DNA from: an uncultured delta proteobacterium | Lineage (GTDB): Bacteria; Desulfobacterota; Binatia; Binatales; Binataceae | Direction: 5' to 3' | DNA length: 64,000 nt | NCBI GenBank assembly: GCA_963808235.1 | Contig: CAWEEQ010000004.1 | Coordinates: 781,084-845,083 of the forward strand | Shown here: positions 1 to 64,000 of the stretch, piece by piece | Layout: every line of letters starts with the position of its first letter | Position numbering within the stretch: the first letter of the stretch is position 1 | Position numbers and translations under genes: made by a program | Notes under the pieces: generated by a model | Told to the model about the DNA's origin: nothing | What the model saw: the letters and a program-made list of their open reading frames with translations, nothing else | Database searches by the model: none

Positions 1-1
1 C

Positions 2-325
2 AATGCGATCAAATACACTCCGCGCGAAGGACACGTCACCGTCGAGGCGCATGAAGCGATGAGCGCCAACGGTACTGCGCCGACGCCGGGCGTGGCGCTG
101 GTGGTCTCCGACACCGGAGAAGGAATTCCCGCGCCCGACATCCCGCGCCTGACGGAGCGATTCTATCGCGTCGATCGTGCGCGCTCGCGCGAACTCGGCG
201 GCACCGGCCTGGGCCTCGCGATCGTCAAACACATCGTGCAACTCCATCACGGAGCGCTTCGCATCGAGAGCAAAGTGCGCGAGGGCACAACAGTCACAGT
301 CTGGATCCCCGCCGCCCCGCAGTGA
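2..325 (+). CDS. sensor histidine kinase, C-terminal HATPase_c fragment (PhoR-like); 5' end outside window
   Basis: Frame is open from base 2. NAIKYTP...VSDTGEGIPAPDIPRLTERFYRVDRARSRELGGTGLGLAIVKHIV carries the N, G1 and G2 boxes of GHKL kinases. LTERFYRVD.ARSR is typical of PhoR-type kinases. Confidence 0.85.
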   Translation, partial: NAIKYTPREGHVTVEAHEAMSANGTAPTPGVALVVSDTGEGIPAPDIPRLTERFYRVDRARSRELGGTGLGLAIVKHIVQLHHGALRIESKVREGTTVTVWIPAAPQ

Positions 326-432
326 TTCCTTCTTATCCGCGCCACAAATTGCACGAATCGAGCACTTTCCGCCCTATTCGTCGCGCGGCTTGCTCGCGCG
401 CGCTCGATATGAAAATTTCTAGGGTTCCGGTG

Positions 433-508
433 CGCCCATAGCTCAGTGGATTAGAGCGGATGACTACGGATCATCAGGTCGGGGGTTCAAGTCCCTCTGG
501 GCGCACCA
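433..508 (+). tRNA. tRNA-Arg (anticodon ACG)
   Basis: Cloverleaf folded by hand: acceptor GCGCCCA/TGGGCGC, D stem GCTC/GAGC, anticodon stem GATGA/TCATC with loop CTACGGA, T stem GGGGG/CCCTC with loop TTCAAGT, discriminator A, encoded CCA; 76 nt. Confidence 0.93.
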
Positions 509-556
509 AATCTTTTTTTCAGATCGGCTAATTCCGAAAACGAGGAGCCAGCCGAG

Positions 557-1444
557 ATGAGAACGGCTCGCGACATCTCTATTCCCTATCGCATCGAGGA
601 TGGCGCCAAGTTCCGCCTGAAAGACTTCGATCCCGCCGACGCCGGTCGCATAAAATCGAAGAAGCACGCCGAAGAGGAGTTGCAGCACGGGGTTCAGCTA
701 CTGAGCGAATTGCAAGACAAACTCTACGCGCAGAACCGATGGGCCGTGCTGTTGATCTTTCAAGCGATGGACGCCGCCGGCAAGGACGGCGCTATCAAGC
801 ACGTGTTGTCGGGCGTCAATCCGCAAGGATGCGAGGTCTTCTCGTTCAAGCAACCATCGGTCGAAGAACTCAGTCACGACTTCATGTGGCGGACTTCGAA
901 GCGCGTCCCCGAGCGCGGGAAAATCGGAATCTTCAATCGCTCTTATTACGAGGAAGTTCTGGTGACGCGGGTCCACAAGGATTTGCTCGAGCGTGAGCGC
1001 ATCCCGCCGTCACTGATCAGCAAAGACCTCTGGAAAGAGCGCTTCGCGGATATCAATGCGCACGAACGCTACCTCGCGCACAACGGAATCGTGATTCTGA
1101 AGTTCTTTCTCAACCTGTCGAAAAAGGAACAACGCAAACGCTTTCTGAAAAGACTCGAAGAGCCCGCAAAGAACTGGAAATATTCGGCCGCCGACATCAG
1201 CGAGCGCGGTCTCTGGCGCGACTACATGTCGGCGTACGAACAAATGATCCAGAATACTGCGACCCCGCATGCGCCCTGGTTCGTCGTGCCTGCCGACAAC
1301 AAGTGGTACACGCGCCTTGTGGTCGCCGCGGCTATCGCGCATGCGCTCGAAGAATTGAAGCTCAGCTATCCTAAAGTCGACGCGGCAAAGCGCAAGGAAT
1401 TGAAAGCGGCGCAGATCGCGCTTCAAAATGAGCGCAGTGACTGA
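557..1444 (+). CDS. ppk2: polyphosphate kinase 2 family protein (PPK2)
   Basis: 295 aa; FRLKDFDP...LLIFQAMDAAGKDGAIKHVLSGVNPQGCEVFSFKQPS.EELSHDFMWR...IGIFNRSYYEEVL matches the PPK2 P-loop and lid pattern; GAGGAG 9 nt upstream of the ATG. Confidence 0.88.
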   Translation: MRTARDISIPYRIEDGAKFRLKDFDPADAGRIKSKKHAEEELQHGVQLLSELQDKLYAQNRWAVLLIFQAMDAAGKDGAIKHVLSGVNPQGCEVFSFKQPSVEELSHDFMWRTSKRVPERGKIGIFNRSYYEEVLVTRVHKDLLERERIPPSLISKDLWKERFADINAHERYLAHNGIVILKFFLNLSKKEQRKRFLKRLEEPAKNWKYSAADISERGLWRDYMSAYEQMIQNTATPHAPWFVVPADNKWYTRLVVAAAIAHALEELKLSYPKVDAAKRKELKAAQIALQNERSD

Positions 1445-2675
1445 GCCGCCCGCATTTGCGGCCGCCGCGCCCGCCGATTCTATTTCGCCGCTCGCCGAGT
1501 TCGACTCGCCACGTGCGTGGTGGATGGTTGCGGCCGCATTTGTCGCGATGTTCGCGACGTACAGCGTCGCCTACAGCTTCGGCGCGTTCTTCAAACCGAT
1601 GGCCGCGCAGTTCGGCGCGGATCGCAGCGCCACCTCCGCAATGTTTTCGTTGACCGTGCTGGTCTGGTGCGTGCTCGGCCCAGTCACCGGCCATCTCTCG
1701 GATCGATTCGGTCCACGAATCGTGCTCGCGTCCGGGGCGCTCGTCATGGGGCTGGGTCTCGCGCTTACATCAACGATCGATCGCCTGTGGATTGGCTACC
1801 TGACCTACGGAATCGGCGTCGGCGTCGGAGTCGCGTGCGCGTATGTTCCGATGGTCGCGGTGGTCGGAGGATGGTTTCTGCGCCGGCGCAACACCGCACT
1901 CGGGATCGCGGTGGCCGGAATCGGATTCGGCACGGTGTGCGGCGCGCCGATCGCCGCAGTGTTGATCGCGCCGCTCGGCTGGCGCGCGACCTACCTTGTT
2001 TTCGCGATCGCGACCACCGCGATTCTGCTCGGATGCGCTTTCGTAGCCGAGCGCCCTCCGGTCCACGTCACGCCCTCGCGCGTACGTCTTGGCGACGCGC
2101 TCCGCACTCCGGCCTTCGTACTTTTGTACGCATCGTCGGTTATGGTCTCAACGGCACTGTTCGTGCCGTTCGTCTATCTGCCGTCATTCGCGCACGATCA
2201 TGGCGTGTCCGAATTTTCAAGCGCCGCGCTGGTCGGCGTAATTGGCGGCGCGAGCGTAGCGGGGCGGATGGGACTCGGCGCGCTTGCCGATCGCGCCGGC
2301 GTCGTGCGCCTCTACCAGGCAAGCTTTCTGGTACTCGCGCTCAGCTATGGCATCTGGATGTTTGCGAGTTCGTACTCCGCAATGCTGCTCTTCGCAATCG
2401 TGATGGGCGCCGGCTACGGCGGATACGTCGCGCTATCTCCCGCGGTGATAGCTCACCTGTTCGGGACGCATCGGATGGGCACGATGCTCGGCGCTCTTTA
2501 TACCGCCGGTGGATTTGGCGCGATGGTCGGTCCGCCGATAGTTGGCTTGATCATTGACCGGACCGGCAGCTACCGCGTCGCGATCGCGGCCGCATTCGCA
2601 GTCGCGATGCTTTCCTTCGCGCTGCTGATCCCATTGCGCCGCTACGAACCGGCCAGCCAAACCCTCGTAGATTGA
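1428..2675 (+). CDS. MFS transporter (oxalate/formate antiporter-like)
   Basis: 415 aa with about 12 hydrophobic helices. An MFS loop motif (GHLSDRFGPR) lies between TM2 and TM3. The start overlaps the ppk2 stop by 17 nt. Confidence 0.8.
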   Translation: MSAVTEPPAFAAAAPADSISPLAEFDSPRAWWMVAAAFVAMFATYSVAYSFGAFFKPMAAQFGADRSATSAMFSLTVLVWCVLGPVTGHLSDRFGPRIVLASGALVMGLGLALTSTIDRLWIGYLTYGIGVGVGVACAYVPMVAVVGGWFLRRRNTALGIAVAGIGFGTVCGAPIAAVLIAPLGWRATYLVFAIATTAILLGCAFVAERPPVHVTPSRVRLGDALRTPAFVLLYASSVMVSTALFVPFVYLPSFAHDHGVSEFSSAALVGVIGGASVAGRMGLGALADRAGVVRLYQASFLVLALSYGIWMFASSYSAMLLFAIVMGAGYGGYVALSPAVIAHLFGTHRMGTMLGALYTAGGFGAMVGPPIVGLIIDRTGSYRVAIAAAFAVAMLSFALLIPLRRYEPASQTLVD

Positions 2676-2708
2676 AAGTAGTCACAATATGAACTACATT
2701 GAAGTTCG

Positions 2709-3008
2709 ATGCCGAAGCGTTCTGTTAAGCTCGGCCCCGATGCGATCCGTCACTTCAGGGCGCTCCGCGCGGCCGAACGCGCGCGGCTTGCGGCGGCGAT
2801 GCAGGCCGGGCTCGGTGAAGATGATGCAACCGTTGAGAACAAAAACCGCTTCCGTTTGCGACGTCCCTCCGGGCAGTCCGAGTTCGAGTTCCGGAAAGGA
2901 GATTTGCGCGTCTTCTATCGCGTTGCAGACGATGAAGTACTGGTCGATGCAATCGGACGCAAGCGCGGCAACCAACTTTTCATTGGCGGCAGTAAGGTGA
3001 CTCTATGA
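2709..3008 (+). CDS. RelE/ParE-family type II toxin
   Basis: 99 aa; the C-terminal FEFRKGDLRVFYRVADDEVLVDAIGRKRG fits the RelE/ParE core (R.GdyRviY...v.I..ig.R); 4-nt ATGA overlap with the next gene. Confidence 0.65.
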   Translation: MPKRSVKLGPDAIRHFRALRAAERARLAAAMQAGLGEDDATVENKNRFRLRRPSGQSEFEFRKGDLRVFYRVADDEVLVDAIGRKRGNQLFIGGSKVTL

Positions 3009-3247
3009 AAATTGAAAACATTCGCGAGGTTAAGACGCGGTTCAGTCGCTATGTCAACGAGCTGCCCAAAAGTGGCTCGATACTGATCACCAAGAACGGC
3101 CGGCCGTGCGCGGCGTTGATGCCGGTGACAGAAGACACGGACCTTGAAGCCCTGGCGCTGTCCCAGAACAAGCGTTTCTGGAAAATAATCGATGATGCGA
3201 TTGCGCGCGGGAAAAAAGAGGGCTTCGTTGATTTGGCTGATCTCTAG
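3005..3247 (+). CDS. Phd/YefM-family antitoxin
   Basis: 80 aa; MKIENIREVKTRFSRYVNELPKSGSILITKNGRPCAALMPV is the canonical Phd/YefM N-terminal fold signature. Confidence 0.75.
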   Translation: MKIENIREVKTRFSRYVNELPKSGSILITKNGRPCAALMPVTEDTDLEALALSQNKRFWKIIDDAIARGKKEGFVDLADL

Positions 3248-3277
3248 AACACTAGCGGCGCACGCGCTACGAACCGG

Positions 3278-4348
3278 TTACCGAGTCGCCGATTGCGCCG
3301 GGCTGGCCGGCGCCGCGACCGTGAAACTCCACTCGTAGAGCTTGTCGGCTTCCTTCAACGCGACCTTGTAATGACCGGGCGCCAGCGGTTCGCGCGGAAT
3401 GATCACCGCCGCGCCGATCGCTTTGAGACCTTCCTTGCCAGTCGTGGTCTCTTGCGTATCGCGGCCATTATATGACGCCGCCGTGATGAGGCATGTTTCC
3501 AGCTCGACACCATCGCGCGAAACGAGATTCGACGAAACTTCAAGACTGCCATCGGCGCCATATCCTTCGCCAAGTTGAATCGAAATCGGCGCGCCAGTCG
3601 GCGCTTTGTATCCGGGGCACGCCGTCAATGGATCGGGATACTCGCCGCCCGGATACGATTGCCAATCTATAGTGGCGCCGTTGGGCGGAAATTCGACCGC
3701 CGCTTTCAATCGTCCGGTCTCTGCGGGGATTAGCCCAAGCCCCGGATTCCAAAGTCGATCGCTTGCAGGTCCGTCGTAGAGCTCCAGGCGCACCGACTTC
3801 TCCAACCCGTACCGGCCCGGAATCACGATTGCGCATTCTCCAGAATCGCAGTAAGCGCCAAGTCCAACCAGCGAGAACTGCGGGACCATCGCAGTCAGGC
3901 CGCTGAATGGCATCGCCAGCAGGCGATCGACAAATTCGGCCCCGCTCAGATCGATCTGGCGCGCATTCAGGATTACCGATCTCACGCCGGCTGACGCGCC
4001 CCTGTCGCTGTAGAACGGCTTTCCCTTGATCTCAAACTTTGCGGGTTCCTGCCGAACTTGAATCTGCAGCTTCTGTTTGTCGAGAACGATATCGCCGCCG
4101 CCAATCCCATTTTTGACCAGGTAGCGCGCGTGATCATACGCGCCCGCGCTCAGCGCGCTGTCATCGACGACCGGCGGCAGCTTCGCCATCGCGCGATAGT
4201 AGTTCAGCCGCGCGTTGGCACTCGAGGCGAAATCGGCCAGCGCGCCCGACGATGCCGGGTCCGTCTGCGCGACGGCAAGGCTCGTCGCGAAAATCATTGC
4301 GCCACCGGCCAAAACGGCAAACTTGAAGTATCGCATGAAGTATCGCAT
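3278..4348 (-). CDS. secreted protein with N-terminal CAP/SCP-like domain
   Basis: 356 aa; signal peptide FKFAVLAGGAMIFATSLAVAQT; ARLNYYRAMAKLPPVVDDSALSAGAYDHARYLVKNG resembles the CAP (YkwD-like) domain; the C-terminal two thirds could not be assigned. Confidence 0.5.
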   Translation of the reverse strand: MRYFMRYFKFAVLAGGAMIFATSLAVAQTDPASSGALADFASSANARLNYYRAMAKLPPVVDDSALSAGAYDHARYLVKNGIGGGDIVLDKQKLQIQVRQEPAKFEIKGKPFYSDRGASAGVRSVILNARQIDLSGAEFVDRLLAMPFSGLTAMVPQFSLVGLGAYCDSGECAIVIPGRYGLEKSVRLELYDGPASDRLWNPGLGLIPAETGRLKAAVEFPPNGATIDWQSYPGGEYPDPLTACPGYKAPTGAPISIQLGEGYGADGSLEVSSNLVSRDGVELETCLITAASYNGRDTQETTTGKEGLKAIGAAVIIPREPLAPGHYKVALKEADKLYEWSFTVAAPASPAQSATR

Positions 4349-4360
4349 GAAGTATCGCTT
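4325..4360. repeat. 3 x 12-bp tandem repeat (TGAAGTATCGCA) spanning the start codon(s) of the CAP-domain gene
   Basis: Direct reading: cttgaagtatcgc atgaagtatcgc atgaagtatcgc. On the minus strand this gives (K)RYF-MRYF-MRYF. Confidence 0.9.
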
Positions 4361-4760
4361 ACGACTCCGAACAAAGTCCGTGCGCGCGCAGATACTTCAC
4401 ATCGTCGTCAGTAATTTTCGGCCCACTTTTGATTTGTGCCCAGGTTACCGACTGGTTCAACGTGTTGATCCCGCATTCGACCTCGAACATCTCGGCGCCG
4501 TCAGTCCTTTTGATCGGCACGAAGATGTTCGCCGTGCGTACCGAATTCTGCTCGACCATCCGCGGATCGGCCGTCATCCCATTGCTCATCTCGACGCTTT
4601 GCCCGCGAACGCTGTTGCAGATTGGCGCCGGATCGACTTTGCATCCGTTCATGTCGACGACGTTCGTCGAACCCGTGCTGCCGCTCGGCGCAGGTTGTGA
4701 CGCGCATGCCGCGACCGCCATCGATACAAACAGAGCTGGAATCAGCAAACCTCGCCGCAT
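4359..4760 (-). CDS. lipoprotein, unknown function
   Basis: 133 aa; MRRGLLIPALFVSMAVAAC has a lipobox (AVAAC); four further Cys. Confidence 0.6.
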   Translation of the reverse strand: MRRGLLIPALFVSMAVAACASQPAPSGSTGSTNVVDMNGCKVDPAPICNSVRGQSVEMSNGMTADPRMVEQNSVRTANIFVPIKRTDGAEMFEVECGINTLNQSVTWAQIKSGPKITDDDVKYLRAHGLCSES

Positions 4761-4982
4761 GTCGGAACCCCTTTATCGAGACGGATTAAAGATCTCACCG
4801 GAAAGTAACAGTGCGCCAACTCTTTGACAACAAAACCGGTTCCGCGGATTACCAAGTCGCGGGAATTCATGTGCGCACTTCCACGCCTTCACGAGTTGAG
4901 TTGTTAAATCGAGGATGGTGCTGCTAGTTTCGAAAAATGAATTGCCCGCGGCTTGGGGCTGCGCGCTTAGGGGATATTTTCG

Positions 4983-5231
4983 ATGCGTAAAATCATAATG
5001 TCCGGTCTCTTTGCGATTGCGGTAGTCGGGCTCGCGTTCGCGGCCGATAGGGATCGCCACGCGAGCTTCAACGATCCGAAGACGCCGGCCGCAGTCGCGC
5101 AGTGCAAGGGCTTCTACGGGACGGACGACAATCTGACGGCGTGCAACGATTTCTGCGGCCAGTGGCGGACTGCCAACGCGGGCGGCACCTGCGCCTGCGA
5201 CGACGGCAGGTGTCCCGCCGACGACCATTAG
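4983..5231 (+). CDS. small secreted Cys-rich protein, unknown function
   Basis: 82 aa; signal peptide MRKIIMSGLFAIAVVGLAFAA; six Cys in the roughly 60-aa mature part; GGGGA 8 nt upstream of the ATG. Confidence 0.5.
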   Translation: MRKIIMSGLFAIAVVGLAFAADRDRHASFNDPKTPAAVAQCKGFYGTDDNLTACNDFCGQWRTANAGGTCACDDGRCPADDH

Positions 5232-5256
5232 GATTCAGTTCGCGCGCGCAGCGCCG

Positions 5257-5850
5257 CTAAGCTGCGTCGTGAAAGATCACGCCCATCGCATAGCGCACGC
5301 CGGATGTAACCGTGCTCACGCCGTGGCGCATGTTCACGCGATGAAATCCGCGCGCGCCCGCGACCGGGCGATAGCGGTTCGCGAAGATAATTCCTTCGCC
5401 TTCATTCAGCGCGATCGCTTCGCCGCGCGATTGCGCCCGCGGCCGCTGCTCGACCAGTAGCAATTCGCCGCCTTCGAAATCGCGCCCGCGCCGGTTGAGC
5501 GCGCACGTGAACTGAACCGGGAACGCAATCTCGCCGTACAAGTCCTGATGCAGGCAGTTGTATCCGCCGGTCTCGTAACGAAGGATTAGCGGGGTCGGCC
5601 TGGTCTGGCCACGCGCCGCGCACATCTTCAGAAAAGCCGAGAGCGTTTCGGGATACGAGTCGCGACTGCGCAATCGCGCGGCCCACCTGTCGGCGGTACC
5701 GACCAGCTTGCGATACAGCTCGGTTCGAAGCCGTTCGACGATCTCCGGCATCGGGCGCGCGAAGTACTTATACTCTCCGACGCCGTAACGGTGCCGCTCC
5801 ATCACGATGCGGCTTCGAAACCGCTCGCGATTCGGATAGAGCGCGATCAA
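5257..5850 (-). CDS. 2OG-Fe(II) oxygenase (PF09859-like); the true start is probably upstream of 5850
   Basis: FRSRIVMERHRYGVGEYKYF...YNCLHQDLYGEIAFPVQFTCAL...GGELLLVEQ...RHGVSTVTSGVRYAMGVIFHDA carries the HxD...H facial triad pattern. The frame stays open and homologous-looking up to 6000. Confidence 0.7.
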   Translation of the reverse strand: MIALYPNRERFRSRIVMERHRYGVGEYKYFARPMPEIVERLRTELYRKLVGTADRWAARLRSRDSYPETLSAFLKMCAARGQTRPTPLILRYETGGYNCLHQDLYGEIAFPVQFTCALNRRGRDFEGGELLLVEQRPRAQSRGEAIALNEGEGIIFANRYRPVAGARGFHRVNMRHGVSTVTSGVRYAMGVIFHDAA

Positions 5851-5971
5851 GTCGGCGCATTCGCTCGAGCGCAGGAACTTTCCGGTCGTCGCGTAACCGC
5901 GCGCGTCGAGATCGCGCTCGATTCGATCCCAGTCGAGCCGCGCAATACGATCGGCGATGCTCGCTCCAATC

Positions 5972-6862
5972 TTACTCGGCGTTGGCGCGGATGAACTCTC
6001 CTATCTTCTCGATCGCCTGCTGCCCCTCATCGAGCATCGGTGCGAAAATTTGCCATACGTGGATCATGTTCTCCCACGGCTCCAGCGTAACCTTCACTCC
6101 CGCTTTGCGCGCGCGCTCTGCGAGCCGGGTCGAGTCATCGAGCAAAGTTTCCGCAGTGCCGACCTGGATCAACAACGGCGGAAGTCCTGCGAGGTCTGCA
6201 TAGAGCGGCGCTGCGAGCGGCGTGCGCGGATCCTTGCCCGCAAGATAAGCCGCCGCCATTTCGATCAGGCCGTCCTTTTGGACCATCGGATCCGCAGCCG
6301 CCTTCGACTTCATCGAATCGCCGAGCCCTTCGAGATCGACCCACGGCGACATACACACGCCGGCGCCCGGAAGCGCGAGCTTCGCATCGCGAATCGCGAC
6401 CAGCGTCGCGACCGTCAGCCCGCCGCCTGCGGAGTCGCCGGCGACGGCGATGCGCGCAGGCTTCAGTCCCGTCGAGATCATCCAGCGATACGCGGCGACC
6501 GAATCGTCGACAGCCGCGGGAAATGGATGCTCCGGCGCGAGCCGGTACTCGATCACCAGCACTCGCGCTTTCGACGCGCGCGAAAGTCTCGCCGCGAGCG
6601 AGCGATGAGTATTGATCGAGCCGATAACGTACCCGCCACCGTGCAGGTAAAGGATCGCGCGCCCCGTGTCTGCCCCCGGCGCCGTCACCCACTCGGCCTT
6701 GATTCCGCCAGCATTCACCGGCTCGCACTTGACGTCCGCATCGACCGGAAAGAGTCCAGCCATCTGCTCAAATCCCGCGCGCGTCTCCTCGACTGACGGC
6801 TTGCCCGCGATCGGCTGCGCCTTGAGCATTTGGACGATTTGTTGAAGCTGTTGTTGTGACAT
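5972..6862 (-). CDS. alpha/beta hydrolase, hormone-sensitive-lipase (family IV) type esterase
   Basis: HGGGY oxyanion motif and GDSAGG nucleophile elbow. The ATG at 6862 (MSQQQLQQ) is preferred because GGAGG lies 7 nt upstream; the ORF is open to 6949. Confidence 0.88.
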   Translation of the reverse strand: MSQQQLQQIVQMLKAQPIAGKPSVEETRAGFEQMAGLFPVDADVKCEPVNAGGIKAEWVTAPGADTGRAILYLHGGGYVIGSINTHRSLAARLSRASKARVLVIEYRLAPEHPFPAAVDDSVAAYRWMISTGLKPARIAVAGDSAGGGLTVATLVAIRDAKLALPGAGVCMSPWVDLEGLGDSMKSKAAADPMVQKDGLIEMAAAYLAGKDPRTPLAAPLYADLAGLPPLLIQVGTAETLLDDSTRLAERARKAGVKVTLEPWENMIHVWQIFAPMLDEGQQAIEKIGEFIRANAE

Positions 6863-6963
6863 CGAATACCTCCGGTTTCCTGGTGCGGCGCCGAGTATAG
6901 CGCCGCTCGTTTGCACCCTGCAAAGACGCGTTCGGTTCGCGCCGCGCATGGCATAATCACCGC

Positions 6964-7392
6964 ATGGCGATCGAGTACACGATCCTCGCCGACGCGATCG
7001 TCATCGTCCACGCGGCATACGTAGCGTTCGTCGTGGGCGGACTCGTCGCGATTCTGATCGGCGGTGCGACGGGATGGCGATGGACCCGAAGCTTCGCGTT
7101 TCGAGTCGCGCACCTCGCCGCGATTACGCTCGTATGCATCGAGTCAGTCGTCGGCGTGATGTGTCCGCTGACTTCGCTCGAAGACTGGATGCGCGCGCGT
7201 GGCGGAGCCGCGCGGTATCGCGGTGACTTCGTCGGCTACTGGGCGCATCGCCTGATTTTCTACAACTTCCCGCCGTGGGCATTCGCGATCGTGTACTTCA
7301 CATTCGCGGCTCTGGTCGTCATCACATTCATTCTTCTACCGCCACGATGGCCCACCCGCACGCATCGTGCGCACACTAGCGATCCGCTCTGA
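6964..7392 (+). CDS. small membrane protein (DUF2784-like)
   Basis: 142 aa, 4 predicted helices, with a MCPLTSLEDWMR motif that I recall from DUF2784. Confidence 0.5.
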   Translation: MAIEYTILADAIVIVHAAYVAFVVGGLVAILIGGATGWRWTRSFAFRVAHLAAITLVCIESVVGVMCPLTSLEDWMRARGGAARYRGDFVGYWAHRLIFYNFPPWAFAIVYFTFAALVVITFILLPPRWPTRTHRAHTSDPL

Positions 7393-7405
7393 GAGGAAGA
7401 CGCGG

Positions 7406-10400
7406 CTATGCGTTGAGTTCGTCGAGGAGCGCCTTGGCGTCCATCAGGTCGGCAGTGTCGAAGCCCTCAGAGAACCAGTTGTAGATGTCGGCGAGCATCG
7501 CGCACGCCTCGTCGCGGCGGTCGGTACTCATCAGTATTCGCGCGAGCGAGGTCGTCGCGCGCAGTTCGAGCGATTTCGCCCCCTGCTGTCGGGCCTTCTT
7601 GATCGCGTGCTCGACCGACGCTCTCGCCAGAGCCGGATCGGAAGGACTCTGACCCAGGAGCAACTCGCCGCGAAGGCGATTAATTTCCGCTTCCCAGAAA
7701 CATTCGCCGCTGCGACGGACCAGGTCCAGGGCGTCGCCGATCGCCTTCAAACCATGCTCGATGCGTCCGGCTCTCAGGCACGAGTCGGCGAGAGTCGCGA
7801 GACTGAGCGTGAGCCACAACTCCTCTCGGTTGGCCGAAAGTGCATCGGTTTCTTCGCGTATCTGCCTTATTCCCTCCTCCGCTCTTCCAAGCTCGGTTAA
7901 GGCCCACCCTTTGACAACGCGCGCATGGCGCAGAACGTAGAGGAACCCCACGTCCTCCGCTGCGTTTATCGCGGCCCCGGCGATTTCCAGCGCAAGCTTC
8001 GGTTCCAGCATCATGCGATGAACCAGTGCCTTCTCGTACAAGGCGAAAGCTGCCGAGATGGCGTCTCCAAGTTCATTCGCAAGTGAAACGGCCCGTTCCG
8101 CGCATCGCCGCGCCGCATCGGGACGACCGCGCAGCCATGACAGCTGCGCGTCCCATGCATAGCCGCACACGGCCGGATGATGAGCGGTGTAGAGCGGGAC
8201 GGCAGCCGAACGAAGCTTCGACTCGAACAGCTTGAGCCCCCGCTCGACATGGCGTTGCGAGGCCTCCAGTTCACCTGCGGAAAGCGCCACCGACCAGTCA
8301 TGATGGATCGCCTCGAGAAGGAAAACCGGATCGGGGTGGCGATCGACGAAATCCCAGATCGGCTTCTGCCGTTCGCGGGCTCCCCTCAAGTTGCCGCCGA
8401 CGTAGAGCAGTCCAAACAATCCAACCAGTAGCGCGAACTGCTGCTCGGGTGTGGCTCCTGTCTCAGCAAGCCGCTCGGCGCGAAGATAGGCCCTCTCGGT
8501 TTCCGGCGCCGCCCACCCTTTGGTGGCCATCAGCGCGGGACCAAGGCTGGTTTGGAGCGCGAATTCGCGCCGGTCCCGCTCGGGGCTAGATGGCGTGCGT
8601 TCAAGTAATTCCAAAGCGGCGGTTAGGTTCCGCATCGCCTCGCCGTACGCCAGTCGCCGAACGGCTCGGAGACCTGCGCTTTCGAGATAGTCGAGTGCCT
8701 TCGCGGAATTTCCGCTGCGGCTGTAATGATGGGCCAGTTCGTCGAGGTAGTCGTCGATTGAATTTGCGTAGAGCCTCTCGAGAGCCGCACCGATTCGTCC
8801 ATGAAGTTGTCTGCGCCGTTCCATCAGTGCCGAGTTGTACGAGACCTCCAGTGTCAGCGCGTGCTTGAAGGTGTATTCAGAATCGCCGATGGCCGGCTGC
8901 TCGTAGATGAACTCGCCGAGCTGGAGGACATCGAGCAGCCGCCTGGTCTCGTCATCCGGGATCGAGACCACCGCGCGAATCAGCGACAGCGGAAATTCGC
9001 GGCCAATCACCGCCAGCGTCTGTAACAGGTCTTTGGCATCCTGCGGCAGGCGGTCGATGCGCGCGGCGAGAATCGCCTGAACTGTCGGCGGAATCTTCAA
9101 CGCCGCCAACGACCGCGTGAGCTTCACCGCCCCGCCGTCACGCACCAGCGCGTTCTCGTCGAACAGGACCTGCACCGTCTCTTCCATGAAGAACGGATTG
9201 CCCTCGGTCTTCTCGACAATCAGCCGCTTGAGCGGCGCGAGTTCGGTACCGTCGCCGAGCAGCGCGGACAACATCTCCTCGGCAGATTCTTTGCCCAGCG
9301 GGTCCAAGCGTAACTGAATGTAGTAGGTCTTGCTGTTCCACTGATGCGAGTACTCGGGGCGATAATTGACCAGCAGCAGGATCTTCGCCGTGCCGATGGA
9401 TTCTGCCAGCAGGTTCAAAAAGCCTTGCGTCTCCTCGTCGATCCAGTGCAGGTCCTCGAAAATCACCATCAGCGGCTGATTCATCGACTCTCGCAGCAGG
9501 ATGCGCTTGATCGCGTCGAGCGTGCGCCGCCTGCGCACCTCCCCGTCCATTTGCGCCAGCGGATCGTCGCCCTCGATAATGCCCAGCAATACGAAAAGGT
9601 ACGGCAACGTATCTTCAAGCGAACGATCGAGCGTCAAGACCTTGCCGTTGACTTTCTCGCGCCGCGTGCGCACGTCGTCATCCGAGGTGATGCGGAAGTA
9701 GCCGTGTAGCAACTCGATTGTGGGCAGATACGCAGACGCTTTCCCGTGAGAGACGGAAAAGGTCTCCAGCACCATCCAGCCCGACTGGTGCTTGGCCTTG
9801 AACTCAAAGAACAGGCGCGATTTGCCGGTGCCGGCCTCGGCCATCGCGGCGACAATCTGTCCGCGTCCAACGCGCGTGAGTTCCGACGCGTTGCGCATCG
9901 CCTCCATCTCGCGCTCGCGCCCGACGAACTTGGTAAGCCCCCGCCCCGCCGAGCGTTGCAGCCGTGTGCGCAACGGCCCGAGCCCGGTCACCTCGTAAAC
10001 ATTGACCGGCTCGGTGACTCCTTTTACTTTGGTCGGACCCAGCGGCTTGAGCTGGAAATATCCCTCGACCAGTTTGCTCGTCTGCTCACTGATCGCGATC
10101 GAGCCGGTTGGCGCGACGGCCTGCATCCGCGACGCCAGGTTGGTGGTGTGCCCAATCGGCGTGTATTCAACGTGGCCGCTGCCGGTTGAGATCGAGCGCA
10201 CGACGACTTCGCCGGTGTTCGCGCCGATGCGCGCCTCGATCGGCCTTCCACCCTCGGCCACCAGTTTGGCCGAGTAGCGTTTCAGCTCCTCCTGCATCCG
10301 CAGGCCAGCGTACAGAGCGCGCTGCGGATGGTCCTCGTGCGCAAGCGGTGCGCCGAACAGCGCGAAAATCCCGTCGCCGGTGGACTGCACGATGTATCCG

Positions 10401-10843
10401 TCGTAGCGGCGGACGGCGTCGATCATCAGCTTGAGTGCCGGATCGACGATCGCGCGAGCCTCTTCGGGATCCAAGTCCTGCTCCAACTCCGTCGATCCCT
10501 TGATGTCGGCGAACAGCGCCGTGATCGTCTTGCGCTCGCCCTCCAGATTTTCAGGGGCTGGTGTCTCAGCTACTAGAATCGGTGAGTCATTCGCTTTCTT
10601 TGCCGGGGCAGTGCCCGCGGGCGCTCCGAGCGCCGTGCCGCATTCGCCACAAAAGCGTTTGTCCGCTGGATTATCGGCGCCGCACTTCGGACAAAGATTC
10701 GCGAGCGCCGCGCCGCAATCACCGCAGAACTTCTTGCCGGCCGGATTTTCAGCTTTGCAATTCGAGCAGCGCATCGGCTTTGTCAGAAAAGATGAGCGAC
10801 TTGCCTCGTATATCACCGAGCGCGTTGAGGGACTAGCCGACAA
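7406..10843 (-). CDS. double zinc-ribbon / class III adenylate-guanylate cyclase / AAA (STAND) ATPase / TPR multidomain protein
   Basis: 1145 aa. N-terminus: CSNCKAENPAGKKFCGDCG...CPKCGADNPADKRFCGECG. Cyclase core: ERKTITALFADIKGSTEL...GDGIFALFGAP...RIGANTGEVVV. Walker A: AEAGTGKSRL. C-terminal half: TPR-like repeats. The real start may be the MRCSNCK Met at 10774. Confidence 0.85.
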   Translation of the reverse strand: MSASPSTRSVIYEASRSSFLTKPMRCSNCKAENPAGKKFCGDCGAALANLCPKCGADNPADKRFCGECGTALGAPAGTAPAKKANDSPILVAETPAPENLEGERKTITALFADIKGSTELEQDLDPEEARAIVDPALKLMIDAVRRYDGYIVQSTGDGIFALFGAPLAHEDHPQRALYAGLRMQEELKRYSAKLVAEGGRPIEARIGANTGEVVVRSISTGSGHVEYTPIGHTTNLASRMQAVAPTGSIAISEQTSKLVEGYFQLKPLGPTKVKGVTEPVNVYEVTGLGPLRTRLQRSAGRGLTKFVGREREMEAMRNASELTRVGRGQIVAAMAEAGTGKSRLFFEFKAKHQSGWMVLETFSVSHGKASAYLPTIELLHGYFRITSDDDVRTRREKVNGKVLTLDRSLEDTLPYLFVLLGIIEGDDPLAQMDGEVRRRRTLDAIKRILLRESMNQPLMVIFEDLHWIDEETQGFLNLLAESIGTAKILLLVNYRPEYSHQWNSKTYYIQLRLDPLGKESAEEMLSALLGDGTELAPLKRLIVEKTEGNPFFMEETVQVLFDENALVRDGGAVKLTRSLAALKIPPTVQAILAARIDRLPQDAKDLLQTLAVIGREFPLSLIRAVVSIPDDETRRLLDVLQLGEFIYEQPAIGDSEYTFKHALTLEVSYNSALMERRRQLHGRIGAALERLYANSIDDYLDELAHHYSRSGNSAKALDYLESAGLRAVRRLAYGEAMRNLTAALELLERTPSSPERDRREFALQTSLGPALMATKGWAAPETERAYLRAERLAETGATPEQQFALLVGLFGLLYVGGNLRGARERQKPIWDFVDRHPDPVFLLEAIHHDWSVALSAGELEASQRHVERGLKLFESKLRSAAVPLYTAHHPAVCGYAWDAQLSWLRGRPDAARRCAERAVSLANELGDAISAAFALYEKALVHRMMLEPKLALEIAGAAINAAEDVGFLYVLRHARVVKGWALTELGRAEEGIRQIREETDALSANREELWLTLSLATLADSCLRAGRIEHGLKAIGDALDLVRRSGECFWEAEINRLRGELLLGQSPSDPALARASVEHAIKKARQQGAKSLELRATTSLARILMSTDRRDEACAMLADIYNWFSEGFDTADLMDAKALLDELNA

Positions 10844-11035
10844 CGCGAGAACGATCGCAATACGTCGCCTGCTATGTCCGGATCGAGCGCATGCTGATGG
10901 AACAGCTCAACTACAACTTCGTTTGCCGTCTTCGCGGGTGAGGGCGCTCACATCGAGCACAGCTACGCGCTCGTGCTGGAACTTTGCTAGCATCGCGAAC
11001 GCGACCCGGAGCGAAAGGGAAAGGAAAAGACAGCC

Positions 11036-11809
11036 ATGGTTAAGATCGTGTACGTACTGGCGCGGCGCGCCGATGTGCCTGCCGAAAAGTTTTACGACTA
11101 TTGGCTCAATTCGCACGGGCCGCGAGTGCGCGGTCATGCAAAAGCGATCCACGCGCGCAAGTACATCCAGAGCCACCTGATCGACACTCCTCTTAACCGC
11201 GAATTTCAGGAACCGCGCGGAATGCTGGACCCGATGGCTGGCATCACCGAAGTCTGGTGGGACTCTGTTGCCGACTTCGAGCGCCGTGACAATGATCCGA
11301 CGCGCGCCGCGGCAACCCGCGACCTGGCGGAAGACGAGGCCAAGTTCATCGACATCGCGCGCTCGCAAGTGTTTCTGACCGAGGAGCATACGATCTTTGA
11401 CTACACCGCCGGCGCCAAGCTCGGCCGCGATGCGATCAAAGTCACCTATCTGCTCAGCAAGCGCGATTCGTTGTCGGTCGCGGATTGCCACAAGACCTGG
11501 CTGAGGGATCATGGGCCGCTGGTAACCAGCTTCGCGAAAGATGTTCGCGCGGCGAAGTATATCCAGAGCCACACCATCGCACCGGAGTTCAACGCAGCGG
11601 TTGTGAAGAGCCGCGGCTTTGCCAAGCCGCTCGACGGAATCACCGAGGTATGGTGGAAATCGATCGATGACCTGACCGCTGGTTCCGCTACACCGGCAGC
11701 GGCGCAAGCGTATGCGAAGCTCATCGAGGACGAACGCCGCTTCGTCGAGATGTCGCGCTCGCGATGCTTCCTGACCAAAGAGCACGTCATCTTCGATTAC
11801 ACGAGTTAG
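11036..11809 (+). CDS. tandem EthD-domain protein
   Basis: 257 aa made of two colinear EthD-like halves (VKIVYVLARRADV...GITEVWWDSVADFE and IKVTYLLSKRDSL...GITEVWWKSIDDL). Confidence 0.7.
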   Translation: MVKIVYVLARRADVPAEKFYDYWLNSHGPRVRGHAKAIHARKYIQSHLIDTPLNREFQEPRGMLDPMAGITEVWWDSVADFERRDNDPTRAAATRDLAEDEAKFIDIARSQVFLTEEHTIFDYTAGAKLGRDAIKVTYLLSKRDSLSVADCHKTWLRDHGPLVTSFAKDVRAAKYIQSHTIAPEFNAAVVKSRGFAKPLDGITEVWWKSIDDLTAGSATPAAAQAYAKLIEDERRFVEMSRSRCFLTKEHVIFDYTS

Positions 11810-11843
11810 GTCTCGAGCCGCACGCGCGCGCAGAGAGGTGAAT

Positions 11844-13007
11844 ATGAAAGTTTCGCTCTTCTACCTGCCTTCGGTCGGCAGCAAGGCCGACATCGAAAAA
11901 GGCCAAGCCGGATTGCGGGGTCATCTCTACGATCAAATGCTCCACGACATCACCGGCCAGGCCAAGCTCGCCGACGATCTCGGCTACGACTCGATCAGCT
12001 TCACCGAGCATCACTTTCACGTCGAGGGTTTCGAGCTGTCGAACAACCCCGTCCTGCTCGACTTGTACATCGCGATGCAAACCAAGCGGCTGCGCGTCGG
12101 CCAGCTCGGCATCGTGCTGCCGTCGCAGAATCCGCTACGCGTCGCCGAGGATATCGCGATGCTCGATCATATGTCCGGTGGTCGCGCCAACGCCGGCTTC
12201 GCGCGCGGCTATCAGCGCCGATGGGTCGACATCATGGCCCAGCAGACGCATGGGATTCACGGCGCGCTGCCGCATCAGCACGACGAGATCGACAACGCAA
12301 ATCGCGCCGCCTTCGAAGAAAACTTCCGCATCATCAAAAAGGCGTGGACCGAAGACTTCCTTTCATACGATGGCAAGTACTGGAGCGTACCGCCCGGCGA
12401 GACGCCGTGGACTCTCGACGCGACCGCGAAGTGGGGCGGCGGCATAGACAACGGCATCGTACGCATGGTCTCGGTGGTGCCGAAGCCGGTGCAGAAACCG
12501 CATCCGCCGATATTCCAGCCGTTCGCGTCGTCCGAGCGCAGCATCAGATGGTGCGCGCAGGAGGGCGTCACCGCGATCCTGCCGCCGCTCCATCCGTCGC
12601 TCGAGCATCAGCTCTGCGAGGTTTATGGCGAGGTCTCGCACAAGCCGCTCGGCGAAGGGATGGGCGTGTTGCGCGACATCGTGATCGCCGACAGCGACGA
12701 TGAAGCGCGCGCAATCTGGCGCGAGAGCGGCTACTTCTGCGGCCACGAATGGTTCGAGCCGTTCGGATTTTCCAAGGGCCTCGACGATCCAAAAACCGGC
12801 GAACCGGCCGACCTTTGGACCAACGGCCTCGCGTTCGTCGGAACCGTCGACACGGTGACGCGCCAGGTCGAGCATCTGCTCAAACGCCTGCCGATTAGAT
12901 GGATCTTCGCGTGGATGTACAATGGCCTGATGCCGCACGATCGCTTGATGAAAACGATCGAACTCTTCTGGACCAAAGTGCTGCCCCGCGTTTCGGATCT
13001 GCGCTAA
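11844..13007 (+). CDS. LLM-class flavin-dependent oxidoreductase (luciferase-like monooxygenase)
   Basis: MKVSLFYLP...LGYDSISFTEHHF...GRANAGFARGY. The ATG at 11844 is preferred (GAGAGG upstream); a GTG at 11838 is also possible. Confidence 0.8.
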   Translation: MKVSLFYLPSVGSKADIEKGQAGLRGHLYDQMLHDITGQAKLADDLGYDSISFTEHHFHVEGFELSNNPVLLDLYIAMQTKRLRVGQLGIVLPSQNPLRVAEDIAMLDHMSGGRANAGFARGYQRRWVDIMAQQTHGIHGALPHQHDEIDNANRAAFEENFRIIKKAWTEDFLSYDGKYWSVPPGETPWTLDATAKWGGGIDNGIVRMVSVVPKPVQKPHPPIFQPFASSERSIRWCAQEGVTAILPPLHPSLEHQLCEVYGEVSHKPLGEGMGVLRDIVIADSDDEARAIWRESGYFCGHEWFEPFGFSKGLDDPKTGEPADLWTNGLAFVGTVDTVTRQVEHLLKRLPIRWIFAWMYNGLMPHDRLMKTIELFWTKVLPRVSDLR

Positions 13008-13031
13008 CTGCGCATCATCTCTGACTCCGAA

Positions 13032-15086
13032 GTGCCGATACTCGCCTCACACACGGTTCTCGAAGACCTCGCAATGGTGCTATGCGTCGCCGCAATCACC
13101 ACCGTTATCTTTCAGAAAATCCGCCAACCGGTCGTCGTCGGTTACTTGCTCGCGGGAGTAATCGTCGGTCCTTATGTCACGATTTTTCCGCTGCTCGCCG
13201 ATTCCGAGCGCATCCACACCCTCTCCGAACTCGGCGTGATCCTCTTGATGTTTGCGCTGGGGCTGGAGTTCCGGCTGAGCCGGCTGATCCGCCTAGGCCC
13301 GACCTCCGGCTTCATCACCGCGCTTCAAGTCGGCTTCATGATCTGGCTGGGCTACATATGCGGCCGCGCACTCGGATGGACTCCGCTCGAGTCCATTTTC
13401 ACCGGCGCGATACTTTCCATCTCGAGCACCACGATCGTTGCCAAGGCCTATGAGGAGACGCCGGTCGCCCCGACTTTGCGCGAACTCGCGTTTGGCATCC
13501 TGCTCGCTGAGGATCTGACCGCGGTCGTCGAACTCGCCGTGCTGACCACGCTCGCATCGGGCGCCGGCGTGTCGGCGCCGATGATGACTGTCACGATCGG
13601 CCGCCTCATCTTGTTTCTCGTCGCGTTCGTAGGAATCGGATTTATCGTCGTGCCGCCGCTCGTGAGGATAGTGGTGAGCCTCGACCGGCCCGAGACCACC
13701 CTGGTCGCGAGCGTCGGTATCTGTTTCGCGTTCGCGCTCATCGCGGAGCACTCAGGTTACTCGGTCGCACTCGGCGCGTTTCTGGCCGGCTCGCTGGTCG
13801 CGGAGTCGGGTAAGGCCGATCAGATCGAACGCCTTGTCGCGCCGGTCCGCGATATCTTCGGCGCGGTATTCTTCGTCTCGGTCGGCATGATGATCGATCC
13901 TCAGCTAATCGCGCAGCATTGGATCGCGCTGATCGTGCTGACCGTGGCTGTGATCGCCGGGAAATTCATCGGCGTCACCTTCGCGTCGATTTTGAGCGGC
14001 GTCGGCACCAGGACGTCGATCCAGGCGGGCATGAGTCTCGCGCAAATCGGCGAGTTCTCGTTCATCATAGCGGGCGCCGGAATGAAAACCGGCGCGACCC
14101 GCGATTTTCTTTATTCGATTGCCGTTGCCGTCTCTGTAATCACAACATTCCTGACTCCATATCTGATTCGATCGTCCGGGCCATGCGCTGACTTCGTATC
14201 CCGCCATCTGCCACGTCCGCTCAAGGTACTCGAATCGCTCTACGACTCGTGGTTCGAGCGAATTCGTCAAGCCGCGGCGCCAACTGAAGACAGCCGTTCG
14301 ATCGGATGGCCCATCGCGACCATCGTGTCCAGCGCGAGTCTAATCGGCGCGATTCTCATCATCAACGAACGCGACCCCTTCGACGTGACGACGATCGTCG
14401 CTAAGCTGGAGCGCCTACCGTATTTTTCCGCCGGCCTGTTCGTGGACGCATTCGCGTTGCTGCTGTGCGTGGGGCCTGCGGCCGGTCTTTATTTCGGCGC
14501 GCATCGTCTTGCGACCGCGCTTGCATCACGAGCGTTTCCGGATTTGACCACAGAAGAAATCAGCGCGGGAAAAGCGATGATCGAATTGCTGCACGTAACC
14601 ATCCTGCTGGTCGCCGCGGTGCCGCTCCTGGCGGTAGTTCAGCCCTTCATGGCGCCGGTGGAAGGAATCGCAGTTATGGTCATCTCGATCCTGCTGATGA
14701 TCATAGTAGTTGCTCGAAATGTTGGCCGGATACAAAACCAGATGCGCGACGCGGTGCATTTTATCGCCAATACGATGCGCGGCTCGCGTGCCGAAGGCCG
14801 CTCGTACGAAGTTCCCGGCATCGGGACGCTGACCCCGGTCAGCGTGCAGGCAGGCAGCAGCGGAATCGGAAAACGCCTCTCCGAAATCGATCTGCACACG
14901 CAGAGTGGCGCCGTGGTAGTAGCAATAGGACGCGGCGGCTCGGACGTGATAATTCCCACCGGCGACGAAGTCCTCCGCCCCGGCGACATCCTCGAACTAG
15001 CGGGCTCAACCGACGCAGTAGCAACCGCAATCCGCCTCCTGAACCTTCCGCGACCAACTTCGGCCACCGCCGAAGCCTCGCTCTAA
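13032..15086 (+). CDS. cation:proton antiporter (CPA2/Kef-type) with C-terminal TrkA-C domain
   Basis: 684 aa; QPVVVGYLLAGVIVGPY and many TM helices; the C-terminal segment LTPVSVQAGSSGIGKRLSEIDL...GAVVVAIGRG...GDEVLRPGDILELAG is a TrkA-C fold. Confidence 0.82.
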   Translation: MPILASHTVLEDLAMVLCVAAITTVIFQKIRQPVVVGYLLAGVIVGPYVTIFPLLADSERIHTLSELGVILLMFALGLEFRLSRLIRLGPTSGFITALQVGFMIWLGYICGRALGWTPLESIFTGAILSISSTTIVAKAYEETPVAPTLRELAFGILLAEDLTAVVELAVLTTLASGAGVSAPMMTVTIGRLILFLVAFVGIGFIVVPPLVRIVVSLDRPETTLVASVGICFAFALIAEHSGYSVALGAFLAGSLVAESGKADQIERLVAPVRDIFGAVFFVSVGMMIDPQLIAQHWIALIVLTVAVIAGKFIGVTFASILSGVGTRTSIQAGMSLAQIGEFSFIIAGAGMKTGATRDFLYSIAVAVSVITTFLTPYLIRSSGPCADFVSRHLPRPLKVLESLYDSWFERIRQAAAPTEDSRSIGWPIATIVSSASLIGAILIINERDPFDVTTIVAKLERLPYFSAGLFVDAFALLLCVGPAAGLYFGAHRLATALASRAFPDLTTEEISAGKAMIELLHVTILLVAAVPLLAVVQPFMAPVEGIAVMVISILLMIIVVARNVGRIQNQMRDAVHFIANTMRGSRAEGRSYEVPGIGTLTPVSVQAGSSGIGKRLSEIDLHTQSGAVVVAIGRGGSDVIIPTGDEVLRPGDILELAGSTDAVATAIRLLNLPRPTSATAEASL

Positions 15087-15190
15087 TATTTGTTCCCCTT
15101 CCCAGATGGGAAGCGGCTATGGGGTTAGGTCGCTCGGTTGCATCATCGGATCTTCGGTCGTAACGTCTCGATAATTTCTGCGAGGTTGAT

Positions 15191-15958
15191 ATGAATCTGA
15201 AAAACGCAATTGCGATAGTCACCGGCGGAGGCTCAGGACTCGGCGAGGCCACAATCCGCGAGTTCGCTTCCGCCGGCGCGAAAGTCGCGATTCTCGATCT
15301 ACCGTCGTCACCCGGCGCCAAAGTCGCCGAATCGCTCGGTGACAACGCGCTATTCGTGGTCGCCGACGTCGCCTCCGCCGATCAGGCCGCCGACGCCGTT
15401 GCAAAGACAGTTGCGAAGTTCGGCGCGGTTCATATCGCCGTGAACTGCGCCGGCATCGGCCGCGCGATGCGCACGATTACCAAGGACGGTCCGCACTCGC
15501 TCGATTTGTTTAGCAAAGTGATCGCGGTGAATCTCATCGGCACGTTCAACGTCACGCGCCTGGCCGCGGCGGCGATGGCGAAGAATCAGCCGAGTGCCGA
15601 CGGCGAGCGCGGCGTGATCATCAATACCGCTTCGGTCGCGGCCTACGATGGACAGATCGGGCAGGCCGCATACTCCGCATCGAAGGGCGGCGTAGTCGCG
15701 ATGACGCTGCCGATCGCGCGCGACCTCGCATCACTGGGGATCCGCGTCTGCACGATCGCGCCGGGAACTTTCGAAACCCCGATGCTCGCGGGACTCCCCG
15801 ATCCAGCGCGCAAAGCCCTCGCTGCGCAAATCCCATTCCCGCAGCGCCTCGGCAAACCAACCGAGTACGCCGCCTTGGCGCGTCACATAGTAGAAAACGA
15901 AATGTTGAACGGTGAAACAATCCGCCTCGACGGCGCGCTGCGCATGCCTCCGCGCTGA
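15191..15958 (+). CDS. SDR-family oxidoreductase (3-hydroxyacyl-CoA dehydrogenase type II-like)
   Basis: TGGGSGLG cofactor motif, NCAG, and the YSASK catalytic motif. Confidence 0.85.
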
Positions 15959-15979
15959 ATCCTGAAGAGGTGATAGAAG

Positions 15980-16867
15980 ATGATCATCGCGCAAATCACG
16001 GACCTTCACGTGGTAGCGAAAGGTCGCCTGTGTTACCGCAGAGTGCCGACCAACACACAGCTCGCGCAGTCCGTCGCGCACATCAACGGTCTTGATCCCA
16101 AGCCGACCGCGGTCATCGCTTCGGGCGATCTGACCGATCACGGGCGCCCGGAAGAATACGATTTGCTGCGTGAGATCCTGTCAGAGTTGATTCCTCCCGT
16201 GTTCGTGATTCCGGGAAATCACGACCGGCGCGAGGTCCTCTTGAAGGCATTTGCCGCCGAGGAGTACATGCCGACGCCTGATTCGCCGTTCGTGAACTAT
16301 GCGATCGATAAGTATCCCGTCCGGCTGGTTGGACTCGATACCTCCGTGCCGGGACACCATCATGGGATGATGTGCGAAGAACGGCTGCGATGGCTCGACG
16401 CTACGCTTGGCGCGCGGCCCGATTCTCCGACGCTGATTTTCATGCATCACCCGCCGTTTCGCTCCGGGGTGCAATGGATGGATGCGTCGGGCCTGCATGG
16501 TGGCCGGATGATGGAGGACATTGTGCGGCGGCATCGACAGGTCGTGCGAGTCGCGTGCGGTCATATACATCGGCCAATCCACGTGGCGTGGGGTGGCACG
16601 ATTGCGTCCACGTCACCGAGCACTTGTCATCAGGTTTCGCTCGACTTGGCCGGGCGAGACGGATTCGAATTCACGATGGAGCCGCGAGCGGTGCAGCTTC
16701 ATGTATGGGACGAGAATTACGGATTGGTTTCGCATCTCAGCTACGTTCCTGCCGGCTACGAGGAAGTAGCGATGCTCAGTGGTCTGACCGATGAGGCCCG
16801 CGTGAAACTGCTCGCGCAGAACCGGCGAGACTATCAGGAGCTCTGCAAGAGCGAGTACGACAGATGA
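15980..16867 (+). CDS. metallophosphoesterase / phosphodiesterase (CpdA/GpdQ-like)
   Basis: ITDLH, GDLTDHG, GNHD, MHHPP and GHIH motifs in the calcineurin-like order. Confidence 0.82.
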   Translation: MIIAQITDLHVVAKGRLCYRRVPTNTQLAQSVAHINGLDPKPTAVIASGDLTDHGRPEEYDLLREILSELIPPVFVIPGNHDRREVLLKAFAAEEYMPTPDSPFVNYAIDKYPVRLVGLDTSVPGHHHGMMCEERLRWLDATLGARPDSPTLIFMHHPPFRSGVQWMDASGLHGGRMMEDIVRRHRQVVRVACGHIHRPIHVAWGGTIASTSPSTCHQVSLDLAGRDGFEFTMEPRAVQLHVWDENYGLVSHLSYVPAGYEEVAMLSGLTDEARVKLLAQNRRDYQELCKSEYDR

Positions 16868-17656
16868 TCAAATCGTCGAGGCGTTTCGCGCGACGCGCGT
16901 TGCCAGGATGAACGTGAACGCCGCGAAGGCGATCGCGATACACACTGACGACGCCATCGGCATCGTGGCGCCGCTGGCGGCGGGCTCGGCGAGGTAGAGT
17001 GCGTGGCGGAGCGCCTCGGTCCCATAGGTCACGGGATTCAGGCGCGTGGTCCATTGAAACCACATTGGCGCGCCGGCGACCGGGAAGACCGCCCCCGACA
17101 GCATCCAGATCGGAAGCAGCAGCATATTCATGAACCCATGGAAGCCCTGGGTAGTGTCGATTCGCCACGCCATCATCAGTCCGATGCTGGTCATCGCGAA
17201 CGCGACAATCGCCATCATCGCGATCGACACCACGAAAGCTTCGAGACTCAAGTGGATTCCCGCCAGCGGCGCCAGCGCGAGGAAGATAACTCCCTGCATC
17301 AGCGCCAGCGTGGTGCCGCCGAGCGCCTGTCCGAGCACGATTGTTGAGCGTGAGATCGGCGCGACCAGCACTCCTTGAAGGAAGCCTTCGCGGCGATCGT
17401 CGACGGTCGAGGCGGTCGCGAAGATCGCCGTGAAGAGGAGCATCAGCACGATCACGCCGGGGTAGAAGTATTGCACGTAGTTGCTGCCCGCCGGCATCCC
17501 GCTCGGCTTGAATGACGCTTGCAGGCCGGTGCCGAGCAGCAGCCAGAAAACCAGCGGAGTCAGGATCGCGCTCATCACGCGGATCGGCTGGCGGATGAAG
17601 CGCACGATCTCCCGCTCCCAGAGCGTCTCGGCCTGAAGAAAAATTTCGCGCATCAC
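16868..17656 (-). CDS. ABC-2 type transporter permease
   Basis: 262 aa, 6 TM helices; sits immediately downstream of the ABC ATPase with a 3-nt gap. Confidence 0.8.
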   Translation of the reverse strand: MMREIFLQAETLWEREIVRFIRQPIRVMSAILTPLVFWLLLGTGLQASFKPSGMPAGSNYVQYFYPGVIVLMLLFTAIFATASTVDDRREGFLQGVLVAPISRSTIVLGQALGGTTLALMQGVIFLALAPLAGIHLSLEAFVVSIAMMAIVAFAMTSIGLMMAWRIDTTQGFHGFMNMLLLPIWMLSGAVFPVAGAPMWFQWTTRLNPVTYGTEALRHALYLAEPAASGATMPMASSVCIAIAFAAFTFILATRVARNASTI

Positions 17657-17659
17657 TTT

Positions 17660-18655
17660 CTATTCTTCCGCCGGAGCATTTGCGAAGAACTGATGCCCGG
17701 TCAGATGCACGAACACGTCTTCGAGGGTGGGTTTGCCGAATGAGACTGATTCGACCTCATCGCCAAATGCGTCGACAAGATCGCGAACCAGTTCGTGCCC
17801 GCGAAGGCGTTCAATCCGAATCGTCCCATCGACCAATTGGCTCTTGAGCTTGAAGCGTTGGAGAATTTTTCGCTGCAGAACTTCAGACGCCTCGGTGCGG
17901 ATCACGATCACGTCGCCGCCGACTTCCGACTTGAGTTCCGCGGGCGGTGCGATTGCGACCAGCTTCCCCTGGTGGAGAATTCCGATTCGATCGCATCGCT
18001 CGGCCTCTTCCATAAAGTGTGTCGTCAGCACCACGGTCACGCCGTCATGCTCGCGCAGGTAGCCGAGGTAATTGAAAAACTCGCGGCGCGCCGCCGGATC
18101 GAGACCGGTGCTCGGCTCATCGAGCAGCAACAGTTCCGGCTCGTGCAGGAGCGCCTTGGCGAGCTCGACGCGCCGCTGAAGTCCGCCCGACAGCGTCTCG
18201 ACCAGGTCGCGTGCGCGTGGTGAGAGCCCGAGCCGCTCGAGCATCGCGGCAGTGCGCTCGCGCAGGCGCTTTCCGGTGATTCCATATAGATGTGCGTGAG
18301 CGGCAAGGTTCTCTGCCACGGTCAGCTTGCCGTCGAGACTCGGATGCTGAAACACGACTCCGAGCTGGCGCCGCACCGAACTCGTTTCACCAGCGAGATC
18401 ATGCCCGAGCATCCGCACGATCCCGGACTGAATCGGCACCAGCGTCGAGAGCAACTTGAAAAGCGTCGTCTTGCCGCCGCCATTCGGACCGAGAAAGCTG
18501 AAAATTTCGCCGCGCGCAACCGTGAAACTTACGTCTGAGAGCGCCGCCCGCTCGCCGTAGCGAAAACCAACCGCGCTCGCGTCGATCGCGGACGAACTGC
18601 CACCTGCGGCGTGTTCAGCAGGTTCTGATCGATTAGAAATTGTCGAGGCGCCCAT
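17660..18655 (-). CDS. ABC transporter ATP-binding protein (DrrA-like)
   Basis: Walker A GPNGGGKTT, signature LSGGLQRR, Walker B LLLLDEP. Confidence 0.9.
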   Translation of the reverse strand: MGASTISNRSEPAEHAAGGSSSAIDASAVGFRYGERAALSDVSFTVARGEIFSFLGPNGGGKTTLFKLLSTLVPIQSGIVRMLGHDLAGETSSVRRQLGVVFQHPSLDGKLTVAENLAAHAHLYGITGKRLRERTAAMLERLGLSPRARDLVETLSGGLQRRVELAKALLHEPELLLLDEPSTGLDPAARREFFNYLGYLREHDGVTVVLTTHFMEEAERCDRIGILHQGKLVAIAPPAELKSEVGGDVIVIRTEASEVLQRKILQRFKLKSQLVDGTIRIERLRGHELVRDLVDAFGDEVESVSFGKPTLEDVFVHLTGHQFFANAPAEE

Positions 18656-18751
18656 GGTCAGAGATTAGGATTGATTATCATCTGCCGGTGCTCCCGCCGC
18701 AAACGGCGAAGCAGTCACCAGCCGTGACAACCAGCCGCCGGAGATAAACCT

Positions 18752-19468
18752 TTACGGCTCGCCGAGTCCGCCCGCCGGCCGCGAGCCTTGCTCGGGCAGC
18801 CCGACTTCTGCGCGGTGCCATCCGTCCTGAAATGCGGTGGTGCGCTCCGCGCCGTTGCCGTGACCGGAGGCATGGCCGACGAAGTCGTCGCCGGTCATCA
18901 GGTAGTAGCGCGTAATTTCGTCCGGATCGAGCCGCCTGATCCCAAGCCGCGCGAGCGAGTAGCCGGAGAACTGATCGGCGGCAAGCTCCTTGTTTTTCAC
19001 CGGGACGTTGTCCTGGCTGGGAGCGAAGTCGTCGTGCGCGAGATGGCCGATTTCGTGCGCGAAGATCGCATACAGCATCGGACGAACCGCGTCCTGATCG
19101 TCGATCCGCATCCACTTTCCCATCAGGCTGTCGAGGAACTCGCGGTTGTAAAAAATGCATCCGCCAGCATGCGCATGAGGCGAGACCGCGCTCACCGATT
19201 CATACAGCGGAAAATTAGTTCCCCACATATCGTTGAGCTGCGCGACGATCGACTTGTAGGGTTCCTGCGCCGGGCGCGCGGGCTCGCCGCATGGCTCGAC
19301 GTTGTTGCCGGCTTTCGCCGCCGGGGCCTCCCTGGTTTCCGCCGGCGCGCTGGTGGTATGCCGCTCGATCACGTGCCAGTCGTCCTGAGCGCGGACCGAT
19401 TCGGGTAATGCGACACTCGCGACAAACGCAAGTGCAAGTAGCGCCGATATGATGTTCGATCTTCTCAA
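18752..19468 (-). CDS. secreted putative zinc metallopeptidase (HExxH)
   Basis: Signal peptide [27 protein letters not shown]; [12 protein letters not shown] motif. The TTG start overlaps the ilvD stop (cattga). Confidence 0.55.
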
Positions 19469-21153
19469 TGCGTTACGGCGCCGCGTGAGGACGACGATAC
19501 CTGGTGCGCATACTTCGCCATCACGCCGCTCTTGTAGTGTGGCTCGGGTGACTTCCAGTCTTTGAGCCGCGCCTTGATCTCCGCATCGGTGAGTTCAACG
19601 TCGAGGCGGCGCTTCGCTACGTCGAACGTGATCGTGTCACCGTCGCGAAGCGCCGCGATCGGTCCGCCGACGAATGCCTCAGGCGCGATATGTCCCGCCA
19701 TCAGACCGTGCGTCGCGCCTGAAAAACGTCCGTCAGTCATCAGCGCCACCGAGTCGCCAAGTCCCTCTCCCACCAGTGCCGCCGTGACGCCGAGCATTTC
19801 CGGCATCCCGGGCGCGCCCTTGGGACCCTCGTAGCGAATCACCATCACGTCGCCGGCTTTGATCTGCCGCTTCGAGACCGCTCGGAACGCATCGTCTTCC
19901 GAGTTGAACACGCGTGCGGGCCCCCGGTGCTTCATCAGCTCGTGCCCGGCGACTTTGACCACGCATCCTTCCGGCGCAAGGTTGCCTTTCAGAATCACCA
20001 GCCCGCCGGTTTCTTTCAGGGGATTCTTGAGCGCGCGGACGACCTCTTGTCCCGCCGTTTCGCGCGCGGCGTCGGCCTCTACGCCGATCGTCTTGCCGGT
20101 GACTGTCATTTCGTTTTGATGCAGCAAACCGGCTTCCTTCAGCCGTTTCGCGACGAGCGGAATTCCACCCGCCTTGTACATGTCGGTGGCCATGAAGCGG
20201 CCGCCCGGCTTCAGGTCGGCGAGCAGCGGAGTGCGCGAGCTGATGCGATCGAAATCGTCGATATCCAGCGCGATTCCCGCTTCCGTCGCAATCGCGAGAA
20301 GGTGCAGCACCGCATTGGTCGAGCCGCCGGTCATCGCGACCGCCGCGATCGCATTCTCAATCGCCTTCTTGGTGATTATCTGGCTCGGCCGCAAGTTCCT
20401 CTTCAGCAAATCGACCGCGAGTCGCCCGGCATCGAACGCGCTCTCAGGCTTTTTCGGATCGGTCGCCGGGATACTGTTCGACCCCATCGGTGAGATGCCG
20501 AGAAGTTCAGTCGCAGTCGCCATCGTGTTGGCCGTGAACTGGCCGCCGCATGCGCCAACTCCCGGACACGCAACGTCTTCGAGGCGCTTCAGATCCTCGA
20601 GCTTCATCTTGCCGGCCGAATGCGCGCCGACCGCCTCGAACACATCCTGAATCGAAACGTCCTGATCGCCGAAGCGTCCCGGCTGAATCGATCCGCCGTA
20701 GATCATCAGCGAGGGCAGGTCGAGTCGGAGCAGTGCCATCACCGTCGCGGGGATTGTTTTGTCGCACCCCGACATCGCAACGACGCCGTCGAACAGATGC
20801 CCTCGCACAGTGAGTTCGATCGAGTCCGCGATTACCTCGCGGCTGATCAGCGACGCACGCATTCCATGGGTGCCCATCGAGATTCCGTCGCAAACCGCAA
20901 TCGTGTTGAACTCTATCGGCGTCGCGCCGGCGTCGCGAATTCCGCGTTTCACGTGCTCGGCCAAATCGCGCAGATGCGCGGTGCATGGCATGATCTCGAT
21001 CCACGTATGGGCGACGCCTATGAGCGGCTTGCTCAAGTCCTCGTCGGTGAAGCCGACCGCTTTGAACATCGCTCGCGCAGGCGCCCGCGAGGGTCCATCG
21101 ACCAGGATGCTGCTATTTGATCTCAGCGAATGGTTGTTGTCGTGGTCTGCCAT
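19465..21153 (-). CDS. ilvD: dihydroxy-acid dehydratase (IlvD/Edd family)
   Basis: [14 protein letters not shown]...[11 protein letters not shown]...MSGCDKTIP...TDGRFSG. The start is set at the MADHDNN Met (21153, AAGGA upstream); the ORF is open to 21279. Confidence 0.88.
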
Positions 21154-21224
21154 CCTTGCATTTGTATAACAGCGCGCGCTTTCGCGAAATCCCGGCAGAG
21201 GCCAGCCCCTGTCGCGCTTGCCGA

Positions 21225-21698
21225 TCAGCCCTTTGCGGCGAGGTTGTTGCGCAGTCGCGCCTTGCTCTCCGGCGACCACACCTTATCGATGCTATAAGCG
21301 GTTTCGAACGCGCGCGCTCCCTCTGGGAGCCGCAGCCAGGGCACTTTGCTGCGGGTGAAGATGTGCACGTCGGGAGTGACGGCGTCGGGCGTGTCGAGTG
21401 TCCCAGCGCGAACGAAAAGCGCATCGCCGGGCGCGACGTGATAGCGGCTCCATACGTAGGTGCCGCAGTTGTCGCAGAAGAACACCTCGTGATCCTTTCC
21501 GGTGCCGCCCTTGAGCGTGAACGACTTCGGAGTCGCGCCCGTTCTTTCCACGAACTTGCTCTCGATCCATATGTTGATCACAAAGCCGCTGCCGGTAACA
21601 CGCTGACAATCACGGCAGTGACAGGCGTGCACAATCAGCGGGCTCGAGGTCAATTTGTATCGGATCGATCCGCAAGAACATCCACCTTCCAGATTCAT
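21225..21698 (-). CDS. GFA-family (CENP-V/glutathione-dependent formaldehyde-activating) protein
   Basis: CSCGSIRY...[14 protein letters not shown]...FCDNCGT zinc-binding Cys pattern. Confidence 0.82.
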
Positions 21699-21770
21699 AA
21701 GAAATCTCCGTATGAGGAAAAAGATTGCCCCGATCGGATGCGCACCGATCGGGGCAGCGCCGTGCGTTAG

Positions 21771-22133
21771 CTATTCTTCCTGATGGCAGACGGCCTCGAT
21801 GTTGTTGCCGTCGGGATCCTTCACGAAACCGCCGTAGTAGTTGGCGTGATACTGGGGCCTGAGGCCGGGCTCTCCATTGTCCTTGCCGCCGGCGGGCAGA
21901 GCCGCGCCATAGAATTTCCTGACACTGGCCCGGTCTTTCGCCGTGAATGCGACATGCACGGATCCCTTTGACTCACCCTTGCTCAGCCATAGGGCAGGTG
22001 CGTCTTTGGGTCCGAAGCCGACCACGCCGTCGTCCTCGTACTGGACGCTGAAGCCCAGGGGAGCCAAAGCGGCCGTGTAGAAACGCTTGCTCGCATTGAT
22101 GTCCTTCACCTTCAACATGATGTGATCAAACAT
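21771..22133 (-). CDS. VOC-family (glyoxalase/bleomycin-resistance fold) protein
   Basis: 120 aa; MFDHIMLKVKDINASKRFY...VHVAF...DPDGNNIEAV. Confidence 0.8.
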   Translation of the reverse strand: MFDHIMLKVKDINASKRFYTAALAPLGFSVQYEDDGVVGFGPKDAPALWLSKGESKGSVHVAFTAKDRASVRKFYGAALPAGGKDNGEPGLRPQYHANYYGGFVKDPDGNNIEAVCHQEE

Positions 22134-22181
22134 AACTCTCTCCTTCTCCTTGAATTTTTCGTTCGCAGATCGTTTCTGGTT

Positions 22182-22436
22182 TCAGTGCTGTCCGCGCCAT
22201 GCAGGCATGTCAGCCAGCAGATCGCGCGCGAGACGCTTCGCCGCTTCCGGCGTCACTCCCTGGCTCTGCTCGTAGATGCGCGCGTTGCAGTCGAGCACCT
22301 GCTCGTATGGCAGCAGCTCGCCCCGCGCATCGGTGCAGTAGCTGCAGTAGGGACGGGTCACGTCACCGAGCGCGAAGTCCTCGGGCTTCTCCATAGGCAT
22401 TCCACATGAACCACACGAGATACATTTTTCGGCCAT
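22182..22436 (-). CDS. zinc-ribbon domain protein
   Basis: 84 aa; CISCGSCGMP...YCSYCTD. Confidence 0.6.
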   Translation of the reverse strand: MAEKCISCGSCGMPMEKPEDFALGDVTRPYCSYCTDARGELLPYEQVLDCNARIYEQSQGVTPEAAKRLARDLLADMPAWRGQH

Positions 22437-22451
22437 ATCGTTGCCTCCTTT

Positions 22452-23039
22452 TCAGGGTTTCACCAGCGTCATAAAATGCTGCACCAGAGCCTCTCCATGT
22501 TCCGCGATCACCGAGCCTCCGTTCGCGAACATGTCTCGATTCACCAGGTAATGATGGACCAGGCCGATCCACGTGTTGAACAGCAGCGGCCGCTCAATCT
22601 TGCGCGCGCGGCCGAGTTTGCGTTCCCGCTCCAGCGCCATAAAGAGCCGTTGCGAAATGGCCGCATGAAGCATCAGCAAGGTGCTGCGCACCTTTGGCGG
22701 CAGCATCGGCGCTTCGATCACCAGGCGCGAGTAGAAGGGCTCGAACTCGGCGAGCACCTTAAGATGCGCTCGCAGCACCGCCCGCAGTCCAAGATCCTTT
22801 TCGAGGACCTGGCGAAACTCGACTTGCAGCCGGCGCCCGAACTCGTCGATCACGGCGATCACCAGGTCGTCGCGCTTGGGGAAATGAACGAACACGTTGC
22901 CGTGCGACATGCGGATCGACCTGGCGATGTCGGCGGTGGTGGTCTCGGCGATTCCGTTGCGCGCAAATAGCGCCATCGCCGCGTTGACCAGCCGTCCTCG
23001 GGTCGCAACCTTCTGTTCTTGCCGGGTCGCCGCCTGCAT
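22452..23039 (-). CDS. TetR/AcrR-family transcriptional regulator
   Basis: N-terminal HTH RLVNAAMALFARNGIAETTTADIARSIRMSHGNVFVHFPKRDDLV. Confidence 0.88.
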   Translation of the reverse strand: MQAATRQEQKVATRGRLVNAAMALFARNGIAETTTADIARSIRMSHGNVFVHFPKRDDLVIAVIDEFGRRLQVEFRQVLEKDLGLRAVLRAHLKVLAEFEPFYSRLVIEAPMLPPKVRSTLLMLHAAISQRLFMALERERKLGRARKIERPLLFNTWIGLVHHYLVNRDMFANGGSVIAEHGEALVQHFMTLVKP

Positions 23040-23200
23040 CTTCCTTCCCCGGAATAACTGAGTGAAGACTCAGTGAGTCCATACTCACCATACGAGCCGG
23101 GCGCTTCTATGTCAAGGGGTCAAACGCCGCCATCCTTTGAGCATTCAGATGATGCTGTTAGAATCTGCCCGACTCGAATGATTTGCTGTCGCAGAACGGC

Positions 23201-23277
23201 GCCCCCTTAGCTCAGATGGATAGAGCACAGGATTCCTAATCCTGGGGCCGTGGGTTCGAATCCCGCAGGGGGCACCA
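23201..23277 (+). tRNA. tRNA-Arg (anticodon CCT)
   Basis: Hand fold: acceptor GCCCCCT/AGGGGGC, D stem GCTC/GAGC, anticodon stem CAGGA/TCCTG with loop TTCCTAA, T stem GTGGG/CCCGC with loop TTCGAAT, discriminator A, encoded CCA; 77 nt. Confidence 0.92.
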
Positions 23278-23304
23278 GGTTTTTCGCGACAGCAGGCAGC
23301 GGCG

Positions 23305-23757
23305 TTAAACAGACCCCGCCGGCGCAACCGTTCCGCGTATTACCAGCACCGGGCAGGCAGCTTCCCGAATGACATGCTCAGTGACGCTTCCCAGAACGAA
23401 ATGTCCGAGGCCCTTGCGCCCATGCGTAGCCATCACGATCAAGTCCACGCCGAGCTCCTGAGCAGCCCGCACGATATCAGTATCAGGCACGCCCGTTCTG
23501 ACATCGATCACATATTTCACAGCGGCCTTCACGGTCTTTCGGACTATTCGCGCGAGCCTCGCTTTCGCTTCCTTCTCCCACCGTGGCTCGGCGTCAAATG
23601 GTAGTGGCACGTCCATATCCTGGGTAGGCACTCTGGCAATGTGCAGTATGTAGAGAGTGGCATTGCTTTCTTTTGCGAGCGAGGTCGCCAAAGACAACGC
23701 AACGGTCGTATTTTCATCGAATTCGAAGGCACATAATATCTTGCTGTAATTCAGCAT
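23305..23757 (-). CDS. universal stress protein (UspA family)
   Basis: 150 aa; ILCAFEF...LYILHI...DLIVMATHGRKGLGHFVLGSVTEHVIREAACPVLVI. Confidence 0.88.
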   Translation of the reverse strand: MLNYSKILCAFEFDENTTVALSLATSLAKESNATLYILHIARVPTQDMDVPLPFDAEPRWEKEAKARLARIVRKTVKAAVKYVIDVRTGVPDTDIVRAAQELGVDLIVMATHGRKGLGHFVLGSVTEHVIREAACPVLVIRGTVAPAGSV

Positions 23758-23792
23758 AGGTTCGGATTCGCCATTCCGGGCGGAAGCCGCCG

Positions 23793-25325
23793 CTAGAATT
23801 CCGCGAGCGATCGACCGGCCGCTCTATCGACCGCTGCCTTGGTCATGGAAAATCCGTAGAGGGCATCGGCGTACGCAGCATCGTCAAAAGTGTAGCTGCG
23901 CTGCGCATCTTCCAGTTCGATAATGCTTGTCAGGCCTGCTTCATAGCGCTTCTCCGCGAGTTCCAGTTCCGCATGTGAAGCAGCAAGCGTCCTTTCCGCG
24001 CGGGAGATGCGCTGAAGAGAAGCCTGCCAATTGAGAAACGCAGTACGGACCTGCAAGTTTATTTCTTGCCGCAGATCTTCGATCGCGCGCAGGATCGCGT
24101 GTTGCCGAAACCTCGTCTCCGCAATCTGGTCGGTAGTTAGAAAGCTGTTGAAGATTGGCCATGTGATCACGATCCCGACATTGAAATTATTCGCGGCAGG
24201 AGTTCCGGTCCCGAGCGCTGAGTAACCGCCCACCGCACTGGCGGTGGGATAGTAGTCACTCTGATACTCGACGATTTTCGCACCCATGGCTTTCGCCTGA
24301 TCCTGCAGCGCCTTCAAATCCGGTCTGGTTCGAAAAGCCGCGTCAAGCAACCCATTTAATGAGTCGTTGATCGGATGGTAGGTCAGGATGTCTGCTGGTT
24401 CAAACGCGGGTGCCGAGTCACTGAGACCCAGAGCATTGTCCAGCGCAACCTTTGCGTCTTCGTCATCATTACGGGCGTCGACGAGATGCAATTGAGCTCG
24501 CTCAACTTCGGCTTGCGTAACATAAGTATCGAGCTGTGGGCGCAGACCGGCGTTAGCCTTAACCTGAGCCTCGTGCAGATGATATTGACGCTGCTCCAGT
24601 GCCTTCTCGTAAACCTCGATCAGTCGTTTCGCTTGCAGCAACGCGAAGTATCGTTGCGAGACCTCGAAGATCAAATCAAGCTCAGTGAGCTGCTGATCGG
24701 CAGCCACGGCAGCAGCTTCAAACTGTCGCTCCGAAACAAATCCATGTCGGCGGCCGAAATCGACAAGAAACTGGGAGAGGCTCACGCCTCCCATGTAGTT
24801 ATTGCTGGTGTCCCAACCTTGCGAAGTATCATTCGCCGGGAGGTTGTGATTGGTTCCACTTATTCGCGGAAACGCTCCGTCCGGATTGTAGTAGCTCGCA
24901 TTGCCGATGCCATTGTCGGTGCTGCGCAAATATTGCGCGGCACCAAATAGTTGCGGACCCAGGTACGATCGCGCCTGGCCGATTTGCTCCTGAGCGGCGC
25001 TGGTGTTGTCCGCCGCTTCCTGGAGTCTCGGGTGATATTTCAGAGCGATCGCGATTGCTTCCTTGAGTGTCAATTGCGAGCCCGGCAGAATTGGTCCGGC
25101 GCTTGAGCCGGTCGGCTCGGATCGGGCCGTTTGGCTGGAAGTTGACGAGTTGATAGTTGACGCCGTCCCTAGCGACCAGCTGGTTCCTGGCCCCGGCGTT
25201 CCCGTAGCCGACGCCGCAGTTTGCGTTTCACCGAGTAGTACCTCCGCGGGGCCCGCGGCGTTAGCGACGCCATGAGCTGAGAGAAGGAGGTATGCGACAA
25301 GAAGCAGGATTCGCGAAGATTCCAT
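23793..25325 (-). CDS. TolC-family outer-membrane efflux protein
   Basis: 510 aa; signal peptide; LTLKEAIAIALKYHPRL start and two coiled-coil/beta-barrel repeats typical of OEP proteins. Confidence 0.85.
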   Translation of the reverse strand: MESSRILLLVAYLLLSAHGVANAAGPAEVLLGETQTAASATGTPGPGTSWSLGTASTINSSTSSQTARSEPTGSSAGPILPGSQLTLKEAIAIALKYHPRLQEAADNTSAAQEQIGQARSYLGPQLFGAAQYLRSTDNGIGNASYYNPDGAFPRISGTNHNLPANDTSQGWDTSNNYMGGVSLSQFLVDFGRRHGFVSERQFEAAAVAADQQLTELDLIFEVSQRYFALLQAKRLIEVYEKALEQRQYHLHEAQVKANAGLRPQLDTYVTQAEVERAQLHLVDARNDDEDAKVALDNALGLSDSAPAFEPADILTYHPINDSLNGLLDAAFRTRPDLKALQDQAKAMGAKIVEYQSDYYPTASAVGGYSALGTGTPAANNFNVGIVITWPIFNSFLTTDQIAETRFRQHAILRAIEDLRQEINLQVRTAFLNWQASLQRISRAERTLAASHAELELAEKRYEAGLTSIIELEDAQRSYTFDDAAYADALYGFSMTKAAVDRAAGRSLAEF

Positions 25326-25385
25326 TGTTAGCTCACCCGCCTGTTCGGCGATCTATTTCGTGTTGACCCCCTTGGCTAGTTCAGA

Positions 25386-26594
25386 TCAGTCGGAGCTTTG
25401 AACTGGCGCCGACTTAGTCTGCACATCCCGGTTCTCTATCCTACAATCAACTGGGACTCCCGGAGTGAGAGTGCTGCTATAGGTCGTCACTACCAGCGAC
25501 TTCGCCGACACCCCCGAGGTTACCTCTACATAAGCGCCGTTGTTGATCCCCGTTTTAGCCGGAACTTCGGCAAGACGGCCGTTGTCTACAATCAATAGGC
25601 GCGCTGAGCCTCCCGATCCCTGAATCGCTGAGGCCGGTACACTCAGAGCGTCAGGATGCCGGATCAGTTCGATGCTGACGTGCGCATAGCTTCTCGGATA
25701 GATCAGGCGGTTCGGATTATCTATGTCGACCTCAGTCAGCATTGTGCGAGTTGCGAGATCGAGCGACGACGCATACCTGGCGACGATGCCATTGAAGACT
25801 CGGCCAGGAAATTCGTCGAAGTGCAGCATCGCCGGGGTGCCACGATGGATGAACGGATATGAAGCCTCCGGAACGTAGATATAGACTCGTAATTTATCTA
25901 TGTCGGCGAGCGTCAGGATCGGGCCGCCACCCTCGCGATGCCCTCCGGCGCCCTCAGTAGCTCCTGGGGAAATCAACCCCGAGGTTTCGTCAACTCCAAG
26001 GTCACCGCCGCCGGCGCGGATCAGAGCCCCGGGATCGGCGAATCGCCCAGTGATTACTCCATCGAAGGGCGCGATGATTTTTGTATATGAGAACATAGTC
26101 TGCAGGGTTGCAACCGCGGCTTGAGCCTCACGATACTTGGCATAAGCCATGTCGACGTCTTGCTGCGATATCAGCCGTGAGTCACTCTGCTGGACCTTCT
26201 TCAAACGATCATAAGTTATGCGCTCGATTTCGAGGCTAGCCTGCGAGCGCGTTAGGTTCGATTGCAGTTCCGGTACTTCGATTTCGGCCAGCACCTGACC
26301 GGTCTTGACCGAGTCGCCCTTGTCCACGCTGATACTCTTCAAGTATCCGGTGACTTTCGAATGAAGAGCAGCCTCGTAGAAGCCCACAACGTCGCCTGGG
26401 AGTTCGATACTTTTGTCTATTTCTCCACGGCGTGGATATACAACGTTCACTATCGGTCGTTGAGTCGTAGTCATGGGCGTGACAGGCGTGTCGCAGCCGC
26501 TCGTGCATAAAACGACGATCGATAAGATAGTCGTTACTGCCCAGCCTAAACCCCTCACTGTCGTTTGCTCCCCGGGAACTAGTAGCATGGACAT
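25386..26594 (-). CDS. efflux RND periplasmic adaptor (membrane fusion protein)
   Basis: 402 aa; lipobox LCTSGC; biotinyl-lipoyl-like GDSVKTGQVLAEIEVPEL plus hairpin and beta-barrel segments. The ATG shares one base with the RND stop (ctgATG). Confidence 0.85.
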   Translation of the reverse strand: MSMLLVPGEQTTVRGLGWAVTTILSIVVLCTSGCDTPVTPMTTTQRPIVNVVYPRRGEIDKSIELPGDVVGFYEAALHSKVTGYLKSISVDKGDSVKTGQVLAEIEVPELQSNLTRSQASLEIERITYDRLKKVQQSDSRLISQQDVDMAYAKYREAQAAVATLQTMFSYTKIIAPFDGVITGRFADPGALIRAGGGDLGVDETSGLISPGATEGAGGHREGGGPILTLADIDKLRVYIYVPEASYPFIHRGTPAMLHFDEFPGRVFNGIVARYASSLDLATRTMLTEVDIDNPNRLIYPRSYAHVSIELIRHPDALSVPASAIQGSGGSARLLIVDNGRLAEVPAKTGINNGAYVEVTSGVSAKSLVVTTYSSTLTPGVPVDCRIENRDVQTKSAPVQSSD

Positions 26595-29500
26595 CAGCCT
26601 CGGTCCTCATTCGGCGTCTGCACGGCCGCTGCCCGTTCGATCCGCCGATAGAAGAACTCGTAAATGCAAGGGACGAGAAACAATGTAAGTACGGTGGACA
26701 CCGCAAGACCGCCCACCGCGGCCCTTGCCAGGGGAGCCGAAGCTTCTGATCCCTCGCCGAGCTTCAACGCGATCGGCATAAGACCAGCCACCGTGGCCAA
26801 GGCGGTCATCAGGATTGGCCGCATTCTTATGCGGGCGGAATCGATCGCCGCGCGTCTTAGCTCATGTCCCTGGCGGCGTCGTTCATTGGCGAAGTCGACG
26901 AGCAAAATCGAATTCGACACAACGATACCGACCATCACGATGATCCCCATGAACGATTCTATGTTGAGTGTGGTTCCTGTCGCCCACAACGTCCAGATGA
27001 CGCCTATCAATCCCATCGGGACCGCGAACATGATGATGAAGGGGTCCAGGAAAGACCGAAATTGAGCCACCATCACCAGGTAAAGTAGAACGACCGCCAG
27101 CGAGAGACCGAAGCCGAAGCTCGAGAAAGATTTCTGCATCGAGCTTACGGCGCCGCGGTACCTGACGGAGACGCCCGGAGGGAGAGTCATCTTGCTCACC
27201 TCGCGCTGGATTTTCTCCTGCGTGCCACCCAGATCCTGGGTGCTGGGTGCGACGAGCAGATCGACAATCCGCTGAATGCTGTAATGATCTGCTTCGGAAG
27301 GGTGGGATTCGGGAGCAATAGACGCCACATCACGCAGCAAAAGGCTCTGCGCGTGTCCCGTTTCCTTGTTCACAGTCTCGATAGGGATGTTTTGCAGCAC
27401 CTCCAGAGAATCAAAGCCATTCTGGGCGCCTAGGTACTGCACCGTCAGAAAGTAGTCGTCCTTGTTTGCGCGATCGATCCAGATCGATGGTTTAATGTAC
27501 AGGTTTGAATCGAGCGCGGTGATGACGTTCTGAATGACTTCCTGCTGCGCTACGCCCAAACGCGCCGCTCTCACGCGGTCGACCTTGATGTTTAGTGTCG
27601 GATAGTCCAATTCCTGGGCGATGAAGCTCTGCGAAACTTGAGAGAGGGCGTTGATTCTCGCTTGAAGTTCCTTCGCCGCATTATGCAACTCGGTAAAGCT
27701 ACTACCGGCAAATTCGACATCGATGGGAGCTATCTTCCCGAGATTGAGAACGGAGTCGATTATGCTGCCTGAGGAAAACAGGGTACGGGCGTTCGGCAGT
27801 TGTATAGGGAGCAGTTGCTTCAACCGGGCTACATAGTATTGGGTCGGATGTCGGTGACCGGACTTGAGCGCCACCTGCATGAAACCTGAATCCTGGGCCG
27901 AGTTAGGCGAGTAAATCGCCGATATGCTGGGGGCAATTCCGATATTCGAAACGACCATGTCGAGCTCGTCCGGCGGAATCACCTTTCTGACAAGGTCTTC
28001 GATTCGACGCGCCATATCGGTGGTCAGTTCAATACGAGTACCGGCTGGCGCGCGAAAATTGATCGTGAACATTCCCGCATCGGTCTCCGGAAACAACTCG
28101 GTACCGAGACGTGGATACATCGCGAGACTTACGACGAACAGAATCGTAACCCCCACGATGACCACAGACTTGTGGTCCAGCGCATTTTCAAGAAGACGCT
28201 CGTAAGCGGAGGCAAAGCGCTCATACGCGCGATTGAAGATCGCGAACACCCCGGAAGATTCGCCGTGCTCCGCCGCGAGCGCCTGTTCGCGGGTGAGAAA
28301 ACGAGCACAGTAGATCGGTATTACGCTCATCGCGACCAGATACGACGCGGCCATCGATAGCACCACCGCCAGCGCCAGCGCACTAAACAGGTACTTCGAG
28401 ACTCCAAACAGAAACATGACCGGGAAGAAGACGATGCAGGTGGTAACGGTCGACGCCAGAACCGGTAGCGCGACCTCCTCGGCCCCATCACGTGCTGCAG
28501 CGTGCGGTTCCTTGCCTTCGGCAAGATGACGGTTGATGTTCTCGAGGACAACCACCGAGTCATCGACTAGTCGGCCGATCGCAAGCGCGAAGCCTCCAAG
28601 GGTCATGATGTTCAGCGTCGAGCCATTGAAGTATAGACCGAATGCCCCTGCCAGAATGGAAAGTGGAATCGAAAGAAAAATCGCAAAGGTCGATCGGAAG
28701 CTGCCGAGAAATATAAGAATCATGAGCGAGGCCAGAACTGCACCGGATATGGCCTCATGTTCGAGACTATCTACCGCCTGTCTGACGTAGATGGACTGGT
28801 CTAGTATGGTCTTCAGTTTCATCCCGGCTGGCAGGCCGAAAACGTTTGGAATCAGTTGCTTGACGCCATCCACCACCGAAATGGTATTGGCGCCGGCTTG
28901 GCGAAGAACCGGGATGTATACCGACGGTTGCCCGTTAATCAGCACCGTATTGTATTGAATCTGAGCAGAGTCTGTGACCTTACCGACATCATCCATCAGC
29001 ACGGGGGCCTGACCACGTCCTATCTTCACTGGCACCTGGTTAATATCGGGCACCTTTTCGATCAAGCTGTTCGAATAGATGTAGTAATCCTTGGATCCGA
29101 TCTTGACGTCGCCTGCGGGCAAGATGACGTTGGACGTGTCGAGCGCACTGACAACGTCCATTAGCGACAGGCCACGCGCTTGCAGCGCTTGCGGATTTGC
29201 GTATGCCATCACCTGTCGAAACTTGCCGCCGAAGGGAATCGGTACCGACGCGCCCGGCACCGTCGCCAGCTGATTGCGAACGTTGTAGCGGGCTTGATCC
29301 TCGAGTTGCGTCTCGTTGTAACCTTTACCTCCGAGCGTGACCAACACCACCGGCAGAGATGATGCGTCGTACTGCAGCACCAGCGGCGGGAGCGTCCCCG
29401 GCGGCAGAACCCCGAGATCGGCCTCCGCCAAGGTTCCCATCTGCGCGGCGGCAGCCGCAACGTCGGTGCCCGGCTGAAAGAACACTTTGATGATGCTCAC

Positions 29501-29755
29501 ACCCGACAGCGAACGCGACTCGATATGCTCAATGTTGCTGCCCAACGTAAAGAATCGCTCGTAGCGAAAGGTGATGTTGTCTTCCATGTCGAGCGGCGGC
29601 ATGCCCTGGTAAAAGGTAGCCACCACAACCGCTGGGATTTTAATGTCCGGAAAGATGTCCACCGGCATCTGCGTAAACGCCGTTGCACCCAGAATCACGA
29701 TGATCAGCGCTCCGACAATGATTAGGTACGGATTGCGCAGCGAGAAACTTGGCAC
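26594..29755 (-). CDS. efflux RND transporter permease (AcrB/CzcA superfamily)
   Basis: 1053 aa; 12-TM, two-large-loop organisation; GGFALAIGRLVDDSVVVLENI motif. Confidence 0.92.
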   Translation of the reverse strand: MPSFSLRNPYLIIVGALIIVILGATAFTQMPVDIFPDIKIPAVVVATFYQGMPPLDMEDNITFRYERFFTLGSNIEHIESRSLSGVSIIKVFFQPGTDVAAAAAQMGTLAEADLGVLPPGTLPPLVLQYDASSLPVVLVTLGGKGYNETQLEDQARYNVRNQLATVPGASVPIPFGGKFRQVMAYANPQALQARGLSLMDVVSALDTSNVILPAGDVKIGSKDYYIYSNSLIEKVPDINQVPVKIGRGQAPVLMDDVGKVTDSAQIQYNTVLINGQPSVYIPVLRQAGANTISVVDGVKQLIPNVFGLPAGMKLKTILDQSIYVRQAVDSLEHEAISGAVLASLMILIFLGSFRSTFAIFLSIPLSILAGAFGLYFNGSTLNIMTLGGFALAIGRLVDDSVVVLENINRHLAEGKEPHAAARDGAEEVALPVLASTVTTCIVFFPVMFLFGVSKYLFSALALAVVLSMAASYLVAMSVIPIYCARFLTREQALAAEHGESSGVFAIFNRAYERFASAYERLLENALDHKSVVIVGVTILFVVSLAMYPRLGTELFPETDAGMFTINFRAPAGTRIELTTDMARRIEDLVRKVIPPDELDMVVSNIGIAPSISAIYSPNSAQDSGFMQVALKSGHRHPTQYYVARLKQLLPIQLPNARTLFSSGSIIDSVLNLGKIAPIDVEFAGSSFTELHNAAKELQARINALSQVSQSFIAQELDYPTLNIKVDRVRAARLGVAQQEVIQNVITALDSNLYIKPSIWIDRANKDDYFLTVQYLGAQNGFDSLEVLQNIPIETVNKETGHAQSLLLRDVASIAPESHPSEADHYSIQRIVDLLVAPSTQDLGGTQEKIQREVSKMTLPPGVSVRYRGAVSSMQKSFSSFGFGLSLAVVLLYLVMVAQFRSFLDPFIIMFAVPMGLIGVIWTLWATGTTLNIESFMGIIVMVGIVVSNSILLVDFANERRRQGHELRRAAIDSARIRMRPILMTALATVAGLMPIALKLGEGSEASAPLARAAVGGLAVSTVLTLFLVPCIYEFFYRRIERAAAVQTPNEDRG

Positions 29756-29859
29756 GATGCAAACTCCCTGTCACCGGCGAAGTGATTACGCCGGTGGACT
29801 TTGACTTGACTATAACCGCCCGCGAATATCGGGCGCGTGTTAGCGAATCTGAAGTTTGC

Positions 29860-30225
29860 TTACAGCGGGTCTTGGCTTTCCGCGCGCGAGGGGAGCAATT
29901 TGAATCGTCTTATGAATGGCTGTACGGAAGGAGTCGCGAATCTGAACCTCGGTAAGGGCCTCACGGCCAGGTTGTCCGATACCGACGTCAAGTACTTCGG
30001 GAATGAAACATCAAGCGCTTGAGAGCCGGAATCGAGGTCGGGCTGACTTGACGAGGCCTTGGTGAATCTCTGTGCACCGCTAAGCCTATTCTGCTCGCAC
30101 GATCCGCAAGACACGCGAAAGTGTGGAACCTGCAATCGAGGGGTGAAGGCCACGATGCTCGTCACGATGAGAACCGCGGCAACCAGTTGCAGATGTAGAC
30201 GAGAAAACATTACTCCGACGCTCAT
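29860..30225 (-). CDS. hypothetical small exported protein upstream of the RND gene (weak call)
   Basis: The ORF is open to 30303. The internal Met at 30225 gives MSVGVMFSRLHLQLVAAVLIVTSIVAF (signal/anchor-like). No recognisable domain and a weak RBS. Confidence 0.25.
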   Translation of the reverse strand: MSVGVMFSRLHLQLVAAVLIVTSIVAFTPRLQVPHFRVSCGSCEQNRLSGAQRFTKASSSQPDLDSGSQALDVSFPKYLTSVSDNLAVRPLPRFRFATPSVQPFIRRFKLLPSRAESQDPL

Positions 30226-30419
30226 CTTATCGTTCCGCATTTTCGAATGCAAAGCGGAAGAATCTTTCCGCGTCTCGCGAAGATTTCCGCATTCGGCAGA
30301 CAACGTTTATTGCAGTCTGCCCTCTCGTTCAATCACGCCAGGAGCAGGTGCCAACTTTGCGGCGTATGATGTATACGTCGTGAAGCTTTTCAGAGACGCG
30401 AGTCCGAGCGCTGGGCCGG

Positions 30420-30875
30420 ATGCCCTTATTCAAGAAAATTCTTTGTCCTCTCGATTTCGATCAGAATTCGCTTCTGGCGCTCCAGGTTGCGACCGAACTG
30501 GCGCGGGAACGCAAAGCGACCCTCGATTTGCTGCACGTCGTCTCGATACCTTCCGGACCCGAGGTTGCGTTACCCTTCGCCAAAATGGAGAAGGCCGCAC
30601 GAACCAGGCTTGAGCGGCTGGCGGGCCAAAAAATAGGCAGCAAAGTCTCCCATCGCGTCGACGTATCGATGGGCGATCCGGCCGCCGAGATCATTCATAC
30701 CGCGAAAAAGTTGGATACCGATCTTATTGTGATGGCAACCCACGGACGGAAAGGACTCCGTCACCTTGTGCTGGGAAGCGTAGCCGAACGCGTGGTGCGG
30801 GAAGCCCCGTGCCCGGTGCTCGCGATCAAGTCGAAAGCTCCGGCCGCGAAGATCAAAAGACCTCGATCGAAATAA
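30420..30875 (+). CDS. universal stress protein (UspA family)
   Basis: 151 aa; ILCPLDF...DLLHVV...DLIVMATHGRKGLRHLVLGSVAERVVREAPCPVLAI; paralog of 23305-23757. Confidence 0.88.
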   Translation: MPLFKKILCPLDFDQNSLLALQVATELARERKATLDLLHVVSIPSGPEVALPFAKMEKAARTRLERLAGQKIGSKVSHRVDVSMGDPAAEIIHTAKKLDTDLIVMATHGRKGLRHLVLGSVAERVVREAPCPVLAIKSKAPAAKIKRPRSK

Positions 30876-31153
30876 TTCGCTGTATGACGTCACAGCTCAA
30901 ACGGTCGAAATCCTCGCGGTCGTCGCGAAATCAGAACTGTCGCGCTTTCCGCGGTTGGCAGAGAGGGCCAGGGGATCGAAATCTGGTTAAATTCAAGCCA
31001 TGAGCGGTGATGAAGGGAATATGGGGATCCGCCAAAAGGGTTTCACTGATACAAGAGCAATAATGAGGCTGCTTAAGGCTTGACTAATTTCTTGTCTTGC
31101 TCCATAGTGATGCTGCCACCGAAAGGGCGGGCAAAAACGGGGAAGGTAGGATA

Positions 31154-31399
31154 ATGCAACGATCACGAGAAAATGATGAGACTCAGCCGGAATTCTATAC
31201 TGTCGGCCAGCTCGCGGACTTGCTCCAACTGACGCCGATGACGATATACCGGATGGTCAGACGCGGCGAGCTCGCCTGTCATGCGATCGGGCGAATCAAA
31301 CGCTTTCGCCGCGGCGACGTAGAGACGTTCCTCGAGAATTCCAGGCAGCCGGCCTCGGAAGCCACCGCGGCTCCGGCTCCTCGCCGTCTCGATGGCTGA
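31154..31399 (+). CDS. excisionase-family (HTH_17, MerR-superfamily) DNA-binding protein, paralog 1
   Basis: 81 aa from the ATG at 31154 (AGGTAGG upstream); FYTVGQLADLLQLTPMTIYRMVRRGELACHAIGRIKRFRRGDVETFL. Confidence 0.8.
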   Translation: MQRSRENDETQPEFYTVGQLADLLQLTPMTIYRMVRRGELACHAIGRIKRFRRGDVETFLENSRQPASEATAAPAPRRLDG

Positions 31400-31663
31400 A
31401 GACTCTCGGCGAATAAGTTCCAGCAGCCCCTGAGATTACCGCTACTTCCTGAGCGCTCGCGGGTCAGTACGCGTTCGTGCCCGGCGGTAATTTTTCCCCC
31501 AGCTCTTTCCTCAAAACAGATTCTGCGAACGAGTGTAACCACCAGTACAAACTGGTTGCAGGGAAGAGTCGCGTCTATAGAAGATGGAGGGCGAGCATTG
31601 TAGAAGCTTGACAGGAGCGTTGCATTCCCAAAGGATAGCGCAGCAGTCGATTACGGGGGAAAA

Positions 31664-31882
31664 ATGCAACGCTCACGTCCGAAAGAAGACGCCCAGCCCG
31701 AGTTCTACACCGTTGGACAACTTGCCGATTTGCTGCAACTCACACCCATGACCATTTACCGCATGGTCAGGCGCGGCGAGTTGGCTTGTCACGCGATCGG
31801 TCGCATCAAGCGTTTCAGACGCGGCGATGTCGAGGCTTTTTTACAAAGCTCGAGGAAACCAGCGGCAAGCGCACCAAGCTAA
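31664..31882 (+). CDS. excisionase-family (HTH_17) DNA-binding protein, paralog 2
   Basis: 72 aa. The core is identical in protein sequence to paralog 1 except for one residue. Confidence 0.8.
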   Translation: MQRSRPKEDAQPEFYTVGQLADLLQLTPMTIYRMVRRGELACHAIGRIKRFRRGDVEAFLQSSRKPAASAPS

Positions 31883-32115
31883 GACTTGCTCGTCTTACGC
31901 TCGGCGCCTGAATCGCCGTTGGTTTGGTGTTCCGGTTCCCTGGCTACGCTCCCGCCCGCCGCGACCCATTGATCGACGACTGGCACTTCAAAGCGCAGAT
32001 CCCGTCCAACTCTAATAGCCCGCAACTGGCCTCTTCGCACCAGCCTGCGAACGGTAGCCGGATTGACATGCAGGTAGTCGGAAACCTCACGCAATGTGAG
32101 CATCCTTGCTGGCAT
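31879..32115 (-). CDS. excisionase-family (HTH_17) DNA-binding protein, third copy, convergent
   Basis: MLTLREVSDYLHVNPATVRRLVRRGQLRAIRVGRDLRFEVPVVDQWV. The start is uncertain (32115, 32103 or 32160). Its stop codon overlaps the stop of 31664-31882. Confidence 0.7.
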   Translation of the reverse strand: MPARMLTLREVSDYLHVNPATVRRLVRRGQLRAIRVGRDLRFEVPVVDQWVAAGGSVAREPEHQTNGDSGAERKTSKS

Positions 32116-32355
32116 ATGCTCGCCCCTGGCTGACTCCATTCGACCCGGATTCATCCGCAAGCTCGCAAAAGTCTCATCAGGTTTGTCCTCGCCGTTTCGG
32201 TGACCGGAGGTGGCCGGAGGTCTCTAAATCTATTTGACTGTCTAATGCGCATTATCATTCAAATTACTTGACGACGACTCATCTATTGCTTGATGACCAT
32301 CATCTGCTTTCTCAAACGTAGCAAGATTTCAAAGACTAATCAAGCCATGAAAATA

Positions 32356-32384
32356 TTGTCAAGTTAAGATAAAGCTGTTAGAAT
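32356..32384 (+). promoter_or_regulatory. candidate sigma70 promoter of the EPS locus
   Basis: TTGTCA (32356-61), 17-nt spacer, TAGAAT (32379-84), inside a 360-bp AT-rich tract about 140 nt upstream of the Wza-like ATG. Confidence 0.4.
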
Positions 32385-32526
32385 TCTAAAGCGTGGCATC
32401 TTTATTTACTTTATTTTATGTCTCATTGCTTTGTTTATTCTTTTATGGTACAGTCTTACATAGCGTGCATCCCTTACGATTCATGCGTCGAATCGCGTAC
32501 TGACCTGAGCAGTGAGAAAAAAAACC

Positions 32527-33252
32527 ATGAAACGAAAACTATTGGTCATAGCTCTTCTGTGTTGTGCGCAGCTTCTGTTCGGATGCTCCGCGAAGGACCC
32601 GGAGGCTACCGATATCAAGGGTGTGTCGATGGCGCCGGTGTCGCCTGCCTGCCAATTCACTTCGGTCGACGACCAGTTTCGATCATACCGGATTCAGCCG
32701 GGCGACCAGCTCGACATCAGTTTTTATATGAGCCCCGAGTTTGACCAGGACCTGACCGTACGACCCGACGGCGACATCTCGATGCCGGTGGTCGGCAATA
32801 TTCACGTGCAGGGACTAACCCCGGTCGGGCTCGAGAAGAATCTCAATCAGCTCTATTCGCAGGAGTTGAAAGATCCGAAGACCACGGTCCGCATCGACAA
32901 GAGTCCAAGCCAGGTCGTGTACGTCGAGGGCCAGGTTGGCAAACCCGGCGCGGTGCCGCTGCAGCCCGGGATGACCGCGATCCAGGCGATCGCCGCGTCG
33001 GGCGGAATGAACGATAACGCCGGACCGAGCCGGGTGATTCTCATAAGACGCGACGCGTGCGGGAACGCGCACGGGCAGCCTCTCAAGCTCGACAAAGTGC
33101 TGAACCAGAAAAATAACGAAGAAGATGTGGCGCTGCTGCCTTCGGACATCGTGGTCGTACCGCGCAGCGGGATTGCCCAATTCGATCTCGACGTGAAGCA
33201 GTACGTGCGCGACGCGATGCCGGTCGAAGTCTACGCCGCGCCGCCATTTTGA
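32527..33252 (+). CDS. polysaccharide export outer-membrane lipoprotein (Wza/OPX family)
   Basis: MKRKLLVIALLCCAQLLFGCS lipobox. Poly_export motif: YRIQPGDQLDISFY...VRPDGDISMPVVGNIHVQGLT. SLBB-like: VYVEGQVGKPGAVPL. Confidence 0.85.
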   Translation: MKRKLLVIALLCCAQLLFGCSAKDPEATDIKGVSMAPVSPACQFTSVDDQFRSYRIQPGDQLDISFYMSPEFDQDLTVRPDGDISMPVVGNIHVQGLTPVGLEKNLNQLYSQELKDPKTTVRIDKSPSQVVYVEGQVGKPGAVPLQPGMTAIQAIAASGGMNDNAGPSRVILIRRDACGNAHGQPLKLDKVLNQKNNEEDVALLPSDIVVVPRSGIAQFDLDVKQYVRDAMPVEVYAAPPF

Positions 33253-33262
33253 GCCGAGTGGG

Positions 33263-34786
33263 ATGAATCAGATGAACAACGAAGCTGTAATGCAGTGGAT
33301 AGAGAAGATATTCCGGCGCCGGGCGTTGGCGCTCCGGATAGGCCTGCTGGTCTTCGGCGTAATCGCGCTGGGCTCGATCATGTGGCCCCCGAGCTACGCG
33401 TCGTCGTCGAAAATCCTGGTTCAATCCAACCGCGCGCAACTGCTGGTCTCGCCCGGGCTGAAGGAAGACGCCGCCAATCAATCGACCCAAACGGTTCCGG
33501 TGGCGGAGCAGGACCTCAACTCGGAGGTCGAGCTGCTGACCAGTCCGTTCCTTATTAAGCAGGCGCTCGCGGGGATGAAGCTCAATCAACGCAAGGGCGG
33601 CGTGATCGCGGGAATGCGAAACATTGTCGACGCGGTCGTCAGCGTCCCGACAGACGTGTACACGGTGCTGCACGGAGGCCCCAGCGCGACTGCGAACCAG
33701 GACGAGATTCAGAAAATCGTGAATCATCTCAGCGCGGACGTGATCAAGCGCTCGAATGTTATCGAGGTTTCGATTGTCTCGCACGATCCCGCGTGGGCGA
33801 AAGCGTTTCTCTCGCAATTGATGACTTCATACCTGAACCTGCACGGGCAGTTGTCGCAGAATCCGCAGGCGCAGGCATTTTTCCAGCAGCAGCGCGCGCT
33901 GCTCGATCAGCGCCTCCAGGACTCAGAGAAGGAGTTGCGCGCGGCGCAACTGCAGACCGGAATCGCTCAATTCAGCGAGCAGCAGCAGGCGCTCATCAAC
34001 CAGGTGTCCGCCGCCGAGGCGAACTATCGCACCACCAGCGCCTCTCTGGATTCCAAGCTGCAGCAGATCAGGAGCCAGGAAGCCGAGTTGAAGCAGACTC
34101 CGCAGCGTCAGACCAAGGAATCGAAGTCGGTCCAGAACATGGCGCTCAGCCAGTTGAAGCCGCAGATGCTTCAACTCGAAACCGAGCGTGCCGAGTTGTT
34201 GAGCCGCTATCAGCCCACCAGCGAGAGAATCCGTGCGATCGACGCCAAGCTGAAAGCCGGCCAAATCATCCTGAGCCGCGAAGATAAGACCAACGTCCAG
34301 GAAACCACCACCGATGTGAATCCGACCTGGCAGGCGCTCGATGCCGATTTGGCCAAAGCGCGGGCCGAAGCCGCGTCGGATAAGGCGGCGCAGACCACTG
34401 AAGCGGCGCAAGTCGCAACGTTACAGAATCAGCTCAAACAGATGACCACGGATGGAGTCGAGATCGAACGCCTGCAGCGCAAAGTCGATAGCGACAAGGA
34501 AGCGTACATGTCGTACGTGCGCAAGGGCGAGGAGGCCCGCGCGGCCGAGGCTCTTAACCAAAGCCGGATCCTGAACGTGAGCGTGGTGCAGGATCCGACC
34601 ACTCCGATCGATCCGGTGTCGCCGCGAATCCGGTTGAATCTGATCGCCGGGCTCCTGTTTGCCCTGATGCTGGCGGTCGCCGCGGCGCACTGGACCGAGG
34701 AATACGATCCCAAGATTTGTTCGACCGCGTCGATATTCAAGGACACCGGGCTCAGCACGGTCGCGATCCTCGACGACAGGTTGTAG
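33263..34786 (+). CDS. polysaccharide chain-length determinant (PCP/GumC-like, no kinase domain)
   Basis: 507 aa; N-terminal TM followed by YASSSKILVQ (Wzz-type), a long Gln/Ala-rich coiled coil, and a C-terminal TM (LNLIAGLLFALMLAVAAA). Confidence 0.8.
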   Translation: MNQMNNEAVMQWIEKIFRRRALALRIGLLVFGVIALGSIMWPPSYASSSKILVQSNRAQLLVSPGLKEDAANQSTQTVPVAEQDLNSEVELLTSPFLIKQALAGMKLNQRKGGVIAGMRNIVDAVVSVPTDVYTVLHGGPSATANQDEIQKIVNHLSADVIKRSNVIEVSIVSHDPAWAKAFLSQLMTSYLNLHGQLSQNPQAQAFFQQQRALLDQRLQDSEKELRAAQLQTGIAQFSEQQQALINQVSAAEANYRTTSASLDSKLQQIRSQEAELKQTPQRQTKESKSVQNMALSQLKPQMLQLETERAELLSRYQPTSERIRAIDAKLKAGQIILSREDKTNVQETTTDVNPTWQALDADLAKARAEAASDKAAQTTEAAQVATLQNQLKQMTTDGVEIERLQRKVDSDKEAYMSYVRKGEEARAAEALNQSRILNVSVVQDPTTPIDPVSPRIRLNLIAGLLFALMLAVAAAHWTEEYDPKICSTASIFKDTGLSTVAILDDRL

Positions 34787-34791
34787 CCGAT

Positions 34792-36375
34792 ATGTATTAC
34801 GAACACTTCAGACTTAGCGGCGCTCCCTTCGAGTTCAATCCCTCGGCGTCGGTGCTCTTCATGAGCGCGGGGCATCGCGAAGGATTGGCGGCGCTCGAGT
34901 GGGGACTGTCCGAGCCGAGCGGATTCACGATGCTGGTCGGCGAGATCGGGACCGGCAAGACCACGCTCATCTACTCGCTGCTCGCGACGCGGCATCAGGG
35001 CGTCCGGACCGCGTGGGTGGCGAATCCGCGCTTAAGCTTCGAAGACATGATGCGCCAGATTTTGGGCCAGCTGGGCGCAGTTGCGCCGGAGACGTCGGGC
35101 AAGCTCGCGCTGCTGCAGGCGTTCGACGCGCAGCTCGCGAGCCATGGGCTCGAAGAGTGCGTGGCGGTGATTGTCGACGAGGCGCAGGACCTGAGCGACG
35201 ACGCGCTGGAAGATCTGCGCCTGTTGACCAACTTTCAATCGCTCGAGCGCAGACGCCTGCAAATAGTGCTGGTCGGTCAGCTCGATCTCGCCAGAAGGCT
35301 GGGGCGGCCGCAACTGCGCCAACTGAATCAGCGAATCGGTGCGCGCGCGCTGTTGCCGACTCTGCAGGACCGGGAGATTTACGACTACGTCGAATACCGG
35401 CTGCGCTCGCGCGGCGGAGATATCGAGAACCTGTTCACGCGGAGCGCGATGCGGGAGCTCGCGCGCGCGAGCGGCGGAATCCCGCGGCGGATCAACATGC
35501 TTTGCCACAACGCGATGCTGCAGGCATACGCGGACGGCGAGCAATTCGTCGCCGAAAAGCATGTGCGTGCCGCCGCCAGCGACTACGATAATTTGCTGGT
35601 CGGCAAAGATTCGGCGTCCGCGAAGATGGCCGCATCGGCGAGCGCGGCGATGCAATCCGCGAGCACAAAGATACGGTCGGCGAGCGCGTCGATGCATTCA
35701 TCGGCGGTCTCGATGGCGCCGGCGATGCGTTCGGGCGCGACCAAGGCGGTTCGCGCGTTGAGCGCGGCGGCAACATTCGGGGCGCTGAGCTTGCTCGGCG
35801 TAGCGGTAGTCGGATTTTGCGAGATGCAGCCGGTGCACAATGATCTTTCCGCGCTGGTCAGGAAATTCGAATCGAAAGCGGCGAGTTTCAGAAGGCCAAT
35901 CGTGGTGCAGCGGGCGCCGGCGCAGTTCGTGACCGGTTCGTCCCCGGCGACCGTTCCGGCGCCGAACACAATTGGTTCGGCTCCAGCGGCCGTTCATGAC
36001 AGCACCGCCCCGGGCGCCCACGAATTGAGTACGCGCGGACACCTCAGGGGTCTTTCGGCGACTGGCCGGCGGGTTCCAGTCAAGCCGCAACCTGAAGCGA
36101 GCGCCGTTCCCAATATTTTGCCGGTGACGTTGTCGCCGGTCGGAAATATTTCCGCATCTCCGGATTCTTCGACGAAACCAGATGACGGCGCCTTGCGCAC
36201 CGACTCGACCATTTTGGTCAGGGCGGGCGACTCGCTCAGCAAGATAGCGATGAGAATCTATGGTTCGTTCGGAGCCGATGAAGTTAAGCGATTGACCGCG
36301 GCGAATCCGCAAATCAAGGACGCGAACGTGATCTATCCCGGTCAGTCTATTCACGTGCAGCAAGCTACCAAATGA
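34792..36375 (+). CDS. ExeA/GspA-like AAA ATPase with TM segment and C-terminal LysM domain
   Basis: MYYEHFRLSGAPFEFNP...GFTMLVGEIGTGKTTL (Walker A), VIVDEAQ (Walker B), TM AATFGALSLLGVAVVGF, LysM ILVRAGDSLSKIAMRIYG...NPQIKDANVIYPGQSIHV. Confidence 0.8.
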   Translation: MYYEHFRLSGAPFEFNPSASVLFMSAGHREGLAALEWGLSEPSGFTMLVGEIGTGKTTLIYSLLATRHQGVRTAWVANPRLSFEDMMRQILGQLGAVAPETSGKLALLQAFDAQLASHGLEECVAVIVDEAQDLSDDALEDLRLLTNFQSLERRRLQIVLVGQLDLARRLGRPQLRQLNQRIGARALLPTLQDREIYDYVEYRLRSRGGDIENLFTRSAMRELARASGGIPRRINMLCHNAMLQAYADGEQFVAEKHVRAAASDYDNLLVGKDSASAKMAASASAAMQSASTKIRSASASMHSSAVSMAPAMRSGATKAVRALSAAATFGALSLLGVAVVGFCEMQPVHNDLSALVRKFESKAASFRRPIVVQRAPAQFVTGSSPATVPAPNTIGSAPAAVHDSTAPGAHELSTRGHLRGLSATGRRVPVKPQPEASAVPNILPVTLSPVGNISASPDSSTKPDDGALRTDSTILVRAGDSLSKIAMRIYGSFGADEVKRLTAANPQIKDANVIYPGQSIHVQQATK

Positions 36376-36393
36376 CGAACTTAGGTGTGACCC

Positions 36394-37254
36394 ATGAGTA
36401 GATACTTTCAGGCAATGGAACGCCGCAAGAACGGAATGGTTCCGTTAACTGATTCCAGGATAGGTGATGCGAGAATCGCTGATTCCAACTTCGCTGATTC
36501 GAAGGTCGTTGAGTCGAAGATCATCGATTCCAAGATCATCGAGACCAAGACCAAGCCGTTCTCACACTCACAGGCTGTAGCGCGAACTCAGCCGATGGCG
36601 CTTCCGTCTGTTTCGGAGCCGCAAGGGTTGCTCGATACGCTCGCATGCTGCCATTCGATGCGCAGCTTGAGCGAGCAGCTGGCGGCGGCGAGCGCGCACA
36701 ATGGCCCTGCGCGAATACTCATGACCGGATGCCGGCCGGGCGACGGCGTATCCACCGTGGCTGCGGCGATGGCGCTCGACATAAGTCAGCGCCTGGCGGC
36801 GCGGACAGTGCTGGTAGAAGGACAGCCGCGAGTCACGATGATGCATCCGTTCTTCGCGCGCTCTTGCGCGCCAACTCCCGCGACGATCACGAGCGCGTCG
36901 ATCGCCGTGCAAGGAACCGGATATCCGCGGCTCGAGACGGCGCGGCCGGAGCAGTTGGCGCTAGCGGACCAACCGGCACGGCTGGTGGAAGATCTGGACG
37001 AATTACTTATGCGCTATCGCCTGGCGGTTATAGATCTCGGCGTAGTGCGTTTGGACCCACGAATGTTAGCGCTGGCGCGGCCCACCGATCCGATCCTGAT
37101 TGTGGCCCGACATCTGCATACAGATCGAGCGGAAATGATCGCGACGGCAAACATCCTGCGCTCTACCGGACATCCCGTAGCTGGGGTGATTCTGAATGGA
37201 TACAAGTCGCCGTTGCCATCGCTGGTTCGCCGCCTTGTTGGAATGGAGGAATAA
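36394..37254 (+). CDS. BY-kinase/MinD-like P-loop protein with degenerate Walker motifs
   Basis: ARILMTGCRPGDGVSTVAAAMALDISQ aligns to the S..PGEGKST Walker A of CpsD/EpsG-type kinases, but the Lys is replaced by Val. The A' box DxD is replaced (VLVEGQPR). There is no C-terminal Tyr cluster. Confidence 0.6.
   Translation: MSRYFQAMERRKNGMVPLTDSRIGDARIADSNFADSKVVESKIIDSKIIETKTKPFSHSQAVARTQPMALPSVSEPQGLLDTLACCHSMRSLSEQLAAASAHNGPARILMTGCRPGDGVSTVAAAMALDISQRLAARTVLVEGQPRVTMMHPFFARSCAPTPATITSASIAVQGTGYPRLETARPEQLALADQPARLVEDLDELLMRYRLAVIDLGVVRLDPRMLALARPTDPILIVARHLHTDRAEMIATANILRSTGHPVAGVILNGYKSPLPSLVRRLVGMEE
36451..36555 (+). repeat. 7 x 15-bp in-frame tandem repeat (pentapeptide DSKII-type)
   Basis: gattccaggataggt / gatgcgagaatcgct / gattccaacttcgct / gattcgaaggtcgtt / gagtcgaagatcatc / gattccaagatcatc / gagaccaagaccaag encodes DSRIG DARIA DSNFA DSKVV ESKII DSKII ETKTK. 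Confidence 0.9.
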
Positions 37255-37257
37255 GCA

Positions 37258-38379
37258 ATGGAAGATCTTATCTCGCACAATGGTACTCTAGCCGGTTCAC
37301 ACAACGGCATTCACGCGCCATCAAGTGTGCCTACCTACTCAACTCGGCGCCAAATGCGCGGGATTGCGATTGTTGGGCTCGGCTACTGGGGGCCCAACTG
37401 GGTGAGAAATTTTTCCCAGATACAGGGAATCGACCATGTCGTGTGCTGTGACTTCAGCCGCCCGCGGCTCGATCACATCAAGGGACGTTACCCATCGGTA
37501 GTCATTACCGACCAGCTAGACCGGGTGCTCACCGATCCCGCGATCGACGCGGTCGTAGTTGCTACGCCGGTTAACACTCACTTTGAGATAGCAAGTCGAT
37601 GCCTGAAGGCAGGTAAGTCGACGCTGGTCGAGAAGCCACTGGCTACCTCATGCGACCAGGCAGAGCTTCTAATAAAGATGGCGCGCGAGCGCGATCTGAC
37701 GCTTATGGCGGGCCACACCTTCGAGTACAGCGCGCCGGTGGTGAAGATTCGCGAGCTGATCGACAGCGGCGAGCTCGGCGATATTTTCTACATCAGCTCG
37801 GTGCGCGCGAATCTCGGGCTCTTTCGCCGCGACGTCAACGTGGCCTGGGATCTGGCTACGCACGACATCTCGATCATCCTGATGCTGCTGGGCGAGATGC
37901 CGCTTGAGGTGACTTGCCAGGGCGAGAGCCACTATCACGATCACGTCGAAGACGTTGCGCTGCTCACGCTTCGCTTTGCCAACAACGTGATCGCTTTCGT
38001 GCACGTTAGCTGGCTCGATCCGAACAAGATTCGGCGCACAACTATAGTAGGTTCGCGCAAGATGCTGGTGTACGACGACACGGCGTTGCAGGAAAAAGTC
38101 CGCGTCTACGATAAGGGCGTCACCAAGCATCCTTACTACGACACTTATGGAGACTTTCAGCTTTCATATCGTTACGGCGACGTGAATATCCCGCGGATCG
38201 ACGACCCGGAGCCGCTCAAGGTGGAATGCGATCACTTTATTGAATGCATCAAGAGCGGGATTGCACCGAACAGCGACGGACTGAGCGGACTTAGAGTAGT
38301 GAAGGTGCTGGAAGCAGCCGACCGTTCGCTCAAGAGTCACGGAAGGCCGATAGCGCTTACTCCAACCAGGGTGAACTAG
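37258..38379 (+). CDS. Gfo/Idh/MocA-family sugar-nucleotide oxidoreductase (WbpB-like)
   Basis: IAIVGLGYWGPNWVRN Rossmann start, EKPLA motif, GGAGG RBS. Confidence 0.8.
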   Translation: MEDLISHNGTLAGSHNGIHAPSSVPTYSTRRQMRGIAIVGLGYWGPNWVRNFSQIQGIDHVVCCDFSRPRLDHIKGRYPSVVITDQLDRVLTDPAIDAVVVATPVNTHFEIASRCLKAGKSTLVEKPLATSCDQAELLIKMARERDLTLMAGHTFEYSAPVVKIRELIDSGELGDIFYISSVRANLGLFRRDVNVAWDLATHDISIILMLLGEMPLEVTCQGESHYHDHVEDVALLTLRFANNVIAFVHVSWLDPNKIRRTTIVGSRKMLVYDDTALQEKVRVYDKGVTKHPYYDTYGDFQLSYRYGDVNIPRIDDPEPLKVECDHFIECIKSGIAPNSDGLSGLRVVKVLEAADRSLKSHGRPIALTPTRVN

Positions 38380-38423
38380 CACACACCACTTAGATGTAGC
38401 ACTGAAAGAATGTGAGAACTGAG

Positions 38424-38924
38424 ATGTCACCGCACGAACTACCACCCAACGTATGCGCCTCGGCCGACGTGATCCTGGGCGAGGAGGTCCAATTAGCACC
38501 TTTCGTAAATCTATACGGATGCAGCGTCGGAGACGCGTCGCGAATCGGCGCCTTCGTGGAAGTTCAGCGCGACGCGCACATCGGCAAGCGCTGCAAGATA
38601 TCGAGTCACACTTTCATTTGTTCCGGCGTCACTATTGAAGATGAGGTTTTCATCGGTCACGGGGTGCTGTTCATCAACGATCGGCATCCACGCGCGACCA
38701 ACCCCGACGGCACCTCCAAGACCCCGGACGATTGGGTGATGGAGCGCACTTACGTGCGGCGCGGCGCCTCGATTGGGAGCGGTGCGATCATCATGTGCGG
38801 CGTCGAGATTGGCGCGAGATCGATGGTCGCAGCCGGTGCGCTAGTGACCAGTGACGTTCCCGCGCGAGCAACTGTCCTAGGTATACCGGCACGTCTATAT
38901 ACCGGCCAGCGCCGGTCCGCATAG
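38424..38924 (+). CDS. left-handed beta-helix N-acetyltransferase (WbpD-like)
   Basis: Hexapeptide repeats IGAFVEV...IGKRCKI...IGHGVLF...IGSGAIIMCGVEIG...; a GTG at 38412 is an alternative start. Confidence 0.78.
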   Translation: MSPHELPPNVCASADVILGEEVQLAPFVNLYGCSVGDASRIGAFVEVQRDAHIGKRCKISSHTFICSGVTIEDEVFIGHGVLFINDRHPRATNPDGTSKTPDDWVMERTYVRRGASIGSGAIIMCGVEIGARSMVAAGALVTSDVPARATVLGIPARLYTGQRRSA

Positions 38925-38941
38925 ATCAGGAGTCGAACGAG

Positions 38942-40078
38942 ATGCCAATCAAATTTTTGGACCTCGCGGCACAGAACCGCGAAATCATGCCACAAGTCGA
39001 GCGCGGCTTCGCGGAAATCCACGAGAAGACTTCGTACGTTGGAGGCCCACAGGTGGCGGCGTTCGAAGAGGAATTTGCGAACTTCCTGGGCGCCCGCCAG
39101 GTGATCAGCGTGGCGAGCGGGACCGACGCGCTAAGACTCGCGCTGCTCGCGATCGGAATCGGGCCGGGCGACGAAGTGATCACGACTCCGATGACGTTCA
39201 TCGCGACTGCCGAAGCGATCGTGCAGACCGGCGCGCGGCCCTCGTTTGTGGATATCGATCCGAACACCGGAAATATGAGTGTTCCGGAAATCTCGCGCTA
39301 CCTCGAGCGGGGACGCTTCACAGCGCCCAACGGCCCGCGCGCGATCGTCCCGGTTCATCTCTACGGAATGCCGGCGCCGATGATCGAAATGCGCGATCTC
39401 GCGCAGGCGTGCAACCTTAAACTGATCGAGGACGCATGCCAGGCGCATGGCGCGCGCATCACTCACGACGGCCAATCGCAATATGCCGGCACGATCGGCG
39501 CGGCCGGTTGCTTCAGTTTTTATCCCGGTAAGAATCTGGGCGCGTGGGGCGAAGGCGGGGCCGTGGCGACCAATGACGAGGAGCTGGCGGCGCAGATCCG
39601 TACGTTACGCGACCACGGACGCCTTTCGCACTACGCGCACAGTGCATATGGATACAATGCGCGGCTCGACACGATGCAGGCGGCGGTACTCCGTCCGAAG
39701 CTCGAGCGCCTGGCGGAGTGGAATGCACGACGCCGGCACTTCGCGGCGCTTTATCGTGAAACTCTGCCTCACGAGGTGGAGCTGCTGTCCGAGCCCGAGG
39801 GTATCGAGTCGTGCTACCACCTGTTCGTCATCCGCAGCGAGCGGCGAGACGCGATCAGAACCGCGCTGCTGCAAAACCAGATCGAGTGCGGGATCCATTA
39901 CCCGGTTCCGCTTCATCTACAGCCGGCATGCCGCGACCTCGGATATGCGCAAGGAGATTTTCCGCACGCCGAGACGATGGCTGACACCGTGCTGTCATTG
40001 CCGATGCATCCCTTTCTGACCGAGCGCGAAGTTAAGACGGTCAGCCAGGCAGTCAAGCGCGCATTAACCACAGGTTGA
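38942..40078 (+). CDS. DegT/DnrJ/EryC1/StrS-family sugar aminotransferase (WbpE-like)
   Basis: 378 aa; SGTDALRLAL, FIATAEAI, SFYPGKNLGAWGEGGAV (PLP-Lys region). Confidence 0.88.
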   Translation: MPIKFLDLAAQNREIMPQVERGFAEIHEKTSYVGGPQVAAFEEEFANFLGARQVISVASGTDALRLALLAIGIGPGDEVITTPMTFIATAEAIVQTGARPSFVDIDPNTGNMSVPEISRYLERGRFTAPNGPRAIVPVHLYGMPAPMIEMRDLAQACNLKLIEDACQAHGARITHDGQSQYAGTIGAAGCFSFYPGKNLGAWGEGGAVATNDEELAAQIRTLRDHGRLSHYAHSAYGYNARLDTMQAAVLRPKLERLAEWNARRRHFAALYRETLPHEVELLSEPEGIESCYHLFVIRSERRDAIRTALLQNQIECGIHYPVPLHLQPACRDLGYAQGDFPHAETMADTVLSLPMHPFLTEREVKTVSQAVKRALTTG

Positions 40079-40085
40079 TAATGTT

Positions 40086-41600
40086 GTGTTAGGCGGGGAA
40101 TTACAGCGTCAGAAGGCGCTACTTGCGGCCACCGACGCGCTAGCAGTCGTCGGCGCGTGTGCACTGTCGCAAGCCATCAGGAACCACGATTTATACCCCC
40201 TGGACCCAGGCAACTGGGGCGAGGCGCTGGCGGGCATGGCGATGCTGGGTGTGATCTGGATACTGGTCGCGCGCGCGGTCGGGCTGTATCGAAACGGGCG
40301 GCGGCACGAAGTCAAGTCGATCGTGAAGGCGAGTTGCGCGGCGTGGTTCACGATGGTGTCGATCAGCTTTTTCCTGCATCTGGCGCCATCGCGGCTGGTG
40401 GTAGGCATCGGACTGGCGCTGACGATTGGTTTTGTCGTAACGGCGCGGATGCTGGTCCGCCGCTGCATCAAGTTTTTTTATTCGCGCCCCGAGTTCGCGG
40501 TGCCGCTGGTCATCGTTGGGGTCAATTCGTTCGGTGTTTACCTGCGTGATCGAATCAAGGAAGAGCTCACGCAGTACGAATTCCTGGGCTTTGTAGATGA
40601 AAACCCGGTCCCGCTCGCATCCAACGGTGTGAACGGGCACAGCGGCACCAACGGACACGACGACGCGAATCGGCACAACGGGCATTCCAAAACGAACGGA
40701 CATTTTGGATCGACCGGGCTCGCCACTCCGGCGCCGGTAATCGGAAGCCTCGAACGCATCGCGAGTCTCGCAATCGTACATCCCAACCTTGAGGCGGTGA
40801 TAGTTCTTCCCGAGCGCGACCACAGCCAGGTCGAGCGTATCATTAAGCTTTGCGAGCGTTATCGAGTTCGCTGGCGGATGATGCCGCGAGTTGCGGAATC
40901 GATGGCTCTGACGGTGGAGATGGTCGGCGCGATTCCGCTGATTGGGCCTCCGGGATCGAACATCGAAGGGCTCAACTGCGTGGTAAAGCGCGGCTTCGAT
41001 GTCGTGGTGGCGAGCCTCCTGCTGCTGCTTGCGTCGCCGCTCTTGATGTTCGCGGCGATTGCGATCTGGCTCACCGACGGACATCCGTTGCTGTTTCGCC
41101 AGACCAGGGTCGGTATCCACGGCACGCCGTTCGAACTGCTGAAATTTCGCACGATGCGCACCGAGTGCTCCGACACGGTGCATCGCGAGTACGTCAAAGA
41201 ATGGATTCAGCGCAATGCGGCCGAGGGGTCGGAGCCCAACGGCGCCAAGGTTTATAAGATCGGCAGCGATCCGCGGATTACGCCGATCGGACGATGGCTG
41301 CGGCGCTTCAGCATCGACGAGCTGCCGCAACTGATCAACGTCCTTTACGGGAACATGAGTCTCATCGGACCGCGGCCCGCGATGCCGTACGAGCTCGAGC
41401 TGTACCAGGAATGGCATCGGCATCGGCTCGACGCGCCGCCGGGAATCACCGGGCTGTGGCAGGTCAGCGGACGCAATCGTCTGTCGTTCGACGAAATGGT
41501 GCAGCTCGACATCGAATATATCGAAGACTGGTCGCTCGCGGGCGACATGGGAATCCTGCTGCGGACGCTGCCCGCGATGCTGCAAGGGAATGGAATGTGA
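40086..41600 (+). CDS. polyprenyl-phosphate glycosyl-phosphotransferase (WbaP/EpsB-type priming sugar transferase)
   Basis: N-terminal TM helices and a central nucleotide-binding-like domain. C-terminal Bac_transf core: KRGFDVVVASLLLLLASPLL...LKFRTM...DPRITPIGRWLRRFSIDELPQLINVL.GNMSLIGPRP. Confidence 0.88.
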   Translation: MLGGELQRQKALLAATDALAVVGACALSQAIRNHDLYPLDPGNWGEALAGMAMLGVIWILVARAVGLYRNGRRHEVKSIVKASCAAWFTMVSISFFLHLAPSRLVVGIGLALTIGFVVTARMLVRRCIKFFYSRPEFAVPLVIVGVNSFGVYLRDRIKEELTQYEFLGFVDENPVPLASNGVNGHSGTNGHDDANRHNGHSKTNGHFGSTGLATPAPVIGSLERIASLAIVHPNLEAVIVLPERDHSQVERIIKLCERYRVRWRMMPRVAESMALTVEMVGAIPLIGPPGSNIEGLNCVVKRGFDVVVASLLLLLASPLLMFAAIAIWLTDGHPLLFRQTRVGIHGTPFELLKFRTMRTECSDTVHREYVKEWIQRNAAEGSEPNGAKVYKIGSDPRITPIGRWLRRFSIDELPQLINVLYGNMSLIGPRPAMPYELELYQEWHRHRLDAPPGITGLWQVSGRNRLSFDEMVQLDIEYIEDWSLAGDMGILLRTLPAMLQGNGM

Positions 41601-43114
41601 TGGCGGCGCCGGGTGACATCAGCTCCGTAGCGAACGTCGAGGGTTGGCATTCGCCGGCCTTCGCGCGGGGCGTGCGTGACAACGTTATTGGCGAGGTCGG
41701 TCTGCAGGCAGTGCGGATCGGCGGATTGGTGGTGCTCGCGCGCGCGCTGGCGCCTTCGGACTTCGGACTGTTCAGAGTCCTGATCACGATTAGCGCAATC
41801 ATAATGATGGTCAATGATTTGGCGATGCCCGACACGCTCGTGCAGCGCCAGGAGCTCAGCAGCGCGCACGAGAGCTCTGCGTGGTGGGCGACGATCGCGG
41901 TATCGGCGTTGAGCTGCGCGGTGATCTACCTGGTCGCACCGTTGATTGCGCAAGCGATGGCGATGCCGACGATTACGGGCGCGCTGCGCCTGCTATGCAT
42001 CCCGATTCTGCTCGAAGGCTCGGTGACCGTACCGATCGCGAGGCTCACGCGCAAATTGCAATTCCGCACCCTTGCGATCGCCGAGGTCGTTGGCGAGCTG
42101 GCGTTCCTGGGCGTTGCGATCGCGCTGCTCGTGATGGGTCATCCTAGACTGAGCCTGGTCGGTGGCCTGTGTGCGCGGATGGGCGCGCATGCACTGCTTC
42201 TCTGGTGCGCTGAGCCGTACATCCCGCGAGTAGGACCAAGCCGCAAGGCGCTGCTCGAGCTGCGAGGCTTCGCGAGTGGCGCGATGGGCGGCCAAATCTT
42301 TCACGCGATTTCCTGCAACATCGACTACCTGCTGGTGGGACGCACGCTCGGAAGTTCCGCGCTTGGGTTTTACGGGATGGCGTGGGACCTGCTTCGTTTC
42401 GTTCCCGACCGGCTCTACAAAATCGCTGGCCGCGTGACGGTTCCCGCGTTCGCCCGCATGCAACATCAGCCCGAGCAACTGCGGCGCGCCTACTTGAGCT
42501 TTCTCGATTACATGTGCCGGCTGATCGTGCCGCCGCTCGTATGTATTGCGATCGCGGCGCCCGAACTGTTGCGCCAGATTTACGGACCGCAGTGGATTGC
42601 GGCCGCGCTTCCGCTGCGCATCCTGAGCTTCGGAATAATTACTATCGGGCTACGTTCGGGAATGGGCGCGGTTTTCTATTCGCTGGGACGCCCGGTATTC
42701 GAAATGTATCTGTATGCTATCCGATTCGTGCTGATCGCAGTAGCGGTGTTGGTCTCGGCATCGAGTGGATTGCTGTGGGTCTGCGCCGCTGTCAGCGCGG
42801 TCGAGGGCGCGTGCACCGTTATCGGCCAGCTGGCCGCATGCCGCCTGCTGGACGTCGGCCTCGTAAAAGTATCGCGCGCGCTCATTTCCGGATTCACGAC
42901 TGCGGCAGGCTGCGCGGCTGCGACCGTAGGCGGCAGAATGCTGGCGAACAATCTCGGTATCGGCGGCCTGTTGGAACTGTCGATGATGGTTGCGCTTCCG
43001 GCGCTCGCGTTCCTTCTAATCGAAGCTCGCACCGTTCGCGAGATGCTCAGCAGCGCGCTCGGCTCCGTAAGCGTCGACAGTCCACTTCCCGAAACCGGCC
43101 AGGAGCGGGCCTAG
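41600..43114 (+). CDS. polysaccharide flippase (Wzx/MOP-family lipopolysaccharide biosynthesis protein)
   Basis: About 504 aa with about 12 TM helices. The ATG at 41600 overlaps the preceding TGA. The ORF track's extension to 41294 lies inside the previous gene. Confidence 0.75.
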   Translation: MAAPGDISSVANVEGWHSPAFARGVRDNVIGEVGLQAVRIGGLVVLARALAPSDFGLFRVLITISAIIMMVNDLAMPDTLVQRQELSSAHESSAWWATIAVSALSCAVIYLVAPLIAQAMAMPTITGALRLLCIPILLEGSVTVPIARLTRKLQFRTLAIAEVVGELAFLGVAIALLVMGHPRLSLVGGLCARMGAHALLLWCAEPYIPRVGPSRKALLELRGFASGAMGGQIFHAISCNIDYLLVGRTLGSSALGFYGMAWDLLRFVPDRLYKIAGRVTVPAFARMQHQPEQLRRAYLSFLDYMCRLIVPPLVCIAIAAPELLRQIYGPQWIAAALPLRILSFGIITIGLRSGMGAVFYSLGRPVFEMYLYAIRFVLIAVAVLVSASSGLLWVCAAVSAVEGACTVIGQLAACRLLDVGLVKVSRALISGFTTAAGCAAATVGGRMLANNLGIGGLLELSMMVALPALAFLLIEARTVREMLSSALGSVSVDSPLPETGQERA

Positions 43115-43115
43115 C

Positions 43116-44291
43116 ATGGCGCGAGTACTAATAATCGCGTACACGGCCTACGCGCGCGACGGACGCGTCAAGCGGCAGGCCGAAGCATTGACCAGCCGCG
43201 GCGATCGGGTTGACGCGATCTGCCTTGCCGACGGCAATGTCGCCGACACGCACGGAGTCAACGTCACCGGACTCAGGCTTCCGCGCTATCGTGGCGCAAG
43301 CAGAATTAACTACCTGCGAAGCTATATAAACTTCTTCGCCCGCGCGGCTGCGCTTGCGGTTCGACGCAGCATGAAGGAGCGCTACGATATAGTGATCGCC
43401 TGTACGATGCCCGATGCGGCAATACTAAGTGCATTACCATGTCGGTTGTTTGGATCGAAGTTAGTACTCGATGTCCACGATACCATGCCGGAGCTGTATC
43501 TCGACAAGTTTGGCGGCCGGCTGGGGCGAATCGGCGCGCGGATGCTGATGCTTCAGGAGCGCTTGAGCGCGCGACTCGCGGACCAGGTGCTGGCAGTGCA
43601 CGATTTGCACGCTGAACGCCTGCATCAATCCGGGATACCGGAACGCAAGCTGGTGGTGATTACCAACTCGCCCGATCCGCGAATTTTCCCGGTCGCGGAT
43701 TCGAATCAGCCGCGCCGAATCCGGCCGAACGATGAACCATTTTCGATCATCTGCCATGGAACAATTACCCGCAGGCTCGGGCTGGATACTGCTCTGGCGG
43801 CGTTAGCCCTGCTGCACGAGCGATTTCCTCTCATCCGGCTCAAGGTTATAGGCGCCGGCGATCATTTGAACGAGGTCAAGACTCTCAGCCGGCAACTCGG
43901 CGTCGAGTCCGCGGTCAGTTTCGAACCTCCAGTTCCGATTCAGGAACTGGCCTGCAAAATCGGCGAGGCTCACGTCGGACTGGTTCCCAACCATGCCTCG
44001 AGCGCGACGCATCTGATGCTGCCGGTCAAGCTGCTTGAATATGTGGCGGTCGGAATCCCGGTGATATGTGCTCGTTTACGAACCGTCGAGCATTACTTCG
44101 ACGAAAGATCGGTGCGTTATTTTTCTCCGAACAACGCATCGCAACTGGCGCACGCGATCGAGGATTTGTACCTCGATCCGGCGCTACGAGATAGCCTTTC
44201 GAATTCCGCGGCAAAAGTGGTTAAGAGCTTCAGCTGGCCCGTCCATAGCCAGCGCTTCTGCAATGCGGTCGATTCGCTACTCAACGTTTAG
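43116..44291 (+). CDS. glycosyltransferase family 4 (GT-B)
   Basis: 391 aa; MARVLIIAYTAYARDGRVKRQAEAL N-terminus; C-terminal E..G.P region (LLEYVAVGIPVICAR). Confidence 0.8.
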   Translation: MARVLIIAYTAYARDGRVKRQAEALTSRGDRVDAICLADGNVADTHGVNVTGLRLPRYRGASRINYLRSYINFFARAAALAVRRSMKERYDIVIACTMPDAAILSALPCRLFGSKLVLDVHDTMPELYLDKFGGRLGRIGARMLMLQERLSARLADQVLAVHDLHAERLHQSGIPERKLVVITNSPDPRIFPVADSNQPRRIRPNDEPFSIICHGTITRRLGLDTALAALALLHERFPLIRLKVIGAGDHLNEVKTLSRQLGVESAVSFEPPVPIQELACKIGEAHVGLVPNHASSATHLMLPVKLLEYVAVGIPVICARLRTVEHYFDERSVRYFSPNNASQLAHAIEDLYLDPALRDSLSNSAAKVVKSFSWPVHSQRFCNAVDSLLNV

Positions 44292-44304
44292 GAGGAGTTA
44301 TCAA

Positions 44305-45120
44305 GTGCGCAGCGCAATACCATTGGTAGTAGGCTTGGGCGAAGTCGGAAGCGCCTTGTCGCAAGTGCTGAAGGGCGACGGCCGGCGCATCCTCGAGCAC
44401 GACATCGAAAGACGCGAGTTCGACGAACCGATCAGCGTGATGCATCTGTGTTTTCCATTCACCCGGCAGGATGCTTTCGAAGCTATCGCGCTTTCCTATA
44501 TCAAGCGGTTCAAGCCGGAACTGACTATCATCAACAGCACTGTAGTTCCCGGAACCAGCCGGTCGATAGCTGAAAAAGCGTCGGCGCCGGTTGCCTATAG
44601 TCCGGTGCGCGGCAAACACATCCGAATGGCGCAGGACCTGCTGAAGTACCGCAAGTTCGTCGCTGGCACCGATGATGAGACCACGAATCGAGCTGTCGAG
44701 CATTTTCGCGAAGCCGGAATGACTACTCAGTGCATTAGCAAGTTGGAGACTCTCGAGCTTGCCAAGCTCGGTGAGACTACCTACTTCGGCGTGCTGATCG
44801 CCTTCGCACAGGAGCTCAACCGTTACGCTAATCGGGTCGATGCTGACTATGTGGAAGCGCTGGACCTGTTCGAGGAAGTCGATTTTCTGCCGCCCACGAA
44901 ATACTACCCGGGCTTCATCGGCGGTCACTGTGTGATTCCAAATATACAATTGCTGCGCACGATTGCGTCGTCGCCACTGCTCGAGGCGGTCCTCGAATCC
45001 AACCGGATGCGCGCGGGCGAGTTGGCCAACGAAGCCAAGATGGCCCTCACGCCCGAACTCAAGCCGGGCGCTGCCGCCAACGGACACAAAACGGAGTCGC
45101 AGGCTCAGCTGCGTCGCTGA
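44305..45120 (+). CDS. short NAD-binding protein related to UDP-glucose/GDP-mannose dehydrogenases
   Basis: GTG start with AGGAGG 9 nt upstream; VVGLGEVG Rossmann; LELAKLGETTYFGVLIAFAQELN and GFIGGHCVIPN resemble the central domain and catalytic Cys. The C-terminal UDP-binding domain is missing. Confidence 0.45.
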   Translation: MRSAIPLVVGLGEVGSALSQVLKGDGRRILEHDIERREFDEPISVMHLCFPFTRQDAFEAIALSYIKRFKPELTIINSTVVPGTSRSIAEKASAPVAYSPVRGKHIRMAQDLLKYRKFVAGTDDETTNRAVEHFREAGMTTQCISKLETLELAKLGETTYFGVLIAFAQELNRYANRVDADYVEALDLFEEVDFLPPTKYYPGFIGGHCVIPNIQLLRTIASSPLLEAVLESNRMRAGELANEAKMALTPELKPGAAANGHKTESQAQLRR

Positions 45121-45139
45121 CGGCAGCCAAGAAGTGAAA

Positions 45140-46570
45140 ATGGAACTCGTGCAGACAGCCAGAGTATCCAAACCGCCGGCCGCCGCGATGCTGGCCGGTG
45201 TGGCGGGGCTTGGCCTGCTCGGCTTGCTGATGCTCAACTATCCGAGCCTCGCGGCCGGCGCGGTGGTCCTTGCCGGCGGAGTCGCGGTCATTTGGGCGGC
45301 CCAGATGGTGCAGGGCAACACTGGCTACCTGCTTTGCTCGCTCCTGGTTATTGAAGAGCTGAGCGGGGCAAACTTTATCCCGCTCACACCCGATCAGCTC
45401 TACCTGGTCCGTTATCCATTGCTGGTTGCATTTTGCGGAGCCTCCGTGTGGAAGGCGCTCCATGACAAAGAGATATGGCGGGGCGGATTCCTTGATTACC
45501 TGATCTATCTTGGTTTTGGCGTTATAAGTATTTCCTATTCACTATTGCCTGGCTATTCGACCGCCAGGATTGCAGCTGCAATTCTGATGTTCATGACGAT
45601 AGTCAGAATTGCCCAAGCAGTAGCTAATCGCGAAGATATCGAGAAGCTACTCAATTGGTATCTGATCGGAACCGGAATCGTCTGGCTGGTGATACTGATC
45701 TGCTCGCTGACCATGTCTTACGATCTGATCTGGGACGTGGAAGACATGACCGGCATTGTTCGCCTGCGCGGCATCTACGGTTCTCCGAATCTGATTGGCG
45801 AAATCGCACTCCCCACCATGGGCGTGGCGGCGGTCATGTGGAACTCGGCCAGCGGATGGAAACGGGCGCTGCTCGCCGCGGAGATAATGCTGGCGGTCAC
45901 GCTCGCGATGCTGGCCGATTCGCGATCGCCATTCATCGGTTTCGGACTCGGCGGGCTCCTCTATTTGATTTGGAGATACCGGTTCCGCGCGGTGCCGATC
46001 ATTCTCGCGCTCGGAGTGGTGGGCTTCGGCCTAATTAGTCAGCTCAATCCCGAGTATCTCAGTCGTGGCGACGTTACCAGTCTCACCGGACGCACCGACA
46101 TCTGGAAGTTTGCGATCGAGAAAATCGAGCAACGTCCGCTGATCGGATATGGCTTCGAGGTCGAAGGCGAAATCATGAAGGCCCACGACTTTCCGATCTG
46201 GTGGGGACCGTGGGAGGAAGGCCCGCGCAGTTCCATCCACAGTGATTATCTGTCGAAGGCGGTCAGCCTCGGCGTCCCGGCGCTGATATTTTGGGTATTT
46301 TTCATCATCCGTCCGTGGCTCGCGCTGCTCCGGCGCAAGGACGATCCGTGGAATCTGAAACCGCTCTTGTTTCTCGTTGTCATTCCGATCCTGATTCTAG
46401 ATTTCACTGAGGCCACCGGCGACTGCCGTTATGCAGTAGGGACGATCGCGACGCTTGGTTGGGCGCTGGCGGAAAGGCAACGACTCGCGAACTTGCGCCG
46501 CCGTCCCGCGGCGCTCCAGCCGGCAGAGCCGATCAACCCGGCGACACCGCTGCTGCGGCGAGTAGGTTAA
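45140..46570 (+). CDS. O-antigen ligase/polymerase-like membrane protein (Wzy_C)
   Basis: About 476 aa from the MELVQTAR Met; more than 10 TM helices; a large loop with ADSRSPFIGFGLGGL typical of Wzy_C. Confidence 0.72.
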   Translation: MELVQTARVSKPPAAAMLAGVAGLGLLGLLMLNYPSLAAGAVVLAGGVAVIWAAQMVQGNTGYLLCSLLVIEELSGANFIPLTPDQLYLVRYPLLVAFCGASVWKALHDKEIWRGGFLDYLIYLGFGVISISYSLLPGYSTARIAAAILMFMTIVRIAQAVANREDIEKLLNWYLIGTGIVWLVILICSLTMSYDLIWDVEDMTGIVRLRGIYGSPNLIGEIALPTMGVAAVMWNSASGWKRALLAAEIMLAVTLAMLADSRSPFIGFGLGGLLYLIWRYRFRAVPIILALGVVGFGLISQLNPEYLSRGDVTSLTGRTDIWKFAIEKIEQRPLIGYGFEVEGEIMKAHDFPIWWGPWEEGPRSSIHSDYLSKAVSLGVPALIFWVFFIIRPWLALLRRKDDPWNLKPLLFLVVIPILILDFTEATGDCRYAVGTIATLGWALAERQRLANLRRRPAALQPAEPINPATPLLRRVG

Positions 46571-46584
46571 CGGATGTGGGCGAC

Positions 46585-47385
46585 ATGAGGCAGAGGACTA
46601 ATAATCTTCCGATACTGATGTATCACGCGATCTGGTCGGGCGCGGACGGTGCGATCCCCAGGACGTCGAGCATCGAGCACGCTGTAAAGGATCGTGACTT
46701 CCGCGCGCAACTCGATGCGATCGTCAGTGGCGCGTTTCACACCATCAAGCTCGCCGACCTCGAGCATCCGGTTGATGCGCCGAAGCCGCTGTTGATCACC
46801 TTCGATGACGGCCATGAAAGCGACTTCACCATCGCCGCGCCCGAGCTCGCGCGGCGAAATCTGCACGCAATCTTTTTTGTCGTATGGTCCTACCTCGGAC
46901 AGCCCGGCTATCTGAGTCGAGAACAAGTGCTCGCGTTGCGTGAGCAAGGATTCGAAATCGGTTCGCATGGACTGACCCACGTCCCGCTCAGCAAGATAAG
47001 TCCGGCGCAAGCGTCGAACGAAATCCTCGAATCGAAGCACAGACTGGAAGACTTGCTCCAGCAGCCAATCGCAGGGCTTGCGCTTCCGTTCGGCCATTAC
47101 AACGATGCGGTGCTGAAAGCCGCGTGGGCCGCCGGCTATCGCCGGGTGATGACCTCGGACTTCAGGATTGCCAATCGGGAGCATCGGATCATGCCGCGGA
47201 TGGGACCGATGGCTGAGCATACGCTGGAGGATTTCAAGTGGATGCTCGAAGCGAGTCGTGCAGCCGCGATTCGTCATCGCACGATTGAGGCGATTGGTGA
47301 GCGGTTGAAACGCTTTATCAGCTATGGAGAGGCGCTGCTGATGCGCGCCCAGAATGGGGAGGTTCTAGCCAAGCCCGAGAAATAG
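46585..47385 (+). CDS. polysaccharide deacetylase (NodB homology domain)
   Basis: LPILMYHAI, ITFDDGHESD, GFEIGSHGLTH motifs. Confidence 0.82.
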   Translation: MRQRTNNLPILMYHAIWSGADGAIPRTSSIEHAVKDRDFRAQLDAIVSGAFHTIKLADLEHPVDAPKPLLITFDDGHESDFTIAAPELARRNLHAIFFVVWSYLGQPGYLSREQVLALREQGFEIGSHGLTHVPLSKISPAQASNEILESKHRLEDLLQQPIAGLALPFGHYNDAVLKAAWAAGYRRVMTSDFRIANREHRIMPRMGPMAEHTLEDFKWMLEASRAAAIRHRTIEAIGERLKRFISYGEALLMRAQNGEVLAKPEK

Positions 47386-47410
47386 TCGGCGCTGACTGAA
47401 AACAAATAAA

Positions 47411-48277
47411 ATGCGTGAACACGAAATGGCCGAATTCTTTCGAGCGCTGGGGCACAAGATCGTCCAGACCCGGAGCTGTTTCTGGTACAGCTCGCAGCGC
47501 TTCCTCTACAAGAACCTGCCGATTCATCGCAACGTCGACCCCTCGCAGTCCGAACTCGCCAAGGTGATGTTCCGCGGGACCGCATTGGCAATTCGTTATC
47601 CGGAAACCGCCGGCGAATCGACCCCGGACGGCGGGATTTACGTTTGCGCGGACCGGAATTACGACTTCGCGTCGCTTACCGCCAATGCTCGCAGCCATAC
47701 CCGGCGTGGACTTGCGCGCAACATCGTCGAACAGGTCGATTTCAATGATCTCGCGAACAAGGCTTACCCGCTAATCCAGGAAACCAACCTGCGCCAGACC
47801 GGAAAACAGCCGATGCGCAGCGAGTCGCATTGGAGATCGTTTTGCGAACTCTCACGCCGAACGCCCGGGCTGGAGGCTTGGGCCGCGTTCGTTGACGGTG
47901 AGCTGGCCGCGTTTATCGTCGCGATGATGGCCGAGGATTGTTACTACCTTCACCTGCAAAAGAGCGCGTCGGCCCTGCTCAAGCACTATTCCAACAACGC
48001 CTTGCTGTTCACCGTGATGAAAGCGGCGCTCGCACGTCCCGAAGTCGGCTGGGTTTCCAACGGACAGATCGCGCTGGCCGCGAAAGAGGGTCTTTACCAT
48101 TTCAAGACCAGCATGGGCTTCGACATCCATCCGTTTAAAGAGCGGCTGGTTTTCAATCCGCTGATCAAGCCTGGTCTGTGGGCGGGCAGGGCGCTGACCA
48201 GCCGGCTCACGAAGGTCAATCCGGAAAATCTTTTCTGGCGGAGAGCTTCACGGGCATTCGACCTGGCGGGGGATTGA
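47411..48277 (+). CDS. FemAB/BioF2-like GNAT acyltransferase
   Basis: 288 aa; AAFVDGELAAFIVAMMAEDCYYLHLQKSASALLKHYSNNALLFTVMK...YHFKTSMGF resembles PF13480-type acyltransferases found in EPS loci. Confidence 0.5.
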   Translation: MREHEMAEFFRALGHKIVQTRSCFWYSSQRFLYKNLPIHRNVDPSQSELAKVMFRGTALAIRYPETAGESTPDGGIYVCADRNYDFASLTANARSHTRRGLARNIVEQVDFNDLANKAYPLIQETNLRQTGKQPMRSESHWRSFCELSRRTPGLEAWAAFVDGELAAFIVAMMAEDCYYLHLQKSASALLKHYSNNALLFTVMKAALARPEVGWVSNGQIALAAKEGLYHFKTSMGFDIHPFKERLVFNPLIKPGLWAGRALTSRLTKVNPENLFWRRASRAFDLAGD

Positions 48278-48439
48278 GGGCCAGTGAAGACGCATCAAAT
48301 GTCACTGGAAGGTTTGCTCGGAGTCGACGAGACGCAACACGGCCCCTGCAGGAATAGGGCGTTCGGATCAGGCACCGGTATCGTCGGTTGTGAAGGGCCC
48401 TGTATCGGAAATTATCTGAGTCCGGAGGGAACTGGCAGA

Positions 48440-48715
48440 TCAGGCTTCGACTTCCGCGGGCAGGTCTCGAAGGCATTTGCCGCAAAGCGCGTAGCACTCT
48501 TCCGGATCATCGCTCATGGCAAGAATTGCTACCACCCACGAATTGAGATCCGCGCACCGATGACAAACGAGCAAGCCACCTTCGGATCGAATCTTGAACC
48601 AGCACTCGGCGATTGTCACCGGATCTTCGATCAATTCGACGCGTACGCAACTGTCTTCAGGTTCCAAGGACGGTTCCATGACTTCTGGTGCTACGAATTT
48701 GGTGCGGCTGTTCAT
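48440..48715 (-). CDS. small hypothetical protein with CxxC...CxxC pattern, opposite strand to the EPS operon
   Basis: 91 aa from the ATG at 48715 (GAGGGG upstream); CHRC ... CGKC. Confidence 0.4.
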   Translation of the reverse strand: MNSRTKFVAPEVMEPSLEPEDSCVRVELIEDPVTIAECWFKIRSEGGLLVCHRCADLNSWVVAILAMSDDPEECYALCGKCLRDLPAEVEA

Positions 48716-48872
48716 AGTTAAACCCCTCAGCAAGGTCGCATCGAGCCCTAATCGAGCAACCATCATGCCAGTCAACCGCTTCCTTTCGCCCCGATTAAGG
48801 ACGGCAATTTGATAAGGATTGTGGGCATTGGGAAGGAAATGCCCGGTCGGCGCCAATTCGGGAGGTTTGTCG

Positions 48873-49745
48873 ATGCTGTTGGAGTCTAAAGAGGTGAAAA
48901 ATTTACGGGATTACCGGATTGAGCCTGATACGGCAATTCCGTTAAGGGTTGTTCGTCCAAGTAGAGTCAGGGAACTAACGATGTTCGAGGGAATATCGAG
49001 AGCGCCGTCTGATCATGGACCAGACGATGAACATGGGAATAGACTCCGCGGCCACCTGAAACGACGGGCCATCGATGAGATCGAACGGCTTTTCGGTTGG
49101 CTGAACAAACGCCAGCGAATCGAACCATCGGCACAACTGGTCAAGGTGAACCTGGGCAGCGGACTCTTCGTGGCTCCGGGATGGATCAACCTGGATGCCA
49201 GCGTAAAAACCGTGTTCGCGAGGCTCCCGCGTTTCGCGCTGCGCTGGACCTATCCGCTGGCGAACGTCCGGAACACGCACTCGCGCGATGAATTCGTCGC
49301 CTTGCTGCGGGATAATCGGTTTATTTTCCACAATTTGAAATATGGAATCCCGCTTCGAGATTCTTCGGTTGATTTCATTTATGCCTCCCACATGTTGCAT
49401 CACCTCTATCGTGACGACGCTTTGAAACTTCTTCGGGAGGCAATCCGGGTGCTCAAGCCAGGCGGCACCATGAGAATTGCGGTGCCAGATCTCGAACTTA
49501 TCGTCCGGCTATATCTGGAAGGGAGACGCGAGCAGGCACTGGGATATTTTTTCTATTTGCGGAGTCCAAGGAGCAACTTGAGCAGGCGCTACTATCAGTA
49601 CGATTTCACGCTCTTGAAGGTTCTTATGGAAGAAGCCGGAGCGCGGAACGTCCGACGTTGCAAGTTTCGGGAGGGCAGGGTCCCTGACCTCGAGCAGCTC
49701 GACCGGTTGTCCGAGGAGACCCTGTTCGTGGAAGGGGAACGTTAA
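48873..49745 (+). CDS. class I SAM-dependent methyltransferase
   Basis: VNLGSGLFVAPGWINLD (motif I), LKPGGTMRIAVPD. The ATG at 48873 has GGAGG 7 nt upstream. Confidence 0.78.
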   Translation: MLLESKEVKNLRDYRIEPDTAIPLRVVRPSRVRELTMFEGISRAPSDHGPDDEHGNRLRGHLKRRAIDEIERLFGWLNKRQRIEPSAQLVKVNLGSGLFVAPGWINLDASVKTVFARLPRFALRWTYPLANVRNTHSRDEFVALLRDNRFIFHNLKYGIPLRDSSVDFIYASHMLHHLYRDDALKLLREAIRVLKPGGTMRIAVPDLELIVRLYLEGRREQALGYFFYLRSPRSNLSRRYYQYDFTLLKVLMEEAGARNVRRCKFREGRVPDLEQLDRLSEETLFVEGER

Positions 49746-49817
49746 TCTCCCGATCTAAAAAAACTATACATATAAGGATTATATGCTTCAAATATCATCA
49801 AATAGTACTAAGAATCA

Positions 49818-49847
49818 TGGACAGTAATGAAGTCACCATGGTATAAT
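49818..49847 (+). promoter_or_regulatory. candidate strong sigma70 promoter with extended -10
   Basis: TGGACA (49818-23), 18-nt spacer ending in TG (49839-40), perfect TATAAT (49842-47), in an AT-rich 130-bp gap upstream of the Crp-family gene. Confidence 0.5.
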
Positions 49848-49884
49848 AAGGTACAGCAAGGGGTTTTCGACCCCTGAAGCTATC

Positions 49885-50718
49885 ATGAAGCGGCTCAGAC
49901 GCCCAAGAAAGCGAATTTTGGATGCTTCCGCCAGTCCGCCGGTGGAAAAGCCCTTGGAAATTCAGGCCCTTTTGAAGCTCTTTCCGACCCTCGAATCCGA
50001 AAAACTCAAACGGCTGGCCGGCGAGATGTCGTTGGTGCGATTCAAACGAGGCGATCGCATTCGCGTCGACACCCAGTCATCGACGGACGTACTGGTGGTT
50101 TTGAAGGGAGCGATCGCGATCACCTGGCAGCACGACAGCCGCCATCAGGTGCTGGTCACGATGCTCGCGCCGGGAGAAATGTACGCGGTTTCCACGCTGC
50201 TACCCGAGATGGCGCAAGGCCTGAAAGGCTGCGCATTCACCAGCAGCCTGGTAGCGACGATCGATTCGAAGAGGCTGGTGGAGATAGTTCTCGGCGTCGG
50301 GCTGGGAGCGTTCAAATCAGCGATGGAAATGACGGTTGGATGGTCGGCCGAAACGCTCATGCGATACATCAAGATGTTTCACATGGCGCCGCGCGATCGT
50401 CTAGTCATTGCGCTGATCGAGATGGGCGCAAAGTTCGGCGTGCGTGACTCGAGAGGCCTCATTCTGAATTTGCCGATGACTCAGAAGGACCTGGCCAACC
50501 TGCTGGGCGCATCGCGGCAAAAGGTCAACGCATACCTGGGCGAACTGGTGCGCATGGGAGCGGTGATCAATCTGAGCCGGCAGATCGTTCTGGTTCCGGA
50601 CAAGCTATTCGCGTTGGTCGGCGATCCCGATGTCCATTACTACAGCGCGCCGCACAAGCATTCGGTTGCCAAACCGCACGACCTCTCGTCGCATTCAAGA
50701 CGCGAGATGCATCTCTAA
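49885..50718 (+). CDS. Crp/Fnr-family transcriptional regulator
   Basis: cNMP-binding-like beta-roll (FKRGDRI...VLKGAIAI) and C-terminal HTH TQKDLANLLGASRQKVNAYLGELVRMGAV. Confidence 0.8.
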   Translation: MKRLRRPRKRILDASASPPVEKPLEIQALLKLFPTLESEKLKRLAGEMSLVRFKRGDRIRVDTQSSTDVLVVLKGAIAITWQHDSRHQVLVTMLAPGEMYAVSTLLPEMAQGLKGCAFTSSLVATIDSKRLVEIVLGVGLGAFKSAMEMTVGWSAETLMRYIKMFHMAPRDRLVIALIEMGAKFGVRDSRGLILNLPMTQKDLANLLGASRQKVNAYLGELVRMGAVINLSRQIVLVPDKLFALVGDPDVHYYSAPHKHSVAKPHDLSSHSRREMHL

Positions 50719-50844
50719 AAAGTTTGTTGCCGCGATCCGCGTGGAAATACTGCAACCGCGGGATCGCTTGACAGAACCTTGGCGCGCAATGTACTTTGCA
50801 TTGCAAAGCTATTTGCCGAATGGGCTCCTGGAATCGCCGACTAT

Positions 50845-51465
50845 ATGAAAGACCTGAACGAAGCGCTCACCGAGATCTCGGCGATTCGCGCGCAGATCGT
50901 ACGTACCGCGGAGTTTCGCGGCTATGGACCCGTGACTGTCGCGATGACCAGTCTCGTCGCGATCGCGGCTGCCGTGGTCCAGGCCCGATTCTTCACCGTC
51001 GCGGCGCATGACGTACGGATCTACCTGGCCGTATGGATCTCGACCGCCGCGATCGCGACCGGCCTTATTGGGTTCGAAATGGTGACTCGGTCGCGAACGA
51101 TCCATTCGGGTCTCGCCCAGGAGATGATCTTTCACGCCGTTGAGCAGCTCGTTCCATCGCTAATGGCCGGGGTCCTGATAATGGCCGTGCTAATCAGGGT
51201 CGCTCCTGAAGCCGTCTGGATGCTTCCCGGCCTGTGGCAGATCATCTTCAGCCTTGGCGTATTCGCCTCAGCGCGATTTCTGCCGCGAGCGGTGTTCGCG
51301 GTCGCGGCCTGGTATCTTGTCGCCGGCCTTGTTTGCCTCTCATGGGCTGCGGCCGAGCGCACGCTGTCGCCGTGGATGATGGGAATTCCATTCGGCGTCG
51401 GCCAGTTGCTGGCCGCGTCGATTCTGCAATGGAGTGAAACAGGTATCGATGGCTCAACCGAGTAA
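50845..51465 (+). CDS. integral membrane protein, unknown function
   Basis: About 206 aa; an amphipathic N-terminus followed by about 5 TM helices. Its 3' end overlaps the next gene. Confidence 0.5.
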   Translation: MKDLNEALTEISAIRAQIVRTAEFRGYGPVTVAMTSLVAIAAAVVQARFFTVAAHDVRIYLAVWISTAAIATGLIGFEMVTRSRTIHSGLAQEMIFHAVEQLVPSLMAGVLIMAVLIRVAPEAVWMLPGLWQIIFSLGVFASARFLPRAVFAVAAWYLVAGLVCLSWAAAERTLSPWMMGIPFGVGQLLAASILQWSETGIDGSTE

Positions 51466-51835
51466 AGACAAGCCGCGCGCGGGCCGCTTTTCATACGAAG
51501 GTCTCGACCGCGTGATCCACGAGCGGGCCCGGCTCAGCATTCTGACGTCTCTAATCGCCAACAAGCACGGTCTTTTGTTTGCCGATTTGAAGCGGCTCTG
51601 CGCGCTCAGCGACGGTAACCTGAGCCGCCATCTTCAGGTTCTTCAGGAGGCGAAATTGATCGCGGTATCCAAGGGCTTTGAAAAGAATCGGCCGCAGACG
51701 GCATGCCGGATCACCGCGCTGGGACGCGCACGCTACCTCGAATACCTCGAAGTTCTCGAGCAAGTGGTGCGCGATGCGGCGGCGGGGTTGAACGAACAGC
51801 CGCGTGGCGTAGCGGAGCGCCTAGCGCCGACCTGA
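51449..51835 (+). CDS. winged-helix transcriptional regulator (HTH_34-like)
   Basis: [57 protein letters not shown]; a GTG at 51434 is an alternative start. Confidence 0.7.
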
Positions 51836-51860
51836 GATTTTTTTAATTGGTTACTCTACG

Positions 51861-52622
51861 ATGCCAAGTACTCTACAATGCAATGCTAACCTTCACGTCG
51901 CAATTATCATGGATGGCAACGGACGCTGGGCCACCAGCCGCCGTCTGCCGCGCTCCGCTGGCCATCGCGCAGGCATCCAGGCGGTGCGCGCAGCGGTCGA
52001 GGCGGCGTTCGACTTCGGTATCAAAACGCTCACCCTGTTCGCCTTTTCCTCCGACAACTGGCTGCGACCTCGGGACGAGGTCAAGTCGCTGATGTGGATG
52101 CTTCGCGGCTACCTCCGCAGCGACACGCGCCGCTTCATCGAGAGTGGCTCGCGCGTGGTCGTGATCGGCCGCCGCGACCGCTTGCCGGCGTCCATCCGCG
52201 CGGAGATCCGTCGAATCGAACGCGCGACTGCGCACGGCCGACGCCTTACGGTGCGAGTCGCAATCGACTACTCCTCGCGGGATTCCATACTGCGGGCCGC
52301 ATCGAGGCTGCCCGCGGGGCGACTCTGGTCGCGCGAGGATTTCGCGCGCTTCCTGGTCGAGCCGCCTGCAATCGCCGATACCCGTCCGCCGCTCGATAGC
52401 GAGGTTGACCTGCTTATCCGAACCGGTGGCGAGCAGCGGCTTTCCGATTTCATGCTGTGGGAATCGGCGTACGCGGAACTGCTTTTCAGCGATCTGATGT
52501 GGCCCGAGTTCGGAGCCAACGAGCTCAAGTCGGCGGTTGAAGAGTTTCATCGCCGCGAGCGGCGCTTCGGAACCCTCATAATTTCCAAACCCAACGCGGC
52601 CTTCGCGCCAGGAGAATCATGA
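51861..52622 (+). CDS. uppS: isoprenyl transferase (undecaprenyl-diphosphate synthase)
   Basis: [55 protein letters not shown] are the cis-prenyltransferase signatures. Confidence 0.92.
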
Positions 52623-53434
52623 ATCGATCAACGCAGGATTGGGTGGATCACTTTCGCTGGAACGGTTCGGTTGCGATGCGCATCCCATGGCATATCGGTC
52701 CCGATTTGAGCGATGAGGAACGGGCTGCGATCTCTCATTCAATCCAGATGTTCCAGCTCGGAGAGAACTCGGAGGGTCGGCATCTGATGCGCTACGCGAA
52801 AGAGTGGGCCGCCCGCACCGGCGACATCGCCTACCCGGAGGCGATCAGGATGCTGATCGTCGAAGAACAGCGCCACGCCGGTGTGCTGGGCCGCTTCATG
52901 GAGGTCAATGGAATTGCGCGCGTCAAAGGCGGCTGCACCGACGGAGTTTTCCGACGGGTGCGAAATATGTTCGGCACGCTGGAGATCTCGATCAGTGTCC
53001 TGGTGACGGCCGAGATCATCGCGAAGATTTACTATCCGGCATTGAGCGAGGCGACCGCGTCGATCGTCCTGCGCGAAATTTGCAAGCAGATTTATCGTGA
53101 GGAAATTGCGCACGTGGAGTTCCAAACCGAGCAACTGGCGCGCATCCGGGCCGGGCGGAATGCGTCGGGCATGTGGGCGACCCGCTTTTTTCACCGCGCG
53201 CTCTTCTATCCGACCGTCATCGTAGTCGGCGCGTCTCATCAGATGACGTTGCGCCGCGGCGGTTTATCGCTGCGGCAGTTCTTCTCGCGATGCCACCGGC
53301 AATTCGTGCGCGACCTTGCCGCGATGGAACCGGACCGGAACTCGCGCCGGAGCGAAGGGCGCGCTATCGAGACCCGAGGAAAAGTGCCTATCGAGGATCT
53401 TCCGTCAACTGCGATTCACAACATTCAGTCATAA
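52619..53434 (+). CDS. ferritin-like (diiron-carboxylate type) protein, unknown function
   Basis: 271 aa. Two ExxH motifs ([16 protein letters not shown]) sit about 95 residues apart in predicted helices. ATGA overlap with uppS. Confidence 0.5.
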
Positions 53435-53852
53435 TTCTATGACATATAGTTAGCACCAATCCGCGCCACCGAGTCGTAAGGATCCTCGCGATCGATCACC
53501 CCAATAGCTGGATTCGCGAACATCAGCGCGTCCTCGCGGGTATCGCCGGCAGGGCGCTGAAGCCCTGAGCCATGGCGACGCGCTCCGTCGTACCATTAGC
53601 TACGCCGCGTTTCGATTGCTCGATAGAAAGCCCGATCGCCAATCCAGTCAATATCGTTGAGTGTCAACGCGGCGACACTTTCTAGCTTTTCTTAATTTTT
53701 AGGTACAGGATTAATTGAAATCCACCCTTCCCCTTGTGTACCTACTTCACCCAAGACATTTCGAGAATTCGACTGCGGATTGTGTCCTTAGCGCGTTGAC
53801 CTGTTGACCGGTGCCGGCGTGTGTAGGGCGAGAGCTGGGGAGTAGCTCTGGT

Positions 53853-55274
53853 ATGGCAGATCGGTCGCGATGGCAGATTCCGGTTACAACGGTACCCGCA
53901 ATCGTACTTGTGTTGCTTGGTTACGATGGCTTGAACTCGCTCATTGGGGGAGCGCAGGCGATCGTTCCAACGCTGACTTACGTTTCAACATCGAATGGCG
54001 CGACCTTTTTCGTATCTCTTGATGGCAGAGATTCGGGGGCGGGTAGCTCGGGTTCTCCGTGGCGGACGATTCAAAAAGCGGCCGACACGTTGCAGCCCGG
54101 GCAGACCGCGATAGTAGCGGCCGGCAACTACGGCGAGCGGGTGGAGATTTCGCATTCGGGGACGCGGACGGCTCGGATCACATTACGAGCCGCGAGCGGT
54201 GCGGACGTTCAGCTCCTGGGCTTCGATCTTACCGGAAGCAACTGGGTGCTGAGCGGGTTTGATATCTCCACCCGCAGGAACGGGCGCCAGGGCTATGGGA
54301 TCCACGTGTCCGGTTCGGCCTCGCACGACATTATTCAGAACAACTACATCCATGAACTTTGCCGCGAGGGGATTTTCATGGAGTCGGGAGTCTCGTACAT
54401 TTCGGTTCTCAACAACCGCATCTGGCGGGCCGAGATGGCGGGTGCGCAGGTCGACGGCACCGACGACCTGATCGAAGGCAACGAAGTCTGGGGAACTCAG
54501 CAGGAGCCGGTCCGGGCCGGTGGAATCTATTCGGGATGCGTAACGCCCGACGGCGCCGACGCGGACGCGTTCCGCTTCTTCGGGCAGCATAACGTGTTCC
54601 GATCCAACTACGCGCACGACGTCTACACCGCGTTGCCGACCAACCCCGATCCGCATACCGACTGCTTTCAGACCTGGGGCAGCACCGCGATGAAGGTGGA
54701 CGACATCCTCATCGAGCGAAACGTCTGCCGCTGGCCGGTCGCGTCGACCAAGGTGGACGCGTCGACCGCGATGATCGAGGGAATCGACGGGCCGGTGGGA
54801 ACAGTGACCTTCCAGAACAACCAACTGTCGAATATGCGGCAGGGGATTGTCGTCGGGAATAAGGTCGAGGCGCTGAAGATCTACAACAACACCTGGGACC
54901 ACATCGTGGAAGAAGCGCTGATCTTCAACGACACGAGATCTCCTGCCGACGAGATCATCAACAATATTTTCTATGACGTCGGCGCTGGCGGCGATGCTTA
55001 CGCGTCGGTTCCGAGCGGCAGCCCGCTCTTCCGGAGCAACGTCTTCTACATGCCGGGCGGTGCCAGCGTTGGCACTTATCCGAGCGTGGAGCCCTATACA
55101 AGCGTCGATCCGAGGTTCGCCAACCCCGGCGACTCGACCGGTGCCGGCGCCGATCTGCATCTCCAGGAAAGCTCGCCGCTCAAGCGCTCCGGGGTAACGC
55201 TTCCCCAGGTTACCGATGACTACTACGGAACCAGCCGCGCCGGTGCGGCGTACTCAGTGGGTGCCGCGCGATGA
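53853..55274 (+). CDS. secreted right-handed parallel beta-helix protein (module-family gene A)
   Basis: Signal/anchor VTTVPAIVLVLLGY. FFVSLDGRDSGAGSSGSPWRTIQKAADTLQPGQTAIVAAGNYGE is a DUF1565/pectate-lyase-fold entry. Repeated N..I....G turns follow. A GTG at 53811 is an alternative start. Confidence 0.72.
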   Translation: MADRSRWQIPVTTVPAIVLVLLGYDGLNSLIGGAQAIVPTLTYVSTSNGATFFVSLDGRDSGAGSSGSPWRTIQKAADTLQPGQTAIVAAGNYGERVEISHSGTRTARITLRAASGADVQLLGFDLTGSNWVLSGFDISTRRNGRQGYGIHVSGSASHDIIQNNYIHELCREGIFMESGVSYISVLNNRIWRAEMAGAQVDGTDDLIEGNEVWGTQQEPVRAGGIYSGCVTPDGADADAFRFFGQHNVFRSNYAHDVYTALPTNPDPHTDCFQTWGSTAMKVDDILIERNVCRWPVASTKVDASTAMIEGIDGPVGTVTFQNNQLSNMRQGIVVGNKVEALKIYNNTWDHIVEEALIFNDTRSPADEIINNIFYDVGAGGDAYASVPSGSPLFRSNVFYMPGGASVGTYPSVEPYTSVDPRFANPGDSTGAGADLHLQESSPLKRSGVTLPQVTDDYYGTSRAGAAYSVGAAR

Positions 55275-55508
55275 TTGTCACTATGGGGACACCGTCGCGC
55301 GCAGTCGGCCGTGGACGGGCAGACCGGTTGCGCGATCCCTCATGTGTCAGGGGCGTAGCCTCTCTGCGACAGTTTGTTGCACCTTCCGCAAACAAGGAAC
55401 CAGTTGTCTTAGTGAGTTGTAGCGAATCACTACAACGCGCAACGGCACATTTCGTGCTCCGCAGACTTGTTGGATTCTCGCGTCGCTTTAGGTTGATCGG
55501 GTTCGCAT

Positions 55509-55583
55509 CGGAGCGTTGCTGTCGCTCCGGTGCGGACCAATTCAAAGCTCCAGCCGGAGCGTTGCTGTCGTTCCGGCGCGGAC
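55509..55583 (+). repeat. two copies of a 29-bp hairpin-forming direct repeat
   Basis: cggagcgttgctgtcgctccggtgcggac (55509-55537) and cggagcgttgctgtcgttccggcgcggac (55555-55583). Each folds as CGGAGCG-TTGCTGT-CG(C/T)TCCG. Confidence 0.85.
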
Positions 55584-55721
55584 GGAAACAAACGGAGCGC
55601 GCCGGCAAATGCCCCGCGCTCAGGGGAAAAGGAGTGCGACACTGATGTATCGGTAACTTGCGATGGAGTGCTGTCCATCGCAGGTACCGATCCCACATTG
55701 CACCAAAGCGTTTTTAAGTCA

Positions 55722-55755
55722 GGCGCCACGTGTTGCCTTTAGTGATCGTGGCGTC
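55722..55755 (+). promoter_or_regulatory. conserved 5'-UTR stem-loop upstream of gene B (second copy at 58031-58064 upstream of gene C)
   Basis: GGCGCCACG-[tgttgcctttagtgat]-CGTGGCGTC versus GGCACCGCG-[tgttgcctttagtggt]-CGTGGTGCC: a 9-bp stem kept by a compensatory G-C to A-T change and wobble swaps. GGGGGAG RBS follows. Confidence 0.55.
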
Positions 55756-55772
55756 GGGCTTGGGGGAGAAAA

Positions 55773-57860
55773 ATGGCAACAGAAAAGGCCTTGGGCCTGC
55801 GCAGGCTAATCCTTGTCGCGGCGATCGGATTTCTTCTGATCCTGCTCGGTCACAGCCGGGCATACGCTGCGAGTCCCATCCACATTAACAAACCGGCACC
55901 CGACTCGGTCGTCTCCGACTTGGTGACCACGCTGGTTCGGGTCAAGCCGAAGGTCGCCAAGATAGTTTTCATGCTCGATGGCAACCCGCTGTCGACCACT
56001 ACCTCAACCAGCTTCACCTGGAATTCGGCGACGGTTGCGAACGGGATGCATACCATCGCCGCCAGCGCCTACTCTTCATCCAACCAGTTGCTGAAGACGG
56101 TCACCGAGCAAATCAGAGTTGCGAACAAAAAACCTCCTCCGCCGACTCGTACTCCGACGCCAACCTCCACGCCGACGGCCACCCCGGTGCTTTCGTTCGT
56201 GTCTCCGACCAGCGGGCAGACGCTCAGCGGATCGATAAGCGTCGCGCTGTCATTCTCGAGCCCACCATCGCAAACCAACCCTGGCGCGGTTTGGTGGACC
56301 GAATTGTCCGTCGACGGTGCACCGGTGGTTTCCGGATACAACAATTTGCCCTGGGACACGACCACGGTCGGCAACGGATCGCATACCTTGCGCGTGGATG
56401 GTTACGCGTACAACGGGACAACTTCGATCGGCAATGCGACCATCAACGTGACGGTCAACAACTCGGGCGTAACCGCAACTCCGACGGCTTCATCGACGCC
56501 CACGATCGGCCCGACGCCGACCGTGACCGCTACACACACGGGCACCCCAACCACCGCTCCGACGCCGACTGCGACACGAACGGCGACTCCGACTCTCGGC
56601 GCGACACCGACTGCGACGTCCACCCTGCACGCGACCCCGACTGCGACGTCAACGCCGGGCGGATGCGTCAGCATCACGGCACCGGCTCCCAGCGCGACCG
56701 TCAATGGCATCGTGGCCATCAACACTAACGACACTTGCTCAGGCGCCTGGTTTGAATCGCTCTACGTCGACGGCGCGCATGTTTCCGACTTTCCGGTCGG
56801 ACAGATCATGTTCACGAGCACTAGCTACGCCAACGGGATGCACACCATCCAGGTGACCAGCCAGAGCACCAATCCGGGTTCGGTCCAGCTTGGCAGCGCG
56901 TCCGAAGCGTTGAACGTGCAGGCGGGTTCGGCGACCAAGACAGCCACCGCGACGCCTACCACGAAGCCGAGCGCGACGCCGACGCCGGGAGGGGGCCATT
57001 ACTCAATGATGGGACCCGGAGCGTCTCTGCCGAGCGAAGCGGCTTGCGTCAGCGCGGTGAACGCGTCGCCTATTCCGGAGAACGCGCCGTGGAACCAGGA
57101 CGACGGCACCGGCTTTAACTCGAATCTGCCTCCATCCGGCGGTGTGCCGGCGTACTTCTACGCCAACGCGCCGTGCTGCAACGAATTGCCGCATGCGGAT
57201 TTTGCCAACGTCGACGGAAACTATTCGGGCTCCACAGATGACCTCATCCGAATCACCGCCTGCAAGTGGGGTATCGACGAAGACTACGTGCGCTCGCAGG
57301 CGTGGATCGAATCCGATTGGCATCAGGACTGCTCCGCGGCGCATGGCGGCTCCGACTGTCAGGAAGGCGGCGATATGGACAGCCCGAGCGGCGATCCGTC
57401 AGGCCTGGCGGTCACTTCGATATCGCCGGGAGGCGTATTCAGCGCCTTCAACGGATTTGGAAATCCCGGCGGCCCAACCGATCACTGGGATTCGTGGAGC
57501 ATCGTTCAGACCAAGGTGTACTACGAGTGGATGACGTGGCCGATGATGGAGGAGTCCACGCCTTTCGGGCTCGATTTTCGCTACGCGGAGATGCGCGGTT
57601 GCGTCAACGGCGATCAATATAGCTACTACAATAGCCAGTCATCCGCGCAGGGCACTGACTATCAGAATGCCGTCAATGCCGCCCGCAACAATCCGAACGG
57701 AGCATCGGCAGTCACAGGCTGGACCAACCTTCAGTACCTTTCGTACGGATGCATCGACACCCACTTTTCCGGCGACTGGTTCAACGGCACAGCCGACAGC
57801 TATCTGAACGAGTTCCTGAACAGGTTGGCAACCGCACCGTGGCCGGGCGGTCTGCAGTAG
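55773..57860 (+). CDS. secreted multidomain protein: 3 Ig-like modules, Thr/Pro linkers, Cys/Trp-rich C-terminal domain (gene B)
   Basis: Signal peptide ...LLILLGHSRAYAA. Three roughly 90-aa modules end in ...NGMHTI/NGSHTL... Linkers are TPTPTSTPTATP-type. The C-terminal roughly 310 aa contains AWIESDW ... WSIVQT and is otherwise unassigned. Confidence 0.7.
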   Translation: MATEKALGLRRLILVAAIGFLLILLGHSRAYAASPIHINKPAPDSVVSDLVTTLVRVKPKVAKIVFMLDGNPLSTTTSTSFTWNSATVANGMHTIAASAYSSSNQLLKTVTEQIRVANKKPPPPTRTPTPTSTPTATPVLSFVSPTSGQTLSGSISVALSFSSPPSQTNPGAVWWTELSVDGAPVVSGYNNLPWDTTTVGNGSHTLRVDGYAYNGTTSIGNATINVTVNNSGVTATPTASSTPTIGPTPTVTATHTGTPTTAPTPTATRTATPTLGATPTATSTLHATPTATSTPGGCVSITAPAPSATVNGIVAINTNDTCSGAWFESLYVDGAHVSDFPVGQIMFTSTSYANGMHTIQVTSQSTNPGSVQLGSASEALNVQAGSATKTATATPTTKPSATPTPGGGHYSMMGPGASLPSEAACVSAVNASPIPENAPWNQDDGTGFNSNLPPSGGVPAYFYANAPCCNELPHADFANVDGNYSGSTDDLIRITACKWGIDEDYVRSQAWIESDWHQDCSAAHGGSDCQEGGDMDSPSGDPSGLAVTSISPGGVFSAFNGFGNPGGPTDHWDSWSIVQTKVYYEWMTWPMMEESTPFGLDFRYAEMRGCVNGDQYSYYNSQSSAQGTDYQNAVNAARNNPNGASAVTGWTNLQYLSYGCIDTHFSGDWFNGTADSYLNEFLNRLATAPWPGGLQ

Positions 57861-57877
57861 TCGGCGAAAACGAAACA

Positions 57878-57914
57878 GTTGGGGGCGACTGGATACTCAG
57901 TCAGCGCCCCCAAC
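57878..57914 (+). terminator. GC-rich hairpin after gene B (candidate terminator, no U-tract on + strand)
   Basis: gttgggggcgact-ggatactc-agtc(ag)cgcccccaac, 18 nt after the stop. A second hairpin aaatgtc-actgtgga-gacattt lies at 57914-57935. Confidence 0.45.
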
Positions 57915-58082
57915 AAATGTCACTGTGGAGACATTTAGATAGTCAATAACGATAGTCAGAACCAGGCTGGAACGAGGTCCGATAGTAGGCGCTGGCTGTA
58001 GATTGCCGGGGAATTGGGTTTTTTAAGCCAGGCACCGCGTGTTGCCTTTAGTGGTCGTGGTGCCGGGCTTGGGGGAGAAAAA

Positions 58083-60323
58083 ATGGCAACGGAAAAGGCC
58101 TTGGGCCTGCGCGGGCTGCCGCTTGTCGCGACGGTCGGACTGTTTCTTATGCTGCTCGGTCACGGCCAGGCTTACGCGGCGGGTCCCATCCACATTAATG
58201 CGCCGGCCCCGGACGCGGTCGTCTCCGACATGGTGACGACATTGGTTCGGATCAAGCCGCAGGTCGCTCGGGTAGTTTTCCTGCTTGACGGCAACCTGTT
58301 GGCGTCGACTTCGTCCACCAGCTACACGTGGGATTCGGCGACGGTTGCGAACGGTATGCATACCATCGCGGCCAGCGCCTATACTTCATCCAATCAGTTG
58401 CTGCGCACTGTCTCCGAGCGAATCAGGATTGCGAACAAGCATAAACCGACTCCAACCCCCACTCCGACCACCACGCCGACTGTTACTGCCACTGCCACGA
58501 CCAACCCCACACCGACCGCGACTGCCACCTCGACACGGACGAGGACTCCAACTGTCACCGCGACGACGACCGCGAGTGCCACTGCGACACGAACGGCGAC
58601 TGCGACTGGGACACGAACGGCGAGCCCGACCCCGACTGCGACGTCAACGCCGGGCGGATGCGTCAGCATCACGGCACCGGCTCCCAGCGCGACCGTCAAT
58701 GGCATCGTGGCCATCAACACCAACGACACTTGCTCAAGCGCCTGGTTTGAATCGCTCTACGTCGACGGTGCGCATGTTGCCGATTTTCCGGTCGGACAGA
58801 TCATGTTCACGAGTACGAACTACGCCAATGGAATGCATACCATCCAAGTGACCAGCCAGAGCACCAATCCGGGTTCGGTCCAGCTTGGCAGCGCGTCCGA
58901 AGCGTTGAACGTGCAGCCGGGCGCCACGGCCACGCCGACATCAACCGCGACGCCAACGGCGACCTCCACATCGACTTCGTCGGTCCAGCCGACCCCGACG
59001 GCCACGTCGACGCCCAACGGCTCGACGTTCTACGTATCGCCAACCGGTAGCGACTCGGCGTCTGGCAGTTCGGGCTCACCATGGCGCACGATTCAGAAGG
59101 CAGCGGACACGCTGCTGGCGGGACAGACTGCGATCGTATCGGCAGGCAACTACGGCGAGCGCGTCTCGATCTCGCGCTCCGGCACGTCGTCCAGTCCGAT
59201 CACCTTGCAGGTCGCAAGCGGTGCGGATGCCCAACTCCTCGGCTTCGATCTCACAGGCAGCAACTGGGTTCTGGACGGCTTTGACATCTCGACCCAGACC
59301 AATGGCAGCGAAGGGTACGGGATCCACGTAGACGGTTCGGCCTCGTATGACACGATTCAGAACACCTATATCCATGAACTCTGCCACGAGGGCATTTTCA
59401 TGGAGTCAGGGGTCTCGCACATCTCGGTGCTGAACAACCGCATCTGGCGGGCCGAGATGGCAGGTGTGCAGGCCGATGGCGTGTACGATCTGATCGAGGG
59501 CAACGAAGTCTGGGACACTCAGCAGTATGCGATGAATGCGGGTGGAATTTACTCGGTGTGCACGATTGCCGGCGGCGCCGATGCGGACGCGTTCCGCTTC
59601 TTCGGCCAACATAATGAGTTCCGTTCTAACTACGCACACGACATTTACCACGATATGCCAGGCGATCCGCATCCTACCAATCCCAATCCTCACACCGATT
59701 GCTTCCAAACTTGGGGGAACTCTGCAATGACGGTGAGCGATATTCTATTTGATCGCAACCTTTGTCGCTGGCCAGGAACTAATCAATTTCAGCTTGCAAA
59801 TATAAATTCTACAACGCTTGCAAACATTGGGGTTAATGAAGGCGCAGTAACTAACTTAACCTTTCAAAACAACATACTCTCCAATTCAGGACAGGGAATA
59901 GATATTGAAGGTGGCGTTGGTCCAGTAAACGCTTATAACAATACTTTTGTTCATATAGCGCAGGAAGGATTAGTTTGTAATGGCGCTCGTACATCAGCGG
60001 ACCAGATCATGAACAACATTTTCTACGATGTTGGCGATGGTGGTGATTCGTACACTTCAGGCTGTCAGAATTCAACATTCAATAATAATGACTTCTACAT
60101 GCCGGGCGGCGTCAGCGTCGGCACCTATCCGAACGTCGAGCCGTACCTGAGCCTCGATCCGTTGTTCGTCAACTTCGGCGACGCGACCGGCGGCGGCGGG
60201 GATTTCCATCTGCAGTCCGGCTCGCCGCTAAAAGGCGCCGGGACCACGGTCTCGACCGTCACCAATGACTACTACGGCACCAGCCGGGTGGGGGCAGCAT
60301 ACTCAGTCGGCGCCGCTCAATGA
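58083..60323 (+). CDS. secreted multidomain protein: 2 Ig-like modules, Thr/Pro linkers, beta-helix domain (gene C)
   Basis: The N-terminus is colinear with gene B (MATEKALGLR...). The second Ig-like module is nearly identical to module 3 of gene B. The C-terminal roughly 440 aa is colinear with gene A (STFYVSPTGSDSASGSSGSPWRTIQKAADTL...). Confidence 0.75.
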   Translation: MATEKALGLRGLPLVATVGLFLMLLGHGQAYAAGPIHINAPAPDAVVSDMVTTLVRIKPQVARVVFLLDGNLLASTSSTSYTWDSATVANGMHTIAASAYTSSNQLLRTVSERIRIANKHKPTPTPTPTTTPTVTATATTNPTPTATATSTRTRTPTVTATTTASATATRTATATGTRTASPTPTATSTPGGCVSITAPAPSATVNGIVAINTNDTCSSAWFESLYVDGAHVADFPVGQIMFTSTNYANGMHTIQVTSQSTNPGSVQLGSASEALNVQPGATATPTSTATPTATSTSTSSVQPTPTATSTPNGSTFYVSPTGSDSASGSSGSPWRTIQKAADTLLAGQTAIVSAGNYGERVSISRSGTSSSPITLQVASGADAQLLGFDLTGSNWVLDGFDISTQTNGSEGYGIHVDGSASYDTIQNTYIHELCHEGIFMESGVSHISVLNNRIWRAEMAGVQADGVYDLIEGNEVWDTQQYAMNAGGIYSVCTIAGGADADAFRFFGQHNEFRSNYAHDIYHDMPGDPHPTNPNPHTDCFQTWGNSAMTVSDILFDRNLCRWPGTNQFQLANINSTTLANIGVNEGAVTNLTFQNNILSNSGQGIDIEGGVGPVNAYNNTFVHIAQEGLVCNGARTSADQIMNNIFYDVGDGGDSYTSGCQNSTFNNNDFYMPGGVSVGTYPNVEPYLSLDPLFVNFGDATGGGGDFHLQSGSPLKGAGTTVSTVTNDYYGTSRVGAAYSVGAAQ

Positions 60324-60372
60324 TGGGCGCGGAGGAGATCGAAGATAGTCAATAGCTATAGTCAGAATCAGT

Positions 60373-61695
60373 TCAGAGCGACGTCCGGTAATAGTGAATC
60401 GATTGCCGCAACCCGCCTCCGAGGCGGGTGCGGATGTACCCCAGCATCTCATTCGTCAGCAGGTACTTGGGGCGCAGATAAACGCCGCCATTGTTGAGCG
60501 AGAACAGGATGCGGTGGAATTTCCAGTTGTTGAAATTGCGCAGCAGCCGGAACCGCGCCGATACTCCCAGCGTCTGTATCCCGAAAGGGAACTTGAAGCC
60601 AAACCAAAGCGGCTGAGAATTGATCGCCAGGTCGGGCTCGGTCGAATTGTCTATTTCCTCGAGCGAACCCTCCGCCAACCTGAACCTGACCGTCTTGTCG
60701 AGGTCGGGTATCTGAATAGTCACTGGACGGAGCATCCGTAGCAGGAGCATCGAGTATTTGTCGCGCATCTGCGCGGCAAGACCGTCGTAAGCGGCAACAA
60801 TTTCAGGCATCGATTTGCTCTCGACCGGATCGTACGTGCGCTCATCGACGCTCGGCAGTTGATCGAATCGCGTCAGCGCATCCGACGAATCGTGTTCGGC
60901 GCCAACTTCGTAGATATCCCCCGGATACAGCACCACTGCGCGCTGACCTTGGCGGCTTAAATAATTGGCGGCGTCGCGCGCGGAATTCGCAAAATTATTG
61001 ACGTACTTGTTGTCGAGGCTCGAAAAGTAGATGAAGCTCGCAAACGGGATTGTCGCTTTCGCATCCAGGCCGCGATGCACTGAAGATACATTTTCGAGAA
61101 TCTGCGCAGCTCGCTGCGGCAGAAATTTCTCATGCGGCTCAAAGCCGGCGTAGGCGGCCAGCGAGAACTGATTAAGGAGAACATCGACGCGTCCGATGTC
61201 GTGCAGGATGCCCTTGCATTCGCCGGCGCTGATGCGTGCGTCGTTGGCGTTGAAGATGACTTGTCCTTTACTCAGTACCGCCAGCGCGGAGTCCATTATC
61301 CCGGCGTGATAGCAATATACTTTCGTCGCATCGGGCTTGCTGCTCAGCGATACGATCATCCGATGCGGCAGCCGCTGAAATCGCTCATAGCCAAGCTTGC
61401 GAAACGCCGCGAACATCTTTGTGTAATCGCGATCCTGAAAGAGGATCGTCACCCGCGCTTTGAAGTCAGCCGGAAATGATCCGAGGGTCGGGAAGTGACA
61501 ATGATCGGGATGCTCGTGCGAGATCCAGATGTACTCGACCTTGTCGAGCACCGCCTGGTCGAACTTTGGTTCCGGCAGCAGAGTCCATGAGTCGTTGAAA
61601 ATTTTTCCGAATAGCCAGGGATCCATCAGGATCGACGTGTCGGCGCATTCCGCGACGATGCATGCATGTCCGACAAAGTGAATTTTCATGAGCAC
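60373..61695 (-). CDS. MBL-fold metallo-hydrolase with long C-terminal extension (paralog 1)
   Basis: 440 aa; KIHFVGHACI...DPW...IWISHEHPDHCH (HxHxDH). The roughly 300-aa C-terminal part has no family I can name. Confidence 0.65.
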   Translation of the reverse strand: MLMKIHFVGHACIVAECADTSILMDPWLFGKIFNDSWTLLPEPKFDQAVLDKVEYIWISHEHPDHCHFPTLGSFPADFKARVTILFQDRDYTKMFAAFRKLGYERFQRLPHRMIVSLSSKPDATKVYCYHAGIMDSALAVLSKGQVIFNANDARISAGECKGILHDIGRVDVLLNQFSLAAYAGFEPHEKFLPQRAAQILENVSSVHRGLDAKATIPFASFIYFSSLDNKYVNNFANSARDAANYLSRQGQRAVVLYPGDIYEVGAEHDSSDALTRFDQLPSVDERTYDPVESKSMPEIVAAYDGLAAQMRDKYSMLLLRMLRPVTIQIPDLDKTVRFRLAEGSLEEIDNSTEPDLAINSQPLWFGFKFPFGIQTLGVSARFRLLRNFNNWKFHRILFSLNNGGVYLRPKYLLTNEMLGYIRTRLGGGLRQSIHYYRTSL

Positions 61696-62109
61696 TCTCC
61701 GGCAGATTCTGGAGGTCTCGCTTGGGCGTCTCTGAGTGTGGTTCCTAGAGCACGCCGCTTGCCCTAAAAGCGTAACATTAAAGTTTAGTCAAGGCAAATC
61801 AGTATAGGTCAATCTATTTAAAGTCACTCTCGATATTGACTAATTCTCAACTCACGTTAATTTAACTAGATTTTTGTTACTTGTGCTAGCTTCTAAAATC
61901 TGTTACTTTGGACCTAAGCCATTTGCAAGGGCCAGTGAGCGAGAAATGGTAAGAGAAACGGGATGTTTCAGGTCAATCTGGCCGTCAGTGTCGCAAACTT
62001 TGAACAAGGAACCGGGCTTGAGCGCTCGCAACATGCTTGAGCCGATAACATCTGTATCCAATGGGAAAGGGGGCGGCGTGGAGGAACACGGCCGCCGGGG
62101 GTTTAACCC

Positions 62110-63513
62110 GTGAAAGTGACCCTGGTTTCGCATGCTTCGGTGATAATTGAGTCACAAGGAGTCAGAATTTGGACTGACCCGTGGCTCACGGGCAAAGTCT
62201 TCAATGAATCGTGGTCGCTGTTTCCGCCGGCGGCATTTGATCCTGCGATGCTTGATTCGATCGACTACCTGTGGATTTCGCACATTCATCCGGATCACTT
62301 CCACATTCCAAGCCTGAATTCGCTTTCCCCGCAGTTCAAACGCCGGGTCAAGGTCCTGTTCCAGGACAATCACGCCGATCAACTTTTCGAAGTGATGAAA
62401 AAGTGCGGATACCAGAACTTCCAGGCGCTGCGGCATCGCCGGATGGAGTCTCTCAGCGAGCACACGTCAGTCTACTCCTACAGCGCCGGGACCCTGGATT
62501 CCTGCCTGGGCGTGATGGAGCCGGAAGGGGGCTTGTTCAACATCAACGACTCGCGGCTGAATGCGACCGATTGTCGTCGTGTGAAGTCGGACATGGGGCG
62601 GATAGACACGGTGCTGAGCCAGTTTTCGCTGGCGGTCTATAATGGTCTTCAACCGCGCGAATCTCATCTGCGCCGCGGCGCGGCGGCGATGTTGGAAAAG
62701 ATTTTCGATAATCACGCGAACCTGGGCGCCCGGATCACGATTCCGTTCGCGAGCATGATGCGTTTTTCGCTGGTCGACAATCGTTACATGAATGCATTTG
62801 CGAACCGTCCGCGCGACGTGTGGGAACATGCCGCCGTACGAGGTCTCGGGGTGGCGATCCTGTTCCCGGGCGACACTTACAATTCATCCACCAGCTACGA
62901 TTCGACCCAGGCGCTTGAAAAATACGACGCGGTCTACGAGACCATCGACCAGTTTCCCTACGACACGCCGGCGGCGGTCCCGCTGCAGCCGATCGAAGAA
63001 GCTTTCCACGAGATGGTACGCCATTTGCGTGAAAAGTATCCCGCGCCGATACTTCGGATGCTGCGCGGGGTGGTGGTGAAGTTGCCCGACCTCGACAAGA
63101 CCGTGGCGTTTTCGATTCCGGCCGACTCCTTCAGCGAAGTCGATTCGTCAGAGTCGCCCGACATCTTGATGTGTTCGCAGGCCCTGCATTTTTGTTTCTT
63201 CCGTCCGTACGGGCTGCAGACGCTCTCGAGCTCGGCGCAGCATACCGTGGTGCGCAACCTGGCGAATTGGCGGATCCATCGCGCGCTGTTCGCGCTGAAC
63301 AATGCGCAGGCATACGGCCGACTCCGCTATCTGCTTCGCCGCGACACCATAAGTTTTTTCGCGAAAAGAATTAGAGCCATGGTCCGTTACACCGACCTCA
63401 CCCACGCCCGGCTCAGATATCCGTACAGCTATAAGCCAAAGCATCACTCCAGCATCCCAACTGAGGCGGGGCAGGTAATGGGTCCGTTGGATCGATCCGG
63501 GCATTCGGAGTGA
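62110..63513 (+). CDS. MBL-fold metallo-hydrolase with long C-terminal extension (paralog 2)
   Basis: 467 aa, GTG start; KVTLVSHASV...DPW...LWISHIHPDHFH. Colinear with 60373-61695 over the whole length (LNQFSLA / LSQFSLA, IPFAS, PDLDKTV). Confidence 0.65.
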   Translation: MKVTLVSHASVIIESQGVRIWTDPWLTGKVFNESWSLFPPAAFDPAMLDSIDYLWISHIHPDHFHIPSLNSLSPQFKRRVKVLFQDNHADQLFEVMKKCGYQNFQALRHRRMESLSEHTSVYSYSAGTLDSCLGVMEPEGGLFNINDSRLNATDCRRVKSDMGRIDTVLSQFSLAVYNGLQPRESHLRRGAAAMLEKIFDNHANLGARITIPFASMMRFSLVDNRYMNAFANRPRDVWEHAAVRGLGVAILFPGDTYNSSTSYDSTQALEKYDAVYETIDQFPYDTPAAVPLQPIEEAFHEMVRHLREKYPAPILRMLRGVVVKLPDLDKTVAFSIPADSFSEVDSSESPDILMCSQALHFCFFRPYGLQTLSSSAQHTVVRNLANWRIHRALFALNNAQAYGRLRYLLRRDTISFFAKRIRAMVRYTDLTHARLRYPYSYKPKHHSSIPTEAGQVMGPLDRSGHSE

Positions 63514-63540
63514 GAAGCCTGAGATGTGAGAGTGACTGAG

Positions 63541-64000
63541 ATGATTGAGAAGAATAGGTACATTGCGATTACCCCGGCCCGCGACGAAGAGCAATTCCTT
63601 CCCGGGCTGATCAGCAGCATGGCGGCGCAAACGCGCTTGCCGCAACGATGGATAGTCATTGACGACGGCTCGGTCGACAGGACCGCGCAAATCCTTGACG
63701 GGGCGGCGCGGCAGTACCACTGGATCGAGCCGGTGCATCTCGCGCGAAATCGTCCCCGGCAAGCCGGCGGCGAATCGGTGATCATGCAGTTCCTGCCGCG
63801 CGAAGCATGGCAGGACGTCGATTTTGTCTTCCGGCTCGACGCCGACTTGAGTTTCGAGCCGCAGTTCGTGGAGCTGATGCTCAGAGAATTCGCCGCGAAT
63901 CCGAAGCTCGGAATCGCCGGCGCTACGCTCTACGAGCCGGCCAACGACAGCTGGCGTGCGGTGCCGGAGTTTCATGCGTTCCACACTCGCGGCGCCACCA
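63541..64000 (+). CDS. glycosyltransferase family 2, 5' fragment (runs off the window)
   Basis: Not in the ORF track because it has no stop. IAITPARDEEQFLPGLISSMAAQT..PQRWIVIDDGSVDRT...FRLDADL (GT-A DxD). GTG 63526 and GTG 63532 are alternative starts. Confidence 0.75.
   Translation, partial: MIEKNRYIAITPARDEEQFLPGLISSMAAQTRLPQRWIVIDDGSVDRTAQILDGAARQYHWIEPVHLARNRPRQAGGESVIMQFLPREAWQDVDFVFRLDADLSFEPQFVELMLREFAANPKLGIAGATLYEPANDSWRAVPEFHAFHTRGAT

Follow-up and report, generated by a model that had tools for sequence, protein, structure and literature searches.

Two ancient HTH_17 paralogs with a near-invariant DNA-binding core at a polysaccharide locus of uncultured Binatia

We analyzed a 64,000-nucleotide stretch of DNA (the window) in which two neighboring genes, A and B, encode small HTH_17 proteins at the edge of a large EPS cluster. 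Comparison with related loci showed that the duplication giving rise to A and B is older than the divergence of the sampled Binatia lineages and that purifying selection has held the 49-residue DNA-binding core of both copies near-invariant. Taken as a whole, the best explanation, which we consider probable, is that A and B are ancient paralogs belonging to a Binatia-specific, minimal MerR-like subfamily of polysaccharide loci. Judged from the loci compared, the subfamily is a constant part of polysaccharide-biosynthesis loci. The features are listed in Table 1.

Table 1. Features of the window and positions of gene D in related loci.
Feature	Position	Strand	Description
A promoter	31080-31108	+	TTGACT (31080-31085), 17-nt spacer, CATAGT (31103-31108)
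Gene A	31154-31399	+	81-aa ORF, HTH_17 / excisionase-family winged helix, A-type tail (VETFLENSRQPAS...)
A-B spacer	31400-31663		264 bp
B promoter	31608-31636	+	TTGACA (31608-31613), 17-nt spacer, AAGGAT (31631-31636)
Gene B	31664-31882	+	72-aa ORF, HTH_17 paralog, B-type tail (VEAFLQSSRKPA...)
Gene C	31879-32160	-	93-aa ORF, third HTH_17 protein
EPS promoter and 5' leader	32426-32526	+	TTGCTT (32426-32431), 17-nt spacer, TACAGT (32449-32454)
EPS leader conserved element	32485-32501	+	GCGTCGAATCGCGTACT; form across loci GCGTCG(G/A)ATCGCGTACT
Wza-like exporter	32527-33252	+	Pfam, NCBIfam
Chain-length determinant	33263-34786	+	Pfam, NCBIfam
ExeA-like AAA ATPase with LysM	34717-36375	+	Pfam, NCBIfam
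Gene D, L001	6340-6672	-	orphan gene
Gene D, L003	6238-6573	-	orphan gene
Gene D, L014	8474-8770	-	orphan gene
Gene D, L021	2689-3018	-	orphan gene
Gene D, L022	218-547	-	orphan gene
Gene D, L016	8612-8929	-	orphan gene

The Pfam model HTH_17 (PF12728, cut-off 27 bits) recognized A, B, and C with scores of 50.2, 51.7, and 43.3 bits, respectively, over profile positions 1-50/51. The excisionase-family DNA-binding domain model TIGR01764 (cut-off 28.8 bits) gave 45.3, 45.0, and 42.0 bits. Protein C shared only about 39% identity with A and B. According to the ORFs, the A and B proteins both begin with MQRSR and have QPEFY in common, while residues 6-10 and the C-terminal tails differ, as the first-pass annotation of this DNA had reported. 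That annotation had also placed the pair directly upstream of the EPS leader, but gene C intervenes, convergent with B and divergent from the EPS operon. The conserved start of C is probably the ATG at 32139, and N-terminal conservation was seen among C orthologues. The stop codons of B (TAA, 31880-31882, +) and C (CTA, 31879-31881, -) overlap, and just a few bases separate the two gene ends in the relatives examined. The sole terminator-like hairpin for B (31902-31918) falls within the 3' end of C. Overlap between the B and C transcripts is to be expected and would open the way to antisense or transcriptional interference. For comparison, a database search returned 129 relatives with 63-96% identity, nearly all of them metagenomic, and genome and metagenome scans gave about 25 loci, of which the informative ones came from Binatia/Binataceae MAGs.

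The cores of A (31190-31333) and B (31700-31843) were compared codon by codon. The results indicated that 31 of the 48 codons differed, with 30 synonymous changes and one replacement, reproducing exactly the numbers of the first-pass annotation. The sole replacement was ACG (Thr) against GCT (Ala) at codon 46, corresponding to Thr58Ala. At the nucleotide level, the 48-codon cores differed at 35 of 144 positions (24%). A formal dN/dS estimate by the Nei-Gojobori method on the 49-codon core yielded a pS of 0.90, at which dS is undefined (saturated), and a pN of 0.036. The nd value was 4.0, above the single amino-acid replacement actually seen; in our reading, the surplus came from the averaging of equally weighted multi-step codon paths, such as CGC/AGA. 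When 36 substitutions were placed at random in 20,000 trials, the mean number of amino-acid changes was 22.8 and the minimum was 14. The single residue change between A and B was thus far beyond chance, because random substitutions never gave fewer than 14 changes.

Silent divergence of this extent might itself have been selected, that is, one copy might have been recoded to keep the two direct repeats, 510 bp apart, from homologous recombination or gene conversion. Among all pairs, the one in the window did share the smallest fraction of codons (0.33) at the greatest protein identity (48/49), and same codons were on average slightly less frequent within genomes (A-B mean 0.48) than between genomes (0.51; permutation P = 0.05). 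However, that permutation test rested on genomes that are phylogenetically non-independent, and the within-genome values reached 0.67 in other genomes. In relatives, the copies lie about 1 kb apart and are still saturated. For the window pair, the same codon was used at 15 of the 46 informative identical-residue positions, against 18.3 ± 3.2 expected at complete saturation, a difference that was not significant (P(≤15) = 0.19). The expectation was modeled as two independent draws from a codon-usage table built from 36 long ORFs of the window. The silent sites were therefore fully randomized, yet not demonstrably over-diverged, and we regard selected recoding as improbable.

The gene order A(+)-D(-)-B(+)-C(-)-Wza-Wzz-ATPase was conserved in relatives according to tblastn mapping. 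Genes A and B held fixed syntenic slots in about 12 loci, with B orthologues always immediately before C, and the position of C orthologues was shared by all relatives. Upstream of A, the flank was variable, encoding Usp in the window, a beta-helix protein in L001, and acyl-CoA dehydrogenases in L014; thus A is the outermost gene of the conserved EPS block. Locus L014 carried a Crp/FNR-family gene (9573-10319, -) and a partial extra B (10469-10609, +) between B and C, and a Crp-family gene is also found inside the EPS cluster of the window (49885-50718, +). Crp-type regulators may be another recurring part of these polysaccharide loci.

In L001-L004, L006-L008, L014, and L021, A and B were separated by gene D, which runs on the opposite strand. 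Gene D encodes a protein of 105-111 aa with the motif C..C(L/V)(K/R)CS..(R/K)..S(H/Y)RF..F..FGR.P..(D/E)ELFF, and no match to D was obtained in Pfam, NCBIfam, or PDB sequences. In each related locus, D converged on the A-type gene, and it also lay beside a distant subfamily member; D is a possible partner of the HTH proteins. In the window, tblastn with D detected nothing anywhere, and neither blastn nor six-frame translation revealed a D remnant in the A-B spacer. The spacer from about 31400 to 31570 had no counterpart in relatives and occupies the position where D and the D promoter block lie elsewhere, and from about 31571 (about 95 nt upstream of B) it was homologous to the B promoter region of relatives. 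Since D lies between A and B in every relative, the adjacency in the window is derived by deletion of D, and the tandem arrangement first described is unique among the loci examined so far. The A protein of the window ends in RRLDG (31385-31399), and its closest orthologues (L014 8250-8273 and L017 1130-1169) end in RR(L/F)DS(A/V)LDD. The comparison suggests that the A C-terminus was shortened by the deletion that also took D. Given the truncated end of A and the spacer without D, a single deletion may have removed the last A codons, D, and the D promoter block, with predicted edges at about 31393 (left) and 31570 (right).

The AF2 model of A (mean pLDDT 75, core 83-91) was predicted to adopt an alpha1-alpha2-beta1-beta2-alpha3 arrangement (H17-24, H28-37, E43-45, E48-52, H53-63). 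This is a MerR-like winged-helix topology, matching BldC, Xis, RdfS, RacA, and MerR N-domains. The best PDB matches to A were BldC (6AMA/6AMK), Pukovnik Xis (4J2N), RdfS (8DGL), and RacA. BldC of Streptomyces, a 68-aa single-domain MerR-like winged-helix-turn-helix protein with the same topology as A (Schumacher et al. 2018, PMC5859096), was the best match by both sequence and structure. The match was nevertheless weak, with a sequence E-value of 0.004 (the sole meaningful sequence match), a Foldseek E-value of 5e-3, and 24% identity. With the BldC family model NF033787 (cut-off 77 bits), A and B gave no match at E ≤ 0.01 and C scored 26.2 bits; therefore, A and B are BldC-like in architecture and lie outside the curated BldC family. 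Like BldC, they have neither a dimerization nor an effector domain and are chromosomal regulators rather than mobile-element factors. BldC differs in being a single-copy pleiotropic developmental regulator of Actinobacteria, whereas here two or three paralogs are tied to an EPS locus in Binatota.

Structural work has reported that BldC is monomeric and lines up head-to-tail on direct repeats, that its Arg30 reads guanine, and that its wing lies in the minor groove (PMC5859096). Arg30 and the wing Gly44 of BldC align with the invariant R33 and G46 of the A/B family. The head-tail interface positions of BldC include L11, F21, V23, W31, I40, and L43 (PMC5859096), and these align with F14, L24, L26, M34, C42, and I45, all of which are invariant or near-invariant in the A/B family. 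These conserved hydrophobic residues could be mere fold-core residues. In addition, BldC His46 is replaced by Ile48, and the Glu16-Arg22 salt bridge is replaced by Gln/Gln. For A and B, head-to-tail binding of the BldC kind is a possibility. Pukovnik Xis and RdfS share with A the Pfam/TIGRFAM domain and the fold, with an rmsd of 1.1-1.4 Å over about 50 residues, and such phage and ICE excisionases oligomerize on DNA. Unlike them, A and B have no partner integrase or mobile-element context, and their EPS synteny is conserved across a bacterial class.

MerR-fold proteins do not all work on DNA: CbpM and DafA act through protein-protein contacts. The fold search also returned CbpM (3UCS) and DafA (9DVI), with probabilities of 0.85-0.96, and it is conceivable that A and B act mainly by contacting other proteins, such as D or the EPS machinery. 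The retention of D as a convergent neighbor of family members, including a distant subfamily, and the conserved acidic RRFDSxLDD end on many A-type tails would fit this reading. Against it, both the Arg with which BldC contacts bases and its wing Gly are kept without change in A and B, the domain is very basic, and the window has no D, yet A and B are intact. We hold little belief in such a mainly protein-binding role and favor DNA-binding regulators.

The 49-aa core was near-invariant in all recovered A and B orthologues (about 20 Binatia loci), with the consensus PEFYTVGQLA(D/E)LLQLTPMTIYRMVRRGELACHAIGRIKRFRRGDVE(T/A)FL, and likewise among 120 database clusters, of which 55 were A-type and 35 B-type. 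A-type tails (ENSRQPAS..., often with an RRFDSxLDD end) were conserved, as were the short B-type tails (VEAFLQxxR+P..., Q(K/S/R)xR(R/K)P...). Identity of orthologues to the window proteins was 84-91% for A, 79-91% for B, and 64-86% for C. For unsaturated orthologue pairs, omega was 0.00-0.14 for A and 0.014-0.14 for B. A neighbor-joining tree recovered reciprocal A and B clades with bootstrap values of only 52% and 34%, which are modest because the sequences are short, and the A+B clade was monophyletic relative to the next subfamily in 200/200 bootstraps. Collectively, the fixed slots, the reciprocal clades, the invariant core, and the low omega point to an old duplication with strong purifying selection on both copies, which is the first of two explanations offered by the first-pass annotation. 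The second, that B (or A) is a xenolog, namely a family member gained by horizontal transfer rather than an in-situ duplicate, was not supported and is very improbable. Its one point of support was that at silent sites window A was no nearer to window B than to other family members, with window B the most divergent. However, orthologue comparisons were equally saturated at silent sites and thus give no signal of foreign origin, in about 12 Binatia loci a B-type gene sits between D and C, A and B are monophyletic as above, and their GC3 values are alike (0.61 and 0.67).

More distant relatives were found in other settings. Other polysaccharide clusters, with genes for GT2, deacetylase, Wzy, GT4, and UDP-glucose dehydrogenase, carry members with 65-68% identity (P0106, P0101) at their end, and D-like genes lie nearby. 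In L012, a tandem pair (8001-8261 / 8766-9023; EFYTV..QLADLLQLTEMTIYRMVNR..LPCY) had 50 of 56 identical core residues and the same codon at 24 of 48 informative positions. By this comparison, the L012 pair, from a sister subfamily, is an independent duplication, and the retention of duplicates recurs in the family. Relatives with 47-49% identity belong to other subfamilies and occur in toxin-antitoxin (PIN-like toxin) or transposon/transposase contexts.

Each copy has its own promoter, as indicated by conservation in orthologous loci. The -35 boxes described by the first-pass annotation proved real and conserved, although its coordinates were one base off (Table 1). The A promoter scored 9/12 in a sigma-70 consensus scan, and 8 orthologous loci kept GGCTTGACT and (A/C)ATAGTG with unchanged spacing; a GGAAGG Shine-Dalgarno-like sequence is conserved 5' of the A ATG. 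The B promoter was missed by the scan because its -10, AAGGAT, is weak, keeping A2 and T6. Its pattern AAGCTTGACA...ATTCnC..AAGGATAG was conserved in 7 loci, and the G-rich Shine-Dalgarno-like sequence of B (GGGGGAAAA) was also conserved. The A and B promoters are unlike each other, and each is conserved across orthologous loci. Together with the conserved Shine-Dalgarno-like sequences, this gives indirect support to the idea that A and B are regulated independently, and probably differently. These data also bear on whether one copy is redundant and decaying, or unexpressed. A survey of copy number showed that both genes are kept in about 12 loci, but B was lost in L008 and L020 and looked degraded (frameshifted) in L034, so B is dispensable in those lineages; in the window, A has a shortened C-terminus and B a weak -10. 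On the other hand, both window ORFs are intact, omega does not exceed 0.14 in either lineage, and promoters and Shine-Dalgarno-like sequences are conserved for both genes, which makes decay of either copy highly improbable.

Downstream of C, the EPS cluster extends to about 60 kb and is of a large Wzx/Wzy type. Its further products include a kinase-like ATPase, sugar-modifying enzymes, a priming glycosylphosphotransferase, a flippase, a GT4 glycosyltransferase, a Wzy-like polymerase, a deacetylase, a Crp-family regulator, UppS, and beta-helix/Big_7 proteins. XrtA/PEP-CTERM models were the best for the first three EPS genes, but all scored below cut-off (TIGR03027, 121.6 against 180; TIGR03007, 100.6 against 278.9; TIGR03015, 208.3 against 324.5 bits), and no exosortase was present among the ORFs scanned; the priming transferase model TIGR03025 was passed (342 against 295.6). 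An XrtA/PEP-CTERM exopolysaccharide locus was therefore rejected in favor of a related EPS cluster of the Wzx/Wzy type. The EPS leader lies inside an AT-rich stretch (GC 0.33). In a 14-locus alignment, it showed 75% mean column identity with an invariant TTGCTT, and the encoded proteins were only about 70-80% identical. Its predicted RNA structure consisted of just a 5-bp hairpin with one compensatory change, giving no support for a riboswitch-like structure in the leader, and an Rfam scan of 29800-33000 at E ≤ 1 returned no family, just chance-level microRNA matches. The conserved leader may serve as an operator for a protein.

Immediately upstream of the HTH/EPS block is a Usp/RND efflux region, in which two Usp paralogs (30420-30875, + and 23305-23757, -; 48% identical) flank an RND efflux operon (23793-29755, -); a TetR gene is also among the neighbors. 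No integrase or recombinase was detected within 12 kb upstream of A or in the EPS cluster, and no tRNA gene adjoins the A/B pair, the nearest lying about 8 kb upstream behind the efflux genes. A recombination directionality factor was accordingly rejected, with Usp, RND efflux, TetR, and EPS genes as neighbors and stable synteny. The MADS defense protein MAD1 was also rejected: scores with NF047737 were 33.7-35.9 bits, far below the cut-off of 80, the PADLOC mad1 matches (26-32 bits) covered the HTH only, and the window showed none of the other MADS genes. That A and B are excisionases, or defense or toxin-antitoxin HTH proteins, of a mobile element unrelated to EPS is scarcely credible, since the TIGR01764 and weak MAD1 matches, the structural likeness to Xis and RdfS, and the PIN-like toxin or transposase genes beside the 47-49% relatives are outweighed by the low MAD1 score, by a surrounding 12 kb free of integrase, recombinase, or att-like context, and by chromosomal EPS synteny that is stable across many genomes.

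If A and B are DNA-binding paralogs of the polysaccharide locus, their identical recognition helix and wing lead us to expect that they read the same DNA sites. By analogy with BldC, phage Xis, and RdfS, they may assemble side by side on site arrays, possibly as mixed oligomers, and they would differ in the timing of their production, set by the promoters, and in tail contacts. Conserved synteny suggests that A, B, and the divergent paralog C likely control the adjacent EPS operon and probably one another; regulation of EPS by the three proteins is inferred from this synteny. A domain in which almost all residues are needed for DNA contact, packing, or contact between protomers would account for the near-invariance.

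Candidate operators were also considered. No repeat motif was common to the A, B, and EPS promoters and conserved across loci, and no conserved direct-repeat array of the BldC type was found around these promoters. A CTTGAC-type motif in the A and B promoters and upstream of EPS coincided with the -35 boxes and was only partly conserved in the EPS region, so it does not define an operator. An inverted repeat between the B promoter spacer (31610-31626) and the B start (31663-31679; 17 nt, 88% complementary) was attributed to chance because the complementarity neither persists nor co-varies in relatives. The direct repeat cttgaYgac...catct at about 32270-32310 (acttgacgacgactcatct / gcttgatgaccatcatct; about 21-nt period) is not a conserved operator because it reflects a window-specific insertion of about 21 nt (32262-32310) that is absent from all relatives. 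Likeness between the EPS leader element and the HAIGRIKR coding sequence was at chance level, with 19 comparable inverted pairs in 1.6 kb. A literature search on Binatia/Binatota EPS regulation and on excisionase-family EPS regulators returned nothing relevant.

A more elaborate and rather unlikely possibility is that A, B, C, and D form an undescribed Binatota polysaccharide regulatory module, in which A and B, alike in their DNA-reading heads but not in tails and promoters, would form mixed head-to-tail oligomers of the BldC kind on shared sites and the A:B ratio would set EPS expression. In such a module, D and convergent B/C transcription would modulate EPS expression, and the independent tandem duplicates of L012 would reflect selection for two-subunit arrays.

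In summary, A and B, read as ancient paralogs, are uncharacterized minimal MerR-type regulators of the BldC/Xis-like kind, and as it stands they reveal no new mechanism. The kind of regulator is already known; what is unusual is the clean signature of purifying selection and the conserved EPS link in an uncultured phylum. As in other duplicated transcription factors with an identical DNA-reading head, divergence between A and B is confined to the promoters and terminal tails, but they are unusual among such duplicates in keeping 48 of 49 residues identical at complete silent saturation, with near-invariant orthologues. They thereby provide a clean natural example of a domain kept in two copies through complete silent-site turnover, and the constraint on its 49 residues spans a whole class of uncultured bacteria. 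To our knowledge, the Binatia belong to a phylum without cultured members. The conserved arrangement flags A, B, and C, together with D in relatives, as the likely control region of the main Binatia polysaccharide-export locus. If the proteins were expressed heterologously, the binding sites of A, B, and C might offer a first entry point to EPS and biofilm regulation in these soil bacteria.

Follow-up and report, generated by a model that had tools for sequence, protein, structure and literature searches.

A conserved exopolysaccharide cassette with a superficial likeness to exosortase loci in uncultured Binataceae-like bacteria from soil

A conserved Wzx/Wzy-dependent cassette

The exopolysaccharide genes at 32527–49745 are conserved among uncultured Binataceae-like bacteria from soil, and their likeness to exosortase (PEP-CTERM) loci is superficial only. 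Two proteins of the locus are truly odd: a secretion-type ATPase with a peptidoglycan-binding module, and a 'dead' homologue of tyrosine kinases. With a probability of roughly 0.7, the region was best explained as a Wzx/Wzy-dependent cassette for exopolysaccharide or capsule, self-contained and typical of these bacteria, that works without an exosortase; the exosortase search behind this explanation covered the window (i.e., the whole 64-kb stretch of DNA analysed, from a source contig of 3.85 Mb) and 41 related loci.

A first-pass annotation had described an EPS-type gene set here, which was borne out by ORF and domain searches: the cassette comprises 16 co-directional genes of the Wzx/Wzy-dependent type, tightly packed on the + strand. 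The protein types it had named were found, including an OPX exporter (Poly_export plus SLBB), a stand-alone polysaccharide co-polymerase (PCP; GNVR), an AAA_22 ATPase at 34792, a large initiating glycosylphosphotransferase (PGT), a protein of the Wzy_C/O-antigen-ligase family, a CE4 deacetylase and an Acetyltransf_6-like protein. Its gene list had missed a Gfo/Idh/MocA oxidoreductase, a hexapeptide acetyltransferase, a DegT aminotransferase, a Wzx flippase, a GT4 glycosyltransferase, a 271-aa UDPG_MGDP_dh-like protein and a methyltransferase. Judged by families and folds, the pathway has its full set of genes.

Synteny of the cassette was kept in approximately 30 MAGs (labelled Binataceae, delta-proteobacterium or proteobacterium), none of which had an exosortase near the cassette. 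The core order OPX–PCP–ATPase–pseudo-kinase–Gfo–acetyltransferase–DegT–PGT–Wzx–GT4 was shared by approximately 30 loci, down to approximately 40% identity, while the 3' end of the cassette in relatives ran deacetylase, tandem-GNAT, methyltransferase and Crp.

Export components

The OPX exporter (32527–33252, +) is a short lipoprotein with the lipobox LLFGC, in which Poly_export (76.6, Pfam cutoff 28) is followed by one SLBB domain (SLBB_2, 46.3) and the outer-membrane-spanning C-terminal helix is lacking. The protein ends in ...AAPPF, and short hydrophobic or aromatic C-termini were kept in approximately 30 homologues. Judged by these sequence features, it belongs to the Class-3 type (for the concept, see PMC12819527). 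Lacking a part that spans the outer membrane, the OPX would depend on a beta-barrel porin whose gene lies elsewhere; no such partner was identified. The PCP (33263–34786, +; GNVR 33.2, Pfam cutoff 27.7) has predicted TM segments at residues 22–40 and 456–474, a periplasmic domain of approximately 415 aa and a cytoplasmic tail of 33 aa, without a kinase domain.

The GspA/ExeA-like ATPase (34792–36375, +; Pfam AAA_22 79.4, LysM 28.0) begins MYYEHFRL...GEIGTGKTT. The first-pass annotation had its start and Walker A right, and overlooked the TM segment and the C-terminal LysM domain. A cytoplasmic AAA_22 domain, with Walker A GEIGTGKTT and Walker B VDEAQ, is followed by one TM segment (approximately residues 322–343), a poorly conserved periplasmic linker and the LysM domain, to which all PDB sequence matches were restricted. 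Its closest comparator was a type II secretion (T2SS) GspA (39.7% identity, 174 bits); among the five proteins compared, only the window ATPase and GspA have a TM segment C-terminal to the AAA domain. The architecture and peptidoglycan role of GspA have been described (PMC9239104), and the window protein has the same AAA+-TM-peptidoglycan-binding layout, the module here being LysM. By analogy, the ATPase is probably a peptidoglycan anchor or threading aid for the export complex: using ATP, it would anchor the trans-envelope complex to peptidoglycan or help to thread the complex through.

It is highly improbable that this protein is instead a GspA/MshM-type factor of type II secretion or pili, serving a secretin encoded elsewhere. 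Neither the window nor the annotated related loci contain gspB or a secretin gene, although the best pairwise match was to a GspA encoded beside gspB. Homologues carry the JGI annotations 'ExeA' or 'MshM', and the domain architecture is the same save for the peptidoglycan-binding module, but ExeA-like ATPases also occur inside other EPS loci (XrtA loci and Roseobacter pTB2). Moreover, the place of the ATPase between the PCP and the pseudo-kinase was kept in approximately 30 loci, down to 40% identity.

The pseudo-kinase (36394–37254, +; 286 aa) was recognized by Foldseek and by homologue alignment. Its model resembled the kinase domains of Wzc, CapB, VpsO and BceF (E approximately 6e-9), while TIGR01007 scored 24.1 against a cutoff of 108. 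The lysine of Walker A is replaced (GDGVST), Walker A' is degenerate (VLVEGQPR) and the C-terminal tyrosine cluster is absent. A canonical Walker A was found in none of the 120 homologues listed, 110 of which had V, A, T or L at the lysine position, whereas comparator kinases retain GK[ST]. Of the separate CpsD/EpsG-like P-loop protein proposed earlier, the BY-kinase fold stood and the P-loop lysine did not. On this sequence evidence, the kinase homologue is predicted to be catalytically dead. By analogy, it is probably a non-catalytic scaffold, and would serve as such on the cytoplasmic tail of the PCP.

Sugar synthesis and unit assembly

Three genes downstream encode candidate enzymes of sugar synthesis. 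The Gfo/Idh/MocA oxidoreductase (37258–38379, +), a candidate sugar-nucleotide 3-dehydrogenase, had UDP-GlcNAc 3-dehydrogenase as its best NCBIfam match (186 bits, under the cutoff) and generic Gfo/Idh/MocA proteins as its PDB matches. The left-handed beta-helix N-acetyltransferase (38412–38924, +), of the 3-amino-sugar type according to PDB sequence matches, was most similar to a WxcM-like protein (4mzu), an LPS-biosynthesis acetyltransferase (3mqg) and QdtC; the NCBIfam NeuD/PglB/VioB model gave 74.9, under its cutoff. The DegT-family aminotransferase (38942–40078, +) was placed in the C-3 type by PDB matches that included QdtB, WbpE and 2oga at 250–330 bits, its NCBIfam matches being under cutoffs. 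Together, dehydrogenase, aminotransferase and N-acetyltransferase would make a nucleotide-activated 3-acetamido-3-deoxy sugar, probably of the UDP-GlcNAc3NAc type, as judged solely from enzyme families below equivalog cutoffs.

The large polyprenyl-phosphate glycosylphosphotransferase (40086–41600, +) exceeded the cutoff of TIGR03025 EPS_sugtrans (342.4, cutoff 295.55) and has five predicted TM segments. It is followed by a Wzx-type MOP flippase of 504 aa (41600–43114, +; NCBIfam MOP flippase family, E = 1e-46) with approximately 10 TM segments, whose orthologues carry Polysacc_synt, and by the sole glycosyltransferase of the cassette, a GT4 enzyme (43116–44291, +; NCBIfam GT4-type matches), whose orthologues carry Glycos_transf_1 and Glyco_transf_4. 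The PGT would prime polyprenyl phosphate, and the GT4 enzyme would then extend the unit. The short UDPG_MGDP_dh-like protein (44305–45120, +; 271 aa) has a GTG start behind AGGAGG and matched the UDPG_MGDP_dh central domain of Pfam (35.6); TIGR03026 scored 75.4 against a cutoff of 189.8, over model positions 112–308 only, and the length is 270–271 aa in relatives. Last in this group is a multi-pass protein of the Wzy_C family (45140–46570, +; Pfam Wzy_C 71.6, cutoff 31.7) with approximately 10 TM segments, which is likely to be the Wzy polymerase.

This family also contains the O-antigen ligases, and the region could be read as an LPS O-antigen locus, in which the Wzy_C protein would be a WaaL-type ligase and the PCP a Wzz-type chain-length regulator. 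Sugars of the 3-acetamido type made by WbpB/E/D-type enzymes are classic O-antigen components, and the PDB match to WbpE, the Wzx flippase, the PGT and a stand-alone PCP without a kinase domain agree with such a locus. However, the first gene is an OPX exporter and a BY-kinase-fold partner follows the PCP; both features are typical of PCP-2/OPX pathways for capsule or EPS and not of O-antigen assembly, which uses Lpt. There was no other Wzy candidate, and therefore the Wzy_C protein is needed as polymerase. An O-antigen locus was considered very unlikely.

Polymer modification

The three genes at the 3' end may modify the polymer, by analogy with the families to which they belong. The CE4 polysaccharide deacetylase (46585–47385, +; Pfam Polysacc_deac_1 78.9), for which no signal peptide or TM segment was predicted, would free an amine. 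The tandem-GNAT protein (47411–48277, +; Pfam Acetyltransf_6 23.7, cutoff 22) is clade-restricted, with only 87 homologues. Its AF2 model (pLDDT 90.6) resembled Sbb17, MprF and FemX (Foldseek E approximately 1e-9, TM approximately 0.6), so that its modelled fold is that of aminoacyl-tRNA-dependent transferases (FemX, the MprF C-domain and Sbb17). Accordingly, the FemAB-like acyltransferase named earlier was upheld in its FemX fold and Acetyltransf_6 likeness, but not in its PEP-CTERM subfamily, since the pepcterm FemAB model gave no match (NCBIfam, E ≤ 1). The FemX-fold enzyme would re-acylate the amine, possibly with an amino acid from aminoacyl-tRNA, and the SAM-dependent methyltransferase (48981–49745, +; Pfam Methyltransf_11 41.6) would add further decoration. 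The start of the latter is uncertain, with an alternative ATG at 48873; orthologues of 252–254 aa adjoin the tandem-GNAT gene on its 3' side in two relatives (L046 and L047).

Comparison with XrtA loci

The locus shares with XrtA loci the export, chain-length (ChnLen), kinase-like, ExeA-like ATPase, deacetylase and FemAB-fold proteins, and the first-pass annotation had assigned its genes to the XrtA-associated TIGRFAM subfamilies. That assignment failed on the NCBIfam HMMs, the test by which the annotation itself had proposed to refute it: 9 of 9 models gave scores under their curated, trusted cutoffs or no match, mostly by a wide margin. Scores were 121.6 for the OPX (TIGR03027, pepcterm export; cutoff 180), 100.6 for the PCP (TIGR03007, ChnLen; cutoff 278.85), 208.3 for the ATPase (TIGR03015, pepcterm_ATPase; cutoff 324.5), 16.8 for the kinase-like protein (TIGR03018, TyrKin; cutoff 230.65), 168.4 for the PGT (TIGR03013, EpsB_2; cutoff 393), 25.1 for the Wzy_C protein (TIGR03097, O-ligase; cutoff 188.1) and 24.9 for the CE4 protein (TIGR03006, deacetylase; cutoff 276.2).

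A true XrtA/PEP-CTERM-type EPS locus, with exosortase, EpsI and PEP-CTERM cargo elsewhere in the genome, was nevertheless considered, and is unlikely. In its favour, pepcterm_export, pepcterm_ChnLen and pepcterm_ATPase were the best NCBIfam matches of three proteins (OPX, PCP and ATPase, respectively), and gene content resembles that of the XrtA loci of D. vulgaris (pDV) and Sphingomonas, down to the pair of deacetylase and FemAB-fold genes. On TIGR03015, the ATPase of the DvH XrtA locus scored 427.7, that of a genuine Sphingomonas XrtA locus 317.8, Ideonella T2SS GspA 282.6 and the Roseobacter pTB2 ATPase 258.1, the last from an EPS locus on a plasmid, where the 25 kb shown carry no annotated exosortase. 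The cutoff is therefore strict, because the genuine Sphingomonas protein falls just short; equally, the best match does not discriminate, because a genuine T2SS GspA outscores the window ATPase. These controls render a best hit to pepcterm_* models uninformative. XrtA-associated kinases keep GK[ST], unlike the predicted dead homologue in the window. Some Sphingomonadales genomes are reported to have the exosortase/PEP-CTERM system but to lack the xrtA-containing exoPS cluster described in the same preprint (10.64898/2025.12.21.693542), which would fit a split system; however, genomes without PEP-CTERM also contain close homologues of these accessory EPS families, and EpsH alone is specific to PEP-CTERM genomes and diagnostic (Haft et al. 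2006, PMC1569441).

Direct searches agreed with a cassette that works without an exosortase. When the window and 41 related loci were translated in six frames, phmmer found nothing at E ≤ 10 for any of three queries: a genuine exosortase, EpsI and the outer-membrane protein of TIGR03016. No gene for an exosortase, EpsI, TIGR03016 porin or PEP-CTERM protein was found from -34 kb to +29 kb of the window ATPase, 3' of the cassette in two relatives, or in 41 related loci up to 10 kb to either side of the ATPase. In D. vulgaris, however, whose XrtA locus is bona fide, the exosortase lies approximately 18 kb 3' of the ATPase, which is farther than the ±10 kb covered for most related loci. PrsK/R/T-type genes (sigma-54 activator, sensor histidine kinase, stand-alone TPR) were also absent among the larger ORFs of the window, to which that scan was confined. 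The earlier observation that the 64 kb contain no exosortase was confirmed: ORFs with at least four predicted TM segments belonged to other families (MFS, Na/H exchanger, ABC-2, AcrB, PGT, Wzx and Wzy). The sole unassigned one (50779–51465; 228 aa, 5 TM) was rejected as an exosortase, having neither the motifs CxG, NxxR and HxxxG nor a Pfam or NCBIfam match at E ≤ 1. Likewise, no stop-to-stop ORF in the window ended in a PEP-CTERM-like tail, and the three secreted proteins noted earlier had no PF07589 match. Of the two options originally offered, independence from an exosortase was thus supported by the window, 41 loci and the downstream regions of two relatives. The premise of an XrtA-specific gene set fails, because the PEP-CTERM-subfamily HMMs stay under their cutoffs, the controls deprive best hits to pepcterm_* models of meaning and the accessory families have homologues outside PEP-CTERM genomes (Haft et al.); a 'derivative of that system' is therefore not shown. 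The evidence favours parallel use of common Wzx/Wzy export parts.

Flanking genes

Two small HTH_17 DNA-binding proteins lie 5' of the cassette, one on the same strand (31097–31399, +; Pfam 49.5 bits) and the other divergent from it (31879–32160, -; 43.3 bits); the pair occupies the same position in two relatives (L001 and L002). The 3' border is a Crp/Fnr-type regulator (49885–50718, +; Pfam HTH_Crp_2 42.5 plus cNMP_binding), similarly placed in L046 and L047. Beyond it, an undecaprenyl/decaprenyl diphosphate synthase, UppS (51861–52622, +; TIGR00055 221.2, cutoff 109.55), is the supplier of the lipid carrier. Its linkage is confined to the closest relative, Prenyltransf being found at the same position in L046 but not in L047.

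Assembly and export components of the cassette

The cassette genes were called from the ORF list with a choice based on GC3, and products were assigned with Pfam and NCBIfam. The genes are densely packed on the plus strand between 32.5 and 49.7 kb, preceded by two HTH_17 genes and followed by a Crp-type regulator. The first-pass annotation was right for the genes it named; seven genes, together with the transmembrane (TM) and LysM parts of the ATPase, had been left out. No regulatory RNA was found by an Rfam scan of 29.5–53.5 kb.

The cassette works like a Wzx/Wzy pathway with a polysaccharide co-polymerase (PCP), a Class-3 outer-membrane polysaccharide exporter (OPX) and a GspA-like accessory. 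The initiating polyprenyl-phosphate glycosylphosphotransferase (PGT) is a large form (40086–41600) that scored 342.4 bits with TIGR03025 (cutoff 295.55). The Wzx flippase (41600–43114) matched the MOP flippase family at E = 1e-46, short of the equivalog cutoff; about 10 TM segments are predicted in it, and its orthologues carry Polysacc_synt. The Wzy_C protein (45140–46570; 71.6 bits, cutoff 31.7) is a putative Wzy polymerase, though its sequence would also suit a ligase. The PCP (33263–34786) has a GNVR domain (33.2 bits, cutoff 27.7) and two TM segments, and the OPX (32527–33252) matched Poly_export (76.6 bits, cutoff 28) and SLBB.

The OPX is 246 aa long (241 aa if translation starts at ATG 32527); it has a lipobox and one SLBB domain, past which no Pfam domain was found; it ends in AAPPF, and a short hydrophobic or aromatic C-terminus is kept across homologues. 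Class-3 OPX proteins are short lipoproteins that lack the outer-membrane-spanning C-terminal helix and depend on a separate beta-barrel porin (PMC12819527); a short lipoprotein with a hydrophobic or aromatic end fits this type. The WzaB-WzcB-WzpB system of Myxococcus xanthus likewise combines a short, lipidated OPX lacking an outer-membrane-spanning domain with a PCP, and the Phe203-Phe204 porin-binding motif of WzaB is comparable, by description, with the C-terminus seen here. However, a gene for a Wzp-type beta-barrel porin was not found in the window; there was no candidate among the annotated ORFs, for which the TIGR03016 protein of Desulfovibrio vulgaris Hildenborough (DvH) was the sole probe. 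To our knowledge, a GspA-like ATPase is absent from the Class-3 OPX pathways of M. xanthus.

Comparison with XrtA/PEP-CTERM loci

XrtA/PEP-CTERM loci include the Methylobacillus eps/zooglan type; those used for comparison were that of DvH plasmid pDV and the Sphingomonas xrtA locus. Like the cassette, they encode a short OPX, a PCP that stands alone, a kinase-like protein separate from it and an ATPase of the ExeA family, as well as a deacetylase with a FemAB-fold protein, a DegT aminotransferase, a PGT, a flippase and a protein of the Wzy_C/O-antigen-ligase family, all within one co-directional cluster. However, the XrtA loci have an exosortase, an EpsI/amidotransferase and a large outer-membrane or hypothetical protein beside the ATPase, with PEP-CTERM genes in pDV, whereas the window has no exosortase, EpsI/amidotransferase, TIGR03016 protein, TPR/Prs regulators or PEP-CTERM cargo. 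The order of the ATPase and kinase genes is also reversed between the two.

It had been proposed that this gene set represents the TIGRFAM subfamilies associated with XrtA, which was not borne out, as every such model either scored below its curated cutoff or had no match. The OPX reached 121.6 bits with TIGR03027 pepcterm_export (cutoff 180), the PCP 100.6 bits with TIGR03007 pepcterm_ChnLen (cutoff 278.85), the ATPase 208.3 bits with TIGR03015 pepcterm_ATPase (cutoff 324.5) and the kinase-like protein 16.8 bits with TIGR03018 pepcterm_TyrKin (cutoff 230.65). Scores were 168.4 bits for TIGR03013 EpsB_2 (cutoff 393.35), 25.1 bits for TIGR03097 PEP_O_lig_1 (cutoff 188.1) and 24.9 bits for TIGR03006 pepcterm_polyde (cutoff 276.2), while TIGR03019 pepcterm_femAB did not match the window protein at E ≤ 1. 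Against cutoffs above 400 bits, the glycosyltransferase models stp2 and stp3 gave 29.5 and 49.6 bits, respectively.

The best NCBIfam matches of three window proteins were nonetheless pepcterm_export, pepcterm_ChnLen and pepcterm_ATPase. TIGR03015 was calibrated with annotated comparators from plasmid records (tblastn), which scored 427.7 bits (D. vulgaris XrtA-locus ATPase), 317.8 bits (Sphingomonas XrtA-locus ATPase), 282.6 bits (Ideonella GspA, from a type II secretion system (T2SS), with its gene beside gspB) and 258.1 bits (ATPase of the EPS locus on Roseobacter plasmid pTB2). This model was the only one in NCBIfam matched by the ATPase domains of the window protein and all four comparators; since this was so even for a T2SS GspA, 'best hit' status is uninformative about exosortases. 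The lesson for annotation is that a best hit to a pepcterm_* model is unfit as evidence for an exosortase, a genuine GspA having outscored the window ATPase on TIGR03015. Similarly, the accessory EPS families have strong homologues in PEP-CTERM-negative genomes, EpsH alone being specific (Haft et al. 2006, PMC1569441).

The EPS/rhamnose locus of Roseobacter denitrificans pTB2 also resembles the cassette. There, an ExeA-like ATPase gene adjoins those for a chain-length determinant and a CpsD-type kinase, an OPX and a sugar transferase are encoded nearby, and the annotation of the 25 kb inspected includes no exosortase; the best matches of the OPX, PCP and kinase of this locus are likewise pepcterm_* models, at scores below cutoff. 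It differs in its ATPase (293 aa, with neither TM segment nor LysM), in a kinase that keeps GKT at Walker A, and in its rfbABCD sugar pathway. A rhomboid-family intramembrane protease is encoded at 5247–5936 of this locus (L044), separated by one hypothetical gene from the OPX gene, which raises the possibility of rhombosortase-type sorting there instead of an exosortase.

Search for an exosortase and PEP-CTERM tails

Exosortases (EpsH/XrtA; TIGR02602/PF09721) have at least eight TM segments and the motifs CxG, NxxR and HxxxG (PMC1569441). A hydropathy scan of the 64 kb identified eight ORFs with at least four TM segments, seven of which were MFS, Na/H exchanger, ABC-2, AcrB, PGT, Wzx and Wzy proteins. 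The eighth, at 50779–51465 on the plus strand, has five TM segments and was rejected as an exosortase, having no Pfam or NCBIfam match at E ≤ 1 and none of CxG, NxxR and HxxxG. The other genes upstream in the window are housekeeping or regulatory, and unrelated. Phmmer searches with the exosortase, EpsI and the TIGR03016 outer-membrane protein of DvH pDV against the window and 41 related loci, translated in all six frames, returned nothing at E ≤ 10, and no EpsI/amidotransferase or TIGR03016-type protein was seen among the window ORFs scanned (small ORFs lay outside the scan). The six multi-TM ORFs of related loci that had no assignment were also discarded as exosortases, being FUSC, BrkB, Na/H exchanger or PAP2 proteins, or belonging to no family. 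A literature search on exosortases in Binatota found no paper on that pairing.

PEP-CTERM tails (PEP, TM and basic parts in succession) were sought by regular expression and hydropathy in stop-to-stop ORFs of at least 60 aa in the window, and none was found. In related loci the corresponding motif search, run on start-trimmed ORFs from 80 aa upwards, was also negative, and three secreted window proteins had no PF07589 match. The earlier statements that the 64 kb contain neither an exosortase nor a protein with a PEP-CTERM tail, these three included, are thus upheld by the assignment of multi-TM ORFs with phmmer and by the tail scan with PF07589, respectively.

In sum, each diagnostic XrtA part is absent from the cassette and each subfamily HMM failed. 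Of the two options originally considered, the exosortase-independent one is favoured, with a probability of roughly 0.7. The other is a split system, in which this is an XrtA-type locus and the exosortase is encoded elsewhere in the genome. The gene content shared with the XrtA loci is what such a system would display, but it would also have to accommodate the sub-cutoff scores of the shared families, and we consider it quite unlikely.

The three secreted or membrane-anchored proteins are paralogues encoded on the plus strand at 53811–55274, 55773–57860 and 58014–60323. The 769-aa paralogue is a chimera, with an N-terminus like that of the 695-aa protein (75% identity over 120 aa, 96% over 98 aa) and a C-terminal beta-helix like that of the 487-aa protein (66% over 447 aa). 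Only Big_7 and Beta_helix/DUF1565 domains were recognized in the three, and one orthologue has Pel9A-like_beta_helix. Homologues adjoin the cassette in four related loci (L003, L019, L030 and L046), and for this reason these proteins may be lyases or processing enzymes of the EPS rather than sorted cargo.

Distribution and synteny

A scan of species-representative genomes identified 36 loci, nearly all in MAGs named Candidatus Binataceae/Binatus, 'uncultured delta proteobacterium' or 'proteobacterium', with one labelled Acidiferrales. The window itself therefore most likely comes from a Binataceae-like bacterium. By local BLAST, about 30 loci retain a core order of OPX, PCP, ATPase, kinase-like, Gfo, acetyltransferase, DegT, PGT, Wzx and GT4 genes, at identities as low as about 40%. 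Downstream, the relatives have deacetylase, tandem-GNAT, methyltransferase and Crp genes, and synteny breaks past Crp. Neither an exosortase nor a PEP-CTERM tail was found in any related locus examined, as the exosortase-independent reading would have it. For Binataceae-like bacteria, a soil lineage without cultured members, few conserved loci for surface polymers can be described, and the cassette is one of them.

In some Binataceae-like MAGs the ATPase occurs twice, in two loci, one of the copies being divergent (the locus pairs L022/L032, L027/L035 and L028/L036), where the paired copies were 36–51% against 41–81% identical to the window ATPase. The cassette is present in both loci of L022/L032 and L027/L035, and L028 has an ATPase homologue alone (within 10 kb of the ATPase). 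In L022 and L031 a FemAB protein closer to the XrtA type follows Wzx (E = 1e-16 to 1e-20 with the D. vulgaris protein). A decayed module occurs at 9130–11422 of L039/L040 (GCA_027402805.1), with the PCP broken into Wzz and GNVR fragments; its ATPase-LysM gene is intact, IS1595 and IS110 transposases lie on its flanks, and it has no sugar genes.

The GspA-like ATPase and the kinase-like protein

The ATPase (34792–36375) has an AAA_22 domain (79.4 bits) with intact Walker A (GEIGTGKTT) and Walker B (VDEAQ) motifs, one TM segment at about residues 322–343, and a C-terminal LysM. Homologues in the database exceed 600, and the full-length ones listed are nearly all AAA_22 plus LysM; in an alignment, a highly conserved AAA+ domain and the TM segment were followed by a linker of ~130 aa with little conservation and then by a conserved LysM. 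Of the comparators, GspA matched the ATPase domain best (39.7% identity, 174 bits), the values for the XrtA-locus ATPases being 33–35% and 144–149 bits. A TM segment behind the ATPase domain sets the window protein and the T2SS GspA apart from the other three ExeA-family proteins in this comparison. The XrtA-locus ATPases lack such a segment and gave no LysM match in NCBIfam at E ≤ 1e-5, whereas the window ATPase has both. When solved structures were searched by sequence in the PDB, only the LysM was matched.

GspA consists of an AAA+ domain, a TM segment and a periplasmic peptidoglycan-binding domain (PF01471), with a presumed role in the passage of secretins across the peptidoglycan mesh (PMC9239104). 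GspA/ExeA of the T2SS (Aeromonas, Vibrio) and the window ATPase have in common a cytoplasmic AAA+ domain, one TM segment and a periplasmic peptidoglycan-binding module. However, the periplasmic domain of the window ATPase is LysM (PF01476, 28 bits) and not PG_binding_1 (PF01471), and it has no cysteine-peptidase-like region. Its gene also sits between those for the PCP and the kinase-like protein rather than with GspB or a secretin; neither gspB nor a secretin gene was found in the window or in the annotated related loci.

The kinase-like protein (36394–37254) was modelled with AF2 at a pLDDT of 73 overall, mostly 80–95 in the folded domain and lower in a loop at ~141–170 (59–69) and in the last 20 residues (about 58). 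The top Foldseek matches were Wzc, CapAB, VpsO, BceF and Etk (E = 6e-9 to 1e-7), and the model and these matches together place a P-loop BY-kinase fold (of the CpsD/CapB/Wzc type) in the protein. However, its Walker A reads GDGVST and its Walker A' VLVEGQPR, and its last 25 residues include a single Tyr. In place of the Walker A lysine the motif has V, A, T or L (GDG[V/A/T/L]ST), and canonical GxxxxGK[ST] occurred in none of the 120 homologues listed; a cluster of at least three tyrosines was lacking in all but one of these, and Walker A' (DxDxR) is degenerate in the window's subgroup. In contrast, the comparator kinases (XrtA-locus and Roseobacter) retain GK[ST], and the two XrtA-locus kinases also have tyrosine-rich tails; the window homologue has lost both of these features. 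Judged by these motifs, the kinase-like protein is a conserved pseudo-kinase.

The distinctive feature of the cassette is its mixture of a LysM-bearing, GspA-like ATPase with a universally dead BY-kinase. Export by PCP and OPX is normally driven by a cycle of tyrosine autophosphorylation. An intact gene for the GspA-like ATPase always lies between the PCP and pseudo-kinase genes in this clade, and the LysM tether would hold the ATPase to peptidoglycan, from where it would supply an ATP-driven conformational cycle to the export machine. That this cycle of a peptidoglycan-tethered AAA+ ATPase has here replaced tyrosine autophosphorylation is a speculative and rather unlikely proposal. If true, it would be a new way to energise Wzx/Wzy trans-envelope export and anchor it to the wall, and it could hint at what the ExeA-like ATPases of XrtA and other EPS loci, which are uncharacterised, might do. 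A Class-3 OPX and a PCP combined with a dead BY-kinase and a GspA-like ATPase that binds peptidoglycan could also show how export complexes pass the cell wall, and which task such ATPases have in the many EPS loci that encode them. Current models are not overturned by the cassette, which is a useful rather than a surprising variant.

Sugar and modification enzymes

Three enzyme classes stand side by side in the cassette: a Gfo/Idh/MocA oxidoreductase (37258–38379), a hexapeptide acetyltransferase (38412–38924) and a DegT aminotransferase (38942–40078). The best PDB matches of the aminotransferase included the C-3 sugar aminotransferases QdtB and WbpE, and those of the acetyltransferase QdtC and a WxcM-like protein; the dehydrogenase matched generic Gfo/Idh/MocA structures only. 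These relationships suggest that the trio may make a nucleotide-linked 3-acetamido-3-deoxy sugar, of the GlcNAc3NAc kind. The same three classes are found together in the WbpB/WbpE/WbpD (WlbA/C/B) pathway for 2,3-diacetamido-2,3-dideoxy sugars, although all three window proteins were below NCBIfam equivalog cutoffs. As there is one PGT and one GT4 glycosyltransferase (43116–44291), the repeat unit may be small.

The end of the cassette encodes a CE4 deacetylase (46585–47385), an Acetyltransf_6-like tandem-GNAT protein (47411–48277) and a methyltransferase (about 48981–49745). The second of these scored 23.7 bits with Pfam Acetyltransf_6 (cutoff 22) and is clade-restricted, with 87 homologues. 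Its AF2 model (pLDDT 90.6) has a tandem GNAT fold, and Foldseek found its nearest neighbours of known structure among aminoacyl-tRNA-dependent transferases, namely Sbb17/Sba18, the MprF C-domain and FemX (E about 1e-9, TM 0.56–0.62), with only 9–14% sequence identity. The label 'FemAB-like' therefore holds at the level of fold, through the tandem GNAT and the FemX match, and fails as membership of TIGR03019. The gene set suggests that the polymer would be de-N-acetylated by the deacetylase, re-acylated by the tandem-GNAT protein and then methylated by the methyltransferase, and from the pairing of a deacetylase with a FemX fold an amino-acylated amino-sugar polymer is predicted.

Gene borders and neighbouring genes

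The gene at 44305–45120 (plus strand) encodes a UDPG_MGDP_dh-like protein of 271 aa. A Rossmann-like GLGEVG stands at its N-terminus, and of the UDP-glucose/GDP-mannose dehydrogenase family it covers no more than the centre (TIGR03026 positions 112–308). A 350-aa ORF at 44068–45120, read as a truncated pseudogene, was rejected in its favour, because relatives keep the form of 270–271 aa with its own ribosome-binding site and GTG start. Being constant in length and place across all close relatives, it is no pseudogene.

The tandem-GNAT and methyltransferase genes are separated by a gap of some 700 nt with low GC content (48278–48980). The plus-strand ORF at 48284–48721 was dismissed as a gene, having low GC3 and no matches, with a conserved ORF opposite instead. 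The latter (48440–48715, minus strand) encodes 91 aa, rich in cysteine (CHRC...CGKC), and a 91-aa ORF occupies the equivalent gap in the closest relative, L046, while in L047 no more than 35 nt lie between the two flanking genes. A weak 12-nt inverted repeat (48216/48911) borders the gap, which may be a small insertion.

Further downstream on the plus strand, the gene for the five-TM protein (50779–51465; no Pfam or NCBIfam match) overlaps that for an HTH_34 winged-helix regulator (51434–51835), and this pair is kept in L046, immediately upstream of uppS. A 271-aa protein with no family match is encoded at 52619–53434 (plus strand), following uppS in L046 too; two E..H motifs (EEQRH and EEIAH), seen by eye, are reminiscent of a di-iron or ferritin-like protein. 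Unrelated to the cassette is a 1145-aa protein encoded at 7406–10843 on the minus strand, which combines a double zinc-ribbon, an adenylate/guanylate cyclase domain, AAA_16 and TPR.

Follow-up and report, generated by a model that had tools for sequence, protein, structure and literature searches.

How a Wzx/Wzy-dependent machine crosses the peptidoglycan layer and is kept in register with it is not addressed in current models, and a step that pins the machine to the wall has not been described for this machine type. This question is raised by one gene of the window (the whole 64-kb stretch of DNA that was analyzed), which encodes an ExeA-like ATPase joined to a LysM domain and is located among genes for polysaccharide export (Table 1). 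ExeA-like ATPases are common in EPS loci and their role appears to be unstudied. In the literature, no paper was found on an ExeA-like ATPase with LysM architecture in polysaccharide loci, and no full-text paper was found for the family TIGR03015 or its names. The analysis indicates that the protein probably pins the polysaccharide export machine to the cell wall.

Table 1. Positions of the AAA+/LysM gene, its protein regions and the neighboring genes (window coordinates; residues refer to the AAA+/LysM protein).
Feature	Position (nt)	Strand	Basis
Short Class-3-like OPX lipoprotein, 246 aa	32512..33252	+	Poly_export and one SLBB, lipobox LLFGC
PCP without kinase domain, 507 aa	33263..34786	+	GNVR domain
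Gene for the predicted bitopic AAA+/LysM protein, 527 aa	34792..36375	+	ORF; stop codon included
Cytoplasmic AAA+ domain and lid, residues 1-270	34792..35601	+	Pfam AAA_22, AlphaFold2 pLDDT about 90, Foldseek
Walker A GEIGTGKTT, residues 50-58	34939-34965	+	
Walker B DE(AQ), residues 129-130	35176-35181	+	
Sensor-2-like GIPRRIN, residues 229-235			
Cytoplasmic Ala/Ser-rich low-complexity linker, residues 271-324	35602..35763	+	Sequence
Single transmembrane helix, residues 325-343, AAATFGALSLLGVAVVGFC	35764..35820	+	Kyte-Doolittle mean 2.02
Periplasmic disordered Pro/Ser/Ala-rich spacer, residues 344-470 (~127 aa)	35821..36201	+	pLDDT, alignment
C-terminal LysM domain, residues 471-523	36202..36360	+	Pfam, fold prediction, profile matches
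BY-kinase-fold protein, degenerate active site (predicted)	36394..37254	+	PDB sequence matches (CapB, VpsO, Wzc kinase domain)
GFO/IDH/MocA oxidoreductase	37258-38379	+	Profile match
LbH acetyltransferase	38412-38924	+	Synteny with Hexapep genes in L081, L083-L086
DegT aminotransferase	38942-40078	+	Profile match
Priming phosphoglycosyltransferase (PGT)	40086-41600	+	Profile match
Wzx-type flippase	ORF 41294-43114, true start probably near 41600	+	Profile match
GT4 glycosyltransferase	43116-44291	+	Profile match
Wzy_C-family protein	ORF 44963-46570	+	Profile match

For the start codon, the evidence points to the ATG at 34792, since the alignment to TIGR03015 begins at residue 1 and all homologues start with MYY (31 of 31 in the homologue alignment). 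A TTG at 34717 was ruled out as start by the same alignment and would run into the PCP gene. An identical copy of the protein (P0001) is present in public data, and homologues carry the automatic names ‘ExeA’, ‘MshM’ or ‘general secretion pathway protein A’. An Rfam search of positions 29700-38000 gave no match.

The initial annotation had described the domain order AAA ATPase, Ala/Ser-rich linker, one transmembrane helix, Pro/Ser-rich spacer and LysM, with which profiles, hydrophobicity and the AlphaFold2 model all agree. The AAA assignment is confirmed by Pfam AAA_22, which matches residues 43-170 with 79.5 bits (cut-off 27). Walker A, Walker B and the arginine of the GIPR motif were found to be invariant in the alignments of all three ATPase clades. 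The best solved matches of the ATPase in Foldseek were Cdc6/ORC, TnsC and MuB (E ~1e-12), which are ATP-dependent oligomerizing switches. As modeled, the ATPase is an intact AAA+ domain of the initiator clade that would act as a nucleotide-dependent assembly switch and not as a motor. A motor or unfoldase is ruled out by the fold class, and the description ‘ATP-driven’ given earlier is too strong for a fold of the initiator/switch type.

The Ala/Ser-rich sequence quoted in the initial annotation is indeed present, at residues ~276-313 within the linker. The linker length ranges between 10 and 70 aa in the homologues, whereas the Ala/Ser-rich insert is restricted to close relatives and missing from more distant ones. 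A tandem repeat of 3 × 21 nt in the linker DNA (35634-35696) was dismissed as meaningful, since it is weak (64% matches) and distant homologues lack the insert. Residues 325-343 are the sole segment of the protein that reaches the threshold for hydrophobic segments (Kyte-Doolittle mean ≥ 1.6). Of 32 homologues, 30 have one hydrophobic region at the matching position that reaches this value, and two fall short with peaks of 1.29 and 1.56. Adding up the flanks of the segment in 32 sequences gives a net charge of about +90 N-terminally, compared to +25 C-terminally. From the one hydrophobic segment and this positive-inside bias, a bitopic N-in/C-out topology is predicted, which places the LysM domain outside the cytoplasm, as had been proposed.

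The periplasmic spacer consists of P/S/T/A/G to 51% and of proline to 12%, and the pLDDT is below 50 at residues 361-469; next to the membrane, residues 349-365 are predicted to form a short helix. Its sequence is unconserved, yet its length is kept among the homologues (70-139 aa, median 125). LysM is the only folded domain of the periplasmic portion, so that neither a direct contact to the OPX nor a ‘gating’ of the export channel is indicated; nothing was found in support of the latter, which had been suggested as a function. Without another folded interaction domain, any link to the OPX or the PCP would have to pass via the transmembrane or the cytoplasmic parts.

For the LysM domain itself, the Pfam model (PF01476) matches residues 476-522 with 28.2 bits (E 1.9e-6, cut-off 20.9). 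Among solved structures, the profile built from 32 homologues matches LysM proteins, namely SafA (3e-10) and also Kbp and TsaP. AlphaFold2 predicts a beta-alpha-alpha-beta fold at residues 471-523 (E471-475/H482-490/H495-504/E519-523) with a pLDDT of about 85, and the residues G479, D480, I485, N505, P506, P516 and G517 are invariant in the homologue alignment. The LysM assignment is thus backed by HMM, fold and profile matches. Among 150 representatives (the best 150 clusters at 50% identity), LysM was detected in 102; the superfamily as a whole comprises ~13,000 clusters.

In a neighbor-joining tree of the ATPases, calculated without bootstrap, the protein groups with a large LysM-bearing clade, apart from true GspA/ExeA and from the soluble ATPases of ~318 aa in EPS loci near TIGR03015. 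The TIGR03015 model (NCBIfam) matches residues 1-263 with 208.4 bits, which is below the curated cut-off of 324.5; a GspA-type relative (L010) scores 270.8 and a soluble one (L011) 299.4. The label ‘pepcterm’ is not supported by this score, and no exosortase family match was obtained among the larger ORFs scanned in the 64-kb window.

The surrounding OPX, PCP, sugar-pathway, PGT and Wzx genes place the gene within an EPS export module, in line with the initial annotation. In the OPX, Poly_export covers residues 57-128 (D1) and SLBB residues 134-216 (D2). The profile of EpsY is covered to its end, whereas Wza is matched only at 86-252 of 380. Instead of the ‘Wza-like channel’ named earlier, the neighbor is a Class-3 OPX with D1 and D2 only, which is devoid of the C-terminal helix spanning the outer membrane (PMC12819527). 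The PCP was correctly recognized: besides GNVR, it matches pepcterm_ChnLen with 100.6 bits (under the cut-off) and has two terminal hydrophobic segments. Its gene stops 5 nt ahead of the ATPase start. Further downstream, GFO-LbH-DegT (37258..40078) is likely a pathway for a 3-amino/3-acetamido sugar. A polysaccharide deacetylase gene was found at 46459-47385 of the window.

The order OPX-PCP (~504 aa)-ATPase/LysM-~257-aa protein-GFO-LbH-DegT-PGT-Wzx is conserved in eight loci (the window, L001, L002, L081, L083, L084, L085 and L086) with identities of 39-80%, and the junctions between the genes are tight or overlapping. No beta-barrel porin gene was recognized in the cassette or beside the OPX.

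In the window, the 286-aa protein following the ATPase retains a likeness to CapB, VpsO and Wzc at the fold level, and its active site is altered. Its Walker A reads GDGVST in place of G-K-S-T, so that the lysine is absent, its Walker A’ reads VEGQPR in place of VDGDMR, and the C-terminal tyrosine cluster is absent. The change of K to V is visible in the PDB alignment and was called from this alignment and from locus-derived kinases, not from the guide sequence of S. aureus CapB. GDG[VA]ST is invariant in five orthologues. The protein is predicted to be catalytically degenerate, with a dead Walker A. In the LysM clade, all kinase-like neighbors (7/7) are without the Walker A lysine, the A’ DxD and the tyrosine cluster, and one soluble ATPase within this clade (L031) likewise has a degenerate kinase beside it. 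Neighbors of soluble or short-TM ATPases kept Walker A GK and DxDLR in 12/12 aligned sequences, most of which retain the tyrosine-rich tail; one (L067) is a short ORF without it.

Taking these observations together, we lean towards a scaffold role for the protein in the inner-membrane platform of a Wzx/Wzy-type export machine, in which it would be tethered to peptidoglycan and switched by nucleotides. LysM would bind the sacculus at its glycan strands, and a tether bridging the inner membrane to the wall would be formed by the spacer. Upon ATP binding, the cytoplasmic domains would oligomerize, as in ExeA and other AAA+ proteins of the clade, and organize or stabilize a PCP/pseudokinase ring beneath the lipoprotein OPX. 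The trans-envelope conduit would thereby be assembled at one site of the wall and kept in register. As it is just in the LysM clade that the BY-kinase partner is degenerate, the AAA+ domain may also provide the nucleotide-dependent cycle of assembly and disassembly that is supplied elsewhere by autophosphorylation. A further-reaching and distinctly speculative idea is that the ExeA-like AAA+ replaced tyrosine autophosphorylation as the switch of the PCP ring and coupled this switch to the sacculus, leaving the dead BY-kinase as a mere adaptor. If true, this would mean a wall-anchored, kinase-independent control of Wzx/Wzy-dependent polysaccharide export in a widespread clade.

The protein could instead be mainly a regulator, in which the AAA+ took over the BY-kinase role as switch for PCP oligomerization or chain length and wall binding is accessory. 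We regard this as unlikely, although the fold is of the switch type and the degenerate neighbor occurs only in the LysM clade, while the PCP-ATPase-kinase order is the same in soluble-ATPase loci with an intact kinase (e.g., L011). This coexistence of soluble EPS-locus ATPases with intact kinases argues for a role of the ATPase that is independent of kinase loss. In addition, the covariation of kinase and ATPase may be phylogenetic inertia, and could reflect the shared ancestry of one cassette and not functional coupling. A regulatory role also overlaps with the scaffold and does not exclude it.

The nature of the ligand bears on a second alternative. LysM recognizes GlcNAc-type glycans in general, including chitin-like and other GlcNAc polymers, so it is only domain substitution that points to peptidoglycan as the ligand. 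On the same ATPase scaffold, PG_binding_1 was found in 36 and a GspA C39-like domain in 19 of 80 genome loci. Within the LysM clade, deeper members carry LysM together with SPOR (L041, L073) or SH3_3 (L037). Judged from these assignments, one wall binder can stand in for another as the outer module. Peptidoglycan is the only ligand common to LysM, SPOR, SH3_3 and PG_binding_1 modules, and their swapping on one scaffold favors peptidoglycan over the exported polymer.

It is accordingly doubtful that LysM binds the exported polymer and not the wall, with the protein sensing or handling an N-acetyl-amino-sugar EPS in the periplasm and relaying its presence to the cytoplasmic ATPase. The broad GlcNAc-type specificity of LysM would permit this, GFO-LbH-DegT is present in every LysM-type locus examined and fits a 3-acetamido sugar in the product, and the window holds the deacetylase gene; however, a cassette inherited as a unit would bring the sugar genes along in any case. 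SPOR and SH3_3 are swapped in or added in relatives of the clade, and PG_binding_1 in the sister clade; these are wall-binding modules for which, to our knowledge, no affinity to EPS is known.

SPOR binds glycans that amidases have denuded, and its presence in L041 and L073 would fit a protein that is not a static anchor but recruits or positions a wall-remodeling activity (e.g., a lytic transglycosylase) by which the sacculus is opened to the conduit. This is improbable, as the cassette, the window and the seven related loci yielded no gene for a hydrolase, amidase or transglycosylase, and the C39-like domain of GspA is absent from the protein. That the protein is simply an orthologue of GspA/ExeA (or MshM) and serves the secretin of a T2SS or pilus encoded elsewhere, with an incidental EPS location, is suggested by the shared ATPase superfamily and the automatic names of its homologues, but is very improbable given its place between PCP and kinase-like gene in eight loci down to 39% identity, the absence of the GspB-like neighbor that true GspA-type loci have, the lack of C39-like and PG_binding_1 domains, its separate clade in the ATPase tree, and the lack of secretin and T2SS/T4P family matches among the window ORFs scanned.

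Compared to the ExeA/GspA proteins of the T2SS in Aeromonas and Vibrio, the scaffold proposed here shares an AAA_22-type ATPase (~40% identity over residues 1-264 to L010) and a layout of cytoplasmic ATPase, one transmembrane segment and periplasmic wall-binding end. ExeA also serves a trans-envelope export machine; it binds peptidoglycan and multimerizes on it, and both the formation of the complex and the assembly of the secretin depend on its ATPase (PMC4098917). The analogy to ExeA made in the initial annotation is apt to this extent and stops at the partner: no ExeB/GspB-like gene is present, and the BY-kinase-fold protein follows downstream. The GspB partner adjoins in the ExeA/GspA systems, and the ORF downstream of L010 matches T2SS_GspB weakly (32.5 bits compared to a cut-off of 100). 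The wall-binding end differs as well, being C39-like plus PG_binding_1 in ExeA/GspA and LysM on a disordered spacer here. Both of these domains were detected in GspA-type relatives, whereas C39-like and PG_binding_1 (PF01471) gave no match in the window protein even at E ≤ 1. Finally, a secretin is the partner there, compared to OPX, PCP and kinase-like genes and a separate ATPase clade here.

The soluble XrtA/PEP-CTERM ATPases of TIGR03015 (~318 aa; L011, Acidobacteriaceae) share the ATPase family and the position in the cassette. The order in the L011 locus is OPX ... PCP-ATPase-BY kinase-PGT, of which PCP-ATPase-kinase matches the window. They differ in having no transmembrane or periplasmic part, an intact kinase neighbor and a place in another clade.

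The WzaB-WzcB-WzpB translocon of Myxococcus xanthus is similar in its short lipoprotein OPX (EpsY-like, D1 and D2 only) and in being Wzx/Wzy-dependent (PMC9603273, PMC12819527). It includes a porin, whereas none was recognized beside the OPX in the cassette studied here. The words ‘peptidoglycan’, ‘LysM’ and ‘ATPase’ never occur in the text of the paper on the Class-3 OPX mechanism in Myxococcus; an AAA+ or wall-binding component is therefore not described there.

In type IVa pili, LysM likewise ties an envelope-spanning machine to peptidoglycan: the PilQ secretin is fixed to the wall by TsaP, a LysM-bearing protein (PMC9239104). It differs from the window protein in being a periplasmic binder of the secretin ring without ATPase and membrane anchor. 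The LysM clade provides a testable handle on such anchoring, as it is large and has a wall-binding module, conserved partners and a naturally dead kinase. If wall anchor and ATP switch are needed for export, the principle of sacculus anchoring found for ExeA and TsaP would reach polysaccharide secretion, and an alternative to control by BY-kinases would be shown.

The start codon of the gene encoding the ATPase/LysM protein was assigned to the ATG at position 34792, 5 nt past the stop codon of the upstream gene. Since the TIGR03015 alignment covers the product from residue 1 and the motif MYY(E/Q)HFGL opens all 31 of 31 aligned homologues, the protein has a length of 527 aa; an alternative TTG at 34717 was ruled out by the same alignment and the N-termini of the homologues. 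Family scans, hydropathy analysis and AlphaFold2 confirmed every element of the order described in the initial annotation (ATPase, linker, TM segment, spacer, LysM), and the AAA and LysM assignments both exceeded the Pfam cut-offs. A profile derived from the protein's alignment matched the solved LysM proteins SafA (3e-10), Kbp and TsaP, the last a component of the PilQ secretin complex. There is no solved structure of an ExeA-type ATPase.

Features of the window and domains of the ATPase/LysM protein
Feature	Position	Strand	Remarks
Signaling NTPase, 1145 aa	7406-10843	-	double zinc ribbon, adenylate/guanylate cyclase, AAA_16, TPR
Small gene	31097-31399	+	helix-turn-helix-like by eye; just upstream of EPS operon
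Direct repeat, 201 nt	31153-31353 and 31663-31863		73% identity
Small gene	31664-31882	+	helix-turn-helix-like by eye; paralogue of 31097-31399
Small gene	31879-32160	-	helix-turn-helix-like by eye; paralogue of 31097-31399
OPX lipoprotein, 246 aa	32512-33252	+	Poly_export, one SLBB; lipobox LLFGC
PCP without kinase domain	33263-34786	+	GNVR, pepcterm_ChnLen-like
ATPase/LysM protein	34792-36375	+	ORF list; ATG start at 34792, frame ends at 36375
TIGR03015 (NCBIfam, pepcterm_ATPase)	residues 1-263		208.4 bits; cut-off 324.5
AAA_22 (Pfam)	residues 43-170		79.5 bits; cut-off 27
LysM (Pfam)	residues 476-522		28.2 bits, E 1.9e-6; cut-off 20.9
Tandem repeat, 21 nt x3	35634-35696		weak, 64% matches
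Kinase-like protein, 286 aa	36394-37254	+	BY-kinase fold
GFO/IDH/MocA oxidoreductase	37258-38379	+
Left-handed beta-helix (LbH) acetyltransferase	38412-38924	+
DegT aminotransferase	38942-40078	+
Priming phosphoglycosyltransferase (PGT)	40086-41600	+
Wzx flippase	up to 43114	+
GT4 glycosyltransferase	43116-44291	+
Wzy_C protein	up to 46570	+
Polysaccharide deacetylase	46459-47385
Three large ORFs (487, 695, 769 aa)	53811-60323	+	downstream of EPS locus

In the hydropathy scan, residues 325-343 (mean 2.02) formed the single segment reaching at least 1.6. The equivalent region reached this value in 30 of 32 homologues and peaked at 1.29 and 1.56 in the remaining two. The net charge summed over 32 sequences was about +90 in the 15 residues before the segment and about +25 in the 15 residues after it. 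Since the N-terminus is a 320-residue ATP-binding domain without a signal peptide, an N-in/C-out topology is predicted, and LysM would therefore be located in the periplasm rather than in the cytoplasm. In the AlphaFold2 model, built on the 32-sequence alignment, the AAA+ core and its lid (pLDDT near 90 as far as about residue 270) and the beta-alpha-alpha-beta fold of LysM (residues 471-523, pLDDT about 85) were modeled confidently, the TM region as a low-confidence helix and residues 361-469 as disorder. The spacer between TM segment and LysM has no conserved sequence among homologues; its length is kept within 70-139 residues (median 125) with about 52% P/S/T/A/G, as would be expected of a tether with a set reach. 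The Ala/Ser-rich insert of the cytoplasmic linker, partly underlain by the tandem repeat, was found in close relatives only.

A word-indexed search returned 651 relatives (E≤1e-5), and nearly all of the best 120 carry AAA_22 and LysM, several under the JGI name "ExeA/LysM repeat protein". When 1.84 billion 50%-identity representatives were searched exhaustively with a profile, 13,218 relatives were returned (E≤1e-30). A clade-specific HMM detected LysM in 102 of the best 150 of these, terminal in 83 and followed by more than 60 further residues in 19. Among the best 100, Pfam LysM (E≤1e-4) was found in 45; a further 9 have the LysM-like Phage_tail_X, and about 6 have TPR. TPR repeats end some of the representatives in place of other modules.

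From 80 species-representative genomes, three architecture groups were drawn: (i) long forms with PG_binding_1, often together with the GspA C39-like domain, mostly in Gammaproteobacteria (36/80; C39-like in 19/80); (ii) soluble forms of about 318 aa, mostly in Acidobacteriota (27/80); and (iii) LysM forms in MAGs labeled Deltaproteobacteria, Binatia and Smithella (6/80). In an NJ tree of the ATPase domain, which is unbootstrapped and thus only indicative, these groups fall into three clades, with every LysM protein, the window's included, in one of them. None of the three groups shows variation in Walker A, Walker B or the GIPR arginine, and the ATPase domain is therefore probably active. In a Foldseek comparison with the PDB, it grouped with Cdc6/ORC, TnsC and MuB (E of about 1e-12), which places it in the initiator clade of AAA+ proteins. 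Members of this clade use ATP to oligomerize on a partner and not to translocate substrates.

The surroundings constitute a Wzx/Wzy-dependent EPS locus, with a GNVR polysaccharide co-polymerase (PCP) directly upstream of the ATPase gene. The larger window ORFs scanned gave no match to an exosortase, secretin or T2SS/T4P family. The GFO-LbH-DegT trio (37258-40078, +) was kept in every LysM-type locus examined and would fit a 3-acetamido sugar as constant polymer component. The direct repeat is common to two of the three small paralogues, which may be regulators of the locus; an HTH_17 gene occupies the matching position in L081, the locus of a relative. The 487-aa and 769-aa ORFs have weak pectate-lyase-like matches, and the 695-aa ORF carries a bacterial Ig domain (Big_7) and long linkers rich in Thr and Pro; all three are possible EPS-modifying or depolymerizing enzymes. 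An RND efflux operon upstream of the locus and the 1145-aa large signaling NTPase are unrelated.

The loci of relatives were searched with the window's neighbor proteins. No OPX, PCP or PGT was found within 8 kb in group i loci, where the downstream ORF (about 190-300 aa) has in L010 a weak T2SS_GspB match (32.5 bits, cut-off 100). Such loci resemble GspA-GspB pairs. Group ii ATPases are located in EPS loci, as in L011 with the order OPX, unknown 510-aa protein, PCP (pepcterm_ChnLen), ATPase (TIGR03015, 299 bits), Tyr kinase (eps_fam above cut-off) and PGT. Group iii ATPases lie in EPS loci in the window's own gene order: OPX, PCP (about 504 aa), ATPase/LysM, a protein of about 257 aa, GFO, LbH, DegT, PGT and Wzx were found in L001, L002, L081, L083, L084, L085 and L086, with ATPases 39-80% identical to the window protein, and L082 holds a decayed copy amid transposases. 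The window protein thus shares its bitopic, wall-binding layout with group i and its kind of genomic surroundings with group ii.

The protein encoded immediately downstream has a BY-kinase fold (PDB sequence matches to CapB, 5e-5, VpsO and the Wzc kinase domain). Its Walker A motif is GDG(V/A)ST (GDGVST in the window copy) with Val/Ala replacing the Lys of G-K-S/T, the A' DxD and DxPP motifs are both lost, and the C-terminal tyrosine cluster is absent. The active site is degenerate in 5/5 close orthologues and in every LysM-clade locus checked, and still more so in L003 and L031. In contrast, kinases beside soluble or short-TM ATPases kept EGK(S/T) and DxDLR in 12/12 aligned sequences and D(S/T)PP in 11/12 (exception: L067, a short ORF), and those of acidobacterial loci have C-terminal tails with 3-7 tyrosines. 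In this sample, kinase chemistry is therefore lost where the ATPase has gained its TM/wall-binding extension. The window copy additionally contains an Asp/Ser/Lys/Ile-rich repeat of about 30 aa (residues ~27-56, ADSKVVESKIIDSKIIETK...), which is missing from the 79%-identical L001 orthologue.

The outer-membrane polysaccharide export protein (OPX) matched only positions 86-252 of the 380 of the E. coli Wza profile and the Myxococcus EpsY profile (211 positions) to its end. By sequence, the Wza-like channel initially proposed is thus a Class-3 OPX. Proteins of this class lack the outer-membrane helix, oligomerize only when lipid-anchored and have a separate porin and PCP as partners (PMC9603273, PMC12819527). 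No gene for the expected beta-barrel porin was recognized anywhere in the window cassette. Between OPX and PCP, L084 and L086 carry an unannotated gene of about 304 aa and L011 that of the 510-aa protein, both without window counterpart.

Deeper members of the LysM clade differ in this respect: LysM is followed by SPOR in L041 (8001-9929; 31.8 bits) and L073 (8001-9617; 32.9 bits), SH3_3 stands at the periplasmic end in L037 (8001-9458), and L031 has no such outer module. The periplasmic end of the family has been swapped repeatedly among modules with peptidoglycan as common ligand, and this exchange of SPOR, SH3_3 and PG_binding_1 is the principal argument for binding of LysM to the sacculus and not to the EPS. 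Binding to the probable product of the locus, an N-acetyl-amino-sugar polymer, would agree with the co-inheritance of the GFO-LbH-DegT genes, but is improbable given the ligand shared by the relatives' outer modules.

In the most likely mechanism, LysM would tether the protein to glycan strands, and ATP-dependent oligomerization of the cytoplasmic domains would organize a PCP/pseudokinase ring under the lipoprotein OPX, so that the conduit is assembled and held at one wall site. A precedent is ExeA, which multimerizes on peptidoglycan and whose ATPase is needed for complex formation (PMC4098917); TsaP, the PilQ AMIN domains and GspA/GspB hold secretins at one place of the wall (PMC9239104). 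More speculatively, an AAA+ switch may have replaced the phosphorylation cycle. The gating of the OPX suggested in the initial annotation is unsupported, as LysM is the only folded domain of the periplasmic part.

The AAA_22+LysM architecture is already present, auto-annotated, in public databases, and as a domain shuffle the protein is unsurprising. A literature search found no published description of this architecture or of the EPS-locus ATPase, and the words "peptidoglycan", "LysM" and "ATPase" do not occur in the current Class-3 OPX model paper. The protein points to a wall-anchoring step in polysaccharide export and possibly to its kinase-independent control, both of which are directly testable. 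It is related to the TIGR03015 proteins, but its score falls short of their curated cut-off and its architecture is different. By analogy, it may work like ExeA/GspA, yet it is not a member: the bitopic wall-binding design noted initially is shared with ExeA, whereas the C39-like and PG_binding_1 domains and an adjacent GspB partner were tested for and are absent.

Follow-up and report, generated by a model that had tools for sequence, protein, structure and literature searches.

A conserved family of predicted BY pseudokinases encoded with a kinase-less PCP-2 in Candidatus Binatia

In the 64-kb stretch of DNA analysed here (in the following called the window), the open reading frame at 36394–37254 on the + strand encodes a BY-kinase-like protein of 286 amino acids and represents a real, conserved gene. 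We consider it probable that its product is a stand-alone BY pseudokinase with the predicted fold of Wzc and CapB, which docks on the cytoplasmic tail of a PCP and forms with it a two-part co-polymerase that works independently of phosphorylation. The class of BY pseudokinases has already been published, with EcpK and HfsB as its representatives (PMC12004946); the Binatia-wide family is new, the mechanism is not.

Motifs and predicted fold

The protein is homologous to BY-kinases. Searching the sequences of the PDB with phmmer, we obtained matches to the CapB chimera 4jlv (E 4.9e-5), VpsO and Wzc. In the alignment to CapB, the degenerate Walker A motif or P-loop, GCRPGDGVST (aa 112–121; 36727–36756, + strand), lies over SEKPGAGKST, with Val in the position of the Lys, exactly as the preliminary description of this DNA had read it. 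The degenerate Walker A′ motif VLVEGQPR (aa 139–146; 36808–36831, + strand) lies over LVIDGDMRKP, with both Asp residues exchanged, one for Glu and one for Gln (DxD to ExQ), and the Arg kept. Further downstream, the Walker B-like strand LAVIDLG (aa 210–216; 37021–37041, + strand) aligns with IIIVDTPPV; the TPP is replaced by LGV and the Asp, Asp214, is kept, in agreement with the earlier reading of AVIDLG as a retained element. As to a true Walker A motif elsewhere in the protein, a possibility raised beforehand, no second P-loop with GK[ST] was found in the 286 amino acids.

A helix equivalent to alpha2 of BY-kinases (aa 87–103; 36652–36702, + strand) could be placed by its alignment to FRGIRSN of CapB. 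In canonical kinases, this helix carries the O-motif ExxRxxR (as defined in PMC9800525), which is used for octameric ring formation. The corresponding positions are H87, R90 and S93 in the pseudokinase, in columns that vary across the family alignment. Because the motif is not conserved, self-assembly into an octamer is unsupported by the sequence.

The protein ends with ...ILNGYKSPLPSLVRRLVGMEE. It contains four Tyr residues in total (Y4, Y177, Y208 and Y270), and Y270 is the only one in the last 25 residues. The preliminary description had noted a single C-terminal Tyr instead of a cluster, which is correct as a count; in the predicted structure, however, Y270 stands at the end of the last beta-strand, outside any flexible tail. 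The place of the Tyr-rich tail is taken by a short basic helix, SLVRRLV (aa 276–282; 37219–37239, + strand).

This structure was predicted with AlphaFold2 from a 30-sequence family alignment and has a mean pLDDT of 72.5. The core is confident from residue 79 on, with most blocks at 86–95 and the P-loop region (aa 112–121) at 90–94, and comprises seven strands followed by the C-terminal helix, which was modelled with moderate confidence (pLDDT about 66–71). Residues 14–75 are disordered, with a pLDDT below 50 for the N-terminal linker. The linker contains lineage-specific pentapeptide repeats (aa 20–54; 36451–36555, + strand), recognized by TRF as period-15 arrays at 36476–36550; they are missing in most orthologues and longer in the homologue P0002. 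In front of the linker lies a conserved N-terminal helix, MSxYFQAMxR (aa 3–13; 36400–36432, + strand), identified in the model (pLDDT about 60) and in the family alignment.

When the model was compared with the PDB by Foldseek, the best 50 matches listed were all BY-kinase domains, among them Wzc 3la6 (E 1.9e-9), CapAB, BceF, VpsO and Etk, with a probability of 1.0 each. The pseudokinase is therefore predicted to have a BY-kinase P-loop fold. Profile searches were much less sensitive to this relationship. Pfam gave a weak match to AAA_26 (21 bits), and in NCBIfam the models TIGR01005, TIGR01007, TIGR03029 and TIGR03018 scored 17–25 bits, far below their cutoffs. For TIGR03018, the XrtA/PEP-CTERM tyrosine autokinase, the score was 16.8 bits at a curated cutoff of 230.65. 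At E ≤ 0.1, NCBIfam yielded no matches beyond these canonical BY-kinase families.

We also considered whether the P-loop, in the form CRPGDG[AV]S[ST], could be a cryptic CX5R loop of a phosphatase. This was ruled out, as the position of the Arg is occupied by A, V or T. A scan of the 64-kb window with Rfam detected two tRNAs only and nothing near the pseudokinase locus.

Conservation and gene context in Binatia

A search of 5.8 billion proteins identified 184 homologues of the pseudokinase, and scanning species-representative genomes yielded 77 family loci. All of these 77 loci come from Candidatus Binataceae or Binatus, or from MAGs labelled 'uncultured delta proteobacterium' or similarly, and in several Binatia MAGs the cassette is present two or three times. 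For a census of the motifs, we combined the window protein with the proteins of the 77 loci, giving 78 orthologues and paralogues.

The position of the Walker A Lys is occupied by Ala in 49 of these proteins, by Val in 21 and by Thr in eight, and by Lys in none. At the position of the second Walker A′ Asp we found His, Asn or Gln, and in 0/78 an Asp. The first Walker A′ Asp is present in most members and is exchanged, conservatively, for Glu only in the clade of the window. The earlier statement that both Asp residues are lost hence applies to the protein described here, whereas family-wide it applies to the second one only. The Walker B Asp is present in 77/78 members. The last 25 amino acids contain no Tyr in 50 proteins, one in 26 and two in two, and no member has a Tyr cluster. 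The preliminary description had proposed to check orthologues for the same substitutions; none of the 78 proteins has the Lys, the second Walker A′ Asp or a Tyr cluster. The loss of the motifs is a family-wide trait and not a local decay.

The most conserved blocks of the family are aa 111–140, covering the P-loop and the following helix, and aa 211–233 around Walker B. The P-loop skeleton of the family reads GCRPGDG[AVT]S[ST]. C113, G118 and R133 are invariant, and D117, D214, R219, R229 and N268 nearly so, as are Y4 and R10 in the N-terminal helix. At the C-terminus, a motif P-x-P-x-h-h-R-R-x-h recurs in the family and also in Lys-less outgroups. Pairwise comparison with five orthologues gave dN/dS values of 0.15–0.21 for the pseudokinase, compared with 0.17–0.20 for the PCP and 0.09–0.13 for neighbouring enzymes. 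The pseudokinase gene is therefore under purifying selection and no remnant.

The gene belongs to a tight operon on the + strand, which begins with a short, Wza-like OPX lipoprotein gene (32512–33252) with Poly_export and SLBB domains, for which the best NCBIfam model was TIGR03027 (121 bits, below the cutoff of 180). Next follows the gene of a kinase-less PCP-2 of 507 amino acids, the presumed partner (33263–34786, + strand), with GNVR and Wzz domains and 100 bits against TIGR03007, below the cutoff of 279. The gene inserted between PCP and pseudokinase (34792–36375, + strand) encodes an ExeA/GspA-like AAA+ ATPase that has a single TM segment and, at its C-terminus, a LysM domain (AAA_22 and LysM; 208 bits against TIGR03015, below the cutoff of 324). 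Its motifs GEIGTGKTT and DEAQ are intact. Downstream of the pseudokinase (37258–41600, + strand), domain models and synteny identified a Gfo/Idh/MocA dehydrogenase, a hexapeptide acetyltransferase, a DegT aminotransferase and a polyprenyl glycosylphosphotransferase, and beyond the latter we found Wzx, a GT4 glycosyltransferase, Wzy_C, a deacetylase and others.

By tblastn, the eight-gene order OPX-PCP-(ATPase)-pseudokinase-Gfo-AcT-DegT-PGT was recovered in essentially all 77 loci, down to 33–40% identity. The ExeA-like ATPase is present in 71 of the 77, and in the other six the PCP directly adjoins the pseudokinase. Every locus that covers the PCP has a kinase-less one adjacent to or near the pseudokinase gene. 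Searching with the family profile, we found no second BY-kinase-like open reading frame in the 64-kb window or in the 77 loci of 20 kb each, and a pattern search detected neither a canonical Walker A-A′ kinase motif nor an LMW-PTP signature in the window or the 77 loci.

The PCP encoded in the window has two hydrophobic segments, at aa 26–41 and 460–475. It ends 30 residues past the second one and has no kinase domain, as the preliminary description had stated. The resulting cytoplasmic C-terminal tail (aa 478–507, TEEYDPKICSTASIFKDTGLSTVAILDDRL; 34694–34783, + strand) is conserved in about 70 loci, with the consensus W-E-E-x-x-D-P-[KR]-I-[YC]-S-...-G-L-x-T-[VI]-A, and is the predicted docking peptide. 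In a set of 279 sequences, a profile of this tail matched fused Wzc-like proteins (E 3.5e-4 and 1.5e-3) in the linker following TM2, 55–70 residues upstream of the P-loop. In Wzc, the kinase domain has this segment as its first helix and first strand; CapB, in turn, is completed and activated by the equivalent peptide of CapA (PMC12004946). The seven strands in the pseudokinase model versus eight in Wzc would be consistent with a tail that supplies the missing strand in trans. In an AlphaFold2 model of a chimera between the PCP tail of the window and the pseudokinase, for which the family sequences alone served as alignment, the tail was disordered and undocked (pLDDT <50).

Comparison with known systems and proposed mechanism

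The closest described counterpart is EcpK (MXAN_7447) of M. xanthus, a BY pseudokinase needed for EPS synthesis (Blocher et al., J Bacteriol 2025, PMC12004946). EcpK binds the kinase-less PCP-2 EpsV via the 25-residue C-terminal tail of the latter, and was grouped with HfsB/HfsA of Caulobacter and sequence-predicted pairs of other Gram-negatives into a third, phosphorylation-independent PCP-2 subfamily (PMC12004946). GumC had earlier been termed a possible 'pseudo-BY-kinase' in a review (PMC9800525). Like EcpK, the Binatia protein has a stand-alone BY-kinase-like fold and a basic C-terminal helix and lacks the catalytic Walker A Lys, the Walker A′ residues and a Tyr-rich tail. The Binatia PCP-2 and EpsV are alike as well (507 aa, no kinase domain, a cytoplasmic C-terminal tail of 25–30 residues, Wzx/Wzy pathway). 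There are also clear differences. EcpK lacks all three Walker motifs and is built from five strands, without alpha1, alpha2, beta4 and beta5, whereas in the Binatia protein seven predicted strands, the alpha2 helix, the P-loop skeleton and the Walker B Asp are preserved. In Binatia, moreover, the genes of pseudokinase and PCP lie close together, while ecpK and epsV are not adjacent.

In the holdfast system of C. crescentus, HfsB is likewise a stand-alone BY-like protein with a C-terminal helix and without catalytic residues or a Tyr tail, and its partner HfsA is a kinase-less PCP-2, the last ~27 cytoplasmic residues of which were modelled to bind HfsB. HfsB comes from another phylum and another cassette, and we set the Binatia protein beside it by description. 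The Binatia protein lacks the residues for catalysis and the Tyr tail and stands alone, together with a kinase-less PCP-2 in a Wzx/Wzy pathway. These features place it in the BY pseudokinase class of EcpK and HfsB, a class that is defined by function and architecture and not by orthology and with which it was compared by description.

The pair CapA/CapB of S. aureus, a PCP-2b with an active stand-alone BY-kinase, shares the layout of a membrane PCP with a cytoplasmic tail of roughly 30 residues and a separate P-loop protein. Among the proteins of solved structure, CapB matches the Binatia protein best in sequence, and it is a top structural match as well. In contrast to the Binatia protein, which lacks all four, CapB has the GKS/T, the DxD, the Y-cluster and the ring motif ExxRxxR intact. 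The natural exchange of the Lys for Val or Ala resembles the mutations engineered for structure determination, K55M in CapB and K540M in Wzc. A fourth resemblance is to the EPS loci of the XrtA/PEP-CTERM type, which are similar in gene content; OPX, PCP and ExeA-like ATPase each found their best NCBIfam model in the XrtA system. A strict XrtA/PEP-CTERM system was rejected, as the scores of these three and of TIGR03018 (17 against a cutoff of 231) are all below cutoff and there was no exosortase among the open reading frames scanned.

From these comparisons, we suggest the following mechanism. The pseudokinase would keep the P-loop NTPase fold of the kinase domains of Wzc and CapB and would be unable to autophosphorylate, because the Walker A Lys and the second Walker A′ Asp are replaced and a Tyr-rich substrate tail is missing. 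It would dock at the membrane on the 30-residue cytoplasmic tail of the PCP-2, and this tail would supply the first helix and strand that the kinase fold is missing, in the manner of CapA and CapB. To judge from the analogous pairs EcpK/EpsV and HfsB/HfsA, the pseudokinase probably binds the PCP tail physically and acts as a scaffold. PCP and pseudokinase together would then constitute a two-part co-polymerase, whose assembly or oligomeric state supports polymerisation by Wzy and export through the OPX, without a cycle of phosphorylation and dephosphorylation. The preliminary description had likewise suggested a retained kinase fold that lost its catalytic chemistry and serves as a scaffold with a kinase-less PCP. 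Motifs, selection, gene context and the absence of kinase and phosphatase signatures support this view, with a lack of catalytic activity that appears likely from the substitutions.

A purely inert pocket does not explain why the P-loop and Walker B blocks are the most conserved parts of the protein. Wzc with the Lys exchanged for Met still binds MgADP or ATP-Mg and closes into a ring-competent state (PDB titles; PMC9800525), which makes non-catalytic binding of nucleotide or Mg2+ by the Binatia pseudokinase possible. We tentatively propose, as an extension that we regard as unlikely, that the pocket has been repurposed, with C113, D117, G118, S/T120-121, D214, N268 and a set of invariant Arg residues binding a ligand without hydrolysing it, be it a nucleotide, Mg2+ or some other phosphorylated compound. 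Ligand occupancy, or the redox state of Cys113, might then gate the assembly of the PCP in place of Tyr phosphorylation, and the energy-dependent cycling that elsewhere comes from a kinase/phosphatase pair might here be the task of the neighbouring ExeA-like AAA+/LysM ATPase.

The same conservation could also point to an enzyme with a non-canonical chemistry, that is, to an active kinase or ATPase in which Arg114, another invariant Arg or a residue of the PCP tail replaces the Lys, and which phosphorylates another protein or a Tyr outside the tail such as the nearly invariant Y4. In favour of it stand the conserved P-loop glycines, Ser120/Thr121, Asp214 and Asn268, and the fact that no part of the protein is more conserved than the pocket region. 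Yet such an enzyme would have to work with A, V or T at the Lys position in 78/78 members and with the second Walker A′ Asp always lost, and mutations of these residues in YwqD, ExoP and Wzc abolished or much reduced the ATPase and kinase activity (table in PMC9800525). Arg114, though nearly invariant, is A, S or K in some members. There is no Tyr cluster to be phosphorylated, and no phosphotyrosine phosphatase signature in the window or the 77 loci, so that we judge this explanation to be improbable. We give the same low standing to a regulatory role beside a canonical BY-kinase whose gene lies elsewhere in the genome; the two might form mixed rings, or the kinase might phosphorylate the protein in trans, in the way that many eukaryotic pseudokinases associate with active kinases. 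Outside the 64 kb of the window, the multi-megabase genome may encode a canonical kinase or phosphatase, and cross-talk is conceivable in the MAGs with two or three cassette copies. However, all Binatia copies found are Lys-less, none of the 77 loci has a canonical kinase within 10 kb, and the pseudokinase has no Tyr-rich substrate tail that could be modified. For EcpK, genetics argued against a dependence on active kinases (PMC12004946).

Two further explanations appear considerably less probable still. The annotation 'Mrp family chromosome partitioning ATPase' by JGI would suggest a positioning or Fe-S carrier ATPase of the MinD/ParA/Mrp type that is unrelated to the PCP, but the deviant Walker A motif KGGxxGK[ST] of these proteins, with its signature lysine, is absent from the pseudokinase, leaving very little room for this assignment. 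Least credible of all is the idea that the gene has lost its function and is decaying from a former kinase gene. The lost catalytic motifs are what such a gene would show, but the orthologous loci have intact reading frames, with the one exception of L012 and its apparent frameshift, the gene contains invariant blocks, its dN/dS of 0.15–0.21 is close to that of the PCP, and its position in the cassette is kept down to 33–40% identity. A phosphorylation-independent scaffold that docks on the PCP tail fits these observations best.

Helpers of polysaccharide export that are pseudokinases were described in 2025, and the Binatia case therefore represents a new family and no new mechanism. It extends the phosphorylation-independent arrangement of a PCP-2 and a BY pseudokinase to Candidatus Binatia, which in the records retrieved are uncultured and known only as MAGs. 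These bacteria have a conserved and often duplicated exopolysaccharide cassette, of which every copy found has a pseudokinase and none an active kinase. A BY pseudokinase as such would not surprise specialists in 2026; the noteworthy features are the strong conservation of the degenerate pocket and the ExeA-like ATPase that regularly accompanies the protein. With its strongly conserved P-loop and Walker B region, unlike in EcpK, the family offers a natural test case for the control of co-polymerase assembly by nucleotide or Mg2+ binding.

Lys-less relatives outside of the family

At E ≤ 1e-3, the family profile reaches 14,412 proteins of the BY-kinase type. Among 87 outgroup representatives, 35 are without and 46 with the lysine, a proportion that is biased because the query profile favours Lys-less proteins. 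Most of the Lys-less outgroups are stand-alone proteins (26 of 35); nine have the second Asp, and a single one has at least three Tyr in its tail, compared with 23 of the 46 lysine-containing representatives. One of the Lys-less proteins (P0204, locus L079) is encoded directly downstream of a kinase-less PCP; for two others, P0264 and P0197, the contigs were too short to reveal their gene neighbourhood. These counts agree with a correlation between the loss of the lysine and the other losses beyond Binatia, and suggest that the phenomenon is widespread.

The Cys at the start of the P-loop, which is invariant in the family, is also enriched in the Lys-less outgroups, where it occurs in 16 of 35 compared with 5 of the 46 Lys-containing proteins. 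In public annotations, the proteins of the family appear as Mrp/ParA ATPases or are unnamed. Lys-less relatives score above the cutoff of TIGR01007, so that a scan with this model would label them 'tyrosine autokinase'.

Pseudokinase sequence features and the annotation of Lys-less relatives

Near the start of its degenerate P-loop, the pseudokinase, the BY-kinase-like protein with valine in place of the Walker A lysine, carries Cys113 (codon at window positions 36730–36732). This cysteine is invariant in the family, present in all 78 members including the window protein. Beyond the family, the Lys-less outgroups have such a P-loop cysteine more often (16 of 35) than Lys-containing BY-kinases do (5 of 46). 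Four of the Lys-less, BY-like outgroup proteins, P0197, P0204, P0220 and P0264, score above the curated TIGR01007 cutoff of 108 bits. A scan with this model would therefore label them “polysaccharide biosynthesis tyrosine autokinase”, despite their lack of the catalytic lysine.

The disordered N-terminal linker of the window protein contains about seven pentapeptide repeats (amino acids 20–54; 15-nt tandem repeats at window 36451–36555, plus strand) with the consensus [DE][SA]x[IVF][IVAG], for example, DSKVV ESKII DSKII. Because such repeats are absent from most orthologues and longer in the orthologue P0002, we consider this insertion to be variable and lineage-specific.

Export components and cassette copies

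Between the genes for the PCP co-polymerase and the pseudokinase lies a gene for an ExeA/GspA-like AAA+ ATPase (window 34792–36375, plus strand) with intact GEIGTGKTT and DEAQ motifs. The protein has a single transmembrane segment, a linker rich in Pro and Ser and, at its C-terminus, a LysM domain. The same position is occupied by an ATPase gene of this type in 71 of the 77 related Binatia loci, and the gene is missing from the other six (L017, L025, L040, L054, L057 and L065). This ATPase may help the export machinery to cross or anchor to peptidoglycan.

The OPX protein (window 32512–33252, plus strand) is short, with 246 amino acids, a lipobox (LFGC), a Poly_export domain and one SLBB domain, and matches the Myxococcus xanthus EpsY model weakly. 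It resembles the periplasmic D1D2-type OPX proteins, which require a separate outer-membrane beta-barrel; none was identified in the window.

Several individual Binatia MAGs hold two or three diverged copies of the entire eight-gene cassette from OPX to phosphoglycosyltransferase (L002/L067, L003/L068, L005/L072, L017/L054/L058 and others), all of them with a Lys-less pseudokinase.

Regions flanking the polysaccharide operon

Two genes for small DNA-binding proteins of the excisionase-type HTH_17 family (window 31097–31399, plus strand, and 31879–32160, minus strand) lie within the ~1.6 kb immediately upstream of the polysaccharide operon; their products are possible regulators. Minus-strand genes in the region 23305–30875 encode an RND efflux system consisting of an OEP (23793–25325), an HlyD-type adaptor (25386–26594) and an AcrB-type pump (26594–29755). 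Two genes for universal stress proteins (23305–23757, minus strand; 30420–30875, plus strand) and a tRNA (23201–23274) flank this system.

Downstream of the polysaccharide cluster follow three plus-strand genes for large proteins that contain right-handed beta-helix domains, bacterial Ig (Big_7) domains or both (window 53811–55274, 55773–57860 and 58014–60323), which could be secreted enzymes modifying or degrading polysaccharides. The products of the latter two share the N-terminal sequence MATEKALGLR.
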